In this document: positions 1 through 64,000 of the stretch, piece after piece | Numbering within the stretch: position 1 is the stretch's first letter | Layout of the letters: each line of letters opens with the position of its first letter | Origin: a virus | IMG/VR virus record: IMGVR_UViG_3300022890_000019 | Location: 1-64,000 of that record | DNA: 64,000 nucleotides | Reading direction: 5' to 3' (one strand) | The notes under the pieces: generated by a model | The model's input: the letters and a program-made list of their open reading frames with translations, nothing else | Database searches by the model: none | Told to the model about the DNA's origin: nothing | Position numbers and translations under genes: made by a program

Positions 1-1281
1 CCTATCCTAAAAGCTGTCTTCTTTTATAAAGAATCACACCAGAAAATATTTAAAGCTATTAAGTCCTTATTCGATGCTGACGAACCTGTAGATATCCTTA
101 CCGTTGTCAACAAGCTTAAAGAAAGTGGAGAATTAGAACTTGTTGGTGGTGCTTATACTGTTACTCAGCTTACCAATAAGGTAACTTCTTATGCTGCTAA
201 TGTAGACTATCATACCCGTATTGTACAGCAAAAGTATATTCAGCGTGAAATTATCTCTCAATGTTCTAATCTTATCAAAGATGCCTATGAAGACACAGAA
301 GATGTATTTGACACCTTAGAGACTGCTATAGATACGTTAGAAGGATTAGACCCTAGTAACACTGCAGGAAATGCTTTAGATGCTATAACAGTAAGCCAAG
401 ATGCTATTGATATGTTTAATGATAATACCCAGAGAGAATACTTCTATAAGACTGGTAACAAACAATTAGATGCTCTTATGGGTATTACTCATAGCAAGAT
501 AGCTCTGTTAGGTGGTGCTAATGGTGATGGTAAGACACGTTTTACTTCTTACCTGCTAAAGTGTCTCTTTAAGATCCATGGTGATAAGATAGCTGCCAGA
601 CATCATACCTTAGAAGATAGCTCTACAGAAATGTTAATGAACTATCTAGCCTCTGAAGTCCATATGAAGACTAAAGATATCCAGATGAAGAAGTTTGGTC
701 CTGAGACTAAGAATAAGATCATTAAGTCTTTGGAAGAGTTTCAGAAGTATGACATAGAATATGTAGAGCAGTGGGATAAGATTAAAAACATCACTAAGCA
801 GTTCGAATATTTCTGTAAGAAGAGACCCGATAAGCTTAACATTTTAGTGATAGATAATGTACTCTCCCTGAAAGACCGTGAGGACTTCAAAGGTAGAGAG
901 AACTCTATGTATGACTTTATATGCTCAGAGATACTAGCTTGTAGACAGAAGACTAAAGGATTTATCTTTGTAGTACATCACTATAATGATGACCAGGTAC
1001 ATTCAGATAGGATTAAGACAGGCTATATGCCTACTGAGAAACACCTGAAAGGTACTGAAGCCTTCCGGAGGATCTCTAACTATATTCTATTATCTAATAA
1101 CCCAGGCAGGAGGAAAGACCTACTGATGGATTATAATGAAGATATGAGAAGACTGCTTACCCGAATGTTTATCCTAGAAGGTGTGAAGATCAGAAATGAT
1201 AACACCGATGCTCTAAAGAACATTATACACTTTTTTAAAACACTAGACTATAATATATTTGAGGAGATACACGAATCATGA
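1..1281 (+). CDS. dnaB: Replicative DnaB-family helicase (5'-truncated; frame open from base 1)
   Basis: Frame 1 reads PILKAVFFYKESHQKIFKAI...PVDILTVVNKLKESGELELVGGAY...AANVDYHTRIV (DnaB N-domain), then Walker A GGANGDGKT, Walker B ILVIDN and a C-terminal KIRN. Confidence 0.9.
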   Translation, partial: PILKAVFFYKESHQKIFKAIKSLFDADEPVDILTVVNKLKESGELELVGGAYTVTQLTNKVTSYAANVDYHTRIVQQKYIQREIISQCSNLIKDAYEDTEDVFDTLETAIDTLEGLDPSNTAGNALDAITVSQDAIDMFNDNTQREYFYKTGNKQLDALMGITHSKIALLGGANGDGKTRFTSYLLKCLFKIHGDKIAARHHTLEDSSTEMLMNYLASEVHMKTKDIQMKKFGPETKNKIIKSLEEFQKYDIEYVEQWDKIKNITKQFEYFCKKRPDKLNILVIDNVLSLKDREDFKGRENSMYDFICSEILACRQKTKGFIFVVHHYNDDQVHSDRIKTGYMPTEKHLKGTEAFRRISNYILLSNNPGRRKDLLMDYNEDMRRLLTRMFILEGVKIRNDNTDALKNIIHFFKTLDYNIFEEIHES

Positions 1282-1499
1282 AAAAACCTAAAGAGTTAAA
1301 AATTAAAAAATGTCCTTTTGGATGTGATGAAGATGTTAAGCTTGTTAAAGAAAATCAAAAGTTTATATCTAATGGAAAAGTCTATAAAGGAAAGAGATGG
1401 GTTTATAAGTGTCCTAATTGTAAAGAAGGTTTTACAACAACTGAAAGTGATACCATAAGTATGAATAATTTAAAAGTATTAAACTTTAATAAAGATTAA
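1278..1499 (+). CDS. Small zinc-ribbon protein (YgiT-type-like)
   Basis: CPFGC...YKCPNCKEGFTT; overlaps the dnaB stop (ATGA). Confidence 0.6.
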   Translation: MKKPKELKIKKCPFGCDEDVKLVKENQKFISNGKVYKGKRWVYKCPNCKEGFTTTESDTISMNNLKVLNFNKD

Positions 1500-1501
1500 T
1501 T

Positions 1502-1783
1502 ATGAATAACATTGAGATAATCAAAAAACAAAATGAACTCATAAAGAAGCTCTTTAAGATGGTTACTGAACCTACTATTGAAATAGCTAAACAGGTGTCT
1601 ACAGTACACGATGAAGCTAATACGGTAATAGAAGCCTCTTCTGACGATAAAAAGGCTGATGTGGTAGATAGTACCAAAAAAGAGAGAAAGTCTTCTGACA
1701 AGGCGGAAAAGGTGGAGAAAAAACCCAAAGAGGACTTACCTCCAATATCCGAACCTAAGAAAGAGAAAAAAAGGATGTTCTAA
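1502..1783 (+). CDS. Hypothetical protein
   Basis: 93-aa ORF in a tightly packed operon; charged low-complexity C-terminus. Confidence 0.6.
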   Translation: MNNIEIIKKQNELIKKLFKMVTEPTIEIAKQVSTVHDEANTVIEASSDDKKADVVDSTKKERKSSDKAEKVEKKPKEDLPPISEPKKEKKRMF

Positions 1784-1998
1784 TGGAAGAGACTAAAATC
1801 TATGTAATAGATCTTAACCTGCCTCCCTATGGTATAGGTGAGGAATTAAAAATGCCTATCGATGAAGGCTTTGATATTAAAGCTTTTAAAGAAGTAGCAG
1901 AAGAGCAAGGAGGTGTATATACCCTTGAAGGCTTTGAGTATGCTTATAATAATGAGCTTATCCCTTACGATTCATACATACAAATCATAAACAAGTAA
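1783..1998 (+). CDS. Hypothetical protein
   Basis: 71-aa ORF, TAATG-coupled; motif AEEQGGVYTLEGFEYAYN. Confidence 0.65.
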   Translation: MEETKIYVIDLNLPPYGIGEELKMPIDEGFDIKAFKEVAEEQGGVYTLEGFEYAYNNELIPYDSYIQIINK

Positions 1999-2000
1999 CC

Positions 2001-3080
2001 ATGAACACAGAAATAGACATATTACAGAACAAGCTTGAGAACTATATCAATATAGGAGAGAGAAAAGCTAATGTAACTATGAGAAAAATCATTGACGAGA
2101 AACTAGCTCTAAGAGACTATATAGCTCCCTGTAACAAAATAGCATTTCAGAGTAATGGTAGATTAAATTGTAGCTTAGGAGGTGGAGAACCTTTTTCAGT
2201 ACATGACAATGCTATCAGTCAAGCAGCTACTAAAATGAATGTTCCTACCACTTATCTACGTAATCTAGCTAAAGGTAAAGAACAGTGGGAAAGAGATCTT
2301 TCTGCTGATATCCTTAACAAACACTTTGACAATACTTCCAGAGAAAGGATGTTGGTAAGAAGTGTTAACGGTGAGATAAGAGGGATGCTCTCTGACAGAT
2401 ACAAGAAGTTTGACTCTCTCAAGCTATATACTACCTTTCTGGAAATAGCAAGAAAATCAGGATGCAAGATAGCCCGTTCTCATAAAGCAGATACCAGAGG
2501 ATACATAGAAGTAGTAAAGCCAGAGATACACAATATCGTTACCGAAAATAATGGTACTGTCAATATGGTCATAGGTGCCAGGATACGTAACAGTGACTTT
2601 GGCAATGGTGCTTTAGATGTCTCTATGTTTCAGCTTAATGTTGTATGTCTTAACGGACTTACCACTAAGAAGGTTATGCGTAATGTACATCTAGGAGCTA
2701 AATTACCAGACGATATCACTCTATCTGATGCAACATACCAGGCAGATACAGAACTAAAAGCTCTGGTAATCAAAGATGCTATTAAAGCTCTATTTTCTAG
2801 TGCTACTATCGAAGAAGAGATGGCTAGAATATCTAATGCTTCTAGCAAAGTGATAAAGATAGATACAGAGATCAAGAAGCTACAGCCTATGGGAGTACAG
2901 AAGTCAGAAATAGCTGCTTTAGAAGGCCTATTAATGAATAATGATCCTAATGATGGGATACAAGGTAAAGCTACTATGTGGAAGATGATACAAGGTATCA
3001 CCGCAGTAGCACGTAACTGTGACAATGAAGAACGTAAGAGAGACCTGGAGGAAACAGCCGGGGTATTATTGTATAAATAA
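2001..3080 (+). CDS. DUF932/DUF945-like phage protein
   Basis: LSDRY..., IRNSDFGNGAL, VVCLNG and RNVHLG motifs typical of the family. Confidence 0.75.
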   Translation: MNTEIDILQNKLENYINIGERKANVTMRKIIDEKLALRDYIAPCNKIAFQSNGRLNCSLGGGEPFSVHDNAISQAATKMNVPTTYLRNLAKGKEQWERDLSADILNKHFDNTSRERMLVRSVNGEIRGMLSDRYKKFDSLKLYTTFLEIARKSGCKIARSHKADTRGYIEVVKPEIHNIVTENNGTVNMVIGARIRNSDFGNGALDVSMFQLNVVCLNGLTTKKVMRNVHLGAKLPDDITLSDATYQADTELKALVIKDAIKALFSSATIEEEMARISNASSKVIKIDTEIKKLQPMGVQKSEIAALEGLLMNNDPNDGIQGKATMWKMIQGITAVARNCDNEERKRDLEETAGVLLYK

Positions 3081-3096
3081 CTAACAAATTAAACAG

Positions 3097-3567
3097 ATGA
3101 GTAAAAAAAGAGAATACACTATCCAAGAGATAGCTAAGATGGCAGAAGTAACAGTAGAAACTATTGTTGACAGTATCCGTAACGATGAAAGATCTAGAAC
3201 TAAGATATTTCAAACTCAGAAGAATTCTAAAGCAGCAGAAACAGAATACCTGGAAATGCTTGTAAGAGGATATGAAGCTAAGAAAGTCTTAGGAATGATT
3301 GATAAGGAAAATATGGACTTGCTACATAATATTATCCAAGAGGTGACTATGATGCTCAATACCCATGAAGAAGAAGAGAAAGTTTCTAAGCCTGCCCAGA
3401 AGATCATTGAAGCTAAGATTGTAAAGATCTATACCTATTTCAATATGGAGCTACCTAAAGAAACTGAACCACAAGTAAAAGATGGTGGTGATATAGATCC
3501 TGGTGCTCTTAATTCAACTATGAAAGTAGAGCAAGGAGGAAAGAAAGATGGATCAGAAGACAAATAA
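3097..3567 (+). CDS. Protein with N-terminal helix-turn-helix
   Basis: YTIQEIAKMAEVTVETI resembles an HTH. Confidence 0.55.
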   Translation: MSKKREYTIQEIAKMAEVTVETIVDSIRNDERSRTKIFQTQKNSKAAETEYLEMLVRGYEAKKVLGMIDKENMDLLHNIIQEVTMMLNTHEEEEKVSKPAQKIIEAKIVKIYTYFNMELPKETEPQVKDGGDIDPGALNSTMKVEQGGKKDGSEDK

Positions 3568-3829
3568 TACATTGCTGGTAAAAGCTGTTCAGAAAAGGAC
3601 AGAGGTAATGCAGAAAATGATTGATAACTATACTGATACTGATTGGGGAGAATATGTAGCCCTTGACAGTGTTATCAATACCCTGAAAGAAGAAGTTGAT
3701 TTCATAGAAGAATTGACTAAACAGATAGCTGAAGATATAGCTCATGACATAATTACTAATAATACTGAATTACAAACAAAGCTTGAAATTTCAAACTATA
3801 TAATAAATACCTATGGAAAGAACGATTAG
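3548..3829 (+). CDS. Hypothetical helical protein
   Basis: 93-aa ORF overlapping both neighbours. Confidence 0.6.
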   Translation: MDQKTNNTLLVKAVQKRTEVMQKMIDNYTDTDWGEYVALDSVINTLKEEVDFIEELTKQIAEDIAHDIITNNTELQTKLEISNYIINTYGKND

Positions 3830-5198
3830 TATAATAAATATAAAGAAGCATAAGAATACTGAATTCAAACTAGAAGATCAGTTTATTGCTTTTATAGGAA
3901 AGAACAGATCAGGGAAATCTACTGTTGGCCAGGTAATACAGACTATCATGCAGGTAAAAGGCTTTATGGTAGATCCTGTAAGCCATGGAGAAGAAGAAGG
4001 AGAAGTAACCTACAAAGGAGAAGACCGGGAAGGTAACCCTATAGTTATTAAATGGACTACCAAAGGTGGTAAGAGTAATTTCAAAGCTACTAGGCTAGAT
4101 AGTGAAGGTAAGAATAAGTCCATCACCGGTGTAGAAGAAATACGCAAGCTAATTGGCACTTATTGCCCTTATAGTACACACGATGCTCTTACTATGATGA
4201 ATAGTACCGATGGAAGAAAGAAGTTCTATAACAACGTAGTTTCTCTCTGTTTGACTCCTGAAGAGAATGATGAGATTGCTTTTTTAGACATAGATATCTC
4301 TCAGAAGAGAAATCAGGATACTGAAGGCAACTCTTTCCATACCCGGACACAGAAGAAGAGTGACCTAGCAACTAAGGAAGCTATTATCAAGCAAAGTCTC
4401 TCTGAAGATGAAAAAGAACTTCTTGAAAATGAAGAGAAGATAAAAAAGTCTTTAGCAGAGATGAGGAAGTCACATGTAGAAATTAAACAATATGAAACAC
4501 TTATTGAACTTGATCGGATAGAAATAACTTCAATAGAAACATGTACTTACTCTATGGAACATGACTTTGAAAATGTTTCTGGATTGAGTCTTGCCAGTAA
4601 TGAAGCTTTTCATTTATTTCTTAGTAGTACTATAGATGATATCAAAAAGTTTAATGAAACTATAGAAGCTACCGGTGGAAAAATAATCGATATCATAAAT
4701 CAGTACAGAGAAGAAGATGAGATAGAGTTTAATATCGAAGAAGTCATTGAAAGTGGTGTAGCTATGGTATCCAAGATAGATACTATCAAAGAGTCTCAGA
4801 CTAAGCTTAATATTACCAAAAAGGAGATTCTAACTCTTAACCAAGATATTGAGAAGCTTGATGCTAAGATCACTGATGCCAGGGAAAGGAAAGCTGAAAT
4901 TATCAGTAACTCCGAATTACCTGCAGGACTTACTATCGATGAAGAGTACCGCTTGAGTCTTGACGGTTTCCTATTTGATGAGACAAGTACCTCAGATAGC
5001 CAGAGTAAGCTTGCTATGGTTAAGCTATTGGACAAAGTATCTACTGCCGACTTTATTGATATTGGTGACTGGTCTTTGTTTGATACAGCTGCTAAGAAAG
5101 AGATCCAGGAGACCTTTAAAGGGAAAGATAGAATTATCATTGGTCAGTTAGTAACTGAAGATGCAGAAGTAAAAACTAAAGTTATTATCGATGAGTAA
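3813..5198 (+). CDS. SMC/Rad50-like coiled-coil P-loop ATPase
   Basis: N-terminal Walker A GKNRSGKS, long coiled coil, degenerate signature (TSDSQ) and Walker B region. Confidence 0.75.
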   Translation: MERTISIINIKKHKNTEFKLEDQFIAFIGKNRSGKSTVGQVIQTIMQVKGFMVDPVSHGEEEGEVTYKGEDREGNPIVIKWTTKGGKSNFKATRLDSEGKNKSITGVEEIRKLIGTYCPYSTHDALTMMNSTDGRKKFYNNVVSLCLTPEENDEIAFLDIDISQKRNQDTEGNSFHTRTQKKSDLATKEAIIKQSLSEDEKELLENEEKIKKSLAEMRKSHVEIKQYETLIELDRIEITSIETCTYSMEHDFENVSGLSLASNEAFHLFLSSTIDDIKKFNETIEATGGKIIDIINQYREEDEIEFNIEEVIESGVAMVSKIDTIKESQTKLNITKKEILTLNQDIEKLDAKITDARERKAEIISNSELPAGLTIDEEYRLSLDGFLFDETSTSDSQSKLAMVKLLDKVSTADFIDIGDWSLFDTAAKKEIQETFKGKDRIIIGQLVTEDAEVKTKVIIDE

Positions 5199-5979
5199 AG
5201 TAGCAATACATACTAATTTTAAGTATCTCAGTGATGGAAGAAAGGTAATTGTCATTGGAGATCTTAACGACTCTGAAAAGATAGTACAGGAAATATTTGT
5301 AACTGAAGGAGGTGCTGAAATACCAAGTGGTAAAAACTTTACAGCTACCAACCTTCATGATACTCCTGTGCTATCCTGGAAGGAAAAGAGGATTAAGAAA
5401 GTTGATGAAATATATACCAGACAGGTAAAGGAAAGAGAAGAAGAGATGCGGAAGTTAAGAAAAACACATGCATCTATAGTTTCAGTCTTTCGAGAGAAGA
5501 TGAAGTACATGAATAATGTATGTGAAAAGCTTGATCCTTCAGTCTTTGATCTTCTTACTGACTATATAGCAGGTGAAATAAAGTATATTGTTATAAGTCA
5601 ATATGATCCTGAAATAATTTCTATGGATACTTTTAATGAAGCTTATGAAGGAGGATTAAGGCTTATATCTTTCTTTGGAAGGGATGATGGTACTTTTACC
5701 TATGCAATAGGTGATTATTCTGATTATTCTGGTAGTAATAAAAAGTTTATTCCTTGTAGAACAAAAAAAGAAGCTATTGAGGTTTTTACAAAATTGTTAT
5801 TGTCTAAGCTAAAAGTAAACAATTATTTAATTAAGAAAGCTAAGGAGTATAAAATACAACTTGATCCTGAAAAAGTTAAAACATTTAAAGATGAACAAAT
5901 AGCAAGTATTAATAAGAATATATTAAACTATAAAGATAGTATTGCTTCATGGAAATCCTTACTTAAAAAACTAAAATGA
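5191..5979 (+). CDS. Hypothetical phage protein
   Basis: 262-aa ORF; KYLSDGRKVIVIG...IVQEIFVT...EIPSG N-terminus. Confidence 0.7.
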   Translation: MSKVAIHTNFKYLSDGRKVIVIGDLNDSEKIVQEIFVTEGGAEIPSGKNFTATNLHDTPVLSWKEKRIKKVDEIYTRQVKEREEEMRKLRKTHASIVSVFREKMKYMNNVCEKLDPSVFDLLTDYIAGEIKYIVISQYDPEIISMDTFNEAYEGGLRLISFFGRDDGTFTYAIGDYSDYSGSNKKFIPCRTKKEAIEVFTKLLLSKLKVNNYLIKKAKEYKIQLDPEKVKTFKDEQIASINKNILNYKDSIASWKSLLKKLK

Positions 5980-6761
5980 AACCTCAACAGATAGTAAAGA
6001 CACTAAAGACCGTATTTGGTAAATACTTTGATACAATAGATCCTGAATTAAAGGAACTTATAACTAAGTACGGTTACGTTACAGGAGGAGCAATCCCCTG
6101 TATGATAAATGGTGATTATGTTAACGACTATGATGTGTATTTTTCTAATAAAGAAACTGCAGATCATGTATTAGCATATTACCAGGGACTTATATTGAGA
6201 AGGCCTGATGCTATAGAAACTGATTTAGGTCTTGGATTTAAAAGCTATACTTATACTGAAGAATATGAAAACACTTATCTTCCTAAGTTTATTTCTCCTA
6301 ATGCAGTAACATTATATTCTAAGCCTACTATTCAGCTCATGGTAGGATTCTATGGTCAGCCTAAAAAGGTAACTGATGCCTTCGACTGGCTACATATTAA
6401 ATCTTATTTCTGCTTTGAAGATATGAAGTTAAGAATGCTTCCTAGAACATACGAACTGTTACTTGATAAAAACTTAATCTATACAGGTAGTGATTACCCT
6501 CTATCTTCTCTCTTACGCACTCGTAAGTATATGAAAAGAGGATGGTCTATATCTGCTCATGAGATGGCTAAGATAGCCCTTGAGATGCAAAAACATGATC
6601 TTACCAACAAAGAACAGCTTATCGCTCAGATGTCTGGTATTGATCCATTATATATTGCAGAGCAGTTACAGAATCTTTCTTCTAACGCTTTGAGTATCGA
6701 TGAGAGAATCAACGAGCTAGAAGGGCTAATCAACGAGGAAGACACATGGACACTAATATGA
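5976..6761 (+). CDS. Pol-beta superfamily nucleotidyltransferase-like protein
   Basis: YVTGGAI...VNDYDVYF (hG[GS]...DxD), later FDWLH and RTRKYMKRGW. Confidence 0.75.
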   Translation: MKPQQIVKTLKTVFGKYFDTIDPELKELITKYGYVTGGAIPCMINGDYVNDYDVYFSNKETADHVLAYYQGLILRRPDAIETDLGLGFKSYTYTEEYENTYLPKFISPNAVTLYSKPTIQLMVGFYGQPKKVTDAFDWLHIKSYFCFEDMKLRMLPRTYELLLDKNLIYTGSDYPLSSLLRTRKYMKRGWSISAHEMAKIALEMQKHDLTNKEQLIAQMSGIDPLYIAEQLQNLSSNALSIDERINELEGLINEEDTWTLI

Positions 6762-7003
6762 CAATAAGCTTAGAGCAGCAATTTAAGGAGATGTTTGGAT
6801 TTAAGCCTCCTCTTTCAGAGGTAGCAATTATCTCTAAAGGCATCTCCTTAGATTTGTTTAAATTAGAGGAATTATTACAAGCCAAAGACCCATCATTTAA
6901 CCTTGATGACTATGAACAGGCTTCCCTGTTCAGGTATATCAAAGAGAAATACGGAAAGAAGTCTATTGGTATTATTAACAAACTATTAAAATTGAAACAA
7001 TGA
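6746..7003 (+). CDS. Hypothetical protein
   Basis: 85-aa ORF in operon. Confidence 0.6.
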   Translation: MDTNMTISLEQQFKEMFGFKPPLSEVAIISKGISLDLFKLEELLQAKDPSFNLDDYEQASLFRYIKEKYGKKSIGIINKLLKLKQ

Positions 7004-7605
7004 AAGAAGGAAAATTAGTTAGTGCAAATCCTAATATGGCTAATGATGGAGATCAGAGAAATTGGCATAGTGACAAGTTTGATCAGAGATACTATGAGTT
7101 TATACTAGAATTTGATAATGGTGACAAGGGTGTTGCTAGTAGTAAGAATGAAGGTACATATACTTATAGTGCAGGCAGTGAGCTTTCCTATAACATCAAA
7201 GATACTTCTGAAGGTAAATATTTGCCCAAGATCAGTGGTGTCAAGAAAAAAGAAGGTGGTAACTTTGGTGGAGGTGGAGGTGGTTCTTCCTATAATGATC
7301 CTAGCAACAACCTACGTATGGCTATGAGTACTGCTCAGGAGAGTGCTGTAATTGCTTTTAAAGCTTTTATGCCTAATGTCAAAGAAGTGGAAGACATCAA
7401 TAATATGAGTGATTTCTTCTATGCTTGGGTAAGTGACCATGGAAAGATCATAGATAGAGATACACTCTCAAAGAGATGGTATGCTCTTGACAAAGCAGTA
7501 AAATGTATTGAGTTTAAGGAAATGAAGGTAGACACTTCAGATAAGATCCTGGATGTAGCTGAGAAGTTCCTAAGTGCAGTAATGAAAATAAATCATGAAA
7601 AATAG
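7000..7605 (+). CDS. Putative single-stranded DNA-binding protein (OB-fold, Gly-rich linker)
   Basis: Beta-rich N-terminus with aromatic residues, GGNFGGGGGG linker; lies next to a recombination nuclease. Confidence 0.5.
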   Translation: MKEGKLVSANPNMANDGDQRNWHSDKFDQRYYEFILEFDNGDKGVASSKNEGTYTYSAGSELSYNIKDTSEGKYLPKISGVKKKEGGNFGGGGGGSSYNDPSNNLRMAMSTAQESAVIAFKAFMPNVKEVEDINNMSDFFYAWVSDHGKIIDRDTLSKRWYALDKAVKCIEFKEMKVDTSDKILDVAEKFLSAVMKINHEK

Positions 7606-8578
7606 TTATCAGAAGTATATAGACCTAGTTGAAAAGGCTATTAGGCTCACTCCTACCAAACGATCTATCGAGGTAGGGGTGAAGACACCCAAAACATCTA
7701 AAGAGACCTCTGAGAGACTTCCAGTGATGATACTTGATCCTAACGATGAAATTATAGAGCTAAATATTAGTCAGTCTCTTATAAAGGAGATGTTTTTCAA
7801 AGGAGATAAGAAAGAATATTGTCCTAAGAGACTCTATCATACTACTATTATTAAAGATATCCCTAGAGAAGAGACACTAGCTATGTCTAAAGGAAACTTC
7901 TTTGAGACATTAGTATTAGGATCTTCTGCCAACGGTGGACAAACTCTTGACCTTCCTAGGAAAAAAAATAATGAGAAGACTATAGATCAGGTACGCATAG
8001 AGGAACAGATAGACATGTTCCCAGAGATATGTAAAAGATATGGTATTATTATTATCAAAGATGGAGTTAACTGTAACGTACAAAGGAAATTTAGGAAAGA
8101 GATAGAGCTAGACAGAAACTTTAAAATCTTTCTGACGATGACCTGGGATATCATTACACCCTATAAATATGGAGAGATCGCCAAAGATGCTGCCATTGTA
8201 GACATCAAGCTTACCAAGACAGTACATAGTGATTATCAGCCTTACTGTTGGGGTATGCCTCATATGATGGACCATATACAGGCCTTTGTTTATTCCTTTG
8301 CTTCTGGACTACCTTTTGCTTACCTGGTATTTGATTATAAGTCTACCGAGAGAGAGCATAAGTTTATCCCTGTTAATACAGATGTTAATCATCCTGACAG
8401 AAAGAAAGCTAAAGAAGCTCTGGCAAGGAAGACAGAGATGTTTGAAGTGATCCGGAAAGCCTGTACCGATATAGAGACATATCACAGGGTAGGCTGGCAT
8501 ACAGAACCTAATTATTATAACTGTAAGGATTGTCCTATACTAGACTGTGTAGACAAAAACAAAAATCAAGAGATATGA
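7595..8578 (+). CDS. Cas4/AddB-like PD-(D/E)XK exonuclease with probable Fe-S cluster
   Basis: YCP near the N-terminus, WDII...IVDIK, QAFVY, C-terminal CKDCPILDC. Confidence 0.75.
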   Translation: MKNSYQKYIDLVEKAIRLTPTKRSIEVGVKTPKTSKETSERLPVMILDPNDEIIELNISQSLIKEMFFKGDKKEYCPKRLYHTTIIKDIPREETLAMSKGNFFETLVLGSSANGGQTLDLPRKKNNEKTIDQVRIEEQIDMFPEICKRYGIIIIKDGVNCNVQRKFRKEIELDRNFKIFLTMTWDIITPYKYGEIAKDAAIVDIKLTKTVHSDYQPYCWGMPHMMDHIQAFVYSFASGLPFAYLVFDYKSTEREHKFIPVNTDVNHPDRKKAKEALARKTEMFEVIRKACTDIETYHRVGWHTEPNYYNCKDCPILDCVDKNKNQEI

Positions 8579-9189
8579 TAGATTTTAACGAGCTAAACTT
8601 TGGTAATACAGACTCCAAAGAGGAAATCTATTTCCATTGGTTTCTACAAGAACTAATAGAAAGAGGATATATCAAAAAGGTAGAATACCATAAAGCATCT
8701 TTTGACTTACTACCACCGGTAAAGATACCCTGGTATAAGAAGATGAAAACTAAGATAGTCACTGAGCAAGCTTCTCTTCTTAGAGGACATATATACACTC
8801 CTGACTACTGGATAACCTGGGACCTTTCTGCCAGAGATCTATTCTATATTCCTATTGGTACCTTAAAGCCCTATGAGAAGTCTCCCTTTAATAATAAGTC
8901 ACTTATGAAGGCTCAGGTCATAGATGAAGAGATCGTAACGATAATGGACGTTAAAGGGTCGTTTATAGGTAATATAAGCAGCTCCTCTAAAGAGTCATAC
9001 CTCTTCTCTTTTAATCAGAAGATGGTATGGGATAAATATGGTATCTATATCCAGAAGGTAGTTATTCCTGACTTCTTCAAATATACCTTTACACCAAGGA
9101 GATTTCTTACTACCGATAAATCAGGAAAACCTAGAAAGATAAAATTTAAAGTAACTTTGCTCACCGAATATCTAAAAACTAACTTATAA
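8575..9189 (+). CDS. PD-(D/E)XK endonuclease (DUF1064-like)
   Basis: DSKEE...YTPDY...MDVKG; likely start is ATG 8575, overlapping the upstream stop. Confidence 0.65.
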   Translation: MIDFNELNFGNTDSKEEIYFHWFLQELIERGYIKKVEYHKASFDLLPPVKIPWYKKMKTKIVTEQASLLRGHIYTPDYWITWDLSARDLFYIPIGTLKPYEKSPFNNKSLMKAQVIDEEIVTIMDVKGSFIGNISSSSKESYLFSFNQKMVWDKYGIYIQKVVIPDFFKYTFTPRRFLTTDKSGKPRKIKFKVTLLTEYLKTNL

Positions 9190-9455
9190 TGCTTCTAATA
9201 ACAGGTATCATAATTCTTAACAAGTCTACAGGTAAAGAATATCCTAAAAAGAAAGTTCATATCTATGTACGTAACAAGAGTGAACTAGATGCTCTCAGAA
9301 AGATCCATACATTTAACTTCACTGTCTTATATGATACAGGCAAGGAACAGAAAGAGCCTGACAAGGTAGAAGTGTTCTATACTACTACTGAAAATCTAAA
9401 GATGCTGATACAAAAAGGAACTATCAGAGACCTTGACTATAACAAGCTAATATGA
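9189..9455 (+). CDS. Hypothetical protein
   Basis: 88-aa ORF, translationally coupled. Confidence 0.55.
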   Translation: MLLITGIIILNKSTGKEYPKKKVHIYVRNKSELDALRKIHTFNFTVLYDTGKEQKEPDKVEVFYTTTENLKMLIQKGTIRDLDYNKLI

Positions 9456-9516
9456 AATATCTAAAAGATCATACAGTCGTATATCTTATACAATAGTACT
9501 AACCAATATTAACTTT

Positions 9517-9798
9517 ATGAAAAGAATTCTCATATTGTTACTGTTTGTCTTTATCCAATACACCAATAGTTCAGAAGAAAATCCACCTATCAGAGAGTGG
9601 ATACTTGCCTACCAGGATGATGATGTTACTATCTATCATTCAGTAGATATTGTAGAGAAAGAATATAGCATCCCTAGAGAGAACCTAAAGCCTTTTATGG
9701 AGATAAATTTTAAAATATCTACAAAGAGTAATAAGGTGTATAAAGACCTAGTAGCACATTATAGGAATAAATCAGAAGAGTATATTAAATTCAAGTAA
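9517..9798 (+). CDS. Putative secreted or membrane-anchored protein
   Basis: MKRILILLLFVFIQ signal-like N-terminus. Confidence 0.55.
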   Translation: MKRILILLLFVFIQYTNSSEENPPIREWILAYQDDDVTIYHSVDIVEKEYSIPRENLKPFMEINFKISTKSNKVYKDLVAHYRNKSEEYIKFK

Positions 9799-9827
9799 AA
9801 TGAAGAACTTAATATTACCAGTTTGGA

Positions 9828-10055
9828 ATGAGTAAGGCAGATGAAAAGGCCAAATTACTGAAAGAGGAATTCAATAAATGTAGTGCCATAATGGAGAAGC
9901 TTCTTAAAGAGGAACCTTTCCCTATTAAAGGATATGTTCTAGCTGCTAATAGAAGCCTGGATATCCTTAATGCCTTATACGAACAAGGACATGTTCCAAA
10001 AGAAGATTTTAATAACTTTACATTATCAGAAATACCGATTTACTTAACAGACTAA
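9828..10055 (+). CDS. Hypothetical protein
   Basis: 75-aa ORF in operon. Confidence 0.55.
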   Translation: MSKADEKAKLLKEEFNKCSAIMEKLLKEEPFPIKGYVLAANRSLDILNALYEQGHVPKEDFNNFTLSEIPIYLTD

Positions 10056-10058
10056 ACT

Positions 10059-10478
10059 ATGAGACTAAAACTATTTCGTATCTATAAAAATGATAAATGT
10101 ATTTCAGGGATACTATATGTGATATTCTTTGGAGTCATCATCACTAAGTTTTATACCCTAGAGAGACCCTGGAAAGAGAATAAGACTTTTGTATCTTGTA
10201 TCTATAAAGGAATATTCAAGGTAGTACCCTTTTCAGGAAAGAAGTTTAAAGATGTCTTTGAAATAAAAGATGTAGAAAATAGATCTGCTATTTTGTTTCA
10301 TCCTGCTAATCATGTTCATGAACTCCTAGGATGTATTGCTATCGGAGATAAGGTAACACATAAGCCTGATGGCGAATATTCTGTATGGAATAGTAGGAAT
10401 GCAATGGATAAACTCAAGAAGCTTGTTAATAACTACCGTAAGATTACTGGTAGATCTGTATATTTAGAAATTGTATAA
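10059..10478 (+). CDS. DUF5675-family protein
   Basis: YTLERPWKENK..VSCI..G, RSAILFHPAN...LLGCIAIG, NSRNAM motifs. Confidence 0.75.
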   Translation: MRLKLFRIYKNDKCISGILYVIFFGVIITKFYTLERPWKENKTFVSCIYKGIFKVVPFSGKKFKDVFEIKDVENRSAILFHPANHVHELLGCIAIGDKVTHKPDGEYSVWNSRNAMDKLKKLVNNYRKITGRSVYLEIV

Positions 10479-10489
10479 ACATTTAAACT

Positions 10490-10825
10490 ATGAAAAAACT
10501 AATTGTAATATGTGTAATAGCACTTATTGTATTCTCCTGCAAAAAAGCAGATGATGATAATATCCAACCTAAAGCCTATTTTACCTGTCCCTCTGAAGCA
10601 GTTGTAGGACATAAAGTAATGTTTAATGCTAGTGAATCTATTGACGAAAGTGGAGAGATTATAAGATACTCCTGGAACTTCGGTGATGGTACAACACAGG
10701 ACATTATTATAAGCCAGATAGGATATATCTATTCTGAAACTGGAATATATTATGTAGAGCTTCGTGTATTTGATGTTAAGAATTGGAGTTCATCTTATTC
10801 TAAATATATAATAATAAGAAAATGA
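10490..10825 (+). CDS. Lipoprotein with PKD domain
   Basis: MKK + hydrophobic stretch + lipobox VFSC; FNASES...YSWNFGDGT...YSETGIYYVELRV (PKD signature). Confidence 0.85.
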   Translation: MKKLIVICVIALIVFSCKKADDDNIQPKAYFTCPSEAVVGHKVMFNASESIDESGEIIRYSWNFGDGTTQDIIISQIGYIYSETGIYYVELRVFDVKNWSSSYSKYIIIRK

Positions 10826-10953
10826 TAACTAATCTATATTTACAGTTACTTGTCTGTTTAGCCTTTATGTTTTATGGAGTAATACTTGGAATGGCAATAC
10901 CTGAACATTGGTATACAGAATATAAAAATAAGAAAGGAAAGAATAATGAGTAA
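10822..10953 (+). pseudogene. Small membrane protein with apparent 1-nt frameshift
   Basis: Removing one A from ATGATAACTAATC gives MILIYILQLLVCLAFMFYGVILGMAIPEHWY...KGKNNE*, which exactly fills the gap between its neighbours. Confidence 0.35.
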
Positions 10954-11545
10954 AATAAAAGAACTATTCAACGAGGATAACACCTCTATAAAAAAAGCAA
11001 TAGAATCCATTGACGCGAAGATGTTGAAGTATCAAATAACTAATAAGTTTGATACTATCTTCGACTTGATTGGTGAGGATTTAAGAGACATTGAAATACT
11101 TGAATCGTTATCCCAATCAATAAATGAGGATGGTGATAAAGTTTTATCTTTCGATGCAGATAAAGGTAAAATATCTATTATTATTGATAAGGAAGGTAAG
11201 GATGTACATATGTCATTTGTGGGTGATAAAGGTAATGGGTATAATCATATTCAAATTTATCCTCAGCTATCCCACCCCACAGAAGGTGATATTACCTATA
11301 AATGCTGTAGGTGTAATTATACATGGACACATGAAGATGATGCTTGTCCTCAATGTGGTTGTAAGGAAGTTACTGATATTAAAGTTAGGTTATCCCAACC
11401 AATTACCGATAGACAGGTAATAGATGAGGCATATAGTTTGTATCCAATGATTTATACAGATACAGAAGAGAGTACTAGAATGAAAATATTACGAGATAGT
11501 TTTATAATAGGTGCTAAATGGCTAAGAGAGAAAGGAAACAAATAA
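10946..11545 (+). CDS. Mosaic hypothetical protein with zinc ribbon
   Basis: Likely start ATG 10946 (MSKIKE); CCRC...CPQCGC; segments joined by LS(H/Q)P linkers. Confidence 0.65.
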   Translation: MSKIKELFNEDNTSIKKAIESIDAKMLKYQITNKFDTIFDLIGEDLRDIEILESLSQSINEDGDKVLSFDADKGKISIIIDKEGKDVHMSFVGDKGNGYNHIQIYPQLSHPTEGDITYKCCRCNYTWTHEDDACPQCGCKEVTDIKVRLSQPITDRQVIDEAYSLYPMIYTDTEESTRMKILRDSFIIGAKWLREKGNK

Positions 11546-11548
11546 ATT

Positions 11549-12124
11549 ATGAAAACAATAATATTGAACAATGAAAATTATACCTATAGTTCTAAAAAGG
11601 AATTATTAGCTATAATTGAAAAGTATCCTAATATTAATTTTTTAGGTAGATATGAAATAGGTGACTATTTCACAGCTGGTGACAATTTCACAGCTGGTGA
11701 CAATTTCACAGCTGGTGATAGTTTCAAAGCTGGTTACAATTTCAAAGCTGGTGACAATTTCACAGCTGGTTACAATTTCACAGCTGGTGACAATTTCACA
11801 GCTGGTGACTATTTCAAAGCTGGTGACAATTTCACAGCTGGTGATAGTTTCAAAGCTGGTTACAATTTCAAAGCTGGTGACGGTTTCAAAATAAAAAATC
11901 ACATAATAATCCCTAATACATACAAGTATATTGCTCGTTGTTATTATGAAGAAAACAGTAAGCAATGGTATGTCCAATTAGGATGTTTTTTAAGAACATT
12001 ATCAGAATGGGAGAATGATTTTTGGAATAATAAAAATGAATTTCCTAATGATAAGAATAAAAACTCAACTAAAAGGCTCCGGGTATATAATCTATTAAAA
12101 GTAATTATTCTGGAACTGGATTAA
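11549..12124 (+). CDS. Hexapeptide-repeat (beta-helix) protein
   Basis: About 13 copies of G[DY][NYS]F[TK]A, followed by a VQLGC..TLSEWENDFWNN..EFP domain. Confidence 0.8.
   Translation: MKTIILNNENYTYSSKKELLAIIEKYPNINFLGRYEIGDYFTAGDNFTAGDNFTAGDSFKAGYNFKAGDNFTAGYNFTAGDNFTAGDYFKAGDNFTAGDSFKAGYNFKAGDGFKIKNHIIIPNTYKYIARCYYEENSKQWYVQLGCFLRTLSEWENDFWNNKNEFPNDKNKNSTKRLRVYNLLKVIILELD
11660..11890 (+). repeat. 18-bp tandem repeat, 12 full copies plus 15 bp (consensus GGTGACAATTTCACAGCT)
   Basis: Read directly from the sequence. Confidence 0.95.
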
Positions 12125-12145
12125 ATTAATAAAGAAAGGAAACAA

Positions 12146-12622
12146 ATGAAAAAAGAAATAAAAGAAATGGTATTGAAAATAGTAGATGACTGTTTTTATA
12201 TATTTGCAAGTGGTTATAGGGAAGAAGCAGAAAATAATGCAAGGATTGTATTTGAAGAGTTATATCCTCAGTTATCCCAACCAAATAGAATAAACACAAG
12301 AGAAGAAATAATAGAAGCACTCTCATTTGAATTTCAAGAAAAATATAACAGAAGTCCTTTTATCCAAGAGATAGAAGATGATGAGTGTTATTGTGATTCT
12401 TACGTTGTGTTCTTACATGATAAATTATCTAACCAACCAGTAAGCGATGAATGGATTCATTTTAAAACACAATTACCAACTCCAAAAGATCTGCCTTTTA
12501 TCACCGAAGACTTTGATAAATTTTTCGAAGTATGGAAAGATTCGGATTATTTTGATAAACTAACAGATAACGACAGGGATTTATTTGTAAAATGGAAACC
12601 TATTAACCCACCTATTAATTAA
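12146..12622 (+). CDS. Mosaic hypothetical protein
   Basis: 158 aa; YPQLSQP and LSNQPVSDEW linkers. Confidence 0.65.
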   Translation: MKKEIKEMVLKIVDDCFYIFASGYREEAENNARIVFEELYPQLSQPNRINTREEIIEALSFEFQEKYNRSPFIQEIEDDECYCDSYVVFLHDKLSNQPVSDEWIHFKTQLPTPKDLPFITEDFDKFFEVWKDSDYFDKLTDNDRDLFVKWKPINPPIN

Positions 12623-12638
12623 GAGAGAAAGGAAACAA

Positions 12639-13214
12639 ATGAAAGTAATATGGAAAAAACTAAATTACAAGTCAGATAAAGAAACTGTATCAATTTATTG
12701 GGATGATAAATCTATCAATTATCATTACAATTTTATTGAAAAAAGTATAGCAGAAAGCATAAGTAAATGCGAAACTATGTTAGATATTGGTGCTGGATAT
12801 GGACATTGGGTAAAATTTTATCAAAACTCCTACAAAGCAAAAGTAGAAGCAATAGAACCAGGATTAAACGAATACAATATAAAAAAATATAGGGGTTTTA
12901 TTCAAGACATTACAACAGGGAAAAAGTATGATGTTATTAATGCAATAGGAGTATTACATCACATCAAAAAAGACAAAGACCTTGTAAAAGCGTTGAGTAA
13001 TATTGAATCAATGATGCACTCTGAAAGCATGTTGGTAATTGGTACAAGATTTGATTTTTTGACAGTGCCAAAAGAGTTAAACAGAAAATATAGGACACAT
13101 CCACAATGGAAGGAATTACTTAAAAACTTTGATATAATTAAAGTCAAAAGAAGTAACCCACCATTTGAATGCAGAAAGCATTTAGATGTAATTATTTGTA
13201 AGAAGAAAGGATAA
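12639..13214 (+). CDS. Class I SAM-dependent methyltransferase
   Basis: MLDIGAGYG motif I; KYDVINAIGVLHHI. Confidence 0.85.
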   Translation: MKVIWKKLNYKSDKETVSIYWDDKSINYHYNFIEKSIAESISKCETMLDIGAGYGHWVKFYQNSYKAKVEAIEPGLNEYNIKKYRGFIQDITTGKKYDVINAIGVLHHIKKDKDLVKALSNIESMMHSESMLVIGTRFDFLTVPKELNRKYRTHPQWKELLKNFDIIKVKRSNPPFECRKHLDVIICKKKG

Positions 13215-13217
13215 ACA

Positions 13218-13505
13218 ATGATATACATATACTATCTACCAAAAGAATTTACTAAAGATATCGAGTTACCCTGCCATAGAGATAATAATAACTTTGAAGA
13301 TCAGATGTTAGAGCATCCAAAGACTAAAAGATATTCTCTATATAGCTTTGAAAAACTGTTTAACAAGGATAAGGTTAATGATGGATGGTTAGTTTTTAAA
13401 GATGTACCTGCTGAAGAGTTAGCTAATGAACTAGTAGAAAGGTATAAGATAAACAAAAGACCTGATCCTCAATATACATTTTATGAAAAGCCAAAAGATG
13501 AATGA
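13218..13505 (+). CDS. Hypothetical protein
   Basis: 95-aa ORF. Confidence 0.55.
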   Translation: MIYIYYLPKEFTKDIELPCHRDNNNFEDQMLEHPKTKRYSLYSFEKLFNKDKVNDGWLVFKDVPAEELANELVERYKINKRPDPQYTFYEKPKDE

Positions 13506-13578
13506 ATACGAAATCCAATACTATTTAGAATGTAAGAATGATACTTGGAAAGAGTATAGAGATAATCAAAAATTATGA
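13498..13578 (+). CDS. Very small ORF (26 aa) missed by the ORF track
   Basis: MNEYEIQYYLECKNDTWKEYRDNQKL; overlaps both neighbours in coupled fashion. Confidence 0.4.
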   Translation: MNEYEIQYYLECKNDTWKEYRDNQKL

Positions 13579-13817
13579 ATTATAACAAAACAGATAAAGA
13601 CGGAGTTAATTTTTCTATCTATTCGGAATTAGATGGATTATTCCAAATGGAGATAGAAGATGGGAAAAAGTCGGCTGTTGTATTTTTGACATACAATGAT
13701 ATGATAGATTTAATGAGATGGTTTAAATATTCTCAGCATACTGAAATGGCAGATATTTATAAATTAATAGATTTACCAAAAGATATATGGAATGTAATTA
13801 AAAATAAAGACAAATGA
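13575..13817 (+). CDS. Hypothetical protein
   Basis: 80-aa ORF. Confidence 0.55.
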   Translation: MNYNKTDKDGVNFSIYSELDGLFQMEIEDGKKSAVVFLTYNDMIDLMRWFKYSQHTEMADIYKLIDLPKDIWNVIKNKDK

Positions 13818-14335
13818 AGACCTGTAGTGTAATAGGATGTAATAACCCTTCATTTGGGAAAGATAAGAGTACAGGTGAACCATTCTGTCGGTTTCATCAA
13901 TATCTTCGTACAGACCTATCTAAACCTAAAAACTATTCTAAGCCTATTCCTAAGAAACGATTCAACGCTAAGTTCGATTATGATACGTCATATGGGTATG
14001 ATAGTGAGACGATCATGTATAAAAAGGTATGGAGTACCCAAAAGGGGTTATCGTTTGTCTCAGGGCTTGAAATCAATGCATATGATAAAGAGACCTGTAA
14101 GTGTTTTGCTCATGTGTTAGAGAAAGCTATTAACAAGTTCCCTCACTTTAGGTTTAACCTAGAAAACATAGTACTGTTAACATGGGATGAACATCATCTT
14201 TGGGATCAAGGTAGTGAAGACAGTCGTAAAAGGTATGCTGAGAAGATGGCTAAAGAAGGCATCATAGTAGACTGGAATAAGCTTAAATTACTTCAAGGAA
14301 AATTAATAATAATTTATAAAGAAAAATACAAATGA
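13814..14335 (+). CDS. Zn-binding HNH-like protein
   Basis: N-terminal CxxxxC...CxxH; AHVLEK...NLENIVLLTWDEHHLWD resembles an HNH-type core. Confidence 0.55.
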   Translation: MKTCSVIGCNNPSFGKDKSTGEPFCRFHQYLRTDLSKPKNYSKPIPKKRFNAKFDYDTSYGYDSETIMYKKVWSTQKGLSFVSGLEINAYDKETCKCFAHVLEKAINKFPHFRFNLENIVLLTWDEHHLWDQGSEDSRKRYAEKMAKEGIIVDWNKLKLLQGKLIIIYKEKYK

Positions 14336-14682
14336 AAATAAAAGATATTGTTGCCTGGTTAGGAAAAACTGATGAGTTTAATAAGAAGCTCAGTAATCGA
14401 ATCGATGAACATGGTAAAAGGATTCATGATCTTGAATTTAGTGAAAATAAGGAAGCTAAAAAAAATGGTTCTGATATCTATGATTTAAAAAGTAGACTAA
14501 AGTCTCGTATAAACAAAGAAATTCTATTAGAACAACAAGTAGAAAGATTACTAGAAAGTGATCAGATATTGCGTGATAAGATTGTAGAACTGGAAAAGTC
14601 AAAACATCACTTTGAACTACTACTTGAATATCTAGATCTAGAAATTAAAGATCAACCTTGTAAAAAAATAGCAAAGAAATGA
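14332..14682 (+). CDS. Coiled-coil protein
   Basis: Heptad-rich, 116 aa. Confidence 0.6.
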   Translation: MKIKDIVAWLGKTDEFNKKLSNRIDEHGKRIHDLEFSENKEAKKNGSDIYDLKSRLKSRINKEILLEQQVERLLESDQILRDKIVELEKSKHHFELLLEYLDLEIKDQPCKKIAKK

Positions 14683-15407
14683 ATAAATCACAATTTCCTT
14701 GGCAGGGATATAATTGGAACTGTGGAGACATAGGATGGGATATCATACATCCACAAAAAGCATACTGCTGGCATGATAAGTCTTGTGTCCTCTTAAAAGA
14801 AGACTGGATATACCTACATGCTAGAGAGAATCTTAAACATTTTGATCTATGGAGTGAAAAGCATGGTGTATACTACCGTGGAGATAGCCCTGTAGGGGTT
14901 GGATGGATACAGTCTTTTAACACCTTTACCTATGGATACTTTGAAGTAGAATGTATCCTACCTACCGGTGATAATATGTGGCCTGCTATCTGGCTTACCG
15001 GTGCAGACTCCTGGCCTCCTGAAATAGACATCATGGAAGGCTATAGTAACAAGAGAGGATCATACTGGAACTGGATACCCTTCTGGGATGTAAATACTAA
15101 TATGCACTTTAAGAATCCGGATCAGGAGAAGACAAGTATAAAAGCTAAGTCCCACTGGATAAGATGTGGTAGACCTAATGAGAACTTCCATACCTATGCT
15201 ATTGACTGGCAGAAGGATTATGTAAGGTTTTACTATGATCATAAGCTTAGAAGAGAGATCGTTGATCCTAGTGTACTACAGACCTTTGTTAATGCTAGAA
15301 TGAAGGTTATTATTAACAATCATATTAACTCTGGTACCAATACAGCAGACTTCCAAGAAGTAGATCCTATGATAGTAACTTATTTTAAATACAGAGAACA
15401 GAAATGA
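14679..15407 (+). CDS. Glycoside hydrolase family 16 (beta-glucanase-like)
   Basis: FTYGYFE...WPAIWL...WPPEIDIMEG (catalytic ExDxxE), FHTYAIDW...FYYD. Confidence 0.9.
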   Translation: MNKSQFPWQGYNWNCGDIGWDIIHPQKAYCWHDKSCVLLKEDWIYLHARENLKHFDLWSEKHGVYYRGDSPVGVGWIQSFNTFTYGYFEVECILPTGDNMWPAIWLTGADSWPPEIDIMEGYSNKRGSYWNWIPFWDVNTNMHFKNPDQEKTSIKAKSHWIRCGRPNENFHTYAIDWQKDYVRFYYDHKLRREIVDPSVLQTFVNARMKVIINNHINSGTNTADFQEVDPMIVTYFKYREQK

Positions 15408-15667
15408 CATTGATACCTATCCTTATACCAAATAAGATAGTGATCGCTTCGCTAGACGGCTTTGCAGTCAACGGTGGACATTTTACTATATACTCAGAAG
15501 ATGAACATACCGGAGATGATATGAAGATGGCTAAGAGAGTATTACGCCAGGAGCATGATATTGCCAGTGTATGCGTCATCCCAATGAAACCTCACCAGAA
15601 AGAAGTATACAGAACAATTCAACAAGACATTAAACGCTTTGAACAAACACATGGAGTAATATTATGA
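15404..15667 (+). CDS. Hypothetical protein
   Basis: 87-aa ORF, ATGA coupling. Confidence 0.55.
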   Translation: MTLIPILIPNKIVIASLDGFAVNGGHFTIYSEDEHTGDDMKMAKRVLRQEHDIASVCVIPMKPHQKEVYRTIQQDIKRFEQTHGVIL

Positions 15668-15867
15668 GTAGGAAAACGAGATTTAGGACTAGGATACAAG
15701 TAGAATTAAGATCTTTTAAGCTAGTTAACTATGATATTGAAGATACTACAGACTATATCATAAAGATTTTTGATAATAATAAATACTATTTTCACTGGCA
15801 TAGCTTCATGTGGGGAGTTATAATAGGCACAGCATTAATGGCAATAGGAACACAAGTAAATTTATAA
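15664..15867 (+). CDS. Small membrane protein
   Basis: C-terminal hydrophobic FMWGVIIGTALMAIG. Confidence 0.55.
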   Translation: MSRKTRFRTRIQVELRSFKLVNYDIEDTTDYIIKIFDNNKYYFHWHSFMWGVIIGTALMAIGTQVNL

Positions 15868-15869
15868 CT

Positions 15870-16091
15870 ATGAAAACAAAACAAATAACGAACAGTAGCA
15901 CTATCCAAGAGATAGGCTATGATGAAGAGACTAAGACCTTATACATTATCTTTAAGGGTAGTGGTAAATATCTTTACTATGATGTACCTAAAGAGGTATG
16001 GGAGGCAATGGTAAAGGCAAAGTCTACAGGAAAGTTCTTTTACAGAGAGATTAAAGGAGGTTATGAATATGATAGGGAGAAAAAGAAATGA
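15870..16091 (+). CDS. KTSC-domain protein
   Basis: SSTIQEIGYDEETKTLYIIFKGSGKYLYYDVP...AKSTGKFF...IKGGY; likely start 15870. Confidence 0.9.
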   Translation: MKTKQITNSSTIQEIGYDEETKTLYIIFKGSGKYLYYDVPKEVWEAMVKAKSTGKFFYREIKGGYEYDREKKK

Positions 16092-16315
16092 GTAACCGAA
16101 AAGCAAATGAGACAGCAAAATTTACTTTAAAAGAAAATGGTTTTTATACAGGTAATCTATGGAGTATTGAAGATGTAATGAATAAGTTTACCTGTAGCGA
16201 TGATGAAGCTCAGAAGATCCTTAATAATGTAATGACTAATGAGACTTTGATGATATCAATTAATGAAATGATCTTAAAAGAAGGAGAAGAAATAGGATTA
16301 ATAAAAAAAGAATAA
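16088..16315 (+). CDS. Hypothetical protein
   Basis: LWSIEDV...DDEAQKIL motif, 75 aa. Confidence 0.6.
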   Translation: MSNRKANETAKFTLKENGFYTGNLWSIEDVMNKFTCSDDEAQKILNNVMTNETLMISINEMILKEGEEIGLIKKE

Positions 16316-16317
16316 TA

Positions 16318-16488
16318 GTGTGTAAAACTTATATCTTCAGATGGGGTAATAATCCTAAGAGAAAAACACTAAAAGGTAGAGAGTGTATTATCCTTGCAGT
16401 AGGTAAGAAAGCTAGTGTGCTCGTTAAGTTTACTGATAATAACCAAAAGGAAATAGTAAGTAGAAGAGCCTTACACGGAGTTAAATAA
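16318..16488 (+). CDS. Small basic SH3-like phage protein (56 aa, GTG start; missed by the ORF track)
   Basis: MCKTYIFRWGNNPKRKTLKGRECIILAVGKKASVLVKFTDNNQKEIVSRRALHGVK, directly after the upstream stop. Confidence 0.6.
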   Translation: MCKTYIFRWGNNPKRKTLKGRECIILAVGKKASVLVKFTDNNQKEIVSRRALHGVK

Positions 16489-16497
16489 TCTTTTAAC

Positions 16498-16529
16498 TTG
16501 ACTTTTGGAAGGATATTTACTTATCTTTG
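16498..16529 (+). promoter_or_regulatory. Bacteroidota sigmaA-type promoter
   Basis: TTG-N21-TATCTTTG matches the -33 TTG / -7 TAnnTTTG consensus. Confidence 0.75.
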
Positions 16530-16534
16530 TGCAT

Positions 16535-17025
16535 GTCTATTACATCAATACAAAAATATTTGTGGGGAAGTTTCCCTAAAACAAAAAGTTCTTTAATGTG
16601 GTGTACTAGGCATATTTCACATAGGGAACTTCCAACACCACAACTTTTCAATTTTCATATTACGCTAATACATTATAGTCCTCCATAATAAGAGGGCTAT
16701 TTTTGTTAGTGGTGATAGCAATTCAAATACCATAATGATCACGTTAACCATGTACGACCAGATGAAAAGGTCAGTGGTTTGAGGCTTATGAGCTATGCTA
16801 AAATGAAGATGCATAGCCACGTTGATAGAGGAGATATAAGCTTGGGGTACACTGGATGCACTATATCGAGAAGTATAGCCTTACATAAAGCATCAAAAGG
16901 GGATGACGCTAGTTGCAATCGACAGAAGGGATTCTGAGGATATTATTTTCAACCTCTGCTTTTGTAGGGGTTGGGGATTCTACATAGGTTACTTCTCTCT
17001 TAAAGGGATGTAGAGGAGTAAGAAA
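16535..17025 (+). ncRNA. Candidate structured non-coding RNA or leader
   Basis: No ORF of 60 aa or more; promoter directly upstream; at least seven stems visible. Confidence 0.45.
16675..16704 (+). terminator. Intrinsic terminator or attenuator hairpin
   Basis: ATAGTCCTC-loop-GAGGGCTAT followed by a T-run. Confidence 0.6.
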
Positions 17026-17050
17026 TTAATTTAACTTTAAACTAATTATT

Positions 17051-17740
17051 ATGTCACTCAATAAACAAAAAGGTAATATGTATGACTTTATAACGCATAC
17101 ATGGAACACAGTAAAGGGTAAATGTCCACATGATTGTAGCTACTGTTATATGAAACGATGGAAAAATCAAAAATCAGTTAGATTTGATGAAAAAGAACTA
17201 AAAACAGATTTAGGTAATGGTAATTTTATATTTGTTGGAAGTAGTTGTGATTTATTTGCAAATGATATACCTAAAAAATGGATTTTAAAGACATTATACC
17301 ATTGTTATCAGTATGATAATAAATATCTATTTCAGACGAAAAATCCAGAAAGAATTCTACAATGGAAACATATTCCAATATTTGAAAAATCAGTTATCTG
17401 TACCACATTAGAAAGTGACTCTTATTATCCTGAAATAATGAAAGCCTCACCTGAACCAATGCAACGTAGTATAGCAATGCAAGAGATAAGTTTATTTGTT
17501 GATACTTATGTTACTATCGAACCTATAATGGAATTTCATTTAGAGCATTTTATTAAGATGATTAAACGTTGTAATCCAAAACAGGTAAATATTGGAGCAG
17601 ACAGTGGTGGTAGTAACTTACCAGAACCTTCCAAAGAAAAAATTCTTTCTCTTATTAAAGGATTAGAAGAATTTACAATAGTACATCAGAAACCTAACCT
17701 TAAACGATTAATACCATTGGTAAAAGATGGATCTATTTAG
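17051..17740 (+). CDS. Radical SAM protein (DUF5131 / phage gp37-gp68-like)
   Basis: TWNTVKGKCPHDCSYCY (CxxxCxxC), IFVGSSCDLF, FQTKNP, VTIEPI. Confidence 0.85.
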   Translation: MSLNKQKGNMYDFITHTWNTVKGKCPHDCSYCYMKRWKNQKSVRFDEKELKTDLGNGNFIFVGSSCDLFANDIPKKWILKTLYHCYQYDNKYLFQTKNPERILQWKHIPIFEKSVICTTLESDSYYPEIMKASPEPMQRSIAMQEISLFVDTYVTIEPIMEFHLEHFIKMIKRCNPKQVNIGADSGGSNLPEPSKEKILSLIKGLEEFTIVHQKPNLKRLIPLVKDGSI

Positions 17741-17960
17741 TAGTGTAGGAATAGACATAGACGCAATACCTAAAACAAAAAACTCTAATGATATGATAGA
17801 TACAGATAGGTATTGTACTATCTTTCACCTTTTGATGAAGTGGGAGACAGATATGAGTCCTTTCCTCTTACGTATCTACAATAAGTTTACCGAACAATCA
17901 CAACACTTAATATTAAAAGATAACATAATACAACTATGGATACAGAAACAAAACCAGTAA
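17727..17960 (+). CDS. Hypothetical protein
   Basis: 77-aa ORF overlapping its neighbours. Confidence 0.5.
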   Translation: MDLFSSVGIDIDAIPKTKNSNDMIDTDRYCTIFHLLMKWETDMSPFLLRIYNKFTEQSQHLILKDNIIQLWIQKQNQ

Positions 17961-18193
17961 TATTTATTGATGACAGTCTAATGCTTCCTGACAACAGTCA
18001 GTGGGAAAAAAGATTTGAAGTAAAATCAGAAACCTCAGACAGAGTTTATATAGTAGCTCAGAACAAACAGAAAAGACACTGGGCATGCAGCTGTCCAGGC
18101 TGGAAGAGATACCGTAAATGTAAGCATCTTCAAGAGATAGGATTACCTATCAATGAACAACCTCATGAAATAGAAATCAAATCAGCATATTAA
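17936..18193 (+). CDS. SWIM zinc-finger protein
   Basis: VKSETSDRVYIV...WACSCPGW...CKHL (CxC-xn-CxH). Confidence 0.85.
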   Translation: MDTETKPVIFIDDSLMLPDNSQWEKRFEVKSETSDRVYIVAQNKQKRHWACSCPGWKRYRKCKHLQEIGLPINEQPHEIEIKSAY

Positions 18194-18203
18194 AACCAAT
18201 ACT

Positions 18204-19253
18204 ATGAAAACAAGTTTATATTTTAGTTCTGGTGGATCCGATAAGGAATACCATGTACAGATAGATAATGGAACAGTTACCGTTCAGTATGGTAGAAGAG
18301 GATCTGCTCTAACGCAGCTAACGAAATGTGAAAACCTAGACCCCGTAAAAGCCGAGAAGCTTTATCAGAAAATCATAAGAGATAAGAAAGGTAAAGGATA
18401 TAGTGAAGGAGAGTCAGGTACTATCTATTCATCACCGGTAGATCCTAACCAGACAGGATACCAACCTCAGCTACTTAATGAGATTGACGAACCTACTATG
18501 AGACACCTCCTGGATAATGATGACTGGCTCATACAAGAGAAAGAAGATGGTAGGAATGCAGGACTTATCTATAGAGATGGTAAAGTCATAGCTGCCAATA
18601 AAAAAGGTCTAGCGATCTCTGTACCGACTGATATAGTAAATCCTATAGTAGATATCTTTAAAGTAGATTTTACTCTCTGTGGTGAGCTAGTAGGTGATGT
18701 GTTCAAAGCCTGGGATATCATCAACCATCCTTATATCTCTCATACTGTTCCTTACATCAGTAGGTATGAATTCCTTAAAACACATACTGACAAGCTAGGA
18801 GGTAGTAATATCATGCTTACCAAGACTGCTATCACGACACTAGAGAAGCATAACCTGTATAATGAACTTAAAGAGAGAAATGCAGAAGGCATGGTATTCA
18901 AACTTAAACATTCTCTATATAGCCCTGGCAGACCTAATAGTGGTGGAGATCAGCTAAAGTTTAAGTTCACAGCTACCTGCTCAGTGATAGTAGGTAAGAA
19001 GCATGAAGAGAAAAGGTCTGTTATGATGTGGATGTTCGACAAAGGAAATAGGATATTTGTTGGTAATGTTACTATCTATCCTAATCAGGAAATACCAAAA
19101 GAAGGATCAGTCATTGAGGTAAGGTATCTCTATGCTTACCCTAATGGTGGTAGTCTCTTCCAACCTGTATATCTAAATCCTAGAAATGATGTAGAACAGA
19201 TGGAATGTACTATGTCACAGCTAAAGTATAAAGCTGGACTTGTCACTGCTTAG
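18204..19253 (+). CDS. WGR-domain ATP-dependent DNA ligase
   Basis: N-terminal SDKEY...QYGRRG...KKGKGY (WGR); QEKEDG (motif I KxDG), [17 protein letters not shown]; C-terminal OB fold EVRYLYA...LFQP. Confidence 0.85.
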
Positions 19254-19255
19254 CT

Positions 19256-19564
19256 ATGAATGCCTTTACAGATAATTATAAACGCTATGATCCGGAAAGA
19301 GAAGGATACGGTGGTGCTAGCCAGTGGAGAAGAAATTTCTACAAGAGAGTATCACCAGATGAAGCTACTAGAATCCTTAACGAGAAAGATCCTTATGAAA
19401 TCCTCGGTGTACGAAGGAATACTACCAAAGAGGAAGTTAAAAAAGCATACCACAAGCTTGCTATGCAATGGCATCCTGACAAGAACCCAGGAAACATCAA
19501 GCAAGCTGAAGCTATGTTCAAGCAGATTAATGCAGCTTATTCACTATTAATATCTTATTTATAA
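19256..19564 (+). CDS. J-domain (DnaJ-like) co-chaperone
   Basis: DPYEILGV...[18 protein letters not shown]...FKQINAAY with intact HPD. Confidence 0.9.
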
Positions 19565-19576
19565 ATAATAATAACT

Positions 19577-20053
19577 ATGAACATTGAAGATTTTAAAATG
19601 GATTCAGTTAAGATACTGAACGATGACGTATCAATTGTGTACCATACCAGTACCGATGATGCAAAGAGAACCTACGATAAGAAGATCAAAGAGCTAAAGC
19701 CTCATCCTGACTTCTATGCTAAACTAAAGGCCTTTAAGCTTGATTACCTGGCTATCTTTGGATTCAAAGAAGAAGATATGGAGTCTACTATCAAAGGTAT
19801 CTCTGCTAACAAAAAGAATCAGATACAGATCAGTGGTATGATTAGTACTATGAATAACATACCTTGTAACCTGAATACTCCCTATGTCTCCAAAGAGTCA
19901 GAAGAGATGTCCTCAGAAGAAGAAGTCATCGATAAGAACCTGGAAGGACTCCGGACAGAAGCCTGGAAATATATTTGGGAGAGAAAGTCTAATCAGACAG
20001 AGATGGATTTTGATGGTGAAAAAAAAGAAGAGGAAACTCCTCCGGAAAAGTAA
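19577..20053 (+). CDS. Hypothetical acidic protein
   Basis: 158 aa; PHPDF and NLNTP motifs. Confidence 0.65.
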   Translation: MNIEDFKMDSVKILNDDVSIVYHTSTDDAKRTYDKKIKELKPHPDFYAKLKAFKLDYLAIFGFKEEDMESTIKGISANKKNQIQISGMISTMNNIPCNLNTPYVSKESEEMSSEEEVIDKNLEGLRTEAWKYIWERKSNQTEMDFDGEKKEEETPPEK

Positions 20054-20085
20054 TTTGTTATGTTGTTTAATTAATTTAGATGTGT

Positions 20086-20177
20086 AGGTTAAAACTGAGG
20101 CCTGAGAGACACGATAGTCCTTTTTCAGTAGTTTACTCATAGAATAAACGAAAGTCTCGTCAGGCTTCTATTAACCT
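20086..20177. other. Long intergenic stem-loop
   Basis: AGGTTAA/TTAACCT, GAGGCCTGA/TCAGGCTTC, GAGAC/GTCTC, inner GTTTA/TAAAC. Confidence 0.6.
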
Positions 20178-20193
20178 TTAAATAAGACCATAT

Positions 20194-20493
20194 ATGCCAT
20201 ACATAGACAGAACAGTTAATAAAATACCTAGTAATGCCATAAAAGCATCCTTAGATGATGTATCAGAACTCTATAATGATCACTGTAGAGATAGAAAGCA
20301 CAAAGAAGTAACAGTATATTGTAAGTCTACCATCACTGACCTCATCCATAAGTATAGGCTAAACGACAACTGGCAGTGGATAATACCCTTTATAGAGATA
20401 GGTAAGTGCTATGTGGTAAAGAAAAAACCCTCCTCAGCAAAGCCAAAGAGGGTAAAACCCAATACTACGATAAAAGATAAATTACTATTCTAA
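20194..20493 (+). CDS. Hypothetical protein (last gene of the + block)
   Basis: 99 aa; 3' end overlaps the convergent gene. Confidence 0.55.
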   Translation: MPYIDRTVNKIPSNAIKASLDDVSELYNDHCRDRKHKEVTVYCKSTITDLIHKYRLNDNWQWIIPFIEIGKCYVVKKKPSSAKPKRVKPNTTIKDKLLF

Positions 20494-20784
20494 GCCACTA
20501 AGCTTCTTAAAGAGTTTTATCAGCTCTTCTTTAGACAGCTTATCTAAGTCTACCGCTATAGTAGAAAAATACAATTCACTGACTGACTTCAAAGAGTTAT
20601 TACCTGTATTCTTTAATACTATATCTCCTAGGACAGATAACACCTCTTGACCTTTCTTGTTAGTAACGATAAACATGTTCTCAGGATCTTTAAAGTCCGG
20701 TTTTAATTTAAGAATAGGATTACCTTCTTTCTTTCCTTTTAACTTGTCAAGGATACTTTTGTTCTTTTGTTCTTTTTCTTCCAT
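20485..20784 (-). CDS. Hypothetical protein (last gene of the structural block)
   Basis: 99 aa. Confidence 0.6.
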   Translation of the reverse strand: MEEKEQKNKSILDKLKGKKEGNPILKLKPDFKDPENMFIVTNKKGQEVLSVLGDIVLKNTGNNSLKSVSELYFSTIAVDLDKLSKEELIKLFKKLSGLE

Positions 20785-20802
20785 TATATTATGTTTTTAA
20801 GT

Positions 20803-22899
20803 TTATGGTGCTGATATTTCATTGCTCATATATACAAAGGTAGCCATAATCTGAATGTCATCAGCATCACCAGTACCTCCATTCTTATCTACCTTTACCT
20901 CTATCAAATCTCCGTATGCTGCAGTGTTTTTTGTAGTTATTATATCTATACCTGTTTCATTAAGAGTTGTAGTAACTAACAGTCCCTTATTGGTATTAGA
21001 GGTAGAAATATAATCTGTAACAGTAGCACCAATACGTAGGTTGACAATAGGATCTACAGTACCGTCATCAGATTTATTGATAACAGAGAAATATACTAGT
21101 TTAGCATCTGGCTTTAACCATTGGAATCCTCCTGTACGAATACTGAATGTATCTAATACCGTAGTAATAGTATTTGCATTATAATTAGCTATAGGACCAA
21201 ACAAAATAGATTCAGTACATACCCTATCATAACCACCTATCCAAAGTCCTTCTAGCTCGTCAGCAGCTACTACCAGAGGATCTCCTTTGATGTCTATATA
21301 GGTAGCTGTTATATCATCTATTACCGCATAACGATAACTGGTATCACTATCTAGTTTAAACCTTACAGACATACCTTTTGCATAGTAATTTGTCAAGTCA
21401 ATAGTAGCTATCCTAGAAGTAGAACTTGGAGTTTCTGTATAGTCTGTTCCCGGGACAAGATAAGCCCAATTAGAATCTTTTCCACTATTTACATAAGCCA
21501 TAGGAATTTTTACAGTCCTATCCGATTGATTAATATCAGTGATAGCCATATAAGATCTAGAATTAATATCATCAGGACTAATGCTAGGTGTATCCAAATT
21601 TGAAATATCCATTGCTAAAGAGATATAATTCCCTGCATCAGTAAATTCTATCCCTCCTTGTATTGTAGGTCGTAATACTCCTGAACCTCCACTATAAAGG
21701 TAACCAGGAGCTGCAACTGCATCTACTGCTACAAGTTCATCACCAGCAGCACCAGAGACAGCAGCCCATACTGGAACATCACTAACTCCAAAATCAAATT
21801 TAAGAAAATGAGCAGCACCAGCAGCAGCTAGTCTCTTCCATTCTGTACCATCATGATATAAGATATCTCCTTTAACACCTGTACCAAACAACTTAGTCTG
21901 AAAGACAGGTACCGTATTACTTTGTATCTGGTTACTAGCATCTAATCCTATCAAAGTAATTATTGCATCAGTAGAAGGAGTATCTATCTGTAACGTTCCT
22001 GTCAACTCAGCATCACCACCTATCTTAGCTGCCATACTTGCTATTGCAGCACATCCTATTCCTATCGTTCCAAAGGCAGCAGCACCACCCCATCCAAGCA
22101 TCACATCTCCACCTGCTTCAGTAGCAGTAATATAGATGTCTCCTGCAACGCCTTCTCCGGCACCCTTTCCAGAATATAAAAGAAGATTACCACCATCAGA
22201 GTTTGCTGCTACATAGCTAGAAGCTCCTGCAGCAATAGTTAAATCTTTACCATCACCATCAGTAGTAATTTCTACAACCATACTTCTTGCACTATTGTTA
22301 TCAAATACAAAGTCTCCTGCATGGATATCACCATAGTCTAAATCTAGATCATCTCCTGCATTTACAGGACTTAATATACCTGCTGCTCTTTCCCATAGTA
22401 CGGCACCTATTAAGAAAGCTGAAATATCAGCAAGTTTAGGAGTATTATCAGTAGCATCATTAATTAGCACTTTATCAGTAGCAGGAACAAATGTTACTGT
22501 AGATAGGTTGCTAGGATCCATCTCTATCTGAAAGTCCATACCTGTACTCCCTGCATTATCTTTAGGAGTCAGCTTTAACCCACCCTTCTCCACCGCAGTA
22601 TCTATAGTACCTGCCACTGTACCATCAGCACCTACCATAAAAGGTAGTTGGTGAGGTCTTACTACCGTCTGCATAGAGGTAGCACTAGCACTGGTCCTTG
22701 CTATAGCATTAGCATTGGTAGCTAGCTTTACCAACCCTTGAGCTCCTTCTCCGGCAGTGTCACCTACCTCATCGAAGAAAGGCATAGAATCTAATAGATT
22801 TCTATATAGCATCTCATCGGGTTTGTTATATTGACGTAATCTCTTTCCTGAAGAAGTAGGATTAGATTGGAAAAAATAATTTCTTGAACGTTTAGACAT
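20803..22899 (-). CDS. Tail fibre / receptor-binding-type protein
   Basis: Gly/Ala/Asp/Thr-rich beta composition, QGLVKLAT and KGDILYHDGTEWKRL fibre motifs; lies in the virion block. Confidence 0.65.
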   Translation of the reverse strand: MSKRSRNYFFQSNPTSSGKRLRQYNKPDEMLYRNLLDSMPFFDEVGDTAGEGAQGLVKLATNANAIARTSASATSMQTVVRPHQLPFMVGADGTVAGTIDTAVEKGGLKLTPKDNAGSTGMDFQIEMDPSNLSTVTFVPATDKVLINDATDNTPKLADISAFLIGAVLWERAAGILSPVNAGDDLDLDYGDIHAGDFVFDNNSARSMVVEITTDGDGKDLTIAAGASSYVAANSDGGNLLLYSGKGAGEGVAGDIYITATEAGGDVMLGWGGAAAFGTIGIGCAAIASMAAKIGGDAELTGTLQIDTPSTDAIITLIGLDASNQIQSNTVPVFQTKLFGTGVKGDILYHDGTEWKRLAAAGAAHFLKFDFGVSDVPVWAAVSGAAGDELVAVDAVAAPGYLYSGGSGVLRPTIQGGIEFTDAGNYISLAMDISNLDTPSISPDDINSRSYMAITDINQSDRTVKIPMAYVNSGKDSNWAYLVPGTDYTETPSSTSRIATIDLTNYYAKGMSVRFKLDSDTSYRYAVIDDITATYIDIKGDPLVVAADELEGLWIGGYDRVCTESILFGPIANYNANTITTVLDTFSIRTGGFQWLKPDAKLVYFSVINKSDDGTVDPIVNLRIGATVTDYISTSNTNKGLLVTTTLNETGIDIITTKNTAAYGDLIEVKVDKNGGTGDADDIQIMATFVYMSNEISAP

Positions 22900-22916
22900 A
22901 ATAGTATTGTTTAAAA

Positions 22917-23405
22917 TTAAAATACTCTGTTGATAGGATCTGTAGTACCTGATATCTGCATGTATCCTATTCCATCTTGATCTTGCTCTACATAGTATAG
23001 GTCAAACAGTTCAAATATTTTGAGTATCGTAGCTACACTATACCCCTTGCAGTAGAATTTGTTTTGTATGTCTACAGTACAATAGGCATCTATATAATAT
23101 TGTGTTCCTTTATCTAATCCGGTAACACTTATCTCAGCGTCAAACTCCCTCTCTACTTGTATCATCTCAAGAAAGAGTAGTAAGTGATGTAGGTCCATCA
23201 ACTGTTGAGCCTTACATTTATCTTTATTACCAAAGACCTCGCTAGTAACTAAGTCGTCAAAGACTGCATTAGCTTCATCAAAGATAAGATTCCAGAAAGC
23301 TATTCTTTTCTCATCTCTGTCTTTAACCTGTATGTAACCACAGCAATCTATCTTATACATCACAATTGGGTTAGCTAATTGTGGTGATGGTGGTTTATAT
23401 CCCAT
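22917..23405 (-). CDS. Virion tail-associated protein
   Basis: Cys-containing; C-terminal GIGYMQI...RVF; synteny. Confidence 0.5.
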   Translation of the reverse strand: MGYKPPSPQLANPIVMYKIDCCGYIQVKDRDEKRIAFWNLIFDEANAVFDDLVTSEVFGNKDKCKAQQLMDLHHLLLFLEMIQVEREFDAEISVTGLDKGTQYYIDAYCTVDIQNKFYCKGYSVATILKIFELFDLYYVEQDQDGIGYMQISGTTDPINRVF

Positions 23406-23408
23406 ATC

Positions 23409-24503
23409 CTAGCAGGTTATGTCATTACTCTCTGCTGAATTGCAAAGACCACAACGGTTAGTAATTACTTTTAGCTTGTCTACCATACGACCTACCTGAG
23501 CCACATAGTTCTCTCTTGTTTCATCGATAGAGCCCATACCCATATACTGAAACTTGTCTACAGTGATATATTCTTCAATCTGCTTATACATCCCCCAGAT
23601 GAGATTCATATCATATCTTCTCTGAGCTATATTGTAAGTATCCTCACAGTCTTCATCACAAGGATCATTACACTTACAGATGACATATTTAAAGAGATTC
23701 TTGTAGCAGGTCTCTGCATCACAAAGATCATAGATGAGAAGTTGTGCTTTTAGCTCATCGGAAGTGTCAGTACTCTCCTGACCCCAGATTTCTACATAAT
23801 AGACTCCATCATCACCATCAGTATAATCTTCTAGGTCAATATTTATCTCTCCTCCACTGAACACTAGCTCATCGTCAAGTAATGTTCCATCATATCGATA
23901 TAGCTTTACCTCTCCTACCGTAATCGTTGCTCCACTGTTATCTGTAATAGTATGTTTATGACATGCTGTCTTAGTTATTGAATAGGCAGGACAGTTAGTC
24001 TCTACGTTTATCTCTGACCAGGTATAATCTTGATCTTCTGTTACTATAGAGTATACAAAGAGATCATAGATGTCTAAGCCTGTAGTAAAAGTACCGTCTA
24101 AAGGATTTGTCTCTCCTATAGCAATCAACCCCCATCCAGTAGTACCAAAGGCACCAGGCTCCCCAGAAGGGATAGCAGCACTCTGATAGTAGAAGTATCC
24201 ATCATGCCACACTATCTTATACTCTGTACTTGAATTATAGGTAGCAGTACCACTCCATATATCTGTAACAAAAGCTTTGATAGTGATAAGTGTCTTGTTG
24301 GTAGAAGGGATTGACCAGTCCGTATTATTGTATATATCATACCCATCTATAGAAGTGTAGAGATCGGAGGTATAGAACAATGCCACACCTAGATCTGACC
24401 TTTCTAATGTCTCATAGGGATAAATGGTAAGATCCTCTATAAAGATATAAGTACAATCTTGATCAGGATCAGCAAATATTCGAAAATTTAAGTCAGTAAT
24501 CAT
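23409..24503 (-). CDS. Virion tail hub-like protein
   Basis: Beta-rich N-terminus and Cys-rich helical C-terminus (CKCNDPC...CGLC) resembling crAss tail hub proteins. Confidence 0.5.
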   Translation of the reverse strand: MITDLNFRIFADPDQDCTYIFIEDLTIYPYETLERSDLGVALFYTSDLYTSIDGYDIYNNTDWSIPSTNKTLITIKAFVTDIWSGTATYNSSTEYKIVWHDGYFYYQSAAIPSGEPGAFGTTGWGLIAIGETNPLDGTFTTGLDIYDLFVYSIVTEDQDYTWSEINVETNCPAYSITKTACHKHTITDNSGATITVGEVKLYRYDGTLLDDELVFSGGEINIDLEDYTDGDDGVYYVEIWGQESTDTSDELKAQLLIYDLCDAETCYKNLFKYVICKCNDPCDEDCEDTYNIAQRRYDMNLIWGMYKQIEEYITVDKFQYMGMGSIDETRENYVAQVGRMVDKLKVITNRCGLCNSAESNDITC

Positions 24504-24519
24504 AATAGTGTAATTTATA

Positions 24520-24550
24520 CAAATTTAATATATCATTTATTCTTTGTCAA
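24520..24550 (-). promoter_or_regulatory. Bacteroidota sigmaA-type promoter for tail genes
   Basis: Minus strand reads TTG-ACAAAGAATAAATGATATAT-TAAATTTG (20-nt spacer). Confidence 0.7.
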
Positions 24551-27500
24551 CTAATAATCTGATTCTTTAACATCTCTGATTCCTAAACTAGGGAATGGGT
24601 CACTAATAGATCCTATAGCTGTTCTGTATTTTAGAATGTCTTTTACCTTCTTAGGACCAAAAGTAGCATCAACAATATCTAGTAAAATAGAAGTTACAGG
24701 GAAAGGATTTAAGAACCAGTCATAAGAAATCATCATCATATTAAGATCTTTGTACATCCAGTTTAACTTGATAAGCTTTTTGTCATTATCTTTTCCTACC
24801 ACAGCTCCACTAAGAGCAATTAAGAGAGAAAATACAGCAGTCTTAATAACAGTACGTGCTAAATTAAGTCTTCTCATAGGAGTCTGATTTTTCCACCAGG
24901 AGTCTAAGCCTTCATTCCTCATATTGGCTATTCCCTGTACAGCACCTACGAAGCTCTGCCATGCACCTTCTATCTCTATCCAATCTCTCTGAGTAACCCA
25001 CTCACCATTTTCTAACTGTATTGCTTTAAAGCCTGCTCCAAAAGAAGTTTTTCTTGGAGATGCAAAAAGACCTGCATTCCATATTTTATCTGCTGAGAAT
25101 ACTCTAAACTGAGAAGCAGCAGCACCTAGATAGTCATTACCTAATAACCACTTAGCAGTATTGTCCATACTACCTATAATAAATTTATCTCCATACCATT
25201 TTAATTGTTCTGAAGCTAGGGTATGATCATGTCCTCGATCTACTTTGGTAGCATCTTCTTCCATAAGACCCTGATCCTTTAACCTATTTTTAAGACCGTT
25301 TGGACCTTCTACTAGTACCTCTTGCTCTTTAGTCTGGGTACCATCTTCATTATAATATCTTTCGTCTTTTTTGATATCATACTGTATGTCTCCTTTTTCA
25401 TTAAGAGAATAAGCATCCCAACTACCCTCATGAATCATCCATCCTGCCATACCTACTAATCTAGCTTCTGCATCAGAAGCCCAGTTAGTGATATGAGCCC
25501 ACTGATCATTAAGAATATTCCCTTTGTTAGCTACATTAAGCCATGGACTATCTATAAGGTCTCTTTCTGTACGATTTACTAACTGGAACATAGCACCGAG
25601 TCTTCTAGCTTTTTTGAAGTTAGTAGCTACTTCATATCTTGCTTTATTAACATCTCCTGTAGTAGGCAGATAGATTTTTTGTGATTCATCTAATCCTATA
25701 TTTGCAATAGAGGCAGCTAAAGCATTTATCTGTTCACTCATTTCATTCCATATACCTGACTTAGCACCTATAGTCCACTTGTATCCTAGAGAGATCATAC
25801 TGAATGCACTAAGAGTAGCTCTAGCAAATGTTTTAACATCTACTGTTACCCCACCGGGAAGAGTGATCTTAACAGAAGTATCTTCATTCTTTTTCATAGC
25901 TAACCTATTGCTAAACATTTCAGCAAATCTTCTGTTGTTTACCATGAAGTCTTTAGAGTTCTTAGTAGATTCAAAGTATCCATAGACAGCATCTACATCA
26001 TTAAAAGCAGGCATATATCTATTTTCATATTCTTCTGTGCGGATCCCTTCCAATGTGTAATAGTTAATTATCTTCTCTAGGTTCGTACTTGCTAGCATAT
26101 TTTTAGATAAGTCTGCTACCGTTAAGCCATTCTTAGTATATAATAGTCCTGCTTGTTCATAAAGCTTATCCTTACTATTCATCTGTGAAGCAAAAACATT
26201 ACTGATAGTATTCATACCGCTAGTGAAAGCCATACGACTTTTATCATTTAAGTTGTCATCGATAAACTCATCATAGTTAACAAACCTTTGACCCATCCTA
26301 TCCCAGGCAGCTTTGAAGTTCCCTGATAACAATGTTTCATTTAGTCCTTTAGAGATAATAACCATAGTTCCCTTTTCTACAGATTCATCAAACTCTTTAG
26401 CAACCTCTGCCTTACTGATCTTTGAATTACCGAAAACATCTTTACCTTTTATATCACTTGTTCTACTATGATACCAGTTATCGATAGTCCTCTGACGGAA
26501 TGTCTTCCATACTACCTCCATCAGTGCTTTGTCATCTTCATTATGCTTAGGATTATTAAAGTCTAATATAGGAAGCATTATAGGTACAGTCTCCCCTTTC
26601 TTATAGGTTTTAAGACCTACCTTCTGGTCTTTCTCAAGGGTAAGGGTAGTGTGCTTAAATAAATGCTTATAATAAACACTACCTTCATCTTTAATTAGTG
26701 TTTCAGCAGCTACCTGTGGATGTAAAGCAATATAATTTTTGGCTACTTTCTGTGCTTTATCATATATCTGATTATGTATCTTCATGTAACGATCTACGAC
26801 TATAGAATTAACAAGTCTACCTTTAGATACTAGCATCTGTAAAAGATCATCTCTTACATTGTGGATAGGTACAAGATTCTTTTCGAACTTATTCATATCC
26901 TTGATAGAGTTTTTAAAGAAAACAGCTCCATAGCTTTCAAGTTCTAAGATACTCATAGAGACAAGAAGATCTTCATGATCTTTTTCTTTTTTATCTCTAT
27001 TCCTGCCCCGTAAATCTTTCTGCAGTGCTCTTAATGCTTTTACCTGATCATGAACAGTAGTATTCCTATCCATAAATAGCGTTGAGAGGCTTTCTGCTCT
27101 ATTGACATATCCATATCCATACTTGCGATATCCTTCATCATCCATAACTTTCTTTAGATACATCTGGAACCTTCTTACGAAAGACTGTTCGTATTTTGTA
27201 CTATCAGAGATTTTCTTGTCTGTGAATATATCTTTAACATCATCATTAACTAGGTTATTTAACCATTCATCTTGCTGAGACAGTACATTCATATTGCTAA
27301 ACATATCCTGGATGTCTAACATCATATAAGACTTAACATTGCTAGGTTGTATTTCTAGCACTCCCATGCCTCTGAACTTAACCTTACCACCACTAGCCTT
27401 CATCATGTTCATTATAGACATAGAGAGGATAGCTCTTCTGATATCGTATGCTGAGTTACTCCAAGTACCACCAGCTTCTATAAACTTATTATCTGTCATC

Positions 27501-30500
27501 ATAGTACCTAACAGTCTATTCCTATTTGCCGGTGCAAAAGGAACTTTGTCTTGTAAGGAGAAGGTAGTAACATCAAGGATAGAGAGATCTACAGTACCAT
27601 CGTCTTCGATACCGTGAATGGTAATCAGTGGATCAAAGCCTTCAAAGGCGCTATTGTATAATGCCCTGACAGCCTTAATATCGCTGTTTTTAAGGTCACT
27701 ATACTTCATTACAGTTTCAATCTTATCACCCAGGCCAAGATAGAAAGCCATATCTGTTACAGCTTTCTCGCTATATACATTACCAAAGGCCTTTTTAGCT
27801 GCATCATAGATAGTTTCCTTCTGGTCTATCACTAGGTTAATAAAGTTCTGTACATTGTTCTTATAGGATACCTCGAAAGAGTTAATATGAGGAACAATAT
27901 CTTTTTCTATAGCAGCCTCTAGCTGTTCATCAGTCATCGTATTAGGATAGGCAAAAGTCTTATCTAAGCTATGGAAGACATAGTTACCTGCATCATCGGT
28001 ATAGCTCTTCATCTTATGAAGTGTCGTTCTTACAAATTCTTCTGTGTTAAGCTCACCCATAGTATGTCCATACTCTGAATAAGGATTCACTATAGCTGCA
28101 AAGTCCTTAGTGGTATTTACTCCTTCTTGTAGGTAGAACTTATTACCTTCTTCTAGGGACCTGTAAGCGTCATCTAGCTGCCATATGTCATAGTTTACTG
28201 GATCAGTACCGTACGTTTGCCTACCAGTCTCGAGGAGGAAGTCTGAGACCTTACCTTCAGTGAATATCTTATCTAGCTTCTTCCTAAAAGGAAAGAATAG
28301 ATCATGAAGTGAATTGTTAACAAGTGTGTTGATAGAGGTTGCTATATTCAGTAAAGCATCTAAAGAGGTATTATCAGTAAAAAAGTCTCTGATACTCTCT
28401 TTAAGCATCACCTTCATAGCTGTATTCCTGTTGATTATCTGTGAAAGGATGGCCAGTACCTCATGAGTTACATCACCATCGGTAGTAGGTCTATTGTGTT
28501 CTTTAAGCTTTCTTACTACATGGTCACGGATAGGTTCTATCAGCTTATCTCCATTGTTAGCAGAGTCTATGATAGTGTTCTTAATAGTATTCCAGGTAGC
28601 AGGATCATTCATTATCATTATCCCATTCCTGAAATGCTGAAACTCATGGACAGGCATAGTAAAAGAGAACTTCTCTACATTCATATGTATACCATCACCG
28701 TCAAACATTCCAGAGGCTCCTTTTAAAGACTCAGTAGTACCTTCTGTAATAGGTACTCCTGTTACTTTTTCCTTTAAAGCATCCATCCACCGTTGTGCTG
28801 CCTTAGTTGACAGTCTACCTAGACTATGCTTTTTAAAGTCTATCATAGTATAGCGAGTCATAGACCCTTCTTTGCCTACATACTTGCTTAAAGCACTCAT
28901 AGACTTGTTGACAAACTTCTGTGCTTCTTCGGATCCTTCTATCTCTCTTACTAGTTCACCTTCTACAGTAGCTATAAACTCACTGTCTCCTTTCTTAATT
29001 TTATACTGTGCTTTTTGATTCTTCTCTTCCTGCTGTTTAGCTATCTTAATCTGATAGTTTTCCTTAGCTTGCTCGATCTGTTCTTCTGAGAGATCAGCTT
29101 TCACCCAAACAACGTTCGTTGGCTGTATTCTGAGGGCTCTGATCAACGTTCCCTCCTCAGTGGTATATAACCCTTCCAGACGGTCTACGTTCATATTAGC
29201 GTAGCTGTGTCCTCTGACATATGATAATGGTACCTGCTGGTTGTCTAATAGAAGATCTAGCTTCTCAGGACTCATCTTTACTATCTCCATAGTAGAAGTC
29301 ATATCCTTGACAGTATCAAAGCCACCTCTCTCACCGATTAGATATTCATAGTCGTACTTCTCAAAAGCATTACCGAAGAGATCCTGATCATTTTTTATCC
29401 TGGCAGTGAAGTTAGCAGTAAACCTCTTAAAGTCTTTACGCTTCATAATAGTCTCAGGGAAGATACCTAGGTCTCTAGCCTTACGGGTGAGGAAACTGCT
29501 CATACCCTCTTTATGCTGTACCCACTTGGTAAACCTCTCTACAAGGTCGGTAAGCCTATTCATATTCTTAGGCATCCACTCCATCTCTGCCTTAGTCATC
29601 TCAAGACTCATAGCTAAGCCATCTTCACCATAGTAGTGTTCTGTACCCATGATTTCATTGATACTTCCTTTACGGTAGTTAAAGCCTGTATTGATAAGCT
29701 GGTTGACCCTGTATAGCTCTTTTAGGTATTTAGGTAACCTGTCGAATTCTATAGCTAGATCTGATAGCTGCTGCTCGCTGAGGTTAAAGGCATCTGCTAG
29801 CCTGATATATTCTTTCCCCTCTTGTCCTTGCAGAACAAGGTTAGCGATAAACTTATTATTCTTGATAGCATCATGAAACTCATTGGTATAGTCTATCCCT
29901 ATAGCCTGTATAGCTCTGGAAGCATCACCGAAGTTCATAGTAGACATACTCCTGATAAGGTCATGAAACTGTGGGAACTGCCTTACAAAGAGTGTCCTTC
30001 CTTCTACATTATCTAGTGCTACCGTCTCGTAGTTAGACTCAGGAGAAAAATAGTTACCATCAATATCCTGAAGAGGTACTGCGATGTTAAACTTCCTTCC
30101 AGTAAATGATCTCTTAAAAAACTTATCCAGGAACAACTGCTGCATACCAGACTTAAAAGTATAAAACTGCTTTGCATAGTTAAAGACATTGTTAAGTTGT
30201 CCTTTCAAATAGTTAGGAGCAAAATAATCCCAGATCACTTTGTTGTCTTCCAGGAAAGTCTTAGAAGCCACCTCTCTCTGGTTGTTGATCTCATTATAAT
30301 AATCTTTAAAGTGTGTGCGTCTTACAAATTCAGAGATGTTAATAGCCTTGGCTATTTCTAGCTCATAGTCCAATAATTTCTCTGCTTCATTGTTAGCTTC
30401 ATCAAATTGTGAAGATATAAGCCTGGAATATTTATTATCCAGTTTCTTAAAGTTCTCTATATGACTCTCTGCATTCCACTCAGCACCTTGCATAAACTCC

Positions 30501-33500
30501 TCGTAAGTCATCCCTAGATACTTAGAAAGCTCGTTCTCTGCCTTATAGAGGTCAAAGTCCATTACTGGTACTCCATTGCGTAAAGCTACAAAGCGAGTCA
30601 TCCTACGTAAAGCTTCTGCTGTGAAGACGTATTTTTTAAGCTCTGTAAGGACCTGATAGTTTTCTCTTCTCTCCTGCTCACTCTTTATAGCACGTATGTC
30701 TCTGGACAGCTCTTCTATAAGATTCATGTCCGGTGGAGTGTTCTCATCTACCTTTTCAGCTTCAGTAAGTTTTGTCTCTAAAGCTTCTCTCTTAGAAAGT
30801 AAAGATTTGTTGCTGTCAGTATTTTTACTTCTCTCGTTAAGGACCATCTCTTCAGCTACCAGTTCATATACCTGTTCTGCCTCAAAAACTTCTAAGCTGT
30901 TCTGGAAACTTCTTTGTGTATAGATCTTCTCTACTACAGGATGTTCGAAGAATGTAGCTATCTCCTGGTTGCTCTTACCGTCAGCAGTCATTACAGCTAC
31001 CACGGGAACAGCTTCAGCAGTGATACCTAGCCTACCTAATACAAGCTCTTTGGCATTATCTAAGGCTACCTGCATCCAATTACCTAAATTGATAAATGGA
31101 GATGTGCTCCACTGCTCTTCGTCAAACAGTGAGAGGTTTCTTAACCCCGGAGCATTATTTCTGATAAAGGTCTTTCCTAGCTGTGCCAGGTAAGAGACTC
31201 CTGAGAGAGACATGGCCAAGATACCTATAGCCTTGTTACCTTCACTAGCAGTTTGACTACTATCAAGGTAAGAGGCAAAATCATTATCTCTTCCATACTT
31301 TCTTTTCTTTTTATCTACAAGTTCCTTTAAGCCTTTTACATCTGACTTAATAAATATCTTACTAGCATTAGCAGGGTCCTGGTATACATTGTCTATCTCA
31401 TCAAGGATAGCGTTACGAGCACCACCCTCTCCTTCGATAGCTAACTTACCATCAGCAAACTCTCTCATATATACCGTTAACTGGTCAATATCCTGGTCAG
31501 CATTGTTACGGATGTTCATCTCTACAGGAACATAAGCTGTGTTACCATTGTCATTGATAAAAGCTGTGATCTCTAATATAGAAGCACTGCCTAACCTATC
31601 TGCAGGTACACGACCTGAATATACTTTTAGAGACTCTTTGAAGTTTCTAAAGTAAGACAGTGGATCTTCTGGACTGTTTCTAAATATAGGAGAACTCTCT
31701 TTGTTGATAACAGAGCCACCTTCAGCTAAAGTCTGTAAGAAGTCTATAAACTCATCATCGTTTAGGTTACGTACATTCCAGGATAACACTTCTCCATTAG
31801 CTTCTGCTTCTATAGTAAAGACATCGTTAAGAGTTTCATCATTCTTTATACCAAACTCTCTCATGTAAGGATAAGGCATTACCGTCTGTCCTCTCTGAAT
31901 ACCTTCATTGCCAGCAGTCATATCTTTTAAGTCTGCAGGAGTATATCCGAGATCTATAAGGTCTTCTACTGACTCTATAGTGCTATTGGTAAACCGTTCT
32001 ATCTCTTGTAGAGTATAAGGAATCCCATTCTCATAATAAAGCTGATAACCATAGGAAGAAGACTGGTTTACACGTAAGCCTTTAAAAGAGGTACGTATAG
32101 CATTGTCGTTTACAAAACTCCTATAAGCCTGTTTTAACTTCTGTGCTACTTCAGGAGAATGTATAATGCCAGGGTTGTTGATAACATTGTTGATAAGGTC
32201 AGTGTATCCTGTGATAAGACCCATCTGACGTATAGCCTGTAAGCCTCTCTCTCTGAGGAAAGAAACAAACTTCTCTATATCCTGTTCGTTAAAGGCTGCT
32301 TCTGGTTTGTTAGCCTCTATACCCATCAAAGTATTTATCCTAGCCTTACTCATAGTATAAAGCTCTTCTTGTAATATCCTTATCCTCTTACCTCTGTTTA
32401 GGTTACTAGCACCTATGCCCATATAGGATAGATTCTGTGAAGGAGGAGCCTGTCTTTGTACCTTGTTAGTCTCTTGGTATGGATTTAACACTATACGCAG
32501 AGAAGAGTTGTCAAAATCTCTTGCTATGAGATCTTTCTCTTCAGAAGAGTAAGGATCATACATGTTCACATAGTTGACAGTCTGCTTCTCTATAGTCTCA
32601 TCAGCAAATCCTCTTGGAGTACGAGCCTTTATCTCTTCAGAGAAGTTACTCTCTTCTACGATCCAGTCTCTTAGGTTCCTAAATGCTTTCTGTGCATCCC
32701 TGCTACCAGCATGACCTGTAGCTTCATAAAGTTCTTTGAATTTAGCATAGAGGTCTATATCATAGTTCTCAAAGTCTTTTCTCATAACCTTTGTGACATG
32801 ATCTAATAGATCTTTTTGCATCTGACGTACAGGAAGTGTCTGTTCGTAGGTCTGAGAGCTGAAAAAATTCATAGACTCTTTTTCCTGGTACTGATCACCA
32901 TACTGAAAATCCATACGATTATCCAGAGTCTTGACTCTTGTCTTGTCAATAGGACCATACTGATAATCTATACCACTTTTCTCCATAAAAGATTCCCAGA
33001 GCATAAACCCATTCACACCACCGTCATCATTTTCTATCCATTCACCGGTCGTTGCATCTTCTTTGTACATGGTACTAACCATTATCTCCTTACCCATAGC
33101 AGGGAGACCATATTTAGTATTTACTACAAGCTTACTACCACCAGTTGCTTTAGATCCTGATCTCTTAACCTTATCAGCAGCATCTTTATGGTTCTGTACA
33201 TTACCAAAGGCAAACTCTCCTACCGCATTGTTAACGATATGGTATGCATAGAAGTGAGCTTTGTAGACAGGATTCCATATTATATTCTCTGTAGTAGTTG
33301 TGACTGTGATAGGAGTCTCGGAAACACCATAGCGATTTGCTGAAATAGACATCTCTTCCATGTGCTCTTCCATCTTCTCTGTATAGAAGTAACCCATCTT
33401 ACCTTCTATAAGGGTTTTTACGTCGTTTTGTTGACGATATCCTATTTGTGATAGCTTACCTGCATATTCCCTATATAGTGGAAAGAACAGCTTATCTCTT

Positions 33501-36500
33501 TCAGTCTTGTTTAGTAAGGCAAACCTTTCTCCATTGTTAGAGAACTTCTGATAGTTGTCATGGTTATAGATAGCTTCATATCCAGGTACCTTAAACAGTA
33601 TAGAATTACCGAGTGTAACAGTATTACCATCTAAGAAGTAATCTTTGTTCTTACGTAGTCCAGAACGCATTAGGTCTATAGCCTGCTCATCGGTGAGAGT
33701 CTTAGAGAAAGATTCTAGGCTTTTAGGATTAAAGTTCTTTAAGTCTTTAACAGACCATAGCTCTCTAGGAAATACTTTGGTAAGGTTGTTAGCAGGTATC
33801 TCTCTGGCAAATTTACCCTGGGACATCTGCATCTCTCTGTTAGCTCTCTCAAATTCTATAGCGATACCATGGCTTATCATCTTCTCATCTACATTAGCTG
33901 AGGTGATATTACCATTAGAGTCTCTATCTATGTTTATCAGTCTTCTTCCCTTTCCAAAGGAGAAGTCAGTATTAGTAATATATGTTAGCTCTTTATCAGC
34001 TATATTAGTCATAGTAAGAAAGATATCCTGAAGCTTATCAGTAGACTTACGTATACCTTCTATGAAATTAGCAAGGTTTATAGTAGCTAGATCTTTAGAA
34101 CCAGGCTTTACAATACCTCTATTACCTACACGCAGTCCATTACCTATAGTGAGGCTTCGTATACGGATACCTTTAGGATCAGCTATCCAGTTAGTCCATT
34201 TGCCTTTAGTATTCTTCCAGATAGAGTTATCTAGTATTTCTTTAGGCATATTATTGATCTTATCAGTAAGCCACGCAGAACCATCCCCGAACATATCAAA
34301 GACCCAGGACTTCATCTTAAATCCCCAGGCTTTAGTACCATCAGGTCTATTGGAGAAGAGATCGGAGTCTATACCCTTATTATATACTTCCAGTGCTGCT
34401 ATCACACCAAAGGCATTATAATAGTCTACAGGCTTATAAATCTTAACATCACTCTTAATAGTCTCTACGTTGTTACCTGCAAAGACTTTCTCAAAACCAT
34501 CTATAGTGCTATCGGTGATGTTCATCTTCTTACGAAAGGAACTCATCTCTTGGTTGAAAGGTACAGATAGTTCTTTTATCTGCTTAGCTTCTTGCTTTTT
34601 TGCTTCCTCTTCATTAATAGCTTTATTGTCTAGCTTACGCAATATACCCTTGTTGATAGTCTCTATCTTGTCGAGCATGGTAAGGTTAGAAGACGCAGAC
34701 CAGAACATATTCATAAAGGTCTCTGCCAGGAAGGTATTAGTGTTCTCTAAGTTATACTCAGGAGTACGTTTGTTCAGCTCTACCCTAGCACCTTCATGGT
34801 GCATGTTGTTATACATATTGTAGATAGTCTGGTCAGTGACGTTCTTGAGTCCTATAAAGTTCTTGATGTATGTGAGTATCTTATCTCTACTGTCGTTGTC
34901 ATGGAAAGCCTCAGTGAAAGAGATCTTACCGTCAGTATAAGAGATGACTTTTATCTTCTGCTTGTTCTTTACATAGGAGATACCACTAGAAGTAACTTCA
35001 AACTCTGCATTCTTACCACTGCCTAGTCTATCTTTTACATGCTCTCTGAAGCTCCGGGTGTCTTTGTCATATAGTGTCTGAGAGATGCCATCGATAATCT
35101 CTTTCTTCTTGTTATCAAAAGTATTCTCAAAGGAGTTAACAATATTATATACCGTCTCGTCTCCTGACTTCTTAGACTCTATAAAAGAAGACTTAGGCCT
35201 CATAAAAGAAATATTATAGGATATCAGTGAGTTGATAAAGTCTGAGAGGTCACTCTGGATATCTAGCTTTAGCTGAGACACATTGCTTCTACCGTCACTC
35301 TTGATAAGCTCATCGATACTATTTATCCTATTGCTTAATGAAGGTTTACCTGTGAAAGCTTCAAAGAACCTATGATAGAAACTAAGGATGTTACTACCCT
35401 TATAGGTGTCAAGTCCTGCCTCAGTAGCTAAGTTATAGAGTTCCTGAGTAAAGGCCTCTACTGGATTCAGTGAAGGATCTTTTAGTAGCCTGTTAGCTAC
35501 ACGCATCCCTGCATCTTTCAGAGACTTCTCAAGGTCCTTACTGTTCACAAAGGCATATGCATCTTTAGTATCCCACTCGTTGCGTACCAATCTCCCATTG
35601 CTAGAATAATAGTACTGATGAAACCTAGTAGCATTTATCTGCATCTTCATAAAGTCACTCTTAGTCTGGTCAGGATTTGCATCATCCCCGGCTCTGTTAT
35701 ACTGAGTAGACTGCTTATTCCATTTGTAGAAGCGACCTGTCTCTGGGTTATACCCTGGCATAAGCCTTACTATAAAAGAAGTGAATATTTCTTGGTTAGC
35801 TAACCTAAGCCACCCTAGATTTCTTCTCTCTACTATAGAGAGTTTCTTTGCATCGTCATCAGTGATCTGGCTGTAAGGGATACCTACAGAGGTAAGCTCA
35901 TCAGCAAACTCATTACCATACTCTTCATACTCTTTCTGTACATCTTTGATAGCTTCTGTCATAGGTACTACCTTGTCAACAGATAAATCAGAAGAGAAGA
36001 AAGTATATTGTATTACTGCATCAGCTACAGCATTGAGATACTTGTTAATGTCATTACCAAATACCTTATATTGATTATTGAAGATCTCTATATAGTCAGT
36101 GTTAGGAGTATCATCTTTAGCGAATCCATCTTCTGCCTTATGGTTAAAGTTATCAGCCTGGTATTCGTCAAGCTCACTCTCTCCTTCCATTCTTACAATG
36201 TCTCTACCACCATCATGTACTGGTTGTACATTTCTATAGTAACCGTGATCCATCTTATAAAATAGCTCATCGAGAGTATTTACCCTCTTAGTATATCCAT
36301 TAAAGAGCTTGTTTACAAAGTCTACAAATCTACTCCATAGTCCTTGCTTAGGCTTTACAGAGTCTAAGTTTAGTCCTGAATAGCCATAGTCTCTTGCCAT
36401 CCACTCTGTAAGATAGTCTTCAGTAGCATTAGGAAGGCCTAACAGTTCCTTTGTGGCATTATAGAGCCTCTGACGAGAGTTCTCATCAATTAGGTAGTCG

Positions 36501-39500
36501 AATACCAGATGAAAGAATTCGTGCTTAGGAGTAGTGTATTTAATACCTTTTTTATACAAGGCTAGTTTTATCCTACCATTATACATTAACCCGTGGATGT
36601 CCATACCGTCAAACTGAAGGTTAGGAGTAATATCATTCTTTACCTGTTCCCAAATAGAAGGGTGAGCTATCTTTTCGAATAGTTCTCTTACCGCAGCTAC
36701 AGTTACAGTACGTGGCTCTATGTTATCAGTCTTTATTTCAAACCTAGGTCTCTTAGCACCTTTCTTACTTGCAGGTCCATCTGAACTTTTAGGAGTCTTA
36801 TTAGTAATTTCTTCGTTAACGTCAACAAGTCCATCAGTAGATATATTTACATATGGAAAGTGTATAGCCTCTGCACTGGTAACGATATTCTCCATCTCAC
36901 TAGGTGATAACTCTCTGGTACTTGTGCTTAGGTCTATAGTATACGGCTGGTATAGTTTGTCTATCTGTAGTCTTAGGTTCGCTGCCTCACCGGTAACGTC
37001 ATCTTTATATAGCTCTGTCACCTGGTCCAGGAATGCATCTAGTACGTCAAGCTTTATCTGTGCATCGGTACGTACATTGTCTGAATCTAAAAGGAAGATA
37101 TCTCTGTTTACCCTTACATTGACTCTACCACCTACCTTTTCAAAGTAGGTACCAAAGAAGTCGTTAAGAGCTTTGTTATTAGTAATGATGCTTAGGTTTT
37201 GTGCGAAGACATTCTTCCAGAACATCCTGTTAAGTTCACTACCAAAGAAGCTATCCTGTTCAGAGGCACGGATATCTTTTAGGCTCTGCTTGTCCTCTTT
37301 GATCTTCTCATGCATCCTCTTAGAATTCATCTTCCCAAGGTTGTTAGTCTTAAAGATCACATAGGCCTCGTTAGCAGTACTGTTTACATCACCTTCAGAG
37401 AACTTATACTTTAAGAGTAGTCCTACCCTACCACTACCATAGAATGTCTGTACTATCTTATCAGAGAAAGTAACCATTTGTCCGGAAAGTGTATTCTCTA
37501 TATGAGCCATAAACTCAGCAAAAGTTCTAAGAGGACCTTTGTTATAGATTACATTACCCTCGTTGATATCATTTTCTAGTATGATCTCTCCAAAGCTGTA
37601 CTCATCGGTATTAGAGTCATATCCTTTCTTTCTCAGAGAAGCCTTATAGTAGTTAACCTCTTTGTTAGCTGTATGGTGTTCTGGGCTTAGCTCCATGCCT
37701 GTATAGCTACTGTCAAAGCCTTCAGATATCTGTCGCTTTATATTCTCTAAGGGCTGTGAGTAATCTCTTATCTGCTGCTTAGCGTATCCTGCATCAGTCT
37801 CCCCCAGAGAAGCTATATATTGATTTCTTTGTAAGATCTCTCTTTCATTACTTGTAAGAGACTCTTCGTTGATAGCACTAACCTTAATAGCTAGCACGTT
37901 GTCAAAGTTCTTCCAGGTACCAGTATTTCTATCTTCCATCAATGCTGACTTTAGATATACTAGCTCAGAAGTTACCTTTCTCTTATAGACCATGTTTAAG
38001 ATAGACACTCTATCCTTACGTAGCTGATCCATATTTACATCAGCTGACGAAGTGTTAAAGACACTATAGATAGTACCCCAAAGCTTGTTACCGTTAAGCC
38101 ACGCCTTAGCTTGTCCTGTGAAGAACGTCTTACCACTCTCTATGTCATCAAGGTCAGTAGTCTCTTTAGGGCCACTGCGAAGGGTATACTCTTTCTCAAA
38201 AGTGTTAAGATCTATCTGCTTGCCACCGAGGTATATTTCATACTCTACCACACCATCAGTAGTTTTCTCTATAATAGAATCTATGATATAGAAGTTTCCT
38301 GTAGAGACTTCATCAGCTACAGCACCTTTAACGATGCTTGGCTTTCCTGGGTACTCAGTAAGATACTTGTTAGTAGTATATCCGGGAGTAGGTGCAGGAG
38401 TCTTGACTATAGGATCCAATATTCCTAGAGCTACCTGTGACTCTTTACCAAAAGGTTCTGCTAAAGTCTTGGTAAGCTCATTATAAGCTTTATATTTCTG
38501 TCCTGTAGCAAAAGAGTCTGCTGTCAGGTCTTTCTGGTTCGTTACACTCTGGGTAATCTTAAAGAAGGCACCAGAATCATCTCCTTTGTTGATAGTATAG
38601 ATACCGTTCTTACGGAACTTGTGAAGGATAGGAGTAGCTATCTTAGTCTTTACCTCTTTAGGTTTCTCCTGTGGCTTGATAGCTGACTCTATACCTATGT
38701 TCTTTAGATACTCATTCATATCATTATAGATATCAGAAGTATCAAGTACCTCTTGCTGACCATCTATCCACCATGAAGGCCTCTGTGTAAGATTTAACCC
38801 TTCTGAGCCTACCAGACCCATAAAGCGAGAAGCTCTCCCTACAGCTGTATAAGCACTGTTAGAAGCTACAAATTCTTTTAACTCTTTACCATTGTATTTA
38901 TATCCCCAGCTATTGAGGTTTACTGCCATGTATACTTCATCTTTACGAAGACCTTGGATGCTTGGAATCTTCCTAGGCATCACATTGGTTGCAGGATCAG
39001 ACATCAACACATATACCTGTCCCTGGAATTCTGTCTTTAGGTTACCATGCTTGTCAAAGAGCTTTTCAACTATCTTCCTAGTTTCCTCTTTGGTGTTAGG
39101 ATCTTTTAGGAGTGCATCTATCTGTTCTGAGTTTAAGAAGACAAGAGCACTGCTTACACTCTCTGGCCTGGACAGTGCATCACTGATAACACTATCTACA
39201 GTATTATAATATTTTCCTCCCTCTCTTCTAGTTATCCCTACTGCTTCATATTCGTTGACATACACTTCAGGATAACCCATAGAGTTATTGTCTAGTCTGT
39301 TCCTAAACGCTTCTGCTAGTCTTTCGATAACAGGATTGCGAGTGGTGAACTTAAACATCACCGGGAACGTACGAGCACCCGTCTTCTGTGCATAGGAGAT
39401 ATTGTTCTTAGCATCAGGAGGCATCATCTGTGAAGCATCACCGAGCCATATGATCTGAAAGCTAGGATCGGTAGTATCTTCATTATAGTTCTTATTGATA

Positions 39501-42500
39501 ACTTGTAGGTTGTCTTTACTAAGCAGAGAAGCCTCATCGACTATCATACCTTCATACTGATTAGGGTTTTGTACCTTACCACCTATGAAGTCTGCCATAG
39601 AGATATTATCAAATACCTGATCAATACCTTCTAAAGAACTGCTTAGCGTATTTAGTACCTCCTGGGTATGGTGTACCAATAAATATTTTCTTTTAGGATC
39701 TTTTTTAAGCTGGTCTCTGATAGCTATAGCTTCAGGAATCATATGCTGACTCTTACCACCTCCAAAGTCTCCTCTCATAAAGATAGAGTTAGCCATAAAG
39801 ATATCTTCTTTCTCTGACACCTTCTTTATATGTTCACTGTTGTTAAATTCTACCTCCCTGACGATCTTGAGCACATCAGCATTATGTCCTAGCAGTTGGT
39901 TTACCACCATATTCACACCCATCATCTGTTCGAAGGTAGAGATATTCTGAGCCGTTACATTGACTTTAGACCTTGCACCCTGAAGAGTATTGATGCTCTC
40001 TCCATTAAGAGCCATGAGGAAGTTTACCAGGTAGGTATATCCTTCATGAGTCTTATATACATCATTGACACTATTTACCTTTAACAGATTATAGTAATAG
40101 TTAAGAGTCTCTCCTACCTTAGTATAGTCAGGAGCATTGAAGTAAGCTGAGTTGTATCTGAACTTCTTAGCAGCAAGTAGCCTGTTTATAAAGTCATAGT
40201 TCACTAGCTGGTCACTGGCACCCTGCATCTTTACAAAAATGTCATGTAGCACCTTCTCACTGTTTAACAAGTCTGCCATCTCCTCTACACCCGGAGGAGT
40301 GTTTTTATCCTTTTGTTCCTGGGTAAGGTCTTTAACATCTTCTAACAGTTTCTTAATATCAGGAACGAGCTCTTCCATCATGGTAGGATCCATCTCATAG
40401 AAGAGAGTCACTACCTGCTTCTGAGCATTGATATGTCCTTGACGTAGCTTGATCTGGAAAAACTTACTAGCTTCTTTAGCTAGCTGTACACTGTTACCCA
40501 TAGTATCGAGATCTATCAACATCTCACTTACTTGCTCTCTGCTATTCCTTAGCTCTGACTCACTGACATAATATTTATATGCAGGTAGCTCTTTATTCTT
40601 TGAAGGTTCTAGCTTAGGATGATCTGATCCTTTAGAGAAGAAGAACATTCCTTTATCAGCAGTCTTCAGAGCATCTCTAACAGCATTGATAGACTTAATC
40701 AAAGAGGCTGCAGTAGACGGGTTAAGGTCAGTACTTGTCTGCTCCCTGAAGTTATCCACCCTAGCCCTCATCTCTTCGAGAAACATCATAGGTACATTGT
40801 CATCATTGCTTAGCTGTCTTATCTTCTCTGTATTCTCATCTACAAAAGCATTCTCTGATAGCTGTGTAATAGCATCTATAGTTTCCCTGGTAGTATTAAG
40901 CTGATCTTTTACATCTTCATTGGTAGGATCAGTAGCATATTCATCGTTAAGTTCTTTCTCAAGTTGTTCTAGCTGCTTCTGATATTTAGCACTTTCTCTT
41001 ATTGCCTGGATCTGCTCTTCATTACCCTGTGCAGGGATACCAAAAGTAATTTCTTTAGAGAGAGCTATTATTGCCTTGCAGACACCCTCAAACCCCTTCA
41101 TAAGGTCTTTCTTTGACTTTAGCTTAGAAGCTTCACCTACGGTAGTAAATAGGTCTTTGTGGGTAACTACAGTCTCATTGTTACTCTTTACAATCTTCTC
41201 TTGCTTTTCTATTTCCTGAGTCTGGTATTCTGTGAGCTTCTGTGAGAACTCTGTAGCTTTCTCATAGGTATCTAAATGATCCAGGATATTCCTTTTGTAT
41301 TTAGTCTGGTACTTCTCTGACTTCCGAAACTTATCGGTAAGCTCTGTACCTTCATTCTTAAAATGTTCATCAGAGACATTCTTAGCATAGAGTAAAGCAC
41401 TATACTTCTCTCTGATAGCTTCATTATATTTCTTACTGTATTTTGTGTCTGCACCTTCAGGAACAGTATACTCTTGTATAGCTTGAGAGACAACACCTAG
41501 CTGCTCATCGATCTTAGCTATCTGTGCAGCATCTTCCTCGGTAGCCTCTTCCTTATTCTCTAATGCTAGCTTCTGCTCAGCAAGACCTTTATAGGATACG
41601 ATAAGATCAGTAAGTTCTTTCTGCATGAGCTTACTCCTACCTATAGCCTCAAGTACTATTGGGTTGTCAATACCAAAATCTTTAACGATACCTTCAAACA
41701 TATCCATAGACTGCATCATACCCTGATATGCAACATCATTCATAGAACCATCAACACTCTCAGGATTTTTTATTTCTCCTTCAGTAGAGATGTAATTTGG
41801 ACCTAAAGACTCTTTGTTATATAGATCTTGAGTAGCCTTTCTTAGCTTATCCATCTCACCAGTTACACCATAATAACCCATAGTATAATCTGCCATAGGA
41901 TTCTTGCCGGCACCCATAGTGAGTCCCATTGTAATACCACCCATAAATCCTGCTACAGTAGACTCTAGTACATTATCTCCTATCCTATTAGATAAGTTCT
42001 CTAAGTAACTCTTATTAGCATCTACAGGACCAAATAATCCTTTTCCTGGTAATAATCCATTCTCTCCATCATATCTTATCTGATCATGGAATGTCTGCAT
42101 AGAGTTCTCTATCATCTGCTGAAAGAATTCTTCTGTTCCTTCTTCACCACCTGCTAAGATAGTTCTAGCAAATATAGTTTTCCCCTCAGAAATAGCTTTG
42201 ATAAAGCCGTGCAACCATAATCTTTTTTGTGTCTTTGTACCTTCTTTAAGATTCTTTATACCAAATTTTTTCATTACCTTTTTAGCTGCAGTTAACCTTG
42301 CTGCCTTATCTACAAAATAACCTGATCCTCTAGCAATAACATTTCTGCCTATAAATCCTTCTGTAAATGTCTCAGAAGCTACCTGTATAGGATACATCCA
42401 AGCGATATCAGCTTCCTCTATCCCCATATCTCTAGCAGTCTGTACAAAGTGATGGCCACTCATTAATCCAAAGACTCCAAAAGATGTCCAGGTAGAAGCA

Positions 42501-43696
42501 AAAGATTTAAACCCATTAAAATTTCTTAATCCCTGTGCTAGTCCTTTTTGTATTACTAATTGGGCAATTACACTACCCATTACTGAAGAGAATCCTTCCC
42601 AACTATTAAACATTCCCTGATTAGCACGTAGAGATTTTCCAAACAGTGCTTTATTCTGAATAGTAGTTTCTCTTTTAGATCTATCAGCCCATTTATTTAA
42701 TCCATAATAATCACCACCAAAAAATAGTTCATTTAGATAATTACTACCCATTTCATCAGCAGTCTCAAAAGTAGCAGCACCACTAGAAAACATATTATAT
42801 GCTTGAAATATTCCATCTTTTATAGCATTCCTTTGAAAAGGAGCAGGCCCCATAGCACTAACAATAGAACTTCGAGTGACTCTAGGATCTTCTACTGGTA
42901 CTTCTAACATAGTAGGTGTACCATCTGGGCCCGGAGCATATATTTTAATAAAATCATTCTTATCTGTAAGAAATAGAGGAATAGTTTTATCAGAATCATC
43001 AGGATCTTCTACATTAACATCTATATCACCATATGTACCTTTCTCTTGAAGAGCATTCATATATGCTACATAACCATCCTTTTGTTCCTGGGTCCTCATC
43101 TTAGGATCATAAACAACATCATCTTTAGTTCCAACAAAGAAATTATCAAGAGCAGCTAACCCTCTTAATACAGTATGTACTCTATCAGATACGGTAGGTT
43201 TCTTTTTTATTATCTTTTTGCCAAATCTGTCAATATAATATCCTTTAGCAAATACTTCTTCTTGAGGACTAAGTAGATTCTGTCCAAACTGATTAACACC
43301 TATAGTTGGAGAGATATAAGTTTGCTCTAAAGAATTTCTATCAATAGACTTAATTCCCATCTCTTGTTTTAAGAAGGTATCATTACCATAAGCAATCCAT
43401 GGAGTAACAAAGTGATCAATCCCATCTTGATGATCTAAATAACCCGTAGAAGCCATATCGTAGATCTTATCAAAGTTCTTTGGATCTATCATAGGAGTAT
43501 CTACAGTATACTTTTCTCTTGCCTTTTCTCTATCCCAGAGAGTCACTACTGCATCATTCTCCTTTAGTGATTGTCTTATTTGATCTGCTGACCATTGAAA
43601 GGCATACATTGGGAAATAATCAAGTGTTGCTTTTGGTGTTGCTTCTTCTTCTCCACCATCACCTATACTATTAACATTTTCAGTATCGTTATTCAT
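24551..43696 (-). CDS. Giant virion polyprotein (6381 aa): ejection-type N-terminus, SF1 helicase-like domain, zincin, crAss-type DNA-dependent RNA polymerase, second zincin
   Basis: GDFGGGKS / IVDEAS / LGDASQ / SIQG / YTAVGRA; HEFFH...E; GRVP...RNNADQDID; HEFQH...E; follows the cargo genes as in crAss-like phages. Confidence 0.85.
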   Translation of the reverse strand: MNNDTENVNSIGDGGEEEATPKATLDYFPMYAFQWSADQIRQSLKENDAVVTLWDREKAREKYTVDTPMIDPKNFDKIYDMASTGYLDHQDGIDHFVTPWIAYGNDTFLKQEMGIKSIDRNSLEQTYISPTIGVNQFGQNLLSPQEEVFAKGYYIDRFGKKIIKKKPTVSDRVHTVLRGLAALDNFFVGTKDDVVYDPKMRTQEQKDGYVAYMNALQEKGTYGDIDVNVEDPDDSDKTIPLFLTDKNDFIKIYAPGPDGTPTMLEVPVEDPRVTRSSIVSAMGPAPFQRNAIKDGIFQAYNMFSSGAATFETADEMGSNYLNELFFGGDYYGLNKWADRSKRETTIQNKALFGKSLRANQGMFNSWEGFSSVMGSVIAQLVIQKGLAQGLRNFNGFKSFASTWTSFGVFGLMSGHHFVQTARDMGIEEADIAWMYPIQVASETFTEGFIGRNVIARGSGYFVDKAARLTAAKKVMKKFGIKNLKEGTKTQKRLWLHGFIKAISEGKTIFARTILAGGEEGTEEFFQQMIENSMQTFHDQIRYDGENGLLPGKGLFGPVDANKSYLENLSNRIGDNVLESTVAGFMGGITMGLTMGAGKNPMADYTMGYYGVTGEMDKLRKATQDLYNKESLGPNYISTEGEIKNPESVDGSMNDVAYQGMMQSMDMFEGIVKDFGIDNPIVLEAIGRSKLMQKELTDLIVSYKGLAEQKLALENKEEATEEDAAQIAKIDEQLGVVSQAIQEYTVPEGADTKYSKKYNEAIREKYSALLYAKNVSDEHFKNEGTELTDKFRKSEKYQTKYKRNILDHLDTYEKATEFSQKLTEYQTQEIEKQEKIVKSNNETVVTHKDLFTTVGEASKLKSKKDLMKGFEGVCKAIIALSKEITFGIPAQGNEEQIQAIRESAKYQKQLEQLEKELNDEYATDPTNEDVKDQLNTTRETIDAITQLSENAFVDENTEKIRQLSNDDNVPMMFLEEMRARVDNFREQTSTDLNPSTAASLIKSINAVRDALKTADKGMFFFSKGSDHPKLEPSKNKELPAYKYYVSESELRNSREQVSEMLIDLDTMGNSVQLAKEASKFFQIKLRQGHINAQKQVVTLFYEMDPTMMEELVPDIKKLLEDVKDLTQEQKDKNTPPGVEEMADLLNSEKVLHDIFVKMQGASDQLVNYDFINRLLAAKKFRYNSAYFNAPDYTKVGETLNYYYNLLKVNSVNDVYKTHEGYTYLVNFLMALNGESINTLQGARSKVNVTAQNISTFEQMMGVNMVVNQLLGHNADVLKIVREVEFNNSEHIKKVSEKEDIFMANSIFMRGDFGGGKSQHMIPEAIAIRDQLKKDPKRKYLLVHHTQEVLNTLSSSLEGIDQVFDNISMADFIGGKVQNPNQYEGMIVDEASLLSKDNLQVINKNYNEDTTDPSFQIIWLGDASQMMPPDAKNNISYAQKTGARTFPVMFKFTTRNPVIERLAEAFRNRLDNNSMGYPEVYVNEYEAVGITRREGGKYYNTVDSVISDALSRPESVSSALVFLNSEQIDALLKDPNTKEETRKIVEKLFDKHGNLKTEFQGQVYVLMSDPATNVMPRKIPSIQGLRKDEVYMAVNLNSWGYKYNGKELKEFVASNSAYTAVGRASRFMGLVGSEGLNLTQRPSWWIDGQQEVLDTSDIYNDMNEYLKNIGIESAIKPQEKPKEVKTKIATPILHKFRKNGIYTINKGDDSGAFFKITQSVTNQKDLTADSFATGQKYKAYNELTKTLAEPFGKESQVALGILDPIVKTPAPTPGYTTNKYLTEYPGKPSIVKGAVADEVSTGNFYIIDSIIEKTTDGVVEYEIYLGGKQIDLNTFEKEYTLRSGPKETTDLDDIESGKTFFTGQAKAWLNGNKLWGTIYSVFNTSSADVNMDQLRKDRVSILNMVYKRKVTSELVYLKSALMEDRNTGTWKNFDNVLAIKVSAINEESLTSNEREILQRNQYIASLGETDAGYAKQQIRDYSQPLENIKRQISEGFDSSYTGMELSPEHHTANKEVNYYKASLRKKGYDSNTDEYSFGEIILENDINEGNVIYNKGPLRTFAEFMAHIENTLSGQMVTFSDKIVQTFYGSGRVGLLLKYKFSEGDVNSTANEAYVIFKTNNLGKMNSKRMHEKIKEDKQSLKDIRASEQDSFFGSELNRMFWKNVFAQNLSIITNNKALNDFFGTYFEKVGGRVNVRVNRDIFLLDSDNVRTDAQIKLDVLDAFLDQVTELYKDDVTGEAANLRLQIDKLYQPYTIDLSTSTRELSPSEMENIVTSAEAIHFPYVNISTDGLVDVNEEITNKTPKSSDGPASKKGAKRPRFEIKTDNIEPRTVTVAAVRELFEKIAHPSIWEQVKNDITPNLQFDGMDIHGLMYNGRIKLALYKKGIKYTTPKHEFFHLVFDYLIDENSRQRLYNATKELLGLPNATEDYLTEWMARDYGYSGLNLDSVKPKQGLWSRFVDFVNKLFNGYTKRVNTLDELFYKMDHGYYRNVQPVHDGGRDIVRMEGESELDEYQADNFNHKAEDGFAKDDTPNTDYIEIFNNQYKVFGNDINKYLNAVADAVIQYTFFSSDLSVDKVVPMTEAIKDVQKEYEEYGNEFADELTSVGIPYSQITDDDAKKLSIVERRNLGWLRLANQEIFTSFIVRLMPGYNPETGRFYKWNKQSTQYNRAGDDANPDQTKSDFMKMQINATRFHQYYYSSNGRLVRNEWDTKDAYAFVNSKDLEKSLKDAGMRVANRLLKDPSLNPVEAFTQELYNLATEAGLDTYKGSNILSFYHRFFEAFTGKPSLSNRINSIDELIKSDGRSNVSQLKLDIQSDLSDFINSLISYNISFMRPKSSFIESKKSGDETVYNIVNSFENTFDNKKKEIIDGISQTLYDKDTRSFREHVKDRLGSGKNAEFEVTSSGISYVKNKQKIKVISYTDGKISFTEAFHDNDSRDKILTYIKNFIGLKNVTDQTIYNMYNNMHHEGARVELNKRTPEYNLENTNTFLAETFMNMFWSASSNLTMLDKIETINKGILRKLDNKAINEEEAKKQEAKQIKELSVPFNQEMSSFRKKMNITDSTIDGFEKVFAGNNVETIKSDVKIYKPVDYYNAFGVIAALEVYNKGIDSDLFSNRPDGTKAWGFKMKSWVFDMFGDGSAWLTDKINNMPKEILDNSIWKNTKGKWTNWIADPKGIRIRSLTIGNGLRVGNRGIVKPGSKDLATINLANFIEGIRKSTDKLQDIFLTMTNIADKELTYITNTDFSFGKGRRLINIDRDSNGNITSANVDEKMISHGIAIEFERANREMQMSQGKFAREIPANNLTKVFPRELWSVKDLKNFNPKSLESFSKTLTDEQAIDLMRSGLRKNKDYFLDGNTVTLGNSILFKVPGYEAIYNHDNYQKFSNNGERFALLNKTERDKLFFPLYREYAGKLSQIGYRQQNDVKTLIEGKMGYFYTEKMEEHMEEMSISANRYGVSETPITVTTTTENIIWNPVYKAHFYAYHIVNNAVGEFAFGNVQNHKDAADKVKRSGSKATGGSKLVVNTKYGLPAMGKEIMVSTMYKEDATTGEWIENDDGGVNGFMLWESFMEKSGIDYQYGPIDKTRVKTLDNRMDFQYGDQYQEKESMNFFSSQTYEQTLPVRQMQKDLLDHVTKVMRKDFENYDIDLYAKFKELYEATGHAGSRDAQKAFRNLRDWIVEESNFSEEIKARTPRGFADETIEKQTVNYVNMYDPYSSEEKDLIARDFDNSSLRIVLNPYQETNKVQRQAPPSQNLSYMGIGASNLNRGKRIRILQEELYTMSKARINTLMGIEANKPEAAFNEQDIEKFVSFLRERGLQAIRQMGLITGYTDLINNVINNPGIIHSPEVAQKLKQAYRSFVNDNAIRTSFKGLRVNQSSSYGYQLYYENGIPYTLQEIERFTNSTIESVEDLIDLGYTPADLKDMTAGNEGIQRGQTVMPYPYMREFGIKNDETLNDVFTIEAEANGEVLSWNVRNLNDDEFIDFLQTLAEGGSVINKESSPIFRNSPEDPLSYFRNFKESLKVYSGRVPADRLGSASILEITAFINDNGNTAYVPVEMNIRNNADQDIDQLTVYMREFADGKLAIEGEGGARNAILDEIDNVYQDPANASKIFIKSDVKGLKELVDKKKRKYGRDNDFASYLDSSQTASEGNKAIGILAMSLSGVSYLAQLGKTFIRNNAPGLRNLSLFDEEQWSTSPFINLGNWMQVALDNAKELVLGRLGITAEAVPVVAVMTADGKSNQEIATFFEHPVVEKIYTQRSFQNSLEVFEAEQVYELVAEEMVLNERSKNTDSNKSLLSKREALETKLTEAEKVDENTPPDMNLIEELSRDIRAIKSEQERRENYQVLTELKKYVFTAEALRRMTRFVALRNGVPVMDFDLYKAENELSKYLGMTYEEFMQGAEWNAESHIENFKKLDNKYSRLISSQFDEANNEAEKLLDYELEIAKAINISEFVRRTHFKDYYNEINNQREVASKTFLEDNKVIWDYFAPNYLKGQLNNVFNYAKQFYTFKSGMQQLFLDKFFKRSFTGRKFNIAVPLQDIDGNYFSPESNYETVALDNVEGRTLFVRQFPQFHDLIRSMSTMNFGDASRAIQAIGIDYTNEFHDAIKNNKFIANLVLQGQEGKEYIRLADAFNLSEQQLSDLAIEFDRLPKYLKELYRVNQLINTGFNYRKGSINEIMGTEHYYGEDGLAMSLEMTKAEMEWMPKNMNRLTDLVERFTKWVQHKEGMSSFLTRKARDLGIFPETIMKRKDFKRFTANFTARIKNDQDLFGNAFEKYDYEYLIGERGGFDTVKDMTSTMEIVKMSPEKLDLLLDNQQVPLSYVRGHSYANMNVDRLEGLYTTEEGTLIRALRIQPTNVVWVKADLSEEQIEQAKENYQIKIAKQQEEKNQKAQYKIKKGDSEFIATVEGELVREIEGSEEAQKFVNKSMSALSKYVGKEGSMTRYTMIDFKKHSLGRLSTKAAQRWMDALKEKVTGVPITEGTTESLKGASGMFDGDGIHMNVEKFSFTMPVHEFQHFRNGIMIMNDPATWNTIKNTIIDSANNGDKLIEPIRDHVVRKLKEHNRPTTDGDVTHEVLAILSQIINRNTAMKVMLKESIRDFFTDNTSLDALLNIATSINTLVNNSLHDLFFPFRKKLDKIFTEGKVSDFLLETGRQTYGTDPVNYDIWQLDDAYRSLEEGNKFYLQEGVNTTKDFAAIVNPYSEYGHTMGELNTEEFVRTTLHKMKSYTDDAGNYVFHSLDKTFAYPNTMTDEQLEAAIEKDIVPHINSFEVSYKNNVQNFINLVIDQKETIYDAAKKAFGNVYSEKAVTDMAFYLGLGDKIETVMKYSDLKNSDIKAVRALYNSAFEGFDPLITIHGIEDDGTVDLSILDVTTFSLQDKVPFAPANRNRLLGTMMTDNKFIEAGGTWSNSAYDIRRAILSMSIMNMMKASGGKVKFRGMGVLEIQPSNVKSYMMLDIQDMFSNMNVLSQQDEWLNNLVNDDVKDIFTDKKISDSTKYEQSFVRRFQMYLKKVMDDEGYRKYGYGYVNRAESLSTLFMDRNTTVHDQVKALRALQKDLRGRNRDKKEKDHEDLLVSMSILELESYGAVFFKNSIKDMNKFEKNLVPIHNVRDDLLQMLVSKGRLVNSIVVDRYMKIHNQIYDKAQKVAKNYIALHPQVAAETLIKDEGSVYYKHLFKHTTLTLEKDQKVGLKTYKKGETVPIMLPILDFNNPKHNEDDKALMEVVWKTFRQRTIDNWYHSRTSDIKGKDVFGNSKISKAEVAKEFDESVEKGTMVIISKGLNETLLSGNFKAAWDRMGQRFVNYDEFIDDNLNDKSRMAFTSGMNTISNVFASQMNSKDKLYEQAGLLYTKNGLTVADLSKNMLASTNLEKIINYYTLEGIRTEEYENRYMPAFNDVDAVYGYFESTKNSKDFMVNNRRFAEMFSNRLAMKKNEDTSVKITLPGGVTVDVKTFARATLSAFSMISLGYKWTIGAKSGIWNEMSEQINALAASIANIGLDESQKIYLPTTGDVNKARYEVATNFKKARRLGAMFQLVNRTERDLIDSPWLNVANKGNILNDQWAHITNWASDAEARLVGMAGWMIHEGSWDAYSLNEKGDIQYDIKKDERYYNEDGTQTKEQEVLVEGPNGLKNRLKDQGLMEEDATKVDRGHDHTLASEQLKWYGDKFIIGSMDNTAKWLLGNDYLGAAASQFRVFSADKIWNAGLFASPRKTSFGAGFKAIQLENGEWVTQRDWIEIEGAWQSFVGAVQGIANMRNEGLDSWWKNQTPMRRLNLARTVIKTAVFSLLIALSGAVVGKDNDKKLIKLNWMYKDLNMMMISYDWFLNPFPVTSILLDIVDATFGPKKVKDILKYRTAIGSISDPFPSLGIRDVKESDY

Positions 43697-43722
43697 TGCG
43701 TTATATTTGGATAATTAACAAT

Positions 43723-45729
43723 CTACTCTGTTGGATTTTCTGAACTTGTTGACTCTACAAGTTCTTTTTGAGCATTAATCTGATTCATTTGCTTCTGGGC
43801 TATATCTTGTGCTAACTGAGATACATCTTGGAAATGGTTTCCAAAGGAACTTATCTCTCCTTCTGTTACAGGGATATCAATTATCCATGGTTTCCATTCT
43901 TGATCTTTTAACGTTATTGTCTTTGTTGCACCACTCCATTTCCCATAACCTATCTTTCCATCAGCATCAATAAAATTCATTCTCTCATCTACCTTCTCCC
44001 AGCTTTCTTTAGGAACGTTAAATACAAATCTGTGAGTTTTTACTTTCTCCCCATATCTGTTAGCATGTTTCATATAGTAATCTTCTAACTTATCCATATC
44101 TTCCTGAGTAATTGTATGACCTGTTTCAGTACTTACATTAGCTCTTTTACTATATACTCGTAGTTCATCTGATATCTGTAGATTAATTGCTCTTATCTTA
44201 TCTTCTAGTTTGATATCATAATAAGTCTTCTCATGTCCAAAACCCATTTGTACATCAGGAACTCTTTGAGCTATTAGCATATCCCTCTCTTCAATTCTCC
44301 TACCAAGAGCAGGATCCATAAACACATAGTCATCATTAGTAGTTAACTTAACACCTATCTTCTCAGATTCTTTAGGTAACACTGTAGGAGAAGGATATTC
44401 TGTAACAACAGGTATCAAACCTCCTACCTGAATACCTAAGCCTTTAAAGTCATTTAAGTTAAGAGGATCACCATATGTCTGATATCCAAAATCACCAAAA
44501 GAATCATCTAATTTAATAGCATTAGAAGTACCTGCTACTTTATGAGCCTCTTGGTTAACATATGAATAATATTGATTAGTCTTCATAGACCATGTTCTAT
44601 ATCCTGGGATATCTTCTTTAGTATAGACATTGTCTTCTAATCCCTTAGATGAAATTGTTATAGCATCTTTCGAAGGAGTTACTAATTCCTGATCTATAAG
44701 AGTAGGTAAATCCCACTTACCCTTATCAACTGTTTTCTTTTTACCAAGAATCAGCTGATCATAACTCTCAACAAATCTATTCTGTAGATACTTTGCTTTT
44801 CTAGTATCTGCAAAATCCTTCTGGAAAGCAGCATAGTTAAACTCTTTCCCTTCAGAGATAGATCTGTATTCTTCCATAGCTGTCATGTAATCAAAGGCAC
44901 GTTTTAACTTAGGATCTGCTTCTACTGTACTTATGAAATCATTATAAGCAGCTTGAACAACTTGCTTGTTTCCAGAGATCTTTGTGATAGAATGCTTATT
45001 GCCTACATTATACTGATCATTTTTGTTAGCATTCAAGACCTCGGTAGGTAATTTACCATTTTTATCATAGAATCCAGATTGAGTAAATTTATCCTCATAC
45101 TTAATACCTTGAAAAGCATCATCATAAGCTGTAAACAATGCTTCCATATCAGGAGCACTATATCTTCTTAGCTCAGAACCCATAGGAATATCTCTCATTC
45201 TATCAAGATGTTCACTAACCTTCAAAGGTCTCACTATATCATTACCTTCTTTATCTTTAGCAGGTACATACTCAAAGCTACCATTATTAAAATAAGGATC
45301 ATTTTCATTAAGCTTGCCATCACTGATCTGTTCTACTGACTTATCATATATTTCCTTGTTCTGTTGTTGCATAGGAATAAGAGCTTCTATCTGATCCTTA
45401 GTAGAAGTATATTCAAATAAAGCAGTTTTTAAATCCTGAAATAAATTACCTTTTGTCATAACTCCAATAGGATCATTAGAGTCCATAGCTTCTAGGGCCA
45501 CTCTTCTTTGAACATCTTTATACTTCCTCTCTGCTGCTGATAAAGCATTCTTAGTCTCAAGACTCTGACGATATAACATCTTGTCTGTCTTAATAGTATC
45601 TTCTTTACTCTTACTACCACTTCCACCAGAACTTCTACCAGTAGATCCTATGGCAGCTAAGGGAGAAAGAATAGAAGAAGAGGGAAGTTTGTTTCCTTGG
45701 AATTGTGGGGATATAGAAAATAGTGCCAT
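43723..45729 (-). CDS. Virion cargo / ejection protein
   Basis: 668 aa with Ser/Gly-rich N-terminus; between the cargo-1-like gene and the vRNAP gene. Confidence 0.55.
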   Translation of the reverse strand: MALFSISPQFQGNKLPSSSILSPLAAIGSTGRSSGGSGSKSKEDTIKTDKMLYRQSLETKNALSAAERKYKDVQRRVALEAMDSNDPIGVMTKGNLFQDLKTALFEYTSTKDQIEALIPMQQQNKEIYDKSVEQISDGKLNENDPYFNNGSFEYVPAKDKEGNDIVRPLKVSEHLDRMRDIPMGSELRRYSAPDMEALFTAYDDAFQGIKYEDKFTQSGFYDKNGKLPTEVLNANKNDQYNVGNKHSITKISGNKQVVQAAYNDFISTVEADPKLKRAFDYMTAMEEYRSISEGKEFNYAAFQKDFADTRKAKYLQNRFVESYDQLILGKKKTVDKGKWDLPTLIDQELVTPSKDAITISSKGLEDNVYTKEDIPGYRTWSMKTNQYYSYVNQEAHKVAGTSNAIKLDDSFGDFGYQTYGDPLNLNDFKGLGIQVGGLIPVVTEYPSPTVLPKESEKIGVKLTTNDDYVFMDPALGRRIEERDMLIAQRVPDVQMGFGHEKTYYDIKLEDKIRAINLQISDELRVYSKRANVSTETGHTITQEDMDKLEDYYMKHANRYGEKVKTHRFVFNVPKESWEKVDERMNFIDADGKIGYGKWSGATKTITLKDQEWKPWIIDIPVTEGEISSFGNHFQDVSQLAQDIAQKQMNQINAQKELVESTSSENPTE

Positions 45730-45814
45730 CTTGTACGTTTTAAGAAGCGTGAATCAATAATTATCTATGTTCTGATGTCTTACCCTATAGAGGGTATATC
45801 GTTGATCTGAGAGC

Positions 45815-46249
45815 CTATTTAACCTTACAGACTAAATTGCGTTGGTGTATGTGATATGCTATAGTTGCATTGTGCATAATAACCTCTCCTAGGATACTCT
45901 TCATACTTAGATATACCTTATCACCTGGCTCACATATCATAGGATCTTCTTTACCATCTCCCATAAGAAGAGGGATACCTTTAGCTACCACGATAGCCTG
46001 TGAAGGGTTCTCCTCTGTATGTAGTCTCCACTCTTTTAGATCACTAGGTCTCTCATCTAGTCCTGGACTCATTACCAGCGTACTCTTAGTAATCTTTGGC
46101 TTAACCCTAAGAACAACATAGGTACCTGGGATAGGCTCTATATCTTTGAATCTGTCTACCAGCTCTTGGATTGTAATCTGTACCTCTTGTTCACTTGACT
46201 TCCTGCTGAACTTGTCAATGAAAATAACTGTTTCTTTTAAATCTCTCAT
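45815..46249 (-). CDS. groES: GroES/Cpn10-like co-chaperonin
   Basis: IEPIPGTYVVLR...AIVVAKG...G...PMICEPGDKVY...IHQRNLVCKV follows the GroES pattern. Confidence 0.75.
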   Translation of the reverse strand: MRDLKETVIFIDKFSRKSSEQEVQITIQELVDRFKDIEPIPGTYVVLRVKPKITKSTLVMSPGLDERPSDLKEWRLHTEENPSQAIVVAKGIPLLMGDGKEDPMICEPGDKVYLSMKSILGEVIMHNATIAYHIHQRNLVCKVK

Positions 46250-46250
46250 C

Positions 46251-46565
46251 TTAGTTTGTATTTGTTAATGTTTCACCTAATAAAAATTCTCTTGATTTCA
46301 TATTTAAGGTAGCCTCTATAAGCCTCTTTACCTGAGCAACCTTCATAAAGACATAGTTACATGTAGCATCAGTAGTATAAACGATACATCCTTCAAAGAC
46401 TCCATTATTATAAGGAGACCACTCTGCTATCTTTACAATCTTCGTGATGTCAATATGCACAAAGCTATTGTAGTCACCTATATGTGGATCCCTACCCTGA
46501 GAGGTAAGCTCTTCTATCTCTTCAAAGGTACTGTTGTTCATCTTTATAGGAAGTCTGATATACAT
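46251..46565 (-). CDS. Hypothetical protein
   Basis: 104 aa. Confidence 0.55.
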   Translation of the reverse strand: MYIRLPIKMNNSTFEEIEELTSQGRDPHIGDYNSFVHIDITKIVKIAEWSPYNNGVFEGCIVYTTDATCNYVFMKVAQVKRLIEATLNMKSREFLLGETLTNTN

Positions 46566-46576
46566 AGTTGTAGGGT

Positions 46577-46762
46577 TTAAATTTCTTGCTTACCTTCTAC
46601 TGCTAGTAACTTGTGACCTTTGCCTTTACATTTAGGACACTTGCACTTACACATGGCACCATAAAAGTAATAAATATTTTTACAATGAGTACACTGTATG
46701 CTTTTACGATTACCTGCCCTGATCACTTTCTTTCCCTTTCTATCTGTCTTTAACCTTCTCAT
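46577..46762 (-). CDS. Small basic zinc-ribbon protein
   Basis: CTHC...CKCPKC, 61 aa. Confidence 0.55.
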   Translation of the reverse strand: MRRLKTDRKGKKVIRAGNRKSIQCTHCKNIYYFYGAMCKCKCPKCKGKGHKLLAVEGKQEI

Positions 46763-48906
46763 TAGCTAAATAGATAAGACATAATTCCTGCCATCCTTTT
46801 ACTTCTTGCTGCCTCCTTAATAACATCAGCTTGCAGTTGTTTCTGTGTTAGCTCTCCATAGATACTAGATCCTCTGGAAGATGCTGCATTCATAGCTGCG
46901 TCATTACTATAGATAGCCTGTTCCTTCCTAGTCTCGAACTTATCGAGCATATCTCTGTTAGCCCTGAAGATATCAAGGTTAAACATATTCTCTTTAAGGT
47001 CAAGCTCTGAGTTCATCCTGTTGTTCTCTATAGAAGACTTTATGTTTGCTCCTCCCACTCCCTGTTGTACCTTACTGATAGCATCAGCCCTGTTAGCAAA
47101 CAGTCCTGGGATAAGATCTGGTTGTCCTAGCCTTCTTAACTGATTAGCACTTGATATAAAGCCTTTATCTATCTCATTGATATAAGTGGTAGGATCTTCA
47201 AAATAAGGTCTATTACGAGGTAGTTTGATAGGAGATACACCTATAGGAGCATTCTGATTCATATTCCTCTTACGTGCCATAAAAGCATTAAAGAACTGGA
47301 CACCTGTATTGACTCCTTCTATTCCTGCAGCTATCTTAGAATTCTTTTTATACCTTGCATAAAGATCATCTTCTGGATTAACAGACTCTGGTAGAGTTGG
47401 TTTTGAATCCCTACCCTTCTTAATAACAGAACTGGTAGGAGCTTTTGTAGTTCCTGTAAAAGATGGATCAAAAGTAAATTCTCCTGCTGTCTTAATAGCA
47501 GCCTTTTTTCTATCTTCCTTTAATTTTATATCAGGACTAACCGGTTTACCAATCCGTCTTTCGTCAAACATATTATCTTCATATGCACCAAAAACTTCTC
47601 TTCCTTCTTTTTTATTTGCAAAAGGCTGTCCTGTATGTATATCATCTAATTTATCAAATAACATATAATTTGCGATAGAACCCTGAGAGAATTGTTTCTT
47701 TCTTTTTTTACCATCAGGAAAGAAAGTACCATCTTCAGCATTACTACTCATTGTAGGCATAGTAGCTATAATATCTTCTATAGGCATACCTGAGTTAAGC
47801 ATAGACATCTGATCATCATTAAAGATAGCATCACCTTTGTTTAAGGCTACTTTGTACTCTCCACCTTCTGCTTCTATAGGTCTTCCTCCTACTGACATAT
47901 TAATACCACCACCCTCATGTGAAGGTCCATAGATAGGACTTACGCCTGTGACGTATAATCCATTGTTTGCACGTCTTCTATTTTTTATCATAATATCGTT
48001 GTTTTTTTCAGGGAAGTATCCACCCATTCTTAATTGTGGTTTAGACCATCGTATCCCTTTATATTCAGCATCCTGCTCTATAGACCGTTGCTTTCTCCAT
48101 TCTTGTTGATTAGGAGAGCTGTCACCTTCTAGCCTTGGAAGTATCATTGCCCAGCTTGCTGCTGTAGCTGCAGGACTGATAGCATTACCTAGAAGACCTC
48201 CTAGCCTATGCATCTGTGTACCACCTATAATCATCCTGTTATATATAGACTCATTACCAAACTCTCCTATCTTGTTATTGAGCTTCATAAGTTTATCAAT
48301 AACTCCTTGTCGTATCATCTTTCCTGCTCCTCTTCTTGGATTAGGAACATAGGCACCATCTTTAGCAAACTTAGTAAACATTCCTCCTCTTGAAGGTAGG
48401 ATGTATACTCCACTCCTAGCATTCATCCCATCATCCATAGTACCAGTATCAAAATCAAAAGTACCACTCTCATAAGGTTCTGGAATACTATTGTCAATAT
48501 CAGCATCATCATAAGGTGTACTTAAATCAATATCACCTACACCTATACCTGCATCAGCACCTTCAGGTCTATATCCAGCATCCCAACTACTCTTACCTGG
48601 TGCTGATTCAGGACCATTACCTGTAGGCTTTATTTTATTCATCAGACTACCTGCAACAGAATTACCACCTGTCCATGCAGCAGTCATATCCAACATTCTC
48701 TGAGCATATTTGCCCATCCTCTCACCAGACTTATAGGTATTAGATTCTGATCCTGCAGAGGAACCTGAGAAGTTTCCTGCAGTACCGAAGTCCCCCCAAC
48801 TATTTTTCTGGTTGTCAAATATCTCAGTCTGTCCTCTACTCATAAAATTTGCTGATACTAAGGAACCAATTCCTTTTGCTGCACCGCCTATTATTGAACC
48901 AACCAT
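46762..48906 (-). CDS. crAss-type virion cargo protein (C1-like)
   Basis: GPSHEGGGI...EAEGGE motif; Gly/Ala-rich segments; directly after the muzzle gene. Confidence 0.65.
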   Translation of the reverse strand: MVGSIIGGAAKGIGSLVSANFMSRGQTEIFDNQKNSWGDFGTAGNFSGSSAGSESNTYKSGERMGKYAQRMLDMTAAWTGGNSVAGSLMNKIKPTGNGPESAPGKSSWDAGYRPEGADAGIGVGDIDLSTPYDDADIDNSIPEPYESGTFDFDTGTMDDGMNARSGVYILPSRGGMFTKFAKDGAYVPNPRRGAGKMIRQGVIDKLMKLNNKIGEFGNESIYNRMIIGGTQMHRLGGLLGNAISPAATAASWAMILPRLEGDSSPNQQEWRKQRSIEQDAEYKGIRWSKPQLRMGGYFPEKNNDIMIKNRRRANNGLYVTGVSPIYGPSHEGGGINMSVGGRPIEAEGGEYKVALNKGDAIFNDDQMSMLNSGMPIEDIIATMPTMSSNAEDGTFFPDGKKRKKQFSQGSIANYMLFDKLDDIHTGQPFANKKEGREVFGAYEDNMFDERRIGKPVSPDIKLKEDRKKAAIKTAGEFTFDPSFTGTTKAPTSSVIKKGRDSKPTLPESVNPEDDLYARYKKNSKIAAGIEGVNTGVQFFNAFMARKRNMNQNAPIGVSPIKLPRNRPYFEDPTTYINEIDKGFISSANQLRRLGQPDLIPGLFANRADAISKVQQGVGGANIKSSIENNRMNSELDLKENMFNLDIFRANRDMLDKFETRKEQAIYSNDAAMNAASSRGSSIYGELTQKQLQADVIKEAARSKRMAGIMSYLFS

Positions 48907-48910
48907 AATG

Positions 48911-51900
48911 TTAAGATTTAGAGATTATAAAATTACTTATTACTTTCTTTATATAGATAGCCTGTGCGTCAGTAGTTGGATTGTACACTATAGTAACCTT
49001 CATCCAATGTCCTCTCATATCACTGCCACAATCATAGTCTTTGTCTTTAGAACGAGTCTCCACCACTACCGGTATCCTCCACTCGTTTTCTGTATACTCA
49101 GAGTGCTTCCAGAAACTAGCAGTGTCATTGTCACTCGTAAGGAAGACATATGATCCAAACTGTGATTCTGTCTCATAGGCAATACTATATAGGTCTTCTT
49201 TGCTCATCTCTATCTTTAGAGCCTGGAATATCTTTTCAAAGTCATATAGTGATTTATCCCCTTGCCTACCGTTAACAATGAACGAAAGCTTCAAAGGGTA
49301 CTTAGTGTCATAGAACTTGAGAAAGTTGTTAGAATCATGCTTAAACACTTCAGATGGGTTATTCTGCTCTAGTGTATAAAGATCATCTCTTATTCCAAGA
49401 TAAGCATAAGGAGTGAAAGACGCTTCACCTACAAAGGCATTGATAAGCTCATTATAGATAAGAGTGTTGTTATAACCTGCTAACTGAGGAGGATTAGGGA
49501 TACCATCACTATCAGTACTTGGAGTATCCTTTAAGCTATCAAATAAGAAGGTAAAGTATACCTCATCATATTTCTTATTATATCCTAAGACAATGCCAGT
49601 ACCATTAACAGGATCATCAGTTAGCTTACTCTTGATATCATTAAAAGAAGTTATCTGTGTCTTGTAGTCATTAAACCATTTAGCTAGAAGCTTGTTCTCT
49701 AGCAGGTCATTAGCAGATAGCATCCTTCTACCTGTCTGTGTAGATTTAGCAGCTATGATCCATACCACACTGTTAAGCCAGTCTACACCATAGATACCTT
49801 TAGGAGTCTTTATAATACCACTCATATGTTGAGAGCCAAACTCTGCTAGCTTCTTAAAGTAGGTAGGCAATAGCTCTACTGAGTCTGCAAGGAGTATCTC
49901 TCCTGAAGTAGTATCTGACTGTGTAACTCTTTCTTTGATAGGATGCTGGTTGATAGCATACTCTTGTATAGAAATAACATCATCAGAGAACTCTAAGAGC
50001 TTAATGATAGCTCCATACTCACTGTTCACATCTATCTTGTTGGAGAGAGCTATGCTTCTAAAAGAGTCAATGATGCTACCAGGAATATTTTTCGAAGAGT
50101 GATATATCCTTCCCGGCCTCTGGTTGTCATCTACCTCTGGAAGGTTAGAGTCATAACCCAGAAAATATTTACTTGGTAAGACATTATTGTATCCATCATT
50201 CACCTGAGTAGCTTCTACCAAAGCTGCAGGGATATCTCTTAACACTATCCAGCTCTGTAAGTTTTCATAAAAGTCTAAACACTTAGGAAAATAAGTATAT
50301 GTTATCTCATCATCACTAGGATCATAAGCTTTAACTTCATTACGCATATCTACATTTAAGAAATTCTCTGTAAATAGTCCTAAGCCCATACCATACTGAT
50401 ACCATATACCATTACCAGCTACAAACTCCCATCCATCACCACCCATGCCACTAATAGGATTTGTATTAGAAGCTGCATAGTCATAACCATTAAATCTATG
50501 TGATCTTATATATAATTTTGTAGGGAAGCAATCTCCTTTAAATATATTTATCGAAGTGTCATTGGTGATAGGTATAAAGTTACTTACAGGTTGGTAGATT
50601 TCTACAGTTGGATCAAAAGAGCTAACAACATCTAAAAAATAAGTATCATCAGGATTGTTAGCATAAAGGTTAACGACAAAGCCTGTAGATGGTAGAATAA
50701 GAGTCTGCTTTTCTACATTATCAAAATCTATAGCAGTAGTTATTCCTATATAAGATCCTGTAGCTAAACTTCTATTATAATAATAAGATGCCCCTGGTGA
50801 GGCTGCATATGTACTCCTCCCAGGAAGAGAAGAGGTAAAACGAGAAGGACCTTGCTCGGTACCTTTTTCTACAAAAACAGTATCTACATCCCATATTTCT
50901 TTATCAAAATGAATAGGATTAGTACTTAGTCTCTTTGGATCAAGACCCTCACCACAATTAACTTCCACTCCTATAGTAGCAGGCTGTATTTGTAAATTAC
51001 CAAGGACATACTCATTAATCCTTGGATTAAATGCTAATTTCAAATATGTATTAGTAGGAATACTCTTTATCTTTCCCATAGTCACATCTGGACAGAATAG
51101 CCCATATTTTTTAGGAGTCTTTATCGTTTTAAAATCACTTATTTTAGAAAGACTCTCTGTTCTTGATGCATAATATTTATAATTTGTACCATCAGGTGTA
51201 ACGGCACAGGGTAGATATCCCTTATATAATGGAATATTAAGATTCTGATCAGCATTATATGTCTTGTTCATACCAAATCCAGTAGCAGGATAAACAATGC
51301 CTCCAGGACTGTCAGCTTGTAATCCTTGATAGCATGGTAACAACATTCCCTGACAGATAAGATTCTTTATCCTCTCACCTCTTACTATCCTAAAGCCTGT
51401 AACTCCTTCGAAATCCTTTTCATTAAGATTATAGTATCCATTAGCAGAAGTAACGTCAAAGCGCACTCCTATAGATCTATTGATAGTATCTGACAATAAC
51501 CAGTCTCTTATCTGTACTAGTCCTACATCATTAGCTAAACCATTTACTCTTCCTAATACAGGATATGCTTCTGACTCGGTACCATCAGCAAATTGGTATA
51601 TTATAGCATAGGGATATATTTCACCTTTGGCCAGACCTACGAAATCTATTGTATTCTTAGGATTCTTAAAAGCACTTACCTGTGAATAGCCTTGTTGATG
51701 ACCCCAGAAGCTATCACCTCCTATATATGGACCAGAATCTACGAAATAATATGTGAGTTCCTGAGCATATTGTGCTAGCTTTTCTTTATCGTAACCATAG
51801 GAAGTCTTCTTCCAGTTACCACCATAATAGGTATTGTTTGCCTCCGTATGAGACTTGTTGATGTTATAAGGTATCCTAGGTGTGATAAGCTCAGCATAAG

Positions 51901-52882
51901 CGAGTACACTCTGTGCTTCTGTACCAAGGATAGTAATGTTTTTAGATTCTCCTGTAATAGGGAAAGACTTGTTGATAAGATACACGTCTCTTATAGCTGC
52001 AGCATTTTCTGTAGTAGCAGTATAGTGAAGTACTCCTATCTGGAAGTAAGCATAGGACTGATCCAGGTTTCTTACAGTAAAAGATATCTTCTTGTTAGTC
52101 TTGTTGACTACGTTGTTAAGCCAGTCTTTATATTGTGCTCCTGTAATGTCTGGTGCCTCAGTACCGTCAAAGACACTTATAACTCCATACTCTGAGACAA
52201 AGTGAGTACTGTTATAGTCTGCAGTAAGATACCTATAAAATAGAAAGTAATTACCAGGAGGCATCTCTCCACCATTGATGACAGAGAGACTATCACAATA
52301 GGGAATCTTTTTAGTAGAAGCGATAAGGTTTAAAGCACCGTCAAAGCTCTCTTCCGTATAATACCTTCCTACAGATTCACCAGTCTGCTTGAAGTTACTA
52401 TTTACCACCCTGATAGGATTGTGGAAGTCTGTAATATAGACATTAGCAGTATTGTCATAAGAGATACGTACAAAGACATCTGCATAATGCTGAGTAGACA
52501 TATTAAAAAGAGTAGACCTCAGCGAACCTACCTTCACATCATTACCAAAGTTATGAAAAGCCTTATATTCTCTTACAAAAGAAGTATTGGTAGCTAACCA
52601 TTGTTCAGGAGAAGGATAAGAACCTATCTCCCCATGTCCCGTATCATCATTACAAGAGACGATGTAGATTATACCATTATACTCAGAAGCACCGATCACC
52701 ATAAAGCCATCACTGACCTGGAAGTGCTTCTCATTACCTTTCATACCTGTGACAACTAAGCCCTGTCCTTCCTTGTTGATAACACGGATATTCAGTGTAG
52801 GGAAATCCCATGAATCAGGAGACCTTAGCATATAGTCAAGGTCAGTAGTTATACCTTTAGTAAATACGTTTTTATGATCCAT
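48911..52882 (-). CDS. Tail stabilisation / muzzle protein (P22 gp10-like, crAss-type)
   Basis: 1323 aa; N-terminal NVFTKGITTD...LNIR, TDFHNPIRVVN; C-terminal MRGHWMKV...ISNFIIS; synteny. Confidence 0.8.
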   Translation of the reverse strand: MDHKNVFTKGITTDLDYMLRSPDSWDFPTLNIRVINKEGQGLVVTGMKGNEKHFQVSDGFMVIGASEYNGIIYIVSCNDDTGHGEIGSYPSPEQWLATNTSFVREYKAFHNFGNDVKVGSLRSTLFNMSTQHYADVFVRISYDNTANVYITDFHNPIRVVNSNFKQTGESVGRYYTEESFDGALNLIASTKKIPYCDSLSVINGGEMPPGNYFLFYRYLTADYNSTHFVSEYGVISVFDGTEAPDITGAQYKDWLNNVVNKTNKKISFTVRNLDQSYAYFQIGVLHYTATTENAAAIRDVYLINKSFPITGESKNITILGTEAQSVLAYAELITPRIPYNINKSHTEANNTYYGGNWKKTSYGYDKEKLAQYAQELTYYFVDSGPYIGGDSFWGHQQGYSQVSAFKNPKNTIDFVGLAKGEIYPYAIIYQFADGTESEAYPVLGRVNGLANDVGLVQIRDWLLSDTINRSIGVRFDVTSANGYYNLNEKDFEGVTGFRIVRGERIKNLICQGMLLPCYQGLQADSPGGIVYPATGFGMNKTYNADQNLNIPLYKGYLPCAVTPDGTNYKYYASRTESLSKISDFKTIKTPKKYGLFCPDVTMGKIKSIPTNTYLKLAFNPRINEYVLGNLQIQPATIGVEVNCGEGLDPKRLSTNPIHFDKEIWDVDTVFVEKGTEQGPSRFTSSLPGRSTYAASPGASYYYNRSLATGSYIGITTAIDFDNVEKQTLILPSTGFVVNLYANNPDDTYFLDVVSSFDPTVEIYQPVSNFIPITNDTSINIFKGDCFPTKLYIRSHRFNGYDYAASNTNPISGMGGDGWEFVAGNGIWYQYGMGLGLFTENFLNVDMRNEVKAYDPSDDEITYTYFPKCLDFYENLQSWIVLRDIPAALVEATQVNDGYNNVLPSKYFLGYDSNLPEVDDNQRPGRIYHSSKNIPGSIIDSFRSIALSNKIDVNSEYGAIIKLLEFSDDVISIQEYAINQHPIKERVTQSDTTSGEILLADSVELLPTYFKKLAEFGSQHMSGIIKTPKGIYGVDWLNSVVWIIAAKSTQTGRRMLSANDLLENKLLAKWFNDYKTQITSFNDIKSKLTDDPVNGTGIVLGYNKKYDEVYFTFLFDSLKDTPSTDSDGIPNPPQLAGYNNTLIYNELINAFVGEASFTPYAYLGIRDDLYTLEQNNPSEVFKHDSNNFLKFYDTKYPLKLSFIVNGRQGDKSLYDFEKIFQALKIEMSKEDLYSIAYETESQFGSYVFLTSDNDTASFWKHSEYTENEWRIPVVVETRSKDKDYDCGSDMRGHWMKVTIVYNPTTDAQAIYIKKVISNFIISKS

Positions 52883-53519
52883 CTCTCATCATTTTCTGTT
52901 GGATAGGCAAGTTGTGAATCTTCACTATCATATTGTATCTTATAATATTCAAATCATCAACCTCCTTACGAGTCTTGTGTCTGAAGTTGTTCTTAGCAGC
53001 AGAGATCTGTCCAGGTAACATCATAAGCCATCTCTCATACATGCTCTCCTTGAACTTACCCATGCCTACAGCTTCTTCCAGTATCTTAATCTTACAGTAT
53101 GTCTCACAAGCTTCTTGGTGCCAGGTGACTATCTGAGGAATACCGTCATTGTCTACATGGATACCTTTGTAGTTAAGGTATATGATATCTCCATCGTCAG
53201 GAGCATTACCATACTTGTCTTGTAAGTTATAAAGGTAAGAGCCATTGTTAGCTGCAGTAAGAGGATTTTCATTAGCTTCATAGATATCCAGGATACGAAA
53301 TACATTGCATGGAACTTTCACCAGGCCATTGATCTTCTCTATGCCTATACCCTGAAAGGGCTGCATAAGAGTAATATCTTTTATATGGTCTACTTCCAGG
53401 GTAGCACATAACCCTATAACAACATCCTCATCAAATTCTATGCTTTTATAGAGTTCACTTAGCGTACTCCATACCACAGAAGGACTCATAAATATTGTGT
53501 TATTTGCCATAGCGTACAT
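52872..53519 (-). CDS. Tail tubular / ring protein (P22 gp4-like)
   Basis: VKVPCNVFRI...LNYKGI.VD.DG.P...EACETYC; directly upstream of the muzzle gene. Confidence 0.7.
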   Translation of the reverse strand: MYAMANNTIFMSPSVVWSTLSELYKSIEFDEDVVIGLCATLEVDHIKDITLMQPFQGIGIEKINGLVKVPCNVFRILDIYEANENPLTAANNGSYLYNLQDKYGNAPDDGDIIYLNYKGIHVDNDGIPQIVTWHQEACETYCKIKILEEAVGMGKFKESMYERWLMMLPGQISAAKNNFRHKTRKEVDDLNIIRYNMIVKIHNLPIQQKMMRDGS

Positions 53520-54075
53520 TCATTTTAATTTGTATATCATCAATGTTCTCGTAGTAGTGACCACCTTTTATCTCTTTGTCAAGTCTTTTCTTCCACTTTA
53601 TGTTAAACATAACTTTTTGCCATTGCTGTAAATAATATATGCTTATCCCTTTATGGTAAAAGTGAAGCGATGTCCTCTTCTTGAATCCCTTGAGCTTTGT
53701 ACTCCTAGTCATGCTATCCTCTGCCACTACAATATATCCTATCCCGTTAGGAAGATGAAAGATAGCATTGTTATAAACTAAGTCATAGCATATCTTATCA
53801 GTCAAGTCATCTATCAAGAGCTTTATGACCATCTTCTCAAACTTTATGTAGGGATACTTTCTCTCTACACCTAATGTATCAAAGAACTTTCTTATTAACT
53901 TTCCTGGCTTATGCTGTAACCTTAAATATTTATACTCAAAAGTCTTATCATATACCAGCTCCATGTAGTCTACATCTTTAAGAGTCTTTCGCTCTCCATC
54001 TCTATTTATTATCCTATGAGCTCTCACATGGGTCTTCTTCTTCGTCTGTCTCGACTTGACCGTATCTTTTTCCAT
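53500..54075 (-). CDS. Basic HU/IHF-like protein
   Basis: ICYDLVYNNAIFHLPNGIGYIVV; position matches the IHF-like genes of crAss-like phages. Confidence 0.5.
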   Translation of the reverse strand: MEKDTVKSRQTKKKTHVRAHRIINRDGERKTLKDVDYMELVYDKTFEYKYLRLQHKPGKLIRKFFDTLGVERKYPYIKFEKMVIKLLIDDLTDKICYDLVYNNAIFHLPNGIGYIVVAEDSMTRSTKLKGFKKRTSLHFYHKGISIYYLQQWQKVMFNIKWKKRLDKEIKGGHYYENIDDIQIKMNVRYGK

Positions 54076-54523
54076 TGTTCTTTCCTGCCTGTTCTATCAT
54101 CTTCTCACCATACTCATAACCGTCATGGGACTCCTCGGTAGTCTTTTCAAGGTCTACACCTATCGTATCCAGGACTGCCTGACGGTAATCTTTAGGCTGA
54201 TCTGATTTGAATTCATGAAACTTAAACTTGTCTTGCATCCATTCAGGCTTTATCGTACCCTCTATGGCTATTTTACCTTCAGGTATATAAAAGGACTCTG
54301 TACCGATTAAAATACGGTAGTAAGTCACATAGGCATACTCTGTGTCCTCTGAGCATCCATCACAGGAGCCCTGACGAGTAGACTTGTCTTCAAACTGATA
54401 TTGCCTCTTGATAAGAAAATATTTCTCAGTACCAACATCACCGGTAATCAAAATAGTCTCCATCATTGTAAGAATGGTTAAAGGATCTACTATATCCCCA
54501 TTGCAATCAGTAATTTGTTCCAT
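54014..54523 (-). CDS. Hypothetical protein
   Basis: 169 aa, CDGC motif. Confidence 0.55.
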   Translation of the reverse strand: MEQITDCNGDIVDPLTILTMMETILITGDVGTEKYFLIKRQYQFEDKSTRQGSCDGCSEDTEYAYVTYYRILIGTESFYIPEGKIAIEGTIKPEWMQDKFKFHEFKSDQPKDYRQAVLDTIGVDLEKTTEESHDGYEYGEKMIEQAGKNNGKRYGQVETDEEEDPCESS

Positions 54524-54677
54524 GGCAGCTTATTCTTATTAAGAACCTCTTTCTAAAAATACGTATGTAATAAACATTGTATCCATCAGCAGGACACCTC
54601 TTTATCTTAGCTATATCATAACATCTATATAATAGGCTAGATATCTTTGCTCTTATCTCTTTAATCTTATTGTTCAT
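54507..54677 (-). CDS. Small basic protein
   Basis: Likely start MNNKIKEIR at 54677. Confidence 0.4.
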   Translation of the reverse strand: MNNKIKEIRAKISSLLYRCYDIAKIKRCPADGYNVYYIRIFRKRFLIRISCHGTNY

Positions 54678-55377
54678 CGGTTGTTGTCTGTTGTTTAGAT
54701 TGTTGTACTGGTGAACCCTGTATCTCTGTATCATCATTATAGGTGTCTTCAGTAATCCCCCAGGTACTCAGCAGGTCTTTCTTTACCAATATGAGTAACT
54801 TGTTTACCGAAGGAGTAGGGTAAGAGTCTGTAGACTTATAGTTACAGGCCTGTATTGGTATCTTGTATAACAATACCCCTGTAGCCATTACAAACCCTTC
54901 TGTAGGTAAGTCCTTTAATATAGCTTTACTGCCTATAACGGTATAGATAGGACCAGGTTTAACCCATCGCTTGTACTTACTAGCATTAAAACCTTTAATA
55001 GTCTTTCTGGTAAAGGATAACTCGAAGTTCTCTGTACCTAAGAAGGAGATATCTTTCCATCCTACATTTGGAATCAAAGCAGGAAGGTCTATAGTATACA
55101 TCACTGCATCTGAAGTAAAAGATATGTTATCTACAGTACAAGAGTTCTTCTGACACTCTACCTCCAAGCAAGCAGACATCTTATAATACTGATCTGAAAT
55201 CCTACCACCTCTGTTGTTATATTCTTCCCGGATAAGAGTAGCATTCATATCGTGGATCTTATCAGCGACATACTCTCTCTTACCTATTAAAAAACTATCA
55301 TCGGTAGTCTGTTTAAGATCTAGCATTAAAGTATCTAAAATAGAATCGAATGATCTCTGTTCCCCTGTTATAGCCAT
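54667..55377 (-). CDS. Neck/tail ring protein
   Basis: Start MAITG at 55377, downstream of the terminator; CLEVEC and SYPTP motifs; synteny. Confidence 0.6.
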   Translation of the reverse strand: MAITGEQRSFDSILDTLMLDLKQTTDDSFLIGKREYVADKIHDMNATLIREEYNNRGGRISDQYYKMSACLEVECQKNSCTVDNISFTSDAVMYTIDLPALIPNVGWKDISFLGTENFELSFTRKTIKGFNASKYKRWVKPGPIYTVIGSKAILKDLPTEGFVMATGVLLYKIPIQACNYKSTDSYPTPSVNKLLILVKKDLLSTWGITEDTYNDDTEIQGSPVQQSKQQTTTDEQ

Positions 55378-55389
55378 TTTGTTATAGAT

Positions 55390-55425
55390 TAAAAAAAGGA
55401 CAGAAGGCAAATCCCCTCTGCCCTT
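55390..55425 (-). terminator. Intrinsic terminator after the capsid-associated gene
   Basis: Minus strand AGGGCAGAGG-loop-CTTCTGTCCT followed by a T-run. Confidence 0.8.
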
Positions 55426-55453
55426 ATTAGGTTATATCAATTTAATGAATAGA

Positions 55454-56998
55454 TTACCAGTTTTCAACAGCAGTTCCTACAAGGATCTCAAGGAGATCCT
55501 CGAAGCTACTATCCACTGCCCATACAGCAGGATCATCAGTAGACTCTTGCATATAAGAATACCTGGCACCAGTAGCAGCAGAGTTAGTCTTATCCCATAG
55601 ATCATCATCTACCAAAGACTTACGTACAGCAATAACATACTCGGTAGTATATTTAGTGTCGTAGTTAGCTCCATGGAGACCACTGATATCATTATCACCA
55701 ACGGCAATAGTGTATACACAATAATCTATACCTTGCAAAGGCTGATCCAGATATATTCCTCTGGCAAGACTACCCTGATCTTTCTTATTCCAGAACATAC
55801 GGAATATGTCATCAGAAGTTAAAGAAGGATACCTTCCCCATGGAGAAGTCTCTACTCCAAGAGTACACGTAGATGCAGCACTTAGAGTCAGGTTAAAGTC
55901 CGTGACAAGGTCAGTATTAGTATATACATATACTGTCTCTCCTGCAGCACCTTTAATACCTGCATATCCTACCGCACCGGCAGTAAGATCCGCTATCAAC
56001 TCGATAGACAATGCAGCTACATTAGTAGCAACAGTAGCAGCAGCGCCCATGGCAACACCGTCAACATAAGCTCTGGCTCCGGAAGTAGTAATAGTAGTTC
56101 CTATGATAGGAGTAATCCATACACCTCTTGTAGTACCACCCATATCATCACCATAGATAAGGTCGAACTGTACGTTAAGGTCTTTTGAAGTAAATAACAT
56201 CTTACGAACAAAAGTACAAGTAGAGGCACCAGCACCATCAGCAAGAGTATACTTATATCCTGCAGGACCAGTCACTAACATCACTGTAGAACTTACGGCT
56301 ATAGCTGCAAGATCATAAGAGTTGTCATCGTTAAAGTCATTTACAGCAGTGATAATAGTAGCACCTCCATCAAGGTCAATAGTTTCAGTAAGTCCTGCAG
56401 GAGTCGTGATAAGTATTTTATCAGTGTTAGCATTAGTAGTAGTCACATAATATCCTCTGAATACATTAACGATAGCACCTGACATCTTAGTAAGAGCATC
56501 GGTATTCTGATTGTGAAGACCTATGTCATTATGAATCTGATCCATAAGATCGTTCTCCATAGCCAGGATGTAAGCAGCGTCAATAGTTGTACTAGTAGCC
56601 TCAACGACTTTAAGTACTCCTACATATGACTTCTGCTGAAGATTGTTCTTACTATTACCTACACCAGGAAGCTTAACCTTTTCCCTGAAGGTAAGACCAT
56701 ATTCCCAGTCACATGACGTACATGGAGCAGGAGGAGCAAATAACACTTCCAGAGAAGCATACTTGCCATCATCGGTACAGCTTTTAGATACCTTAATGTT
56801 TGAAGCTAGTGTTCCTACACTAGCAGGAATGACAGGACTATCTGCTGTTCCTGTAACCACACCACCTCTGATATCAATACCAAGCTTTTTAAAGATTCCC
56901 ATCTTGTAACCGGATATGTAATCATTATAAATTCCAAAGTCTGTTGCATCTAATGTATTCAGCAAAATCATCTTTGGAGGTTGTCTTTTAGTTCTCAT
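55454..56998 (-). CDS. Abundant structural protein (auxiliary capsid protein-like)
   Basis: 514 aa, Thr/Ala/Gly-rich, followed by a terminator; crAss synteny. Confidence 0.6.
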   Translation of the reverse strand: MRTKRQPPKMILLNTLDATDFGIYNDYISGYKMGIFKKLGIDIRGGVVTGTADSPVIPASVGTLASNIKVSKSCTDDGKYASLEVLFAPPAPCTSCDWEYGLTFREKVKLPGVGNSKNNLQQKSYVGVLKVVEATSTTIDAAYILAMENDLMDQIHNDIGLHNQNTDALTKMSGAIVNVFRGYYVTTTNANTDKILITTPAGLTETIDLDGGATIITAVNDFNDDNSYDLAAIAVSSTVMLVTGPAGYKYTLADGAGASTCTFVRKMLFTSKDLNVQFDLIYGDDMGGTTRGVWITPIIGTTITTSGARAYVDGVAMGAAATVATNVAALSIELIADLTAGAVGYAGIKGAAGETVYVYTNTDLVTDFNLTLSAASTCTLGVETSPWGRYPSLTSDDIFRMFWNKKDQGSLARGIYLDQPLQGIDYCVYTIAVGDNDISGLHGANYDTKYTTEYVIAVRKSLVDDDLWDKTNSAATGARYSYMQESTDDPAVWAVDSSFEDLLEILVGTAVENW

Positions 56999-57019
56999 CT
57001 TGTTTAGAATTAAAAATAT

Positions 57020-57775
57020 TTATATTCTGTCTAGCTGTCTTCCTTGTTCCAGACCAATAGCGGTCCTGAATCTTGGATCTTGAATCCTATCAAGGTATAT
57101 CATTACAGCTTTGTCTATAATCTCGGATATTTGATAATCTGGTAGATCAATAGTATATACGAACCCTGACGAATAAGACATCTCGTTAGGATACTTGTAA
57201 TAGTCTAGCATAATCCTTGTAGCATCAGAACCTACATCAGGGTCAGTAATCATCAATATCTGATCGTTAAAGATCTGACGGTATAGTTTACTGTCCCTGG
57301 GTTTAAGGTAATAGGAGTCACGTATCACAGATTCAGCATCAGATAGCATCCTGAAGGACTTTAACCATCCGCTGGTACCTGTAAGACTACACTCCTGTGC
57401 TGAGGAGGTGCTATAATCAATTTCAAACATCATATTTAAAGCTCGTTGGTATTTAGGGAGAATATCATCATAGGTAAGGAGTGTCTCGTTAATATCAGTC
57501 ACCATCCTTCCTTTTATAGAAACCCCATCGGGAATATAGAATAGATTATCTCCTACATTCTTCATTACCACTTTACGTCTCAAACGCTGCATATCATCCA
57601 TCTGCTTAGTAGTAAGCTGTACACCCTCTTTCATAGACTCATTAGACAGTATCCAGTCTCTCATGGCATACATGTTCCATAGTCTACAAAACACTTCAGG
57701 GATAACAGTACTCGTAGATGTCTTCTTTATACCATCTAAGAACCCTTTAAATATATCGTCAGCCGTAGTATACAT
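57020..57775 (-). CDS. Ring / head-tail connector protein
   Basis: LDYYKYP...IDLPDY...EIIDKAV motif; synteny. Confidence 0.65.
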   Translation of the reverse strand: MYTTADDIFKGFLDGIKKTSTSTVIPEVFCRLWNMYAMRDWILSNESMKEGVQLTTKQMDDMQRLRRKVVMKNVGDNLFYIPDGVSIKGRMVTDINETLLTYDDILPKYQRALNMMFEIDYSTSSAQECSLTGTSGWLKSFRMLSDAESVIRDSYYLKPRDSKLYRQIFNDQILMITDPDVGSDATRIMLDYYKYPNEMSYSSGFVYTIDLPDYQISEIIDKAVMIYLDRIQDPRFRTAIGLEQGRQLDRI

Positions 57776-58995
57776 TAGCTAAATTTTTTCTCTACCATAT
57801 AATTAATCAATTTTTCAGTATCATCCCAAAAGTCCTTACAGTCTTCTTCGACATAAGGAGTAAGGTGGTGCTTGACCTTCCGTTGAAGTTTACCAAGTCC
57901 ATCTTCTGCCTTTGAGATTCTTGTTAGCTCTTCTTTAAGCTTTTTAGATTCATTACCGGTCTTCATATTCTCATAGAGACTGGTAGCATTCTCAAGTGTA
58001 AACTCAGGAGTATGACCCATCTTCAATAGCTCTGCATGGATAGCCTTAATAGAGTCGAATGCATTATCAGCATCTTTCTCTTTACCATCCAGGACAGATA
58101 CCCTAAGCATATTAATAGCGTTAGTGTAGCTAGCTAGTGTAGAAGGGATCGTCTTGCCTATCTTGAAATCTAATTCTTCCTTCTGTCCATCGGTAATCTT
58201 ACCTTTTTTATTCTGTAAGAGGTTATATAGCCTGGTCTTTAAATGTTCGTTATCCTTCTTGTTGAGGAAACGTATTGCACTTTTAGTGTCATTACCAAGG
58301 AATGTACCATCATACATAATATCATTGTTACGATTACGATTGAGGATGTTGTAGAATATCAATTCCAATATTACAATGTGAGCTTCCAGACTCTTATCTT
58401 TATCAGGAGAGCAGTTAAGGACAATCTCAGGATACTTGTGGCATGCTTTTAACAAACCATTGCGTTGTACTGACATCCCTACCCCTTTCTCAGGAATATA
58501 AAACTCTGAATTTTGAATTCTGTTGTTAAGCAAAAGAACCAATTCAATATACCTTTCCGGAGGCCATGTACGAATGAAACTCTCTGCATCAAAAACATTA
58601 TCATAGAAGCTATTCTCACTCTGAGCCTCAAGGGTTGCATTGTGAAGATAACCATAGAAAGAACCTGGATCTCTTTTATAGTCCAGCTCTGTCCTTGCTA
58701 TCCTTTTAGAAATAAGGATAAGATCTACCATAGTTTTATCAGCAAAGAGAGACATATCATATGTGTGAAAATCCCTGACCTTGGGAAAGGTTGTCGGATT
58801 TATGACAAAAGGAAACTTCTCTAACTCTTCAGCAGTCAACGGAGTGGCTCCTGTCTTCTTATCTACCGTCAGGTCTTGGCCTGTCATGTAGTTGTTACCT
58901 ACCTTAGTGATAGGTATAGTCCATGGATGCTTCTTATAGATAGGCTCCATGAAGATTACTTTTACTTTGTCTTTATTCTCTGTCGTTGTTGTCAT
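57775..58995 (-). CDS. Conserved crAss-like protein downstream of the major capsid protein
   Basis: 406 aa; IMYDGTFLG...AIRFL motif; synteny. Confidence 0.6.
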   Translation of the reverse strand: MTTTTENKDKVKVIFMEPIYKKHPWTIPITKVGNNYMTGQDLTVDKKTGATPLTAEELEKFPFVINPTTFPKVRDFHTYDMSLFADKTMVDLILISKRIARTELDYKRDPGSFYGYLHNATLEAQSENSFYDNVFDAESFIRTWPPERYIELVLLLNNRIQNSEFYIPEKGVGMSVQRNGLLKACHKYPEIVLNCSPDKDKSLEAHIVILELIFYNILNRNRNNDIMYDGTFLGNDTKSAIRFLNKKDNEHLKTRLYNLLQNKKGKITDGQKEELDFKIGKTIPSTLASYTNAINMLRVSVLDGKEKDADNAFDSIKAIHAELLKMGHTPEFTLENATSLYENMKTGNESKKLKEELTRISKAEDGLGKLQRKVKHHLTPYVEEDCKDFWDDTEKLINYMVEKKFS

Positions 58996-59005
58996 AGTCT
59001 TTTTA

Positions 59006-60484
59006 TTACATTAAGTTGTTCAAGTAAGGTCTGTACAATTTAATAGGTTGAATCTGTGAGATAACACCATTCTGGATGAGTGCATGTTCTGAGGAACCGT
59101 CAACTTCAGATGAAATATTCCCACCTTTGTCGATACCGGCTACAGTACCTTTACTCATAGGTCTCAACTGGATAAGCTGAATACCTCTGTCACCACTGGC
59201 AGTCAATCCTAGAGGTAGCATGATACCAACCCATTCATTAGACTTAGTACCGTCTTTAAGGACTTTACCAGGCCTACGTGATAGAGAGGTAGAACGGGTC
59301 AGGAGAAGCGTAATACCACCCAAAGAATACCCTTTATAAGTGTTGTTGATGATCTTGTTATCACCGTCACCTATGATATTCTGATTCTGAGTAACATTCA
59401 TACTGGCAAGCAATGTCTGCAAGTCGAAATATGATGTAGGATGTAAGAAAAGAGCAACCTCTCTCTTACCATTTTCGTCAGGTCTAATATACGTATCAAT
59501 ATCCCTAAGTAAAGCAGTAAGCACTGGTTCTGTCCATCCATTATTCAGTGGGAACTCAATAGGGCCATCTCCTGAATACAATACACCATTACCTGAGAGG
59601 ATGTCCTGGTTAGCACCGTCAGTAAGAACTACCTCTTTGGTATCCTTGCTAACAGTTCCTTTTCCTTCGAGTAATTGGAAGTCAAGGTACCTGGCAATGT
59701 TCTTCATCATAATTTCTTCTGCTGCTGTGATAAAAGCTTTGTCTTCGTATCCTGGGATACCTACATAGCGACCTCTCACCTGTTTGTTTTTATCCATGGC
59801 TGCTGCAGTACCAGAGTAAGAATATTTAAACCTCTGTAGGGTAAGGTAAGCATCACCGAATCCACCGAAATCATACTTTTCATTACCTCCAACTGAGAAG
59901 TCCTGGGTATACTTAGATGTTACGACCTGTACTTCGTCACCATCTTGCATAAGGTTTGTATCTACGTACTCTGACTTATTGTTACCATCAACTTTTACAC
60001 GGTATCTCCATACTCCACCGGAGACAGGTTCGCCTGCATCTTTGTCGATAATATATAGCTGTGTCTCACCATCAGCTAGGAGGATGACTTCGTTACCACC
60101 TGCATAGTTAGAATCCAGGTAGATATAGAAAGGAAGCTTACTCAAACCTGGTTGGCTAGCATTCGCTTCGTCTTCATAACAGACACCGTTAGGTCCTGGT
60201 CTGAATCTCTCTACACGATAATCATCATTGGCAATACGATACTGTACATGGTTAGATGAAACAGTGTTGAATCTTCCTCCATCGAGCAACCAGTTTGTAC
60301 CATAGTTAATGCCTTCTGTCTTGTAATTTTTAGCGTCAAGCAACGCTGTTAATGGAGCCATCTCTGGATACATGCTAAATATTGTAGTCATCATATCAGG
60401 ATCTATAACTCCCATGTTTACTAACAAGCGACTTGTGATCGATTGTTGAGCAACAGTTACTTCGTTTCCGGGTACTAATCTCAT
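59006..60484 (-). CDS. Major capsid protein
   Basis: 492 aa; PLTALL, WRYRVK, LTLQRFKYSYSG, C-terminal SSEVDG motifs typical of crAss-like MCPs; portal-scaffold-MCP order. Confidence 0.85.
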   Translation of the reverse strand: MRLVPGNEVTVAQQSITSRLLVNMGVIDPDMMTTIFSMYPEMAPLTALLDAKNYKTEGINYGTNWLLDGGRFNTVSSNHVQYRIANDDYRVERFRPGPNGVCYEDEANASQPGLSKLPFYIYLDSNYAGGNEVILLADGETQLYIIDKDAGEPVSGGVWRYRVKVDGNNKSEYVDTNLMQDGDEVQVVTSKYTQDFSVGGNEKYDFGGFGDAYLTLQRFKYSYSGTAAAMDKNKQVRGRYVGIPGYEDKAFITAAEEIMMKNIARYLDFQLLEGKGTVSKDTKEVVLTDGANQDILSGNGVLYSGDGPIEFPLNNGWTEPVLTALLRDIDTYIRPDENGKREVALFLHPTSYFDLQTLLASMNVTQNQNIIGDGDNKIINNTYKGYSLGGITLLLTRSTSLSRRPGKVLKDGTKSNEWVGIMLPLGLTASGDRGIQLIQLRPMSKGTVAGIDKGGNISSEVDGSSEHALIQNGVISQIQPIKLYRPYLNNLM

Positions 60485-60523
60485 TTTCTTTATTATTTAA
60501 AATGATTAGTGAGTGGGTGAGTA

Positions 60524-61672
60524 CTACTTTTTCTTAGCAGCAGCCATAAAGGCATTCATATCAAAGCCTGGCTTGTCATGTTGACCAGCTCCAGGTTGTA
60601 TGTTGTCTTTTCTGTCCCCTTTTAACTTTCTTTCTAGATCTTCTTTCTTAGCCTCAAGTGCGTCAGCATTGAAACCATCAATCTTACCCTTATGTACTAA
60701 GTACAGGTAAGAGAGAATGTTTAATGATTGTTTAGGATTCTGGAAGATTTCATTTAAGACCACATCAGCTTTGCTGGCAATATAAGGTCTTCCATCTACT
60801 TCCAATACTTCCTTCTTGGTAAACTCTGGTAAAAACTCGATGTATTCTTGTCTATCGGATTCTCCGAACTCAAATCCACCTATATTAGTTTTCTCTTTGT
60901 TTTCGTCAATATATGTATTTAACAGTACTTCTGTTTCAGCCTGAGCAGTCTCAAGGTCTGCATTCATCCTAACCTTGTTTTGCTCATTGATATTATATTC
61001 TCTATTGCTCTGGACATTCTGCATATTAGATTTGAACTTGTTAGCTTCAAACTCTGCATCAATGTCATCCATCTTGTCAAGTTTTGACTGTACCATGTCA
61101 TCACTCCACTCTAGCTTGTTCGCTTGAGCATGACTCTTATAGACCTCTTTAAGGAAGTCTTTAGCAGGAAGGTTCATCACGTTAGACTCTTTCTGCTTTG
61201 TCTGAAGAAACTTAGATCTATCAAAATCTTTTTTCTGGGACTCTTCTAGGTACTCTACAATAAAAGGATCTCTTATCACAGGAGGATTGTTTGCTATGAT
61301 ATGGTCCTGTAGCATCTTATATCTCTCTGCCTCGGTAAGGTCTTCTCCACTTTCTTTCTTTCCTGTAAGGATTTCTTTTGGCAGTTCATACTTACCATCT
61401 TCTCCTTTATAGGTTTCTGCCAATCCTTTCCAATAAGGATCTAAATCTACCTGAGTACCACTACCTGCAGCAGCAGCATCAGCAGCCAACTTCTCAGCAG
61501 CTAGTGTAGCCTCATCTTTAATTCCATCACCAGCACCGGCACCGGCACCTGAGTCGCCAGTACCATCAGGATTACCACCAGGATTACCTCTTGCTGCATC
61601 CATAAATTTCTGCTGATCAAAATCACCATCTTTGATTTCAATACCGTCTGTGTTCTTGTTCTCGTCTTCCAT
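60524..61672 (-). CDS. Putative capsid scaffolding protein
   Basis: Acidic and helical with low-complexity N-terminus; between portal and MCP. Confidence 0.65.
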   Translation of the reverse strand: MEDENKNTDGIEIKDGDFDQQKFMDAARGNPGGNPDGTGDSGAGAGAGDGIKDEATLAAEKLAADAAAAGSGTQVDLDPYWKGLAETYKGEDGKYELPKEILTGKKESGEDLTEAERYKMLQDHIIANNPPVIRDPFIVEYLEESQKKDFDRSKFLQTKQKESNVMNLPAKDFLKEVYKSHAQANKLEWSDDMVQSKLDKMDDIDAEFEANKFKSNMQNVQSNREYNINEQNKVRMNADLETAQAETEVLLNTYIDENKEKTNIGGFEFGESDRQEYIEFLPEFTKKEVLEVDGRPYIASKADVVLNEIFQNPKQSLNILSYLYLVHKGKIDGFNADALEAKKEDLERKLKGDRKDNIQPGAGQHDKPGFDMNAFMAAAKKK

Positions 61673-61692
61673 TGTTTGTATTATTTATGTAA

Positions 61693-61723
61693 CAAATATA
61701 AAAAATTAGTTATTTAAAGTCAA
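61693..61723 (-). promoter_or_regulatory. Bacteroidota sigmaA-type promoter for the scaffold/MCP operon
   Basis: Minus strand TTG-ACTTTAAATAACTAATTTTT-TATATTTG (20-nt spacer). Confidence 0.75.
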
Positions 61724-64000
61724 CTACTTATCGCTGACATGTTCTTTTACCATCTTTTTAGCCTTCTCCTTTTCTACCTTTACCTTCTCTTTACCTATCT
61801 CATGATTACTAGATAGGTTAGCCATTCCCATGATATTGTTCATCTGTAGTTCCAACACACTGATCTTTTCACTGATAGTAGAATGTTTATCGTTATTGGA
61901 GAGGACTGCATTTTCACTCTGTTGTTCGTTGAGTAGTTCGAAATACTTCAGCTTAGCATCGATATCTATCTTCTTCTCTGCAAGCTGACGGTCTAAGTTT
62001 TCTGACTGAGCTTTTACGTTCTCTTTCTCCATAGCTATCTGCCCTTGGAGCTGTTGTATCTGCATCTGTGAGTCTGCGGAGAACTTAGCCATCTCTTTTT
62101 GCAGTTGTATCCTCTGTCCTTCTACCTTCTCCCTACTTGCCCTTTCAGCTTGAGCATTTTCTTGCTGCATGTCTTCTGCCTGATCTACAAAGTACTTTAC
62201 CTTGTTCTTCATAGCTACCAGCGTTTCACTATCATAGGTCTCTATAATAGCAGAGAAAGGTAATGTTCCGGACTTAAAAGCCATCATGGAAAGGTTCCTT
62301 AGTTCATCTACCTTACGTTGCTCTTCAGAGTTATCCATTACCATTACTTCAAATTGGATACCCTTAAACAGATTCTTAGGTAGCTTAACAAAGTCTCTAC
62401 CAAAGTCATTGTCCTGTATCTCAAGGACTGACTCTTTATGCATACAATACTTTCCTGCAAGGTTTAAGACCTGTGTAAGTGCTTTAGCCTCTATCTGGTC
62501 ATGATCGTGATAAAGTATCTCTGTGATTAGCTGAGCCCTCTGTATGGACTCTTTAAAGGTACCTACCTGGTCCGTGTTCACCACTTGTCCCTGTCGCTGT
62601 CTTGGGATACCTATAATGTTACCTATAGCATCTTCTAACTGTGCTAGCATATTCTCAAGATACTGTACACTCTGACTCAACGATAGATCTATCATCTGCC
62701 ATTGGTTGAAAGAGGCGTTTTTAGGCCTCCCTGTGACACTATCTACAGTTTCTATAGGTATAGTACCCTTCTTCTTCTGATACTCGTATTCCGCGTCTTC
62801 TAGTGTGGAGTTCTTCTGTGACTGGTCGAAGATAATAGTCTTGGTTCCTGATACTGCTAACATGAGCTCTCTCATAGTATAGACAATATCATAAAGCTCT
62901 TGTAAGTCCTTGGTAGTCCAGATAAGACTATAAGGTTGCTTGGAGATGTCACTGAAGGTAGGTCCTACAATAGGAAGCTTCACATCACCATAGCTGTCTA
63001 CACTTCTAGGAGCCTCCTCTTTCTTTCTACACTGTATGATAATATCATTCTCTATAACTATTCCCTGGTAGACATCGTTGATAGGATATTCCTTCATGTA
63101 CTCACCCCTGGACTCGCGATAGCATTCTACCTCTTTCCTGTTATGCTTTTCTTTCTTATCTTTCTTATTGGTATATACACCTTCACGGTAGTGATAGTTG
63201 TCTTCATTGATAACCTTCTTACCATCATCAGAGAAGTGACGGAAGAACTTATTAGGATCATACTTGTTAGGAGAATATTTTACCCTTATCTTCCTTGGTA
63301 TCTTTACAAAGACTCTCTTGACCTTTATACCCTGTGAATTTTCAAAGCTACCCTGATAAGGACCATTGTAGTCTACACCACCGTAAGGAGTACTTACAAA
63401 GCGTGTAGAGGTAGAAGTCTTAAAGCTTGCTGTCTCTGATAACTCTTTTAGCTTGTTGTTACCATACTTGGTTACTATGTCTGTACCAAACTCACGATAC
63501 AACTGTTGGTAGCTCATCACCTCTTCTAGTATTACCCATGGACCATCTTGTACCCATGGGATGTTAGGAATCTTAGGATAGCGTATCTTGGTAGAGCTTA
63601 CATTATCCATCCTGGGCCACTTCTCTCCCTGGATGTAGTCTACATAGTAATATTGCTTTCCTGTGACGATATGAGAGATGAAGTTGTTACCGGACTTTCC
63701 TTTTATGTTTAGATCTCTTCTAAGCTTTATCATAAGCTTCTGAGCTCTCTCTTCTTCGATATCTTTATGGGAATACCTATAGTATCTCTGTAGTTGCTCT
63801 ATCTGCTTCTCGTCAATAGAGTCTTCTGCCTTTATAACTTCTATAAGGTGGTTTATCTCTATCTCCATATAAGGTAGCTGCATCTCCATCATACGCATGG
63901 ACTCAAACTCTTTCTCATTCTGAGGTTCCCTCTGTAGTGCTTGCTTTAGCTGCTCTATCTGAGACTGTAGCTTATAGATATTAGTGATGTTTCCATAGTG
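61724..64000 (-). CDS. Portal protein (5'-truncated; frame open to the window edge)
   Basis: KLPIVG...YSL...LQELYDIV, IDLSLS, IIGIPRQRQGQ motifs, C-terminal coiled coil. Confidence 0.85.
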   Translation of the reverse strand, partial: HYGNITNIYKLQSQIEQLKQALQREPQNEKEFESMRMMEMQLPYMEIEINHLIEVIKAEDSIDEKQIEQLQRYYRYSHKDIEEERAQKLMIKLRRDLNIKGKSGNNFISHIVTGKQYYYVDYIQGEKWPRMDNVSSTKIRYPKIPNIPWVQDGPWVILEEVMSYQQLYREFGTDIVTKYGNNKLKELSETASFKTSTSTRFVSTPYGGVDYNGPYQGSFENSQGIKVKRVFVKIPRKIRVKYSPNKYDPNKFFRHFSDDGKKVINEDNYHYREGVYTNKKDKKEKHNRKEVECYRESRGEYMKEYPINDVYQGIVIENDIIIQCRKKEEAPRSVDSYGDVKLPIVGPTFSDISKQPYSLIWTTKDLQELYDIVYTMRELMLAVSGTKTIIFDQSQKNSTLEDAEYEYQKKKGTIPIETVDSVTGRPKNASFNQWQMIDLSLSQSVQYLENMLAQLEDAIGNIIGIPRQRQGQVVNTDQVGTFKESIQRAQLITEILYHDHDQIEAKALTQVLNLAGKYCMHKESVLEIQDNDFGRDFVKLPKNLFKGIQFEVMVMDNSEEQRKVDELRNLSMMAFKSGTLPFSAIIETYDSETLVAMKNKVKYFVDQAEDMQQENAQAERASREKVEGQRIQLQKEMAKFSADSQMQIQQLQGQIAMEKENVKAQSENLDRQLAEKKIDIDAKLKYFELLNEQQSENAVLSNNDKHSTISEKISVLELQMNNIMGMANLSSNHEIGKEKVKVEKEKAKKMVKEHVSDK

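Follow-up and report, generated by a model that had tools for sequence, protein, structure and literature searches.

Whether a phage may write as a single gene the transcription apparatus that phi14:2 and crAss001 split into three is a question raised by a very long ORF of the IMG/VR virus record IMGVR_UViG_3300022890_000019. The ORF takes up about 26% of the 74,217-bp record, and was analysed in a window of 64,000 nucleotides corresponding to positions 1 to 64,000. It extends from 24551 to 43696 on the minus strand as a single frame of 6381 codons with no internal stops, and encodes a protein of 727.6 kDa (pI 5.5). At a G+C content of about 38%, a frame of this length cannot be due to chance. 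The first-pass annotation had described it as an uninterrupted 19.1-kb ORF for a virion polyprotein, and all the motifs listed there were located exactly where they had been placed. The ORF probably unites in a single gene the transcription/cargo block of a crAss-like phage. The chain would comprise, in order, an N-terminal part, an SF1B helicase, a poorly conserved linker, a first zincin-like domain (zincin 1), a two-barrel RNA polymerase (RNAP) and a module akin to phi14:2 gp65 and crAss001 gp49, plausibly opened by a second zincin-like domain (zincin 2) and closed by a conserved hydrophobic helix.

By its muzzle and portal sequences the phage is assigned to the crAss-like phages (Crassvirales). 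The muzzle protein (1323 aa; 48911..52882, minus strand) matches the Pfam family crAss_MUZ with an E-value of 5e-33 (114.8 bits, cut-off 27) and a PHROG of virion structural proteins, and the best 15 matches listed for the portal (21-24% identity) all come from crass-like phages or from uncultured phages related to them. Downstream of the muzzle gene, on the same strand, two ORFs of 714 aa (46762-48906) and 668 aa (43723-45729) lie in the interval 43723..48906. No family matches were found for either in Pfam and PHROG. The giant ORF comes next and closes the late/structural block. The two ORFs occupy the position of the cargo genes gp45 and gp46 of crAss001, as indicated by synteny with crAss001 gp44-gp47 and with phage cr50_1 (NC_055868, Suoliviridae, RefSeq). 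The crAss001 muzzle gp44 is similarly followed by the cargo ORFs gp45 and gp46 and then by gp47, and in cr50_1 a 1337-aa structural protein precedes proteins of 673, 637 and 4774 aa, the last being the giant. The same late-block order is found in phi14:2.

Nothing was found in Pfam and PHROGs with the giant protein divided in three tiles, no Pfam match being returned at E <= 1, and phmmer searches of both protein halves against PDB sequences gave no match. The RNAP core that had been postulated from the motifs GRVP and DQDID is well supported by structure prediction. The module spans approximately aa 2620-4890 (29027..35839, minus strand) and corresponds to phi14:2 gp66 and crAss001 gp50. AlphaFold2 (AF2) modelling of aa 3440-4639 (pLDDT 82.8, pTM 0.80), followed by the Foldseek comparison that had been suggested, identified phi14:2 gp66 (6vr4_A) as best PDB match (E 1.5e-17, probability 1.0), with the double-barrel fold present. 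The alignment covers 831 residues (Z 15.6, rmsd 4.8), residues 30-1200 of the model pairing with gp66 851-1924 and the DxDxD motif lying at the equivalent place. The next structural matches are QDE-1 and RDR2 (Z about 10), which are cellular and not packaged, and the beta-prime subunit of cellular RNAPs. The catalytic DQDID (D4067/D4069/D4071; 31484..31498, minus strand) has its three aspartates invariant in 40 sequences, while the second position may be F, Y, Q, N or D, and variants such as DNDGD and DDDID occur among the giants. R4029 and P4031 of the GRVP motif (aa 4028) and the lysines K3589, K3606 and K3704 are also invariant in 40 relatives. The predicted fold thus marks the giant chain as carrying a two-barrel virion-type RNAP.

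At the sequence level, the RNAP family HMM scores 41.6 bits with gp66 and 47.5 bits with gp50, which carries DFDVD at 1483. In default hmmsearch runs the family HMMs did not match phi14:2 gp65-67, and matches were obtained with the filters off only, because sequence identity to the phi14:2 proteins is too low for BLAST and default HMMER. The filters-off searches against phi14:2, crAss001 and cr50_1 proteins covered 4-8 sequences; the bit scores, ranging from 17 to 57, are meaningful, the E-values are not. The clade is also too divergent for searches of deposited genomes, and no match to the RNAP region (blastn and tblastn) or to the helicase region (tblastn) was found in 50,697 deposited phage genomes.

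The P-loop NTPase that had been set at about aa 1309-1625 is part of a domain, aa 1252-1640 (38777..39943, minus strand), which by motifs and predicted fold is a Dda/RecD2-like SF1B helicase. Motifs EQ (1256-57), I or Walker A (GDFGGGKS, 1309), II or Walker B (VDEAS, 1386), III (LGDASQM, 1418), V (SIQGL, 1580) and VI (YTAVGRAS, 1615) follow one another in intact order, and are kept in 36 giants. Residues G1309, G1314, K1315, D1387, E1388, D1420, Q1423, G1582, T1617 and R1621 are invariant in an alignment of relatives. The region is modelled with a pLDDT of 75-90 as a tandem RecA-like 1A/2A fold, retrieving helicases in Foldseek at E-values from 1e-8 to 1e-6 (RecD2 1.7e-8, Dda 3.8e-7). In VIA-align, model residues 1-386 match DSH9 (Z 21.5), T4 Dda (Z 20.5) and RecD2 (Z 18.4). 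The helicase dominates structure searches made with this second AF2 model, 1200 residues long, which are uninformative on the middle region and zincin 1. The Pfam domain AAA_30 (PF13604) is carried by five of the seven relatives of near length; the score of the giant protein itself is below threshold, so that its fold and motifs, not this Pfam model, place the domain in the SF1B superfamily. No shorter proteins akin to the helicase region were found by word-indexed search. A helicase-like match in Flavobacterium phage FPSV-D41 was dropped, as no large ORF surrounds it in the stretch examined.

Two HExxH sites are present in the protein, against 0.08 expected by chance. Their positions are conserved across relatives, and they bracket the RNAP. 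Both motifs previously read as metalloproteases, HEFFH and HEFQH, are conserved together with a downstream glutamate, and by this signature are gluzincin-type sites of putative peptidases. Zincin 1 (about aa 2331-2600; 35897..36706, minus strand) includes HEFFH (2392-2396, nt 36509-36523) and E2431 in the sequence EWMA; H2392, E2393, H2396 and E2431 are invariant. The domain is homologous to the C-terminal HEAFH (2157)...E domain of crAss001 gp47 and to the region of cr50_1 gp059 around aa 1665. With gp47 2049-2325 the family HMM scores 57 bits, HExxH being aligned in HEAFH...EENMAE. A PDB profile match to PPEP-1/Zmp1 is weak and non-significant (E 0.7), with HExxH and EExxAE both aligned, and the AF2 model of the domain is of low confidence (pLDDT about 46-73). 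In zincin 2 (about aa 4960-5110; 28367..28819, minus strand), HEFQH (5017-5021, nt 28634-28648) and E5079 are each retained by 80% or more of 17 sequences. Profile-profile comparison of the two zincins yields an E-value of 4.4e-4 and a probability of 34%.

Zincin 2 lies in the C-terminal module (aa 4891-6381; 24554..29026, minus strand), which corresponds to phi14:2 gp65 and crAss001 gp49 and is common to 30 relatives. The module HMM matches gp65 with 31.4 + 20.8 bits, HEIMH at 245 included. The match to gp49, at 17 bits the weakest of the HMM matches, is only suggestive. The C-terminal hydrophobic helix reported earlier was found at aa 6277-6302 (24791..24868, minus strand), about 100 aa before the C-terminus, with a Kyte-Doolittle value of 2.02. 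Most of the relatives checked have a similar helix about 95-138 aa before their C-terminus, as do gp65, gp49 and cr50_1 gp060.

The remaining parts of the chain are less informative. The N-terminal module (aa 1-1240; 39977..43696, minus strand) combines Gly-rich segments with a long helical part rich in Lys and Glu, and is common to 15 giant relatives in BLAST comparisons. Of the Gly-rich hydrophobic segments announced for this end, the glycine-rich character was confirmed at aa 369-387 and 576-594, but hydrophobicity is weak, as Kyte-Doolittle values of 1.1-1.2 over 19 residues do not reach those of a transmembrane helix. The motif EEGTEEFFQQ (aa 518-527; 42116..42145, minus strand) falls within a family-conserved EExxEE block, and E519, E523, N531 and G551 are among the residues invariant in relatives. 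Compared by hhalign to gp47, gp67, cr50_1 gp059, gp45 and gp46, the module, a putative ejection domain in the first-pass annotation, gave probabilities all <3%. The middle region (aa 1641-2330; 36707..38776, minus strand) is mixed beta/alpha and poorly conserved; it has BLAST matches in five relatives only, and AF2 models it with low to moderate confidence.

Along the transcribed strand, the modules are in the same order as phi14:2 genes gp67 (1797 aa), gp66 (2180 aa) and gp65 (1421 aa), which together sum to 5398 aa compared to 6381 aa, and are three genes in place of one. Like the C-terminal module, gp65 has an HExxH (HEIMH, 245) near the start and a hydrophobic helix near the end. The three phi14:2 proteins lack a Walker A motif and a helicase, and gp67 lacks HExxH. 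In crAss001 the RNAP-associated cargo is made of gp47, gp50 and gp49 (Bayfield et al. 2023), again three genes, gp50 and gp49 being inverted relative to gp47. The crAss001 cargo proteins feature neither helicase motifs nor Pfam matches, and gp49 is devoid of HExxH. A related layout is that of gp059 of cr50_1, a human-gut phage. Annotated as 'DNA helicase', gp059 associates in one chain a zincin (HEAFH, 1665), an RNAP (DFDID, 3154) and an SF1B helicase. The helicase of cr50_1 is C-terminal and follows the RNAP (Walker A at 4275), whereas here it is upstream of zincin 1. The last module of cr50_1 has its own gene, gp060, which encodes 1386 aa without HExxH.

The function of the chain may be sketched from these relatives. 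Orthologues of gp65-67 are virion proteins, fused in some phages in a polyprotein described as 'likely cleaved' (10.1101/2020.03.07.982082), and extrusion in a partly unfolded state has been proposed for the crAss001 cargo (PMC10172136). By analogy with phi14:2, crAss001 and N4, the giant chain would be a late product stored as cargo inside the capsid. As in the characterised relatives, it would then be threaded through the tail in a partly unfolded form, ahead of or with the DNA, and would transcribe early genes after entry. Virion 'polyvalent proteins' processed by zincins are an established concept (Iyer et al. 2017, PMC5512222). Like the giant, they are multi-enzyme chains encoded by late genes, with zincin-like domains predicted to process them; they are packaged in virions and start transcription on entry.

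The two zincins flank the RNAP, each within about 250 residues of a module junction, and may sever the chain at, or close to, points that are gene boundaries in relatives. Zincins are kept, though, where the modules are separate genes, as shown by HEAFH (2157) of crAss001 gp47 and HEIMH (245) of phi14:2 gp65, and cutting at the junctions consequently cannot be their sole role, and perhaps is no role of theirs. It is conceivable, if short of probable, that virions carry the chain whole and it functions without processing, or that cleavage is left to a protease of the host or the prohead. The zincin-like domains would then be directed elsewhere, for instance to peptides of the host envelope or of peptidoglycan, to host proteins, or to the removal of an element blocking the RNAP cleft. 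Drobysheva et al. suggest RNAP activation and/or peptidoglycan digestion for gp65 (10.1101/2020.03.07.982082), and effector roles are listed for such peptidases by Iyer et al. (PMC5512222). The proximity of both zincins to the junctions speaks for cleavage instead, as does the difficulty of threading a globular chain of 728 kDa through a tail, although neither amounts to a test.

For the helicase, a further step is suggested by the activity of gp66, which in vitro transcribes ssDNA or denatured DNA and not native dsDNA, and is self-inhibited in its crystal form (10.1101/2020.03.07.982082). The helicase may supply a single-stranded template to the RNAP, or pull DNA in for it. The Dda-like helicase is tentatively viewed as the missing partner that would let crAss-type virion RNAPs start on the entering dsDNA genome. 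Its joining to the RNAP at two positions in two lineages points to a functional link. There is a parallel in QDE-1, which acts on ssDNA together with the helicase QDE-3 and RPA (10.1101/2020.03.07.982082), but the helicase of QDE-1/RDR2 is a separate protein of another family, whereas here the helicase is fused. If this partnership is real, helicase and polymerase would form a repeatedly selected machine, unwinding or reeling DNA and feeding the template strand, in the manner of QDE-1/QDE-3. It is possible, though doubtful, that the helicase is no partner of the RNAP and is injected to serve some other early step, with genome intake, the clearing of host proteins or defence nucleases off the incoming DNA, and the start of replication as candidates. 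Dda/RecD-type SF1B helicases serve replication and recombination in other phages, delivered polyvalent proteins mix unrelated early functions (PMC5512222), and the cultured phages phi14:2 and crAss001 do without a helicase in the corresponding proteins. The requirement of gp66 for a single-stranded template and the fusion of the helicase to the virion RNAP chain, upstream here and C-terminal in cr50_1 gp059, argue for the partner role.

All the above supposes that the frame is genuine. Sequences from 24300 to 43950 are contained in one Logan contig of about 61 kb in each of three salt-lake metagenome runs (2017, 2018 and 2019; depth 14-39x), with no differences and no gaps in any of the three. 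The source sample may be among these runs, but each was assembled separately. A fourth run yielded fragmentary contigs, also identical to the giant-ORF stretch. No RNA runs turned up. That the 19-kb frame is an artefact, due to chimeric assembly or to errors erasing the stops among three or four genes, is extremely improbable, as its extreme length is the sole reason to raise the question and no supporting sign was found, while identical contigs span the whole ORF in runs of three years and collinear relatives in 46 clusters are likewise 4.7-7.0 kaa long. The giant chain is a real gene, and the assembly fusion that the first-pass annotation wished to see checked is effectively ruled out.

The rarity of the fused architecture, which that annotation implied, did not hold. 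In a survey of ORF lengths among 92 clusters of RNAP-related proteins, 46 are giants of 4.7-7.0 kaa, and the motifs follow in the same complete order in at least 19. Among those relatives of the RNAP that could be detected, no state is more common than the fused giant. Fusion being routine, and known also from the 4774-aa chain of cr50_1, the claim of novelty falls, as the annotation itself had anticipated for such an outcome. The single huge polyprotein state has already been described (bioRxiv 10.1101/2020.03.07.982082), and fused proteins of up to about 6000 aa have been called a hallmark (PMC10136315). The giant ORF is a good example of this known layout, from an environmental salt-lake lineage without close relatives among deposited phage genomes. 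It provides a clean full-length case of the crassvirus cargo/transcription apparatus at its most complete degree of fusion. Modules that are difficult to align from one crassvirus to another have their order and limits fixed in this chain, and zincin 1 is seen to belong with proteins of gp47 type, zincin 2 with those of gp65 type. The chain is also a natural helicase-RNAP construct for testing how such polymerases reach their template.

Cysteine is almost absent from the cargo block. One residue is found in the 6381 aa of the giant and none in the 1382 aa of the two upstream ORFs, compared to 0.8-1.4% in other genes of the phage, and the 46 giant relatives contain 0.036%. This signature lends indirect support to packaging and ejection. 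Virion or ejected proteins are Cys-poor also in crAss001 (gp45-50) and phi14:2 (gp65-67, nearly Cys-free at the end of the late block, as here). Phage N4 gp50, gp51 and gp52 have no cysteine at all; gp50 is like the giant in this respect, but the N4 virion RNAP is a T7-like single-subunit enzyme, not a two-barrel one, and is about half as long. The near-absence of cysteine could serve as a simple sequence flag for phage cargo.

The 6381-aa ORF located on the minus strand at 24551-43696 (hereafter the giant) is a well-verified crAss-like virion RNA polymerase (RNAP) polyprotein. It belongs to a class already known, and its lineage is environmental, without close deposited relatives. The frame is uninterrupted, with zero stops, and encodes a protein of 727.6 kDa and pI 5.5; the gene occupies about one quarter of the 74,217-bp IMG/VR record, the completeness of which is rated 87%. 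The window corresponds to positions 1-64000 of that record. All the motifs listed in the first-pass annotation were found at the residues and nucleotides reported there, on the minus strand: EEGTEEFFQQ (aa 518), Walker A (aa 1309), Walker B (aa 1386), HEFFH (aa 2392, zincin 1), GRVP (aa 4028), DQDID (aa 4067), HEFQH (aa 5017, zincin 2) and a hydrophobic helix (aa 6277-6302, window 24791-24868). Two HExxH motifs are observed, against 0.08 expected by chance.

Thirteen salt-lake metagenome runs contain the ORF's 10-kb core in its entirety (share of sampled words 0.98-1.00). In three runs (2017, 2018 and 2019), each assembled separately at a depth of 14-39x, one contig of about 61 kb covers 24300-43950 without any difference or gap. 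The three runs are not fully independent, because the source sample may be among them. Identical contigs and collinear relatives nonetheless rule out that the ORF is an assembly artefact, and the intact gene described in the first-pass annotation is confirmed. Over the interval 29000-38999 (24 runs), the phage recurs in salt-lake metagenomes from 2017, 2018 and 2019. No sequence difference separates the three runs compared, where depths reach about 39x. This indicates a persistent, abundant salt-lake population, sampled under many study codes that may stem from one campaign.

No family match was obtained for the giant in Pfam, PHROGs and PDB sequences, nor did blastn and tblastn find a match among deposited phages. 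Relatives were therefore needed before parts could be assigned. A word-indexed search with aa 3500-4700 retrieved seven proteins (5288-6416 aa, 21-29% identity), five of which feature Pfam PF13604. An exhaustive phmmer search of 1.84 billion cluster representatives with aa 3700-4890 identified 92 clusters at E <= 1e-3, and in 46 of these the protein is 4682-6991 aa long. BLAST with eight module queries gave collinear matches in relatives. Of the 63 relatives with at least 1500 aa, all match the RNAP core, 41 match zincin 1, 36 the helicase and 30 the C-terminal module. The motifs Walker A, HExxH, DxDxD and HExxH occur in this order in at least 19 giants, and another 15 have the first three. 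A hallmark, according to a 2023 review (PMC10136315), is an RNAP gene of 'up to ~6000 aa'. The novelty suggested in the first-pass annotation is thus not upheld, as the architecture is routine among relatives and has precedents in the literature and in the RefSeq crassvirus cr50_1. In the literature no description was found of a helicase upstream of zincin 1, as in the clade of the window, or of the helicase lying, in cr50_1, on the opposite side of the polymerase.

Residues 3440-4639 of the RNAP module were modelled with AlphaFold2 from a 24-sequence alignment (pLDDT 82.8, pTM 0.80). The top PDB match is gp66, the virion RNAP of Cellulophaga phage phi14:2 (Foldseek E 1.5e-17); VIA-align pairs model residues 30-1200 with gp66 851-1924 (Z 15.6, rmsd 4.8, 831 residues aligned). 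QDE-1 and RDR2 are the next-best structures (Z about 10), and further matches include the two-barrel RNAPs encoded by phages P23-45, P32 and P74, as well as the beta-prime subunit of cellular RNAPs. Across 40 aligned relatives no variation is seen at D4067, D4069, D4071, R4029, P4031 or at three lysines. Position 2 of DQDID varies (F, Y, Q, N, D, M), and the Q found here is nothing special.

The late strand of phi14:2 ends with gp67 (1797 aa), gp66 (2180 aa, DFDID 1361) and gp65 (1421 aa, HEIMH 245), 5398 aa in total. In the structural alignment gp66 residue 1 falls near aa 2620 of the giant, and its end near aa 4890. Family HMMs were run with filters off, and bit scores were relied on because the printed E-values refer to an eight-sequence database. 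Matches were found to gp47 (57 bits, zincin 1) and gp50 (47.5 bits) of Bacteroides phage crAss001 and to phi14:2 gp66 (41.6 bits). The C-terminal-module HMM matched phi14:2 gp65 (31.4 and 20.8 bits, spanning HEIMH as well as the C-terminal end) and crAss001 gp49 (17 bits). The order of the giant is therefore gp47-like, RNAP, gp65/gp49-like; zincin 1 closes the first part and zincin 2 opens the last. The searches gave no assignment for the N-terminal 1240 residues or for aa 1641-2330. Most C-terminal modules checked, among them phi14:2 gp65, crAss001 gp49 and cr50_1 gp060, have a hydrophobic helix about 95-138 residues before the C-terminus; its position is conserved, its sequence is not. Synteny agrees with the crassvirus neighbourhood: a muzzle protein ORF (1323 aa; Pfam crAss_MUZ, 114.8 bits) is followed by ORFs of 714 aa (46762-48906) and 668 aa (43723-45729), in the position of the crAss001 cargo proteins gp45 and gp46, after which comes the giant. 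The portal is similar to crassvirus portals (21-24% identity among the best matches listed).

At zincin 1, H2392, E2393, H2396 and E2431 are invariant, and the site aligns residue-for-residue with the C-terminal HEAFH...EENMAE of crAss001 gp47, and likewise with cr50_1 gp059. At zincin 2, an alignment of the C-terminal module from 17 sequences shows conservation of HEFQH and the downstream E5079. When the two sites are compared profile to profile (E 4.4e-4, probability 34%), HExxH and the Glu helix align, a hint that the sites are paralogues. The sole match of zincin 1 in a PDB profile search is weak (E 0.7), to the HExxH...EExxAE gluzincin PPEP-1/Zmp1, and in the second model, of aa 1252-2451 (overall pLDDT 62.5), pLDDT is low at this site. 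The first-pass reading of the domains is largely right. RNAP and helicase folds are recovered and the HExxH sites are conserved; the zincin fold itself is putative. The proposed self-cleavage is plausible, because the zincins adjoin both module junctions, yet unproven, and is weakened by the retention of zincins in phages with separate genes. The general concept that zincin-like peptidases process polyvalent proteins packaged in virions was formulated by Iyer et al. (2017, PMC5512222).

The second model is confident over the first 390 residues or so (pLDDT 75-90), which resemble SF1B helicases (Foldseek: RecD2 E 1.7e-8, Dda 3.8e-7); a Foldseek-independent search gave DSH9 (Z 21.5), T4 Dda (Z 20.5) and RecD2 (Z 18.4). 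Motifs Q, I, II, III (LGDASQM), V and VI (YTAVGRAS) are present, and their key residues are invariant among the closest relatives. In three close relatives (P0011, P0012 and P0013, 4682-4852 aa) the helicase region matches by BLAST, but the Walker A pattern is not recognisable; some lineages may carry a decayed helicase. Neither a Walker A motif nor a helicase Pfam match was found in gp47, gp49, gp50, gp65 and gp67, and compared with the cultured phages the giant has the helicase as an additional module. In cr50_1 (Suoliviridae), gp059 (4774 aa, NC_055868 65825-80149), annotated solely as 'DNA helicase', carries HEAFH 1665, DFDID 3154 and, at 4270-4760, a Dda-like helicase (Walker A aa 4275). 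A 1386-aa gene follows, and the neighbourhood is that of the giant. The helicase is C-terminal to zincin and RNAP in gp059, and upstream of zincin 1 in the clade of the window; it therefore occurs fused to the polymerase chain in two arrangements. In vitro, phi14:2 gp66 makes transcripts from single-stranded as well as denatured DNA, not from native double-stranded DNA, and it crystallised self-inhibited (10.1101/2020.03.07.982082). Hypothetically, the helicase module may supply single-stranded template to the RNAP.

By analogy with relatives, the giant would be expressed late, packaged as capsid cargo, extruded partly unfolded, and would then carry out early transcription. Cysteine composition supports the proposed cargo role. 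A single Cys occurs among the 6381 residues of the giant and none among the 1382 of the two ORFs upstream, hence one in 7763 over the three consecutive ORFs (24551-48906), against 0.76-1.39% in the other genes of the phage. The mean in the 46 giant relatives is 0.036%. The scarcity is shared by phi14:2 gp65-67 and crAss001 gp45-50, and N4 gp50, gp51 and gp52 have 0 Cys, against 1.1-1.4% in N4 replication proteins. Near-absence of Cys may mark ejected phage proteins in general at the sequence level. In the 1 kb separating the Cys-free cargo-like ORFs (45730-46761), the only ORFs are short ones on the minus strand (144, 104 and 61 aa); the rest of the late block is densely packed. Three minus-strand ORFs downstream of the giant (364, 162 and 698 aa; 20803-24503) have no Pfam or PHROG match. 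Two of the three are Cys-rich (3.1-3.3%), sharply unlike the giant, and are therefore unlikely to be ejected cargo.

What the first reader, a model, noticed from the sequence alone, without database searches (positions are those of the whole stretch)
38825..39790. Superfamily-1 helicase motif set embedded in the virion RNAP polyprotein
Seen: Walker A GDFGGGKS (39749-39772), Walker B IVDEAS, motif III WLGDASQ, motif V SIQG and motif VI YTAVGRA, in the order of RecD/Dda-like SF1B helicases. Inference: an ATP-driven motor ejected together with the RNAP could pull the genome into the cell, help open promoters or strip host proteins from the DNA.
Basis: partly seen in the sequence, partly recalled or inferred. 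Interest (0 to 1): 0.72.

Follow-up and report, generated by a model that had tools for sequence, protein, structure and literature searches.

The report
Helicase domain inside phage RNA-polymerase giant protein
A salt-lake relative of the crAss gut phages carries a real but very diverged DNA-helicase-type motor inside the 6381-residue protein that also holds its virion RNA polymerase, and a gut crAss lineage made the same kind of fusion at a different position, which suggests that the two enzymes work together.

Summary
All five motifs are at the stated places in a 6381-aa ORF (24551-43696, minus strand). They belong to a ~435-aa domain (aa 1215-1650, nt 38747-40054).

Evidence that this is a superfamily-1 helicase:
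- A family profile hits RecD, Dda-like and Pif1 proteins.
- The ATPase residues (Walker A Lys, Walker B Asp-Glu, motif III Gln, motif V Gln-Gly, motif VI Arg) are invariant in eight homologues that share only 18-35% identity.

The host protein is a crAss-type virion RNAP polyprotein. Its DQDID aligns onto the DFDID of phi14:2 gp66 and of gut phage cr50_1.

phi14:2 and three other crAss-like genomes lack the domain. cr50_1 and 25 further related IMG/VR contigs carry a canonical Dda-like helicase at the C-terminus of their RNAP giant, which GenBank already labels "DNA helicase". So the fusion recurs at a different position.

Function is inferred only. Most likely the domain is an injected ATP-driven unwinder that supplies the single-stranded template gp66-type RNAPs prefer. 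DNA import, defence evasion and RNAP recycling are not excluded.

I rate this a new variant of a known theme (polyvalent injected proteins). The scan noted this same stretch once more in an overlapping window of the same genome.

The parts
24551..43696 (-). Giant ORF of 6381 aa (P0001), the crAss-type virion polyprotein that holds the helicase domain
   Evidence: The identical protein is seen on 13 public contigs, the longest 90,958 nt.
38747..40054 (-). SF1 (Dda/RecD-like) helicase domain, aa 1215-1650: N-terminal helical part plus two RecA-like halves
39926..39940 (-). Q-motif-like STFEQ (aa 1253-1257), about 55 aa upstream of the P-loop
   Evidence: E and Q are conserved in the 7 sequences that cover this part.
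39749..39772 (-). Motif I / Walker A, GDFGGGKS (aa 1309-1316; Lys1315)
   Evidence: G95, G100 and K101 of the domain are invariant in 8 of 8 homologues.
39527..39544 (-). Motif II / Walker B, IVDEAS (aa 1385-1390)
   Evidence: D173, E174 and S176 are invariant in 8 of 8.
39428..39448 (-). Motif III, WLGDASQ (aa 1417-1423), the SF1-specific GDxxQ
   Evidence: G205, D206 and Q209 are invariant in 8 of 8. It aligns to GDxxQLxP of RecD and Dda.
39200..39220 (-). Family-specific GGKYYNT (aa 1493-1499) on a beta-hairpin of the second RecA-like half
   Evidence: G279 is invariant and Y282 is conserved in 7 of 8. Strands 267-271 and 274-283 in the model.
38930..38962 (-). Motif V, SIQGLRKDEVY (aa 1579-1589)
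   Evidence: Q367, G368 and V374 are invariant in 8 of 8.
38831..38851 (-). Motif VI, YTAVGRA (aa 1616-1622; Arg1621, the presumed arginine finger)
   Evidence: R407 is invariant. It aligns to YTAvTRa of RecD and Dda-like chains.
36509..36523 (-). First zincin-type HExxH (HEFFH, aa 2392)
   Evidence: HExxH is present at the equivalent place in all 5 giants. The region is homologous to the cr50_1 giant around its HEAFH (hhalign E 9e-6).
29297..33799 (-). gp66-type RNA polymerase region (aa 3300-4800) with catalytic DQDID at nt 31484-31498 (aa 4067-4071)
   Evidence: hhalign to phi14:2 gp66: E 4.9e-5, prob 68%, with off-diagonal controls at E >= 0.065. DQDID aligns onto DFDID of gp66 and of cr50_1. 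DxD[IV]D is present in all 5 giants.
28634..28648 (-). Second HExxH (HEFQH, aa 5017)
   Evidence: Present in 4 of 5 giants. Weak hhalign to phi14:2 gp65: E 0.006.

Best explanation
The stretch encodes a genuine but very diverged superfamily-1 helicase/translocase module of the Dda/RecD/Pif1 type (SF1B-like). It occupies aa ~1215-1650 of a 6381-aa crAss-type virion polyprotein. The order of parts is: N-terminal ~1200 aa, helicase, zincin, two-barrel RNAP, zincin.

Shown: the fold, the motif set, and strict conservation of every ATP-binding and ATP-hydrolysis residue across distant homologues. The domain is therefore most likely an active nucleic-acid-dependent ATPase.

Inferred: like the gp65-67 proteins of phi14:2, the polyprotein is packed in the capsid, ejected ahead of or with the DNA, and possibly cut by its own zincins. 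Once in the cytoplasm, where ATP is available, the helicase loads on the entering genome and unwinds it. This hands the co-injected RNAP the single-stranded template that gp66-type enzymes use efficiently; they barely transcribe duplex DNA in vitro. On this reading it acts as a built-in promoter-melting or template-supplying factor for early transcription.
For: Fold and family:
- AF2 model with two RecA-like halves.
- The family profile hits RecD, Dda-like and Pif1 chains in PDB.
- All 7 members hit Pfam AAA_30 and 6 hit AAA_19. PHROG 'Dda-like helicase' at E 1e-5.
- hhalign to T4 Dda: prob 91%.
- The nearest stand-alone proteins carry RecD/Pif1 Pfam sets.

Likely activity:
- 15 invariant columns fall on motifs I, II, III, V and VI in 8 sequences at 18-35% identity.
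- The domain is a conservation island (26-32% identity) above its flanks (21-24%).

Context:
- The RNAP region is homologous to phi14:2 gp66, with the catalytic motifs aligned.
- The portal, capsid and structural genes are crAss-like.

Link to RNAP:
- An independent fusion of a canonical Dda-like helicase to the C-terminus of the RNAP giant exists in cr50_1 and in 25 further IMG/VR loci. In 21 of the 26 loci, DFDID lies on the same open frame as the helicase.
- gp66 transcribes single-stranded or denatured DNA well and duplex DNA poorly, and no early promoter motif is known (paper 10.1101/2020.03.07.982082).
Against: - No biochemical data exist. Virion packaging and ejection are inferred from phi14:2 and crAss001, not shown for this phage.
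- phi14:2 itself, cr4_1, cr53_1 and Dulem virus 41 have no such domain. A helicase is therefore not a general requirement of crAss virion RNAPs.
- The window's own sequence is below Pfam's curated cut-offs (13-14 bits against 24-27).
- No clear pin (1B) or SH3 (2B) accessory domain is seen. Only about 35 residues separate motifs Ia and II, and the motif IV arginine is not conserved. It could therefore be a translocase rather than a strand-separating helicase.
- The model is of moderate confidence (pLDDT 65.8).
Confidence: 0.55

Rival explanations
1. DNA-import motor. The helicase sits directly after the N-terminal ~1200 aa, which include Gly-rich hydrophobic segments and long helices and may form an envelope-spanning ejection conduit. 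Anchored there, it would translocate along one strand and reel the genome into the cytoplasm.
For: - Its position is immediately C-terminal to the N-terminal part in all 6 giants or fragments that show this part: helicase start ~aa 1140-1490, and the L004/L005 ORFs.
- Crassvirales cargo proteins are thought to form a tunnel (review PMC10136315).
- Enzyme-driven genome entry is known for T7 and N4 (my own knowledge; N4 ejectosome papers are listed).
Against: - In the cr50_1 lineage the helicase is at the far C-terminus, after the RNAP and not next to any N-terminal conduit part.
- Homology of the N-terminal part to phi14:2 gp67 was not detectable (E 0.08).
- SF1B enzymes track single strands, whereas the entering genome is duplex.
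Confidence: 0.18
2. Counter-defence module of a 'polyvalent protein'. The injected helicase would strip or outrun host proteins on the incoming DNA (restriction enzymes, nucleoid proteins, RecBCD-like nucleases), as proposed for helicase-like domains in other injected giants.
For: - The architecture fits the polyvalent-protein theme: giant size, two zincin motifs and unrelated enzymatic domains (Iyer et al. 2017, PMC5512222).
- Dda is known to displace proteins from DNA (my own knowledge).
Against: - The helicase-like domains in described polyvalent proteins are mostly SWI2/SNF2 coupled to a methylase, and no methylase is found here.
- The recurrent partner here is the RNAP.
- The domain is conserved at a fixed position rather than shuffled as conflict modules usually are.
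Confidence: 0.12
3. RNAP-associated recycling or RNA-release ATPase. Like HelD or Upf1/nsp13-type SF1 enzymes, it would clear stalled RNAP, or peel the transcript off the template, because transcription of single-stranded DNA leaves RNA:DNA hybrids.
For: - Viral RNA-virus SF1 helicases and SLFN helicase domains also match.
- One family member hits Pfam Viral_helicase1.
Against: - Profile and hhalign hits are best to the DNA helicases RecD, Dda and Pif1.
- HelD's RNAP-inserting N-terminal and clamp-opening domains have no detected counterpart.
- The second fusion (cr50_1) is a canonical Dda-like DNA helicase.
Confidence: 0.08
4. Catalytically dead or purely structural domain, or one that works only late in the producer cell, for example during loading of the giant protein into proheads.
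For: - The sequence is below curated Pfam thresholds, the motif IV arginine is lost, and the inter-motif loops are of low confidence.
- The giant protein is made late, when ATP is available in the producer cell (timing taken from phi14:2).
Against: - Every residue needed for ATP binding and hydrolysis is invariant over deep divergence. That is not expected for a decayed enzyme.
- Nothing links SF1 helicases to prohead loading.
Confidence: 0.07

Closest known systems
T4 Dda, Deep-Sea Helicase 9, RecD/RecD2 and Pif1 (SF1B DNA helicases; Pfam AAA_30 + UvrD_C_2)
   Same: - Two RecA-like domains.
- Motifs I, II, III (GDxxQ), V (QG) and VI (T-A-x-x-R-A) in the same order.
- Best profile, hhalign and structural matches.
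- Compact core of ~340 aa, like Dda.
   Different: - Only 11-16% identity.
- The window's sequence is below Pfam's cut-offs.
- The Q-like motif lies ~55 aa from the P-loop rather than ~25.
- No recognisable pin (1B) or SH3 (2B) domain.
- The motif IV Arg is not conserved.
- It is embedded in a 6381-aa protein instead of standing alone.
Giant protein QOR58058.1 of gut crAss-like phage cr50_1 (MT774375 / NC_055868; Suoliviridae, Cohcovirus), annotated 'DNA helicase; VOG0377'
   Same: - One polypeptide joins a zincin motif, a gp66-type RNAP (DFDID) and an SF1B helicase.
- Its zincin and RNAP parts are colinearly homologous to the window's protein (hhalign E 9e-6 and 3e-4).
   Different: - Its helicase is C-terminal (aa ~4250-4740), after the RNAP, and is a canonical Dda-like enzyme (AAA_30 E 3e-22; 27% identity to T4 Dda).
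- The window's helicase lies before the first zincin and is no closer to cr50_1's helicase than to T4 Dda. The two fusions are therefore probably independent.
phi14:2 gp67-gp66-gp65 (virion proteins; gp66 is the crystallised virion RNAP)
   Same: - Same gene position at the end of the structural block.
- RNAP homology with aligned catalytic motif.
- Fusion of the three proteins into one polyprotein in some phages is on record.
   Different: No helicase domain in gp67 or anywhere in the phi14:2 genome.
Polyvalent proteins of phages and conjugative elements (Iyer et al. 2017, PMC5512222), including the N4 virion RNAP fused to zincin peptidases
   Same: - Giant injected multidomain proteins.
- Zincin peptidases as proposed processing domains.
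- Modules that 'jump-start' transcription, and helicase-like ATPases as common parts.
   Different: - The described helicase-like parts are mostly SWI2/SNF2 coupled to a methylase, with UvrD-like SF1 only in a few actinomycete plasmid giants.
- The RNAP there is T7-like, not two-barrel.
- crAss-like phages are not covered by that paper.
Poxvirus core enzymes packaged with the viral RNAP (VETF, NPH-I, NPH-II) and TFIIH XPB
   Same: An ATP-driven nucleic-acid motor delivered or assembled with an RNAP to allow initiation or termination on duplex DNA. This is a functional analogy from my own knowledge.
   Different: These are SF2 enzymes and separate polypeptides. No homology is implied.

Membership tests
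Superfamily 1 helicases | Core of two tandem RecA-like domains | tested here: met
Superfamily 1 helicases | Motif I GxxxxGK[ST] and motif II DExx | tested here: met
   GDFGGGKS and IVDEAS. G, G, K and D, E, S are invariant in 8 of 8 homologues.
Superfamily 1 helicases | SF1-type motif III (GDxxQ) rather than SF2 SAT/TAT | tested here: met
   WLGDASQ, with G, D and Q invariant. Aligned to GDxxQLxP of RecD and Dda.
Superfamily 1 helicases | Motifs V and VI with the arginine finger in the second RecA domain | tested here: met
   SIQG...V and YTAVGRA. Q, G, V and R are invariant. Aligned to the motif V-VI segments of 9kwf and RecD.
Superfamily 1 helicases | Motif IV with conserved Arg (Y/F-R) | tested here: inconclusive
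   The candidate stretch is FKFTTRNP. YR is present in only two homologues, P0008 and L005.
Superfamily 1 helicases | Nucleic-acid-dependent ATPase, translocation or unwinding activity | not testable with these tools
   Needs biochemistry.
SF1B Dda/RecD-like helicases (Pfam AAA_30 / UvrD_C_2) | Sequence match to the family models above curated thresholds | tested here: inconclusive
   The window's domain scores 13.5 bits against a 27-bit cut-off for AAA_30. However, all 7 family members match AAA_30 at E <= 0.1 (best 3e-8), the family profile hits RecD and Dda in PDB at E 2e-4 to 6e-4, and hhalign to T4 Dda gives prob 91%.
SF1B Dda/RecD-like helicases (Pfam AAA_30 / UvrD_C_2) | Accessory 1B pin and 2B SH3-like domains | tested here: inconclusive
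   Only ~35 aa lie between motifs Ia and II. A conserved beta-hairpin (aa ~1481-1497) lies in the second half. The loops are of low confidence. No separate accessory domain is evident.
SF1B Dda/RecD-like helicases (Pfam AAA_30 / UvrD_C_2) | 5'-to-3' translocation polarity | not testable with these tools
   Needs unwinding assays with 5'- and 3'-tailed substrates.
crAss-type virion RNA polymerase (phi14:2 gp66-like), for the host protein | Catalytic DxDxD with Ile/Val at position 4 | tested here: met
   DQDID at aa 4067. D-x-D-[IV]-D is present in all 5 giants. It is aligned onto DFDID of gp66 and cr50_1 together with the upstream R-[IV]-P motif.
crAss-type virion RNA polymerase (phi14:2 gp66-like), for the host protein | Detectable homology to gp66 beyond the motif | tested here: met
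   hhalign of aa 3300-4800 against gp66: E 4.9e-5, prob 68%. The 11 other region-by-protein pairs gave E >= 0.0062 (next best C-terminal part vs gp65). Against the cr50_1 giant: E 3e-4. This is modest support.
crAss-type virion RNA polymerase (phi14:2 gp66-like), for the host protein | Two double-psi beta-barrel fold | tested here: inconclusive
   The AF2 model of aa 3560-4400 failed (pLDDT 44, pTM 0.28) and was not searched.
crAss-type virion RNA polymerase (phi14:2 gp66-like), for the host protein | Presence in virions and ejection into the host | not testable with these tools
   Inferred from phi14:2 and crAss001.
Polyvalent proteins (Iyer et al. 2017) | Giant polypeptide joining unrelated enzymatic domains with zincin-like peptidase(s) | tested here: met
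   Helicase, RNAP and two HExxH sites conserved in homologues. The zincin fold itself was not tested.

The most novel reading that the evidence does not exclude
The helicase is the missing duplex-opening factor of crAss-type virion RNAPs. On this reading, a covalently linked SF1B motor loads at the entering genome end and feeds single-stranded template to a promoter-independent two-barrel RNAP. Two lineages would have solved the same problem by independent fusions, while helicase-less crAss phages borrow a host activity or a separate phage activity.
Probability: 0.3. Interest if true: 0.75.

Novelty: new variant of a known kind. Interest (0 to 1): 0.55.

Why it matters
It is not known how crAss-type virion RNAPs start transcription on an incoming duplex genome. 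The only enzyme studied, phi14:2 gp66, prefers single-stranded DNA and has no known early promoter.

A conserved, apparently active helicase welded to the RNAP in two separate lineages gives a concrete and testable candidate for the opening step. It also supplies a natural construct for in vitro reconstitution.

It adds an SF1B helicase plus two-barrel RNAP combination to the catalogue of injected polyvalent proteins. It also shows that very diverged enzymatic domains remain hidden in the 'giant proteins' of Crassvirales.

Tried and rejected
Searches that found nothing:
- Single-sequence searches of the domain found nothing in PDB, nothing in the phage collection by tblastn, and no close relative in IMG/VR.
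- The RNAP region gave no PDB hit, no tblastn hit and no PHROG or Pfam hit.
- The 7-sequence alignment was too diverse for the search for related loci. A 3-sequence alignment worked.

- The AF2 model of the RNAP core was too poor to use.
The contexts of the two short homologues, P0007 (330 aa, lacks motif VI) and P0008 (417 aa, all motifs), could therefore not be checked. I cannot say whether stand-alone or split forms exist.

Readings rejected:
- P0003 looked like a split form with an N-terminal helicase, but it is simply cut by a contig end.
- P0006 (916 aa) matched only through a short repeated peptide and is not a helicase.
- Homology of the N-terminal 1200 aa to phi14:2 gp67 was not detectable.

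Sequencing runs:
- I tried to use natural variants to test purifying selection. Contigs of four salt-lake runs were identical to the window over every part they covered, so there was nothing to count.
- No RNA holder was listed among the sequencing runs.

A tree to prove that the two fusions are independent was not attempted, because similarity between the two helicase types is confined to motifs II-IV.

Full report
**What is there**

The region lies inside one uninterrupted ORF on the minus strand, 24551..43696, of 6381 aa. The exact protein has been seen on 13 public contigs, the longest about 91 kb. The window is the first 64 kb of a 74-kb IMG/VR virus record rated 87% complete.

- Walker A GDFGGGKS, aa 1309-1316
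- Walker B IVDEAS, aa 1385-1390
- Motif III WLGDASQ, aa 1417-1423
- Motif V SIQG, aa 1579-1582
- Motif VI YTAVGRA, aa 1616-1622

An ordered, spaced regular expression for the set matched in 0 of 5000 shuffles of the protein.

**Is it a helicase domain?**

The window's own sequence matches library models only weakly:
- Pfam SLFN-g3_helicase and AAA_30 at E 0.03-0.09, below the curated cut-offs
- PHROG 325 'Dda-like helicase' at E 1.1e-5
- No PDB sequence hit

An exhaustive HMMER search of 1.8 billion cluster representatives found only six proteins. A word-indexed search added one more giant, and an IMG/VR scan added another giant fragment, L005.

Aligning eight sequences at 18-35% identity leaves 15 invariant columns. 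They fall on the P-loop Gly/Gly/Lys, Walker B Asp-Glu-x-Ser, motif III Gly-Asp-x-x-Gln, motif V Gln-Gly...Val, the motif VI Arg, one Asn before the P-loop and one family-specific Gly.

Family-level evidence is much stronger than the single sequence:
- Each of the 7 members tested hits Pfam AAA_30 (best 3e-8) and 6 hit AAA_19.
- A profile of the family hits SF1B chains in the PDB: 8bns, a Dda-like chain 9kwf, E. coli RecD, Bacteroides and yeast Pif1, and MERS nsp13.
- hhalign against T4 Dda gives probability 91% and E 9e-7 over motifs I-IV.
- The nearest stand-alone proteins in 5.8 billion sequences carry RecD/Pif1/UvrD_C_2 domain sets, and two are named exonuclease V alpha subunit.

An AlphaFold2 model built on the 7-sequence alignment has pLDDT 65.8 and pTM 0.70. 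It shows an N-terminal helical part and two alpha/beta halves.
- Foldseek puts SLFN11, Dna2, RecD, Dda and RecD2 on top.
- The viral library gives RecD-like, Dda and UvrD-like helicases.

The third criterion, ATPase activity, cannot be tested here.

**Limits on 'SF1B'**

- I see no separate pin (1B) or SH3 (2B) domain. Only about 35 residues separate motifs Ia and II.
- The motif IV arginine is kept in only two homologues.
- The Q-like S-x-[FY]-E-Q motif is unusually far from the P-loop, through a low-confidence insert.
- Polarity and substrate (DNA or RNA) cannot be read from sequence.

The compact core and the best matches favour a Dda/RecD-like enzyme. I treat membership of that subfamily as likely, not proven.

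**The host protein**

The genome is a distant crAss-like phage:
- The portal is 22-24% identical to Crassvirales portals.
- The capsid and structural proteins hit the corresponding PHROGs.
- The giant ORF closes the structural block, as g065-g067 do in phi14:2.

All five full or near-full giants share the same landmarks: helicase, HExxH, D-x-D-[IV]-D and, in four, a second HExxH.

A 4x3 hhalign matrix compared parts of the giant with phi14:2 gp67, gp66 and gp65. Only one clear signal appeared: aa 3300-4800 against the RNAP gp66 (E 4.9e-5, probability 68%). Every other pairing gave E >= 0.0062, the next best being the C-terminal part against gp65.

The alignment puts DQDID exactly on DFDID of gp66 and of the cr50_1 giant, together with the upstream R-[IV]-P...G motif. 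A structure prediction of this core failed.

So 'virion RNAP polyprotein' is supported as to RNAP identity. Packaging, ejection and cleavage are inferred from phi14:2 and crAss001.

**Distribution, and a second fusion**

The helicase is at the same place, about 1140-1490 residues from the N-terminus, in every giant that shows this part. P0003 only seemed to start with it, because its contig ends there.

The family profile finds nothing in the genomes of phi14:2, cr4_1, cr53_1 or Dulem virus 41, and gp67 has no such domain.

In the gut phage cr50_1 (Suoliviridae, Cohcovirus) the profile hit a 4774-aa ORF. That protein, QOR58058.1, is annotated 'DNA helicase; VOG0377' in GenBank. It has:
- HEAFH at aa 1665
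- DFDID at aa 3154
- at its C-terminus (aa ~4250-4740) a textbook Dda-like helicase, with AAA_30 E 3e-22 and 27% identity to T4 Dda

Twenty-six IMG/VR loci, one of them cr50_1 itself, carry this helicase at 89-100% identity, always in frame with at least 1220 upstream residues. In 21 of them DFDID lies on the same open frame.

The zincin and RNAP parts of cr50_1 are colinearly homologous to the window's protein. The helicases sit at opposite ends of the RNAP, and they resemble each other no more than either resembles T4 Dda. The simplest reading is two independent fusions of an SF1B helicase to the crAss virion RNAP. I built no tree to prove it.

**How it most likely works**

Shown: the fold, the intact catalytic residues and the covalent link to an RNAP.

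Established elsewhere:
- gp66 is virion-borne and makes the early transcripts.
- It transcribes single-stranded or denatured DNA efficiently but duplex DNA poorly.
- It has no recognised early promoter.
- Crassvirales cargo proteins are thought to leave the capsid partly unfolded, with or ahead of the DNA.

Inferred: after ejection and refolding, possibly after cleavage by the zincins, the helicase uses cytoplasmic ATP to load on the entering genome and open it for the RNAP.

My confidence, step by step:
- about 0.9 that this is a true SF1 helicase-fold domain
- about 0.75 that it is an active ATPase
- about 0.35-0.4 that template opening for early transcription is its main job

Rivals that remain open:
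- a DNA-import motor anchored to the N-terminal part
- a counter-defence module in the sense of polyvalent proteins
- a HelD- or Upf1-like RNAP or RNA-release factor
- a dead or assembly-stage domain

The cr50_1 arrangement argues against a need to sit next to the N-terminal part. The invariant catalytic residues argue against a dead domain.

**Novelty**

I found no paper that describes a helicase domain in the crAss transcription-block giants:
- The Crassvirales comparative papers mention SF1 helicase only as a replication-block gene.
- The review is silent on the point.
- Figures of those papers are not held, so a drawn domain could have escaped me.

The fusion is not wholly new. A GenBank record already labels the cr50_1 giant as a helicase. 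Zincin-plus-helicase-plus-RNAP giants are the known 'polyvalent protein' theme (PMC5512222).

New here:
- the very diverged helicase family
- its position ahead of the zincin and the RNAP
- its restriction to a small environmental clade (six giants or fragments; this phage is held by many salt-lake metagenome runs of 2017-2019)
- the recognition that the fusion recurs

I therefore rate it a new variant of a known kind, of moderate interest.

**Earlier notes of this scan**

Other first-reader notes on the same genome describe the same ORF, the same helicase stretch, and the zincin-bracketed RNAP. They agree with what I found but are not independent evidence.

Noticed in passing
L015:4826-19150 (-) = MT774375.1 65825-80149: The gut crAss-like phage cr50_1 has a 4774-aa giant with HEAFH (aa 1665), DFDID (aa 3154) and a canonical Dda-like helicase at its C-terminus. 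It is annotated only as 'DNA helicase; VOG0377', so the RNAP part is not named in the record.
   Followed up: yes
L020, L031, L032, L033, L036 (IMG/VR 3300045988 contigs): In 5 of 26 cr50_1-like loci a stop codon lies between the RNAP motif and the C-terminal helicase (open frame only 1220-1350 aa upstream). This could be a split gene, an intron or insertion, or a reassigned stop codon.
   Followed up: partly
L041:6001-12048: In one cr50_1-like contig the frame stays open for 2016 aa from the start of the helicase, instead of stopping after 545 aa. The giant is apparently fused to the downstream large gene.
   Followed up: no
window 38543-38599 (-), aa 1700-1718: A conserved Y-[TR]-I-N-K-G-D-x-x-G-K...[IV]-T stretch lies about 50 aa after the helicase in P0001, P0003 and P0004. 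It may be a small beta-rich (SH3/KOW-like) nucleic-acid-binding add-on. It was neither folded nor searched.
   Followed up: no
window 39017-39061 (-), aa 1546-1560: An insert in the second RecA-like half (LFDKHGNLKTEFQGQ) is present only in P0001 and P0003. It resembles the unit of an unrelated 916-aa tandem-repeat protein (P0006), which is why that protein appeared among the search hits.
   Followed up: partly
window 24554-26146 (-), aa 5851-6381: The C-terminal ~500 aa are the best conserved part of the giant among homologues (34-40% identity), more than the RNAP core (29-36%) or the helicase (26-32%). Their function is unknown.
   Followed up: no
window 38747-40054: The phage is held by at least 24 salt-lake metagenome runs from 2017-2019. 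Contigs from four of them were letter-identical to the window over all covered parts of the helicase region.
   Followed up: partly
window 1-1281 (+), 14679-15407 (+), 17051-19253 (+): On the opposite-strand early block: a DnaB-like helicase cut by the window start, a GH16 glycoside hydrolase, a DUF5131/radical-SAM-like protein and a WGR + RNA-ligase-domain protein (Pfam).
   Followed up: partly
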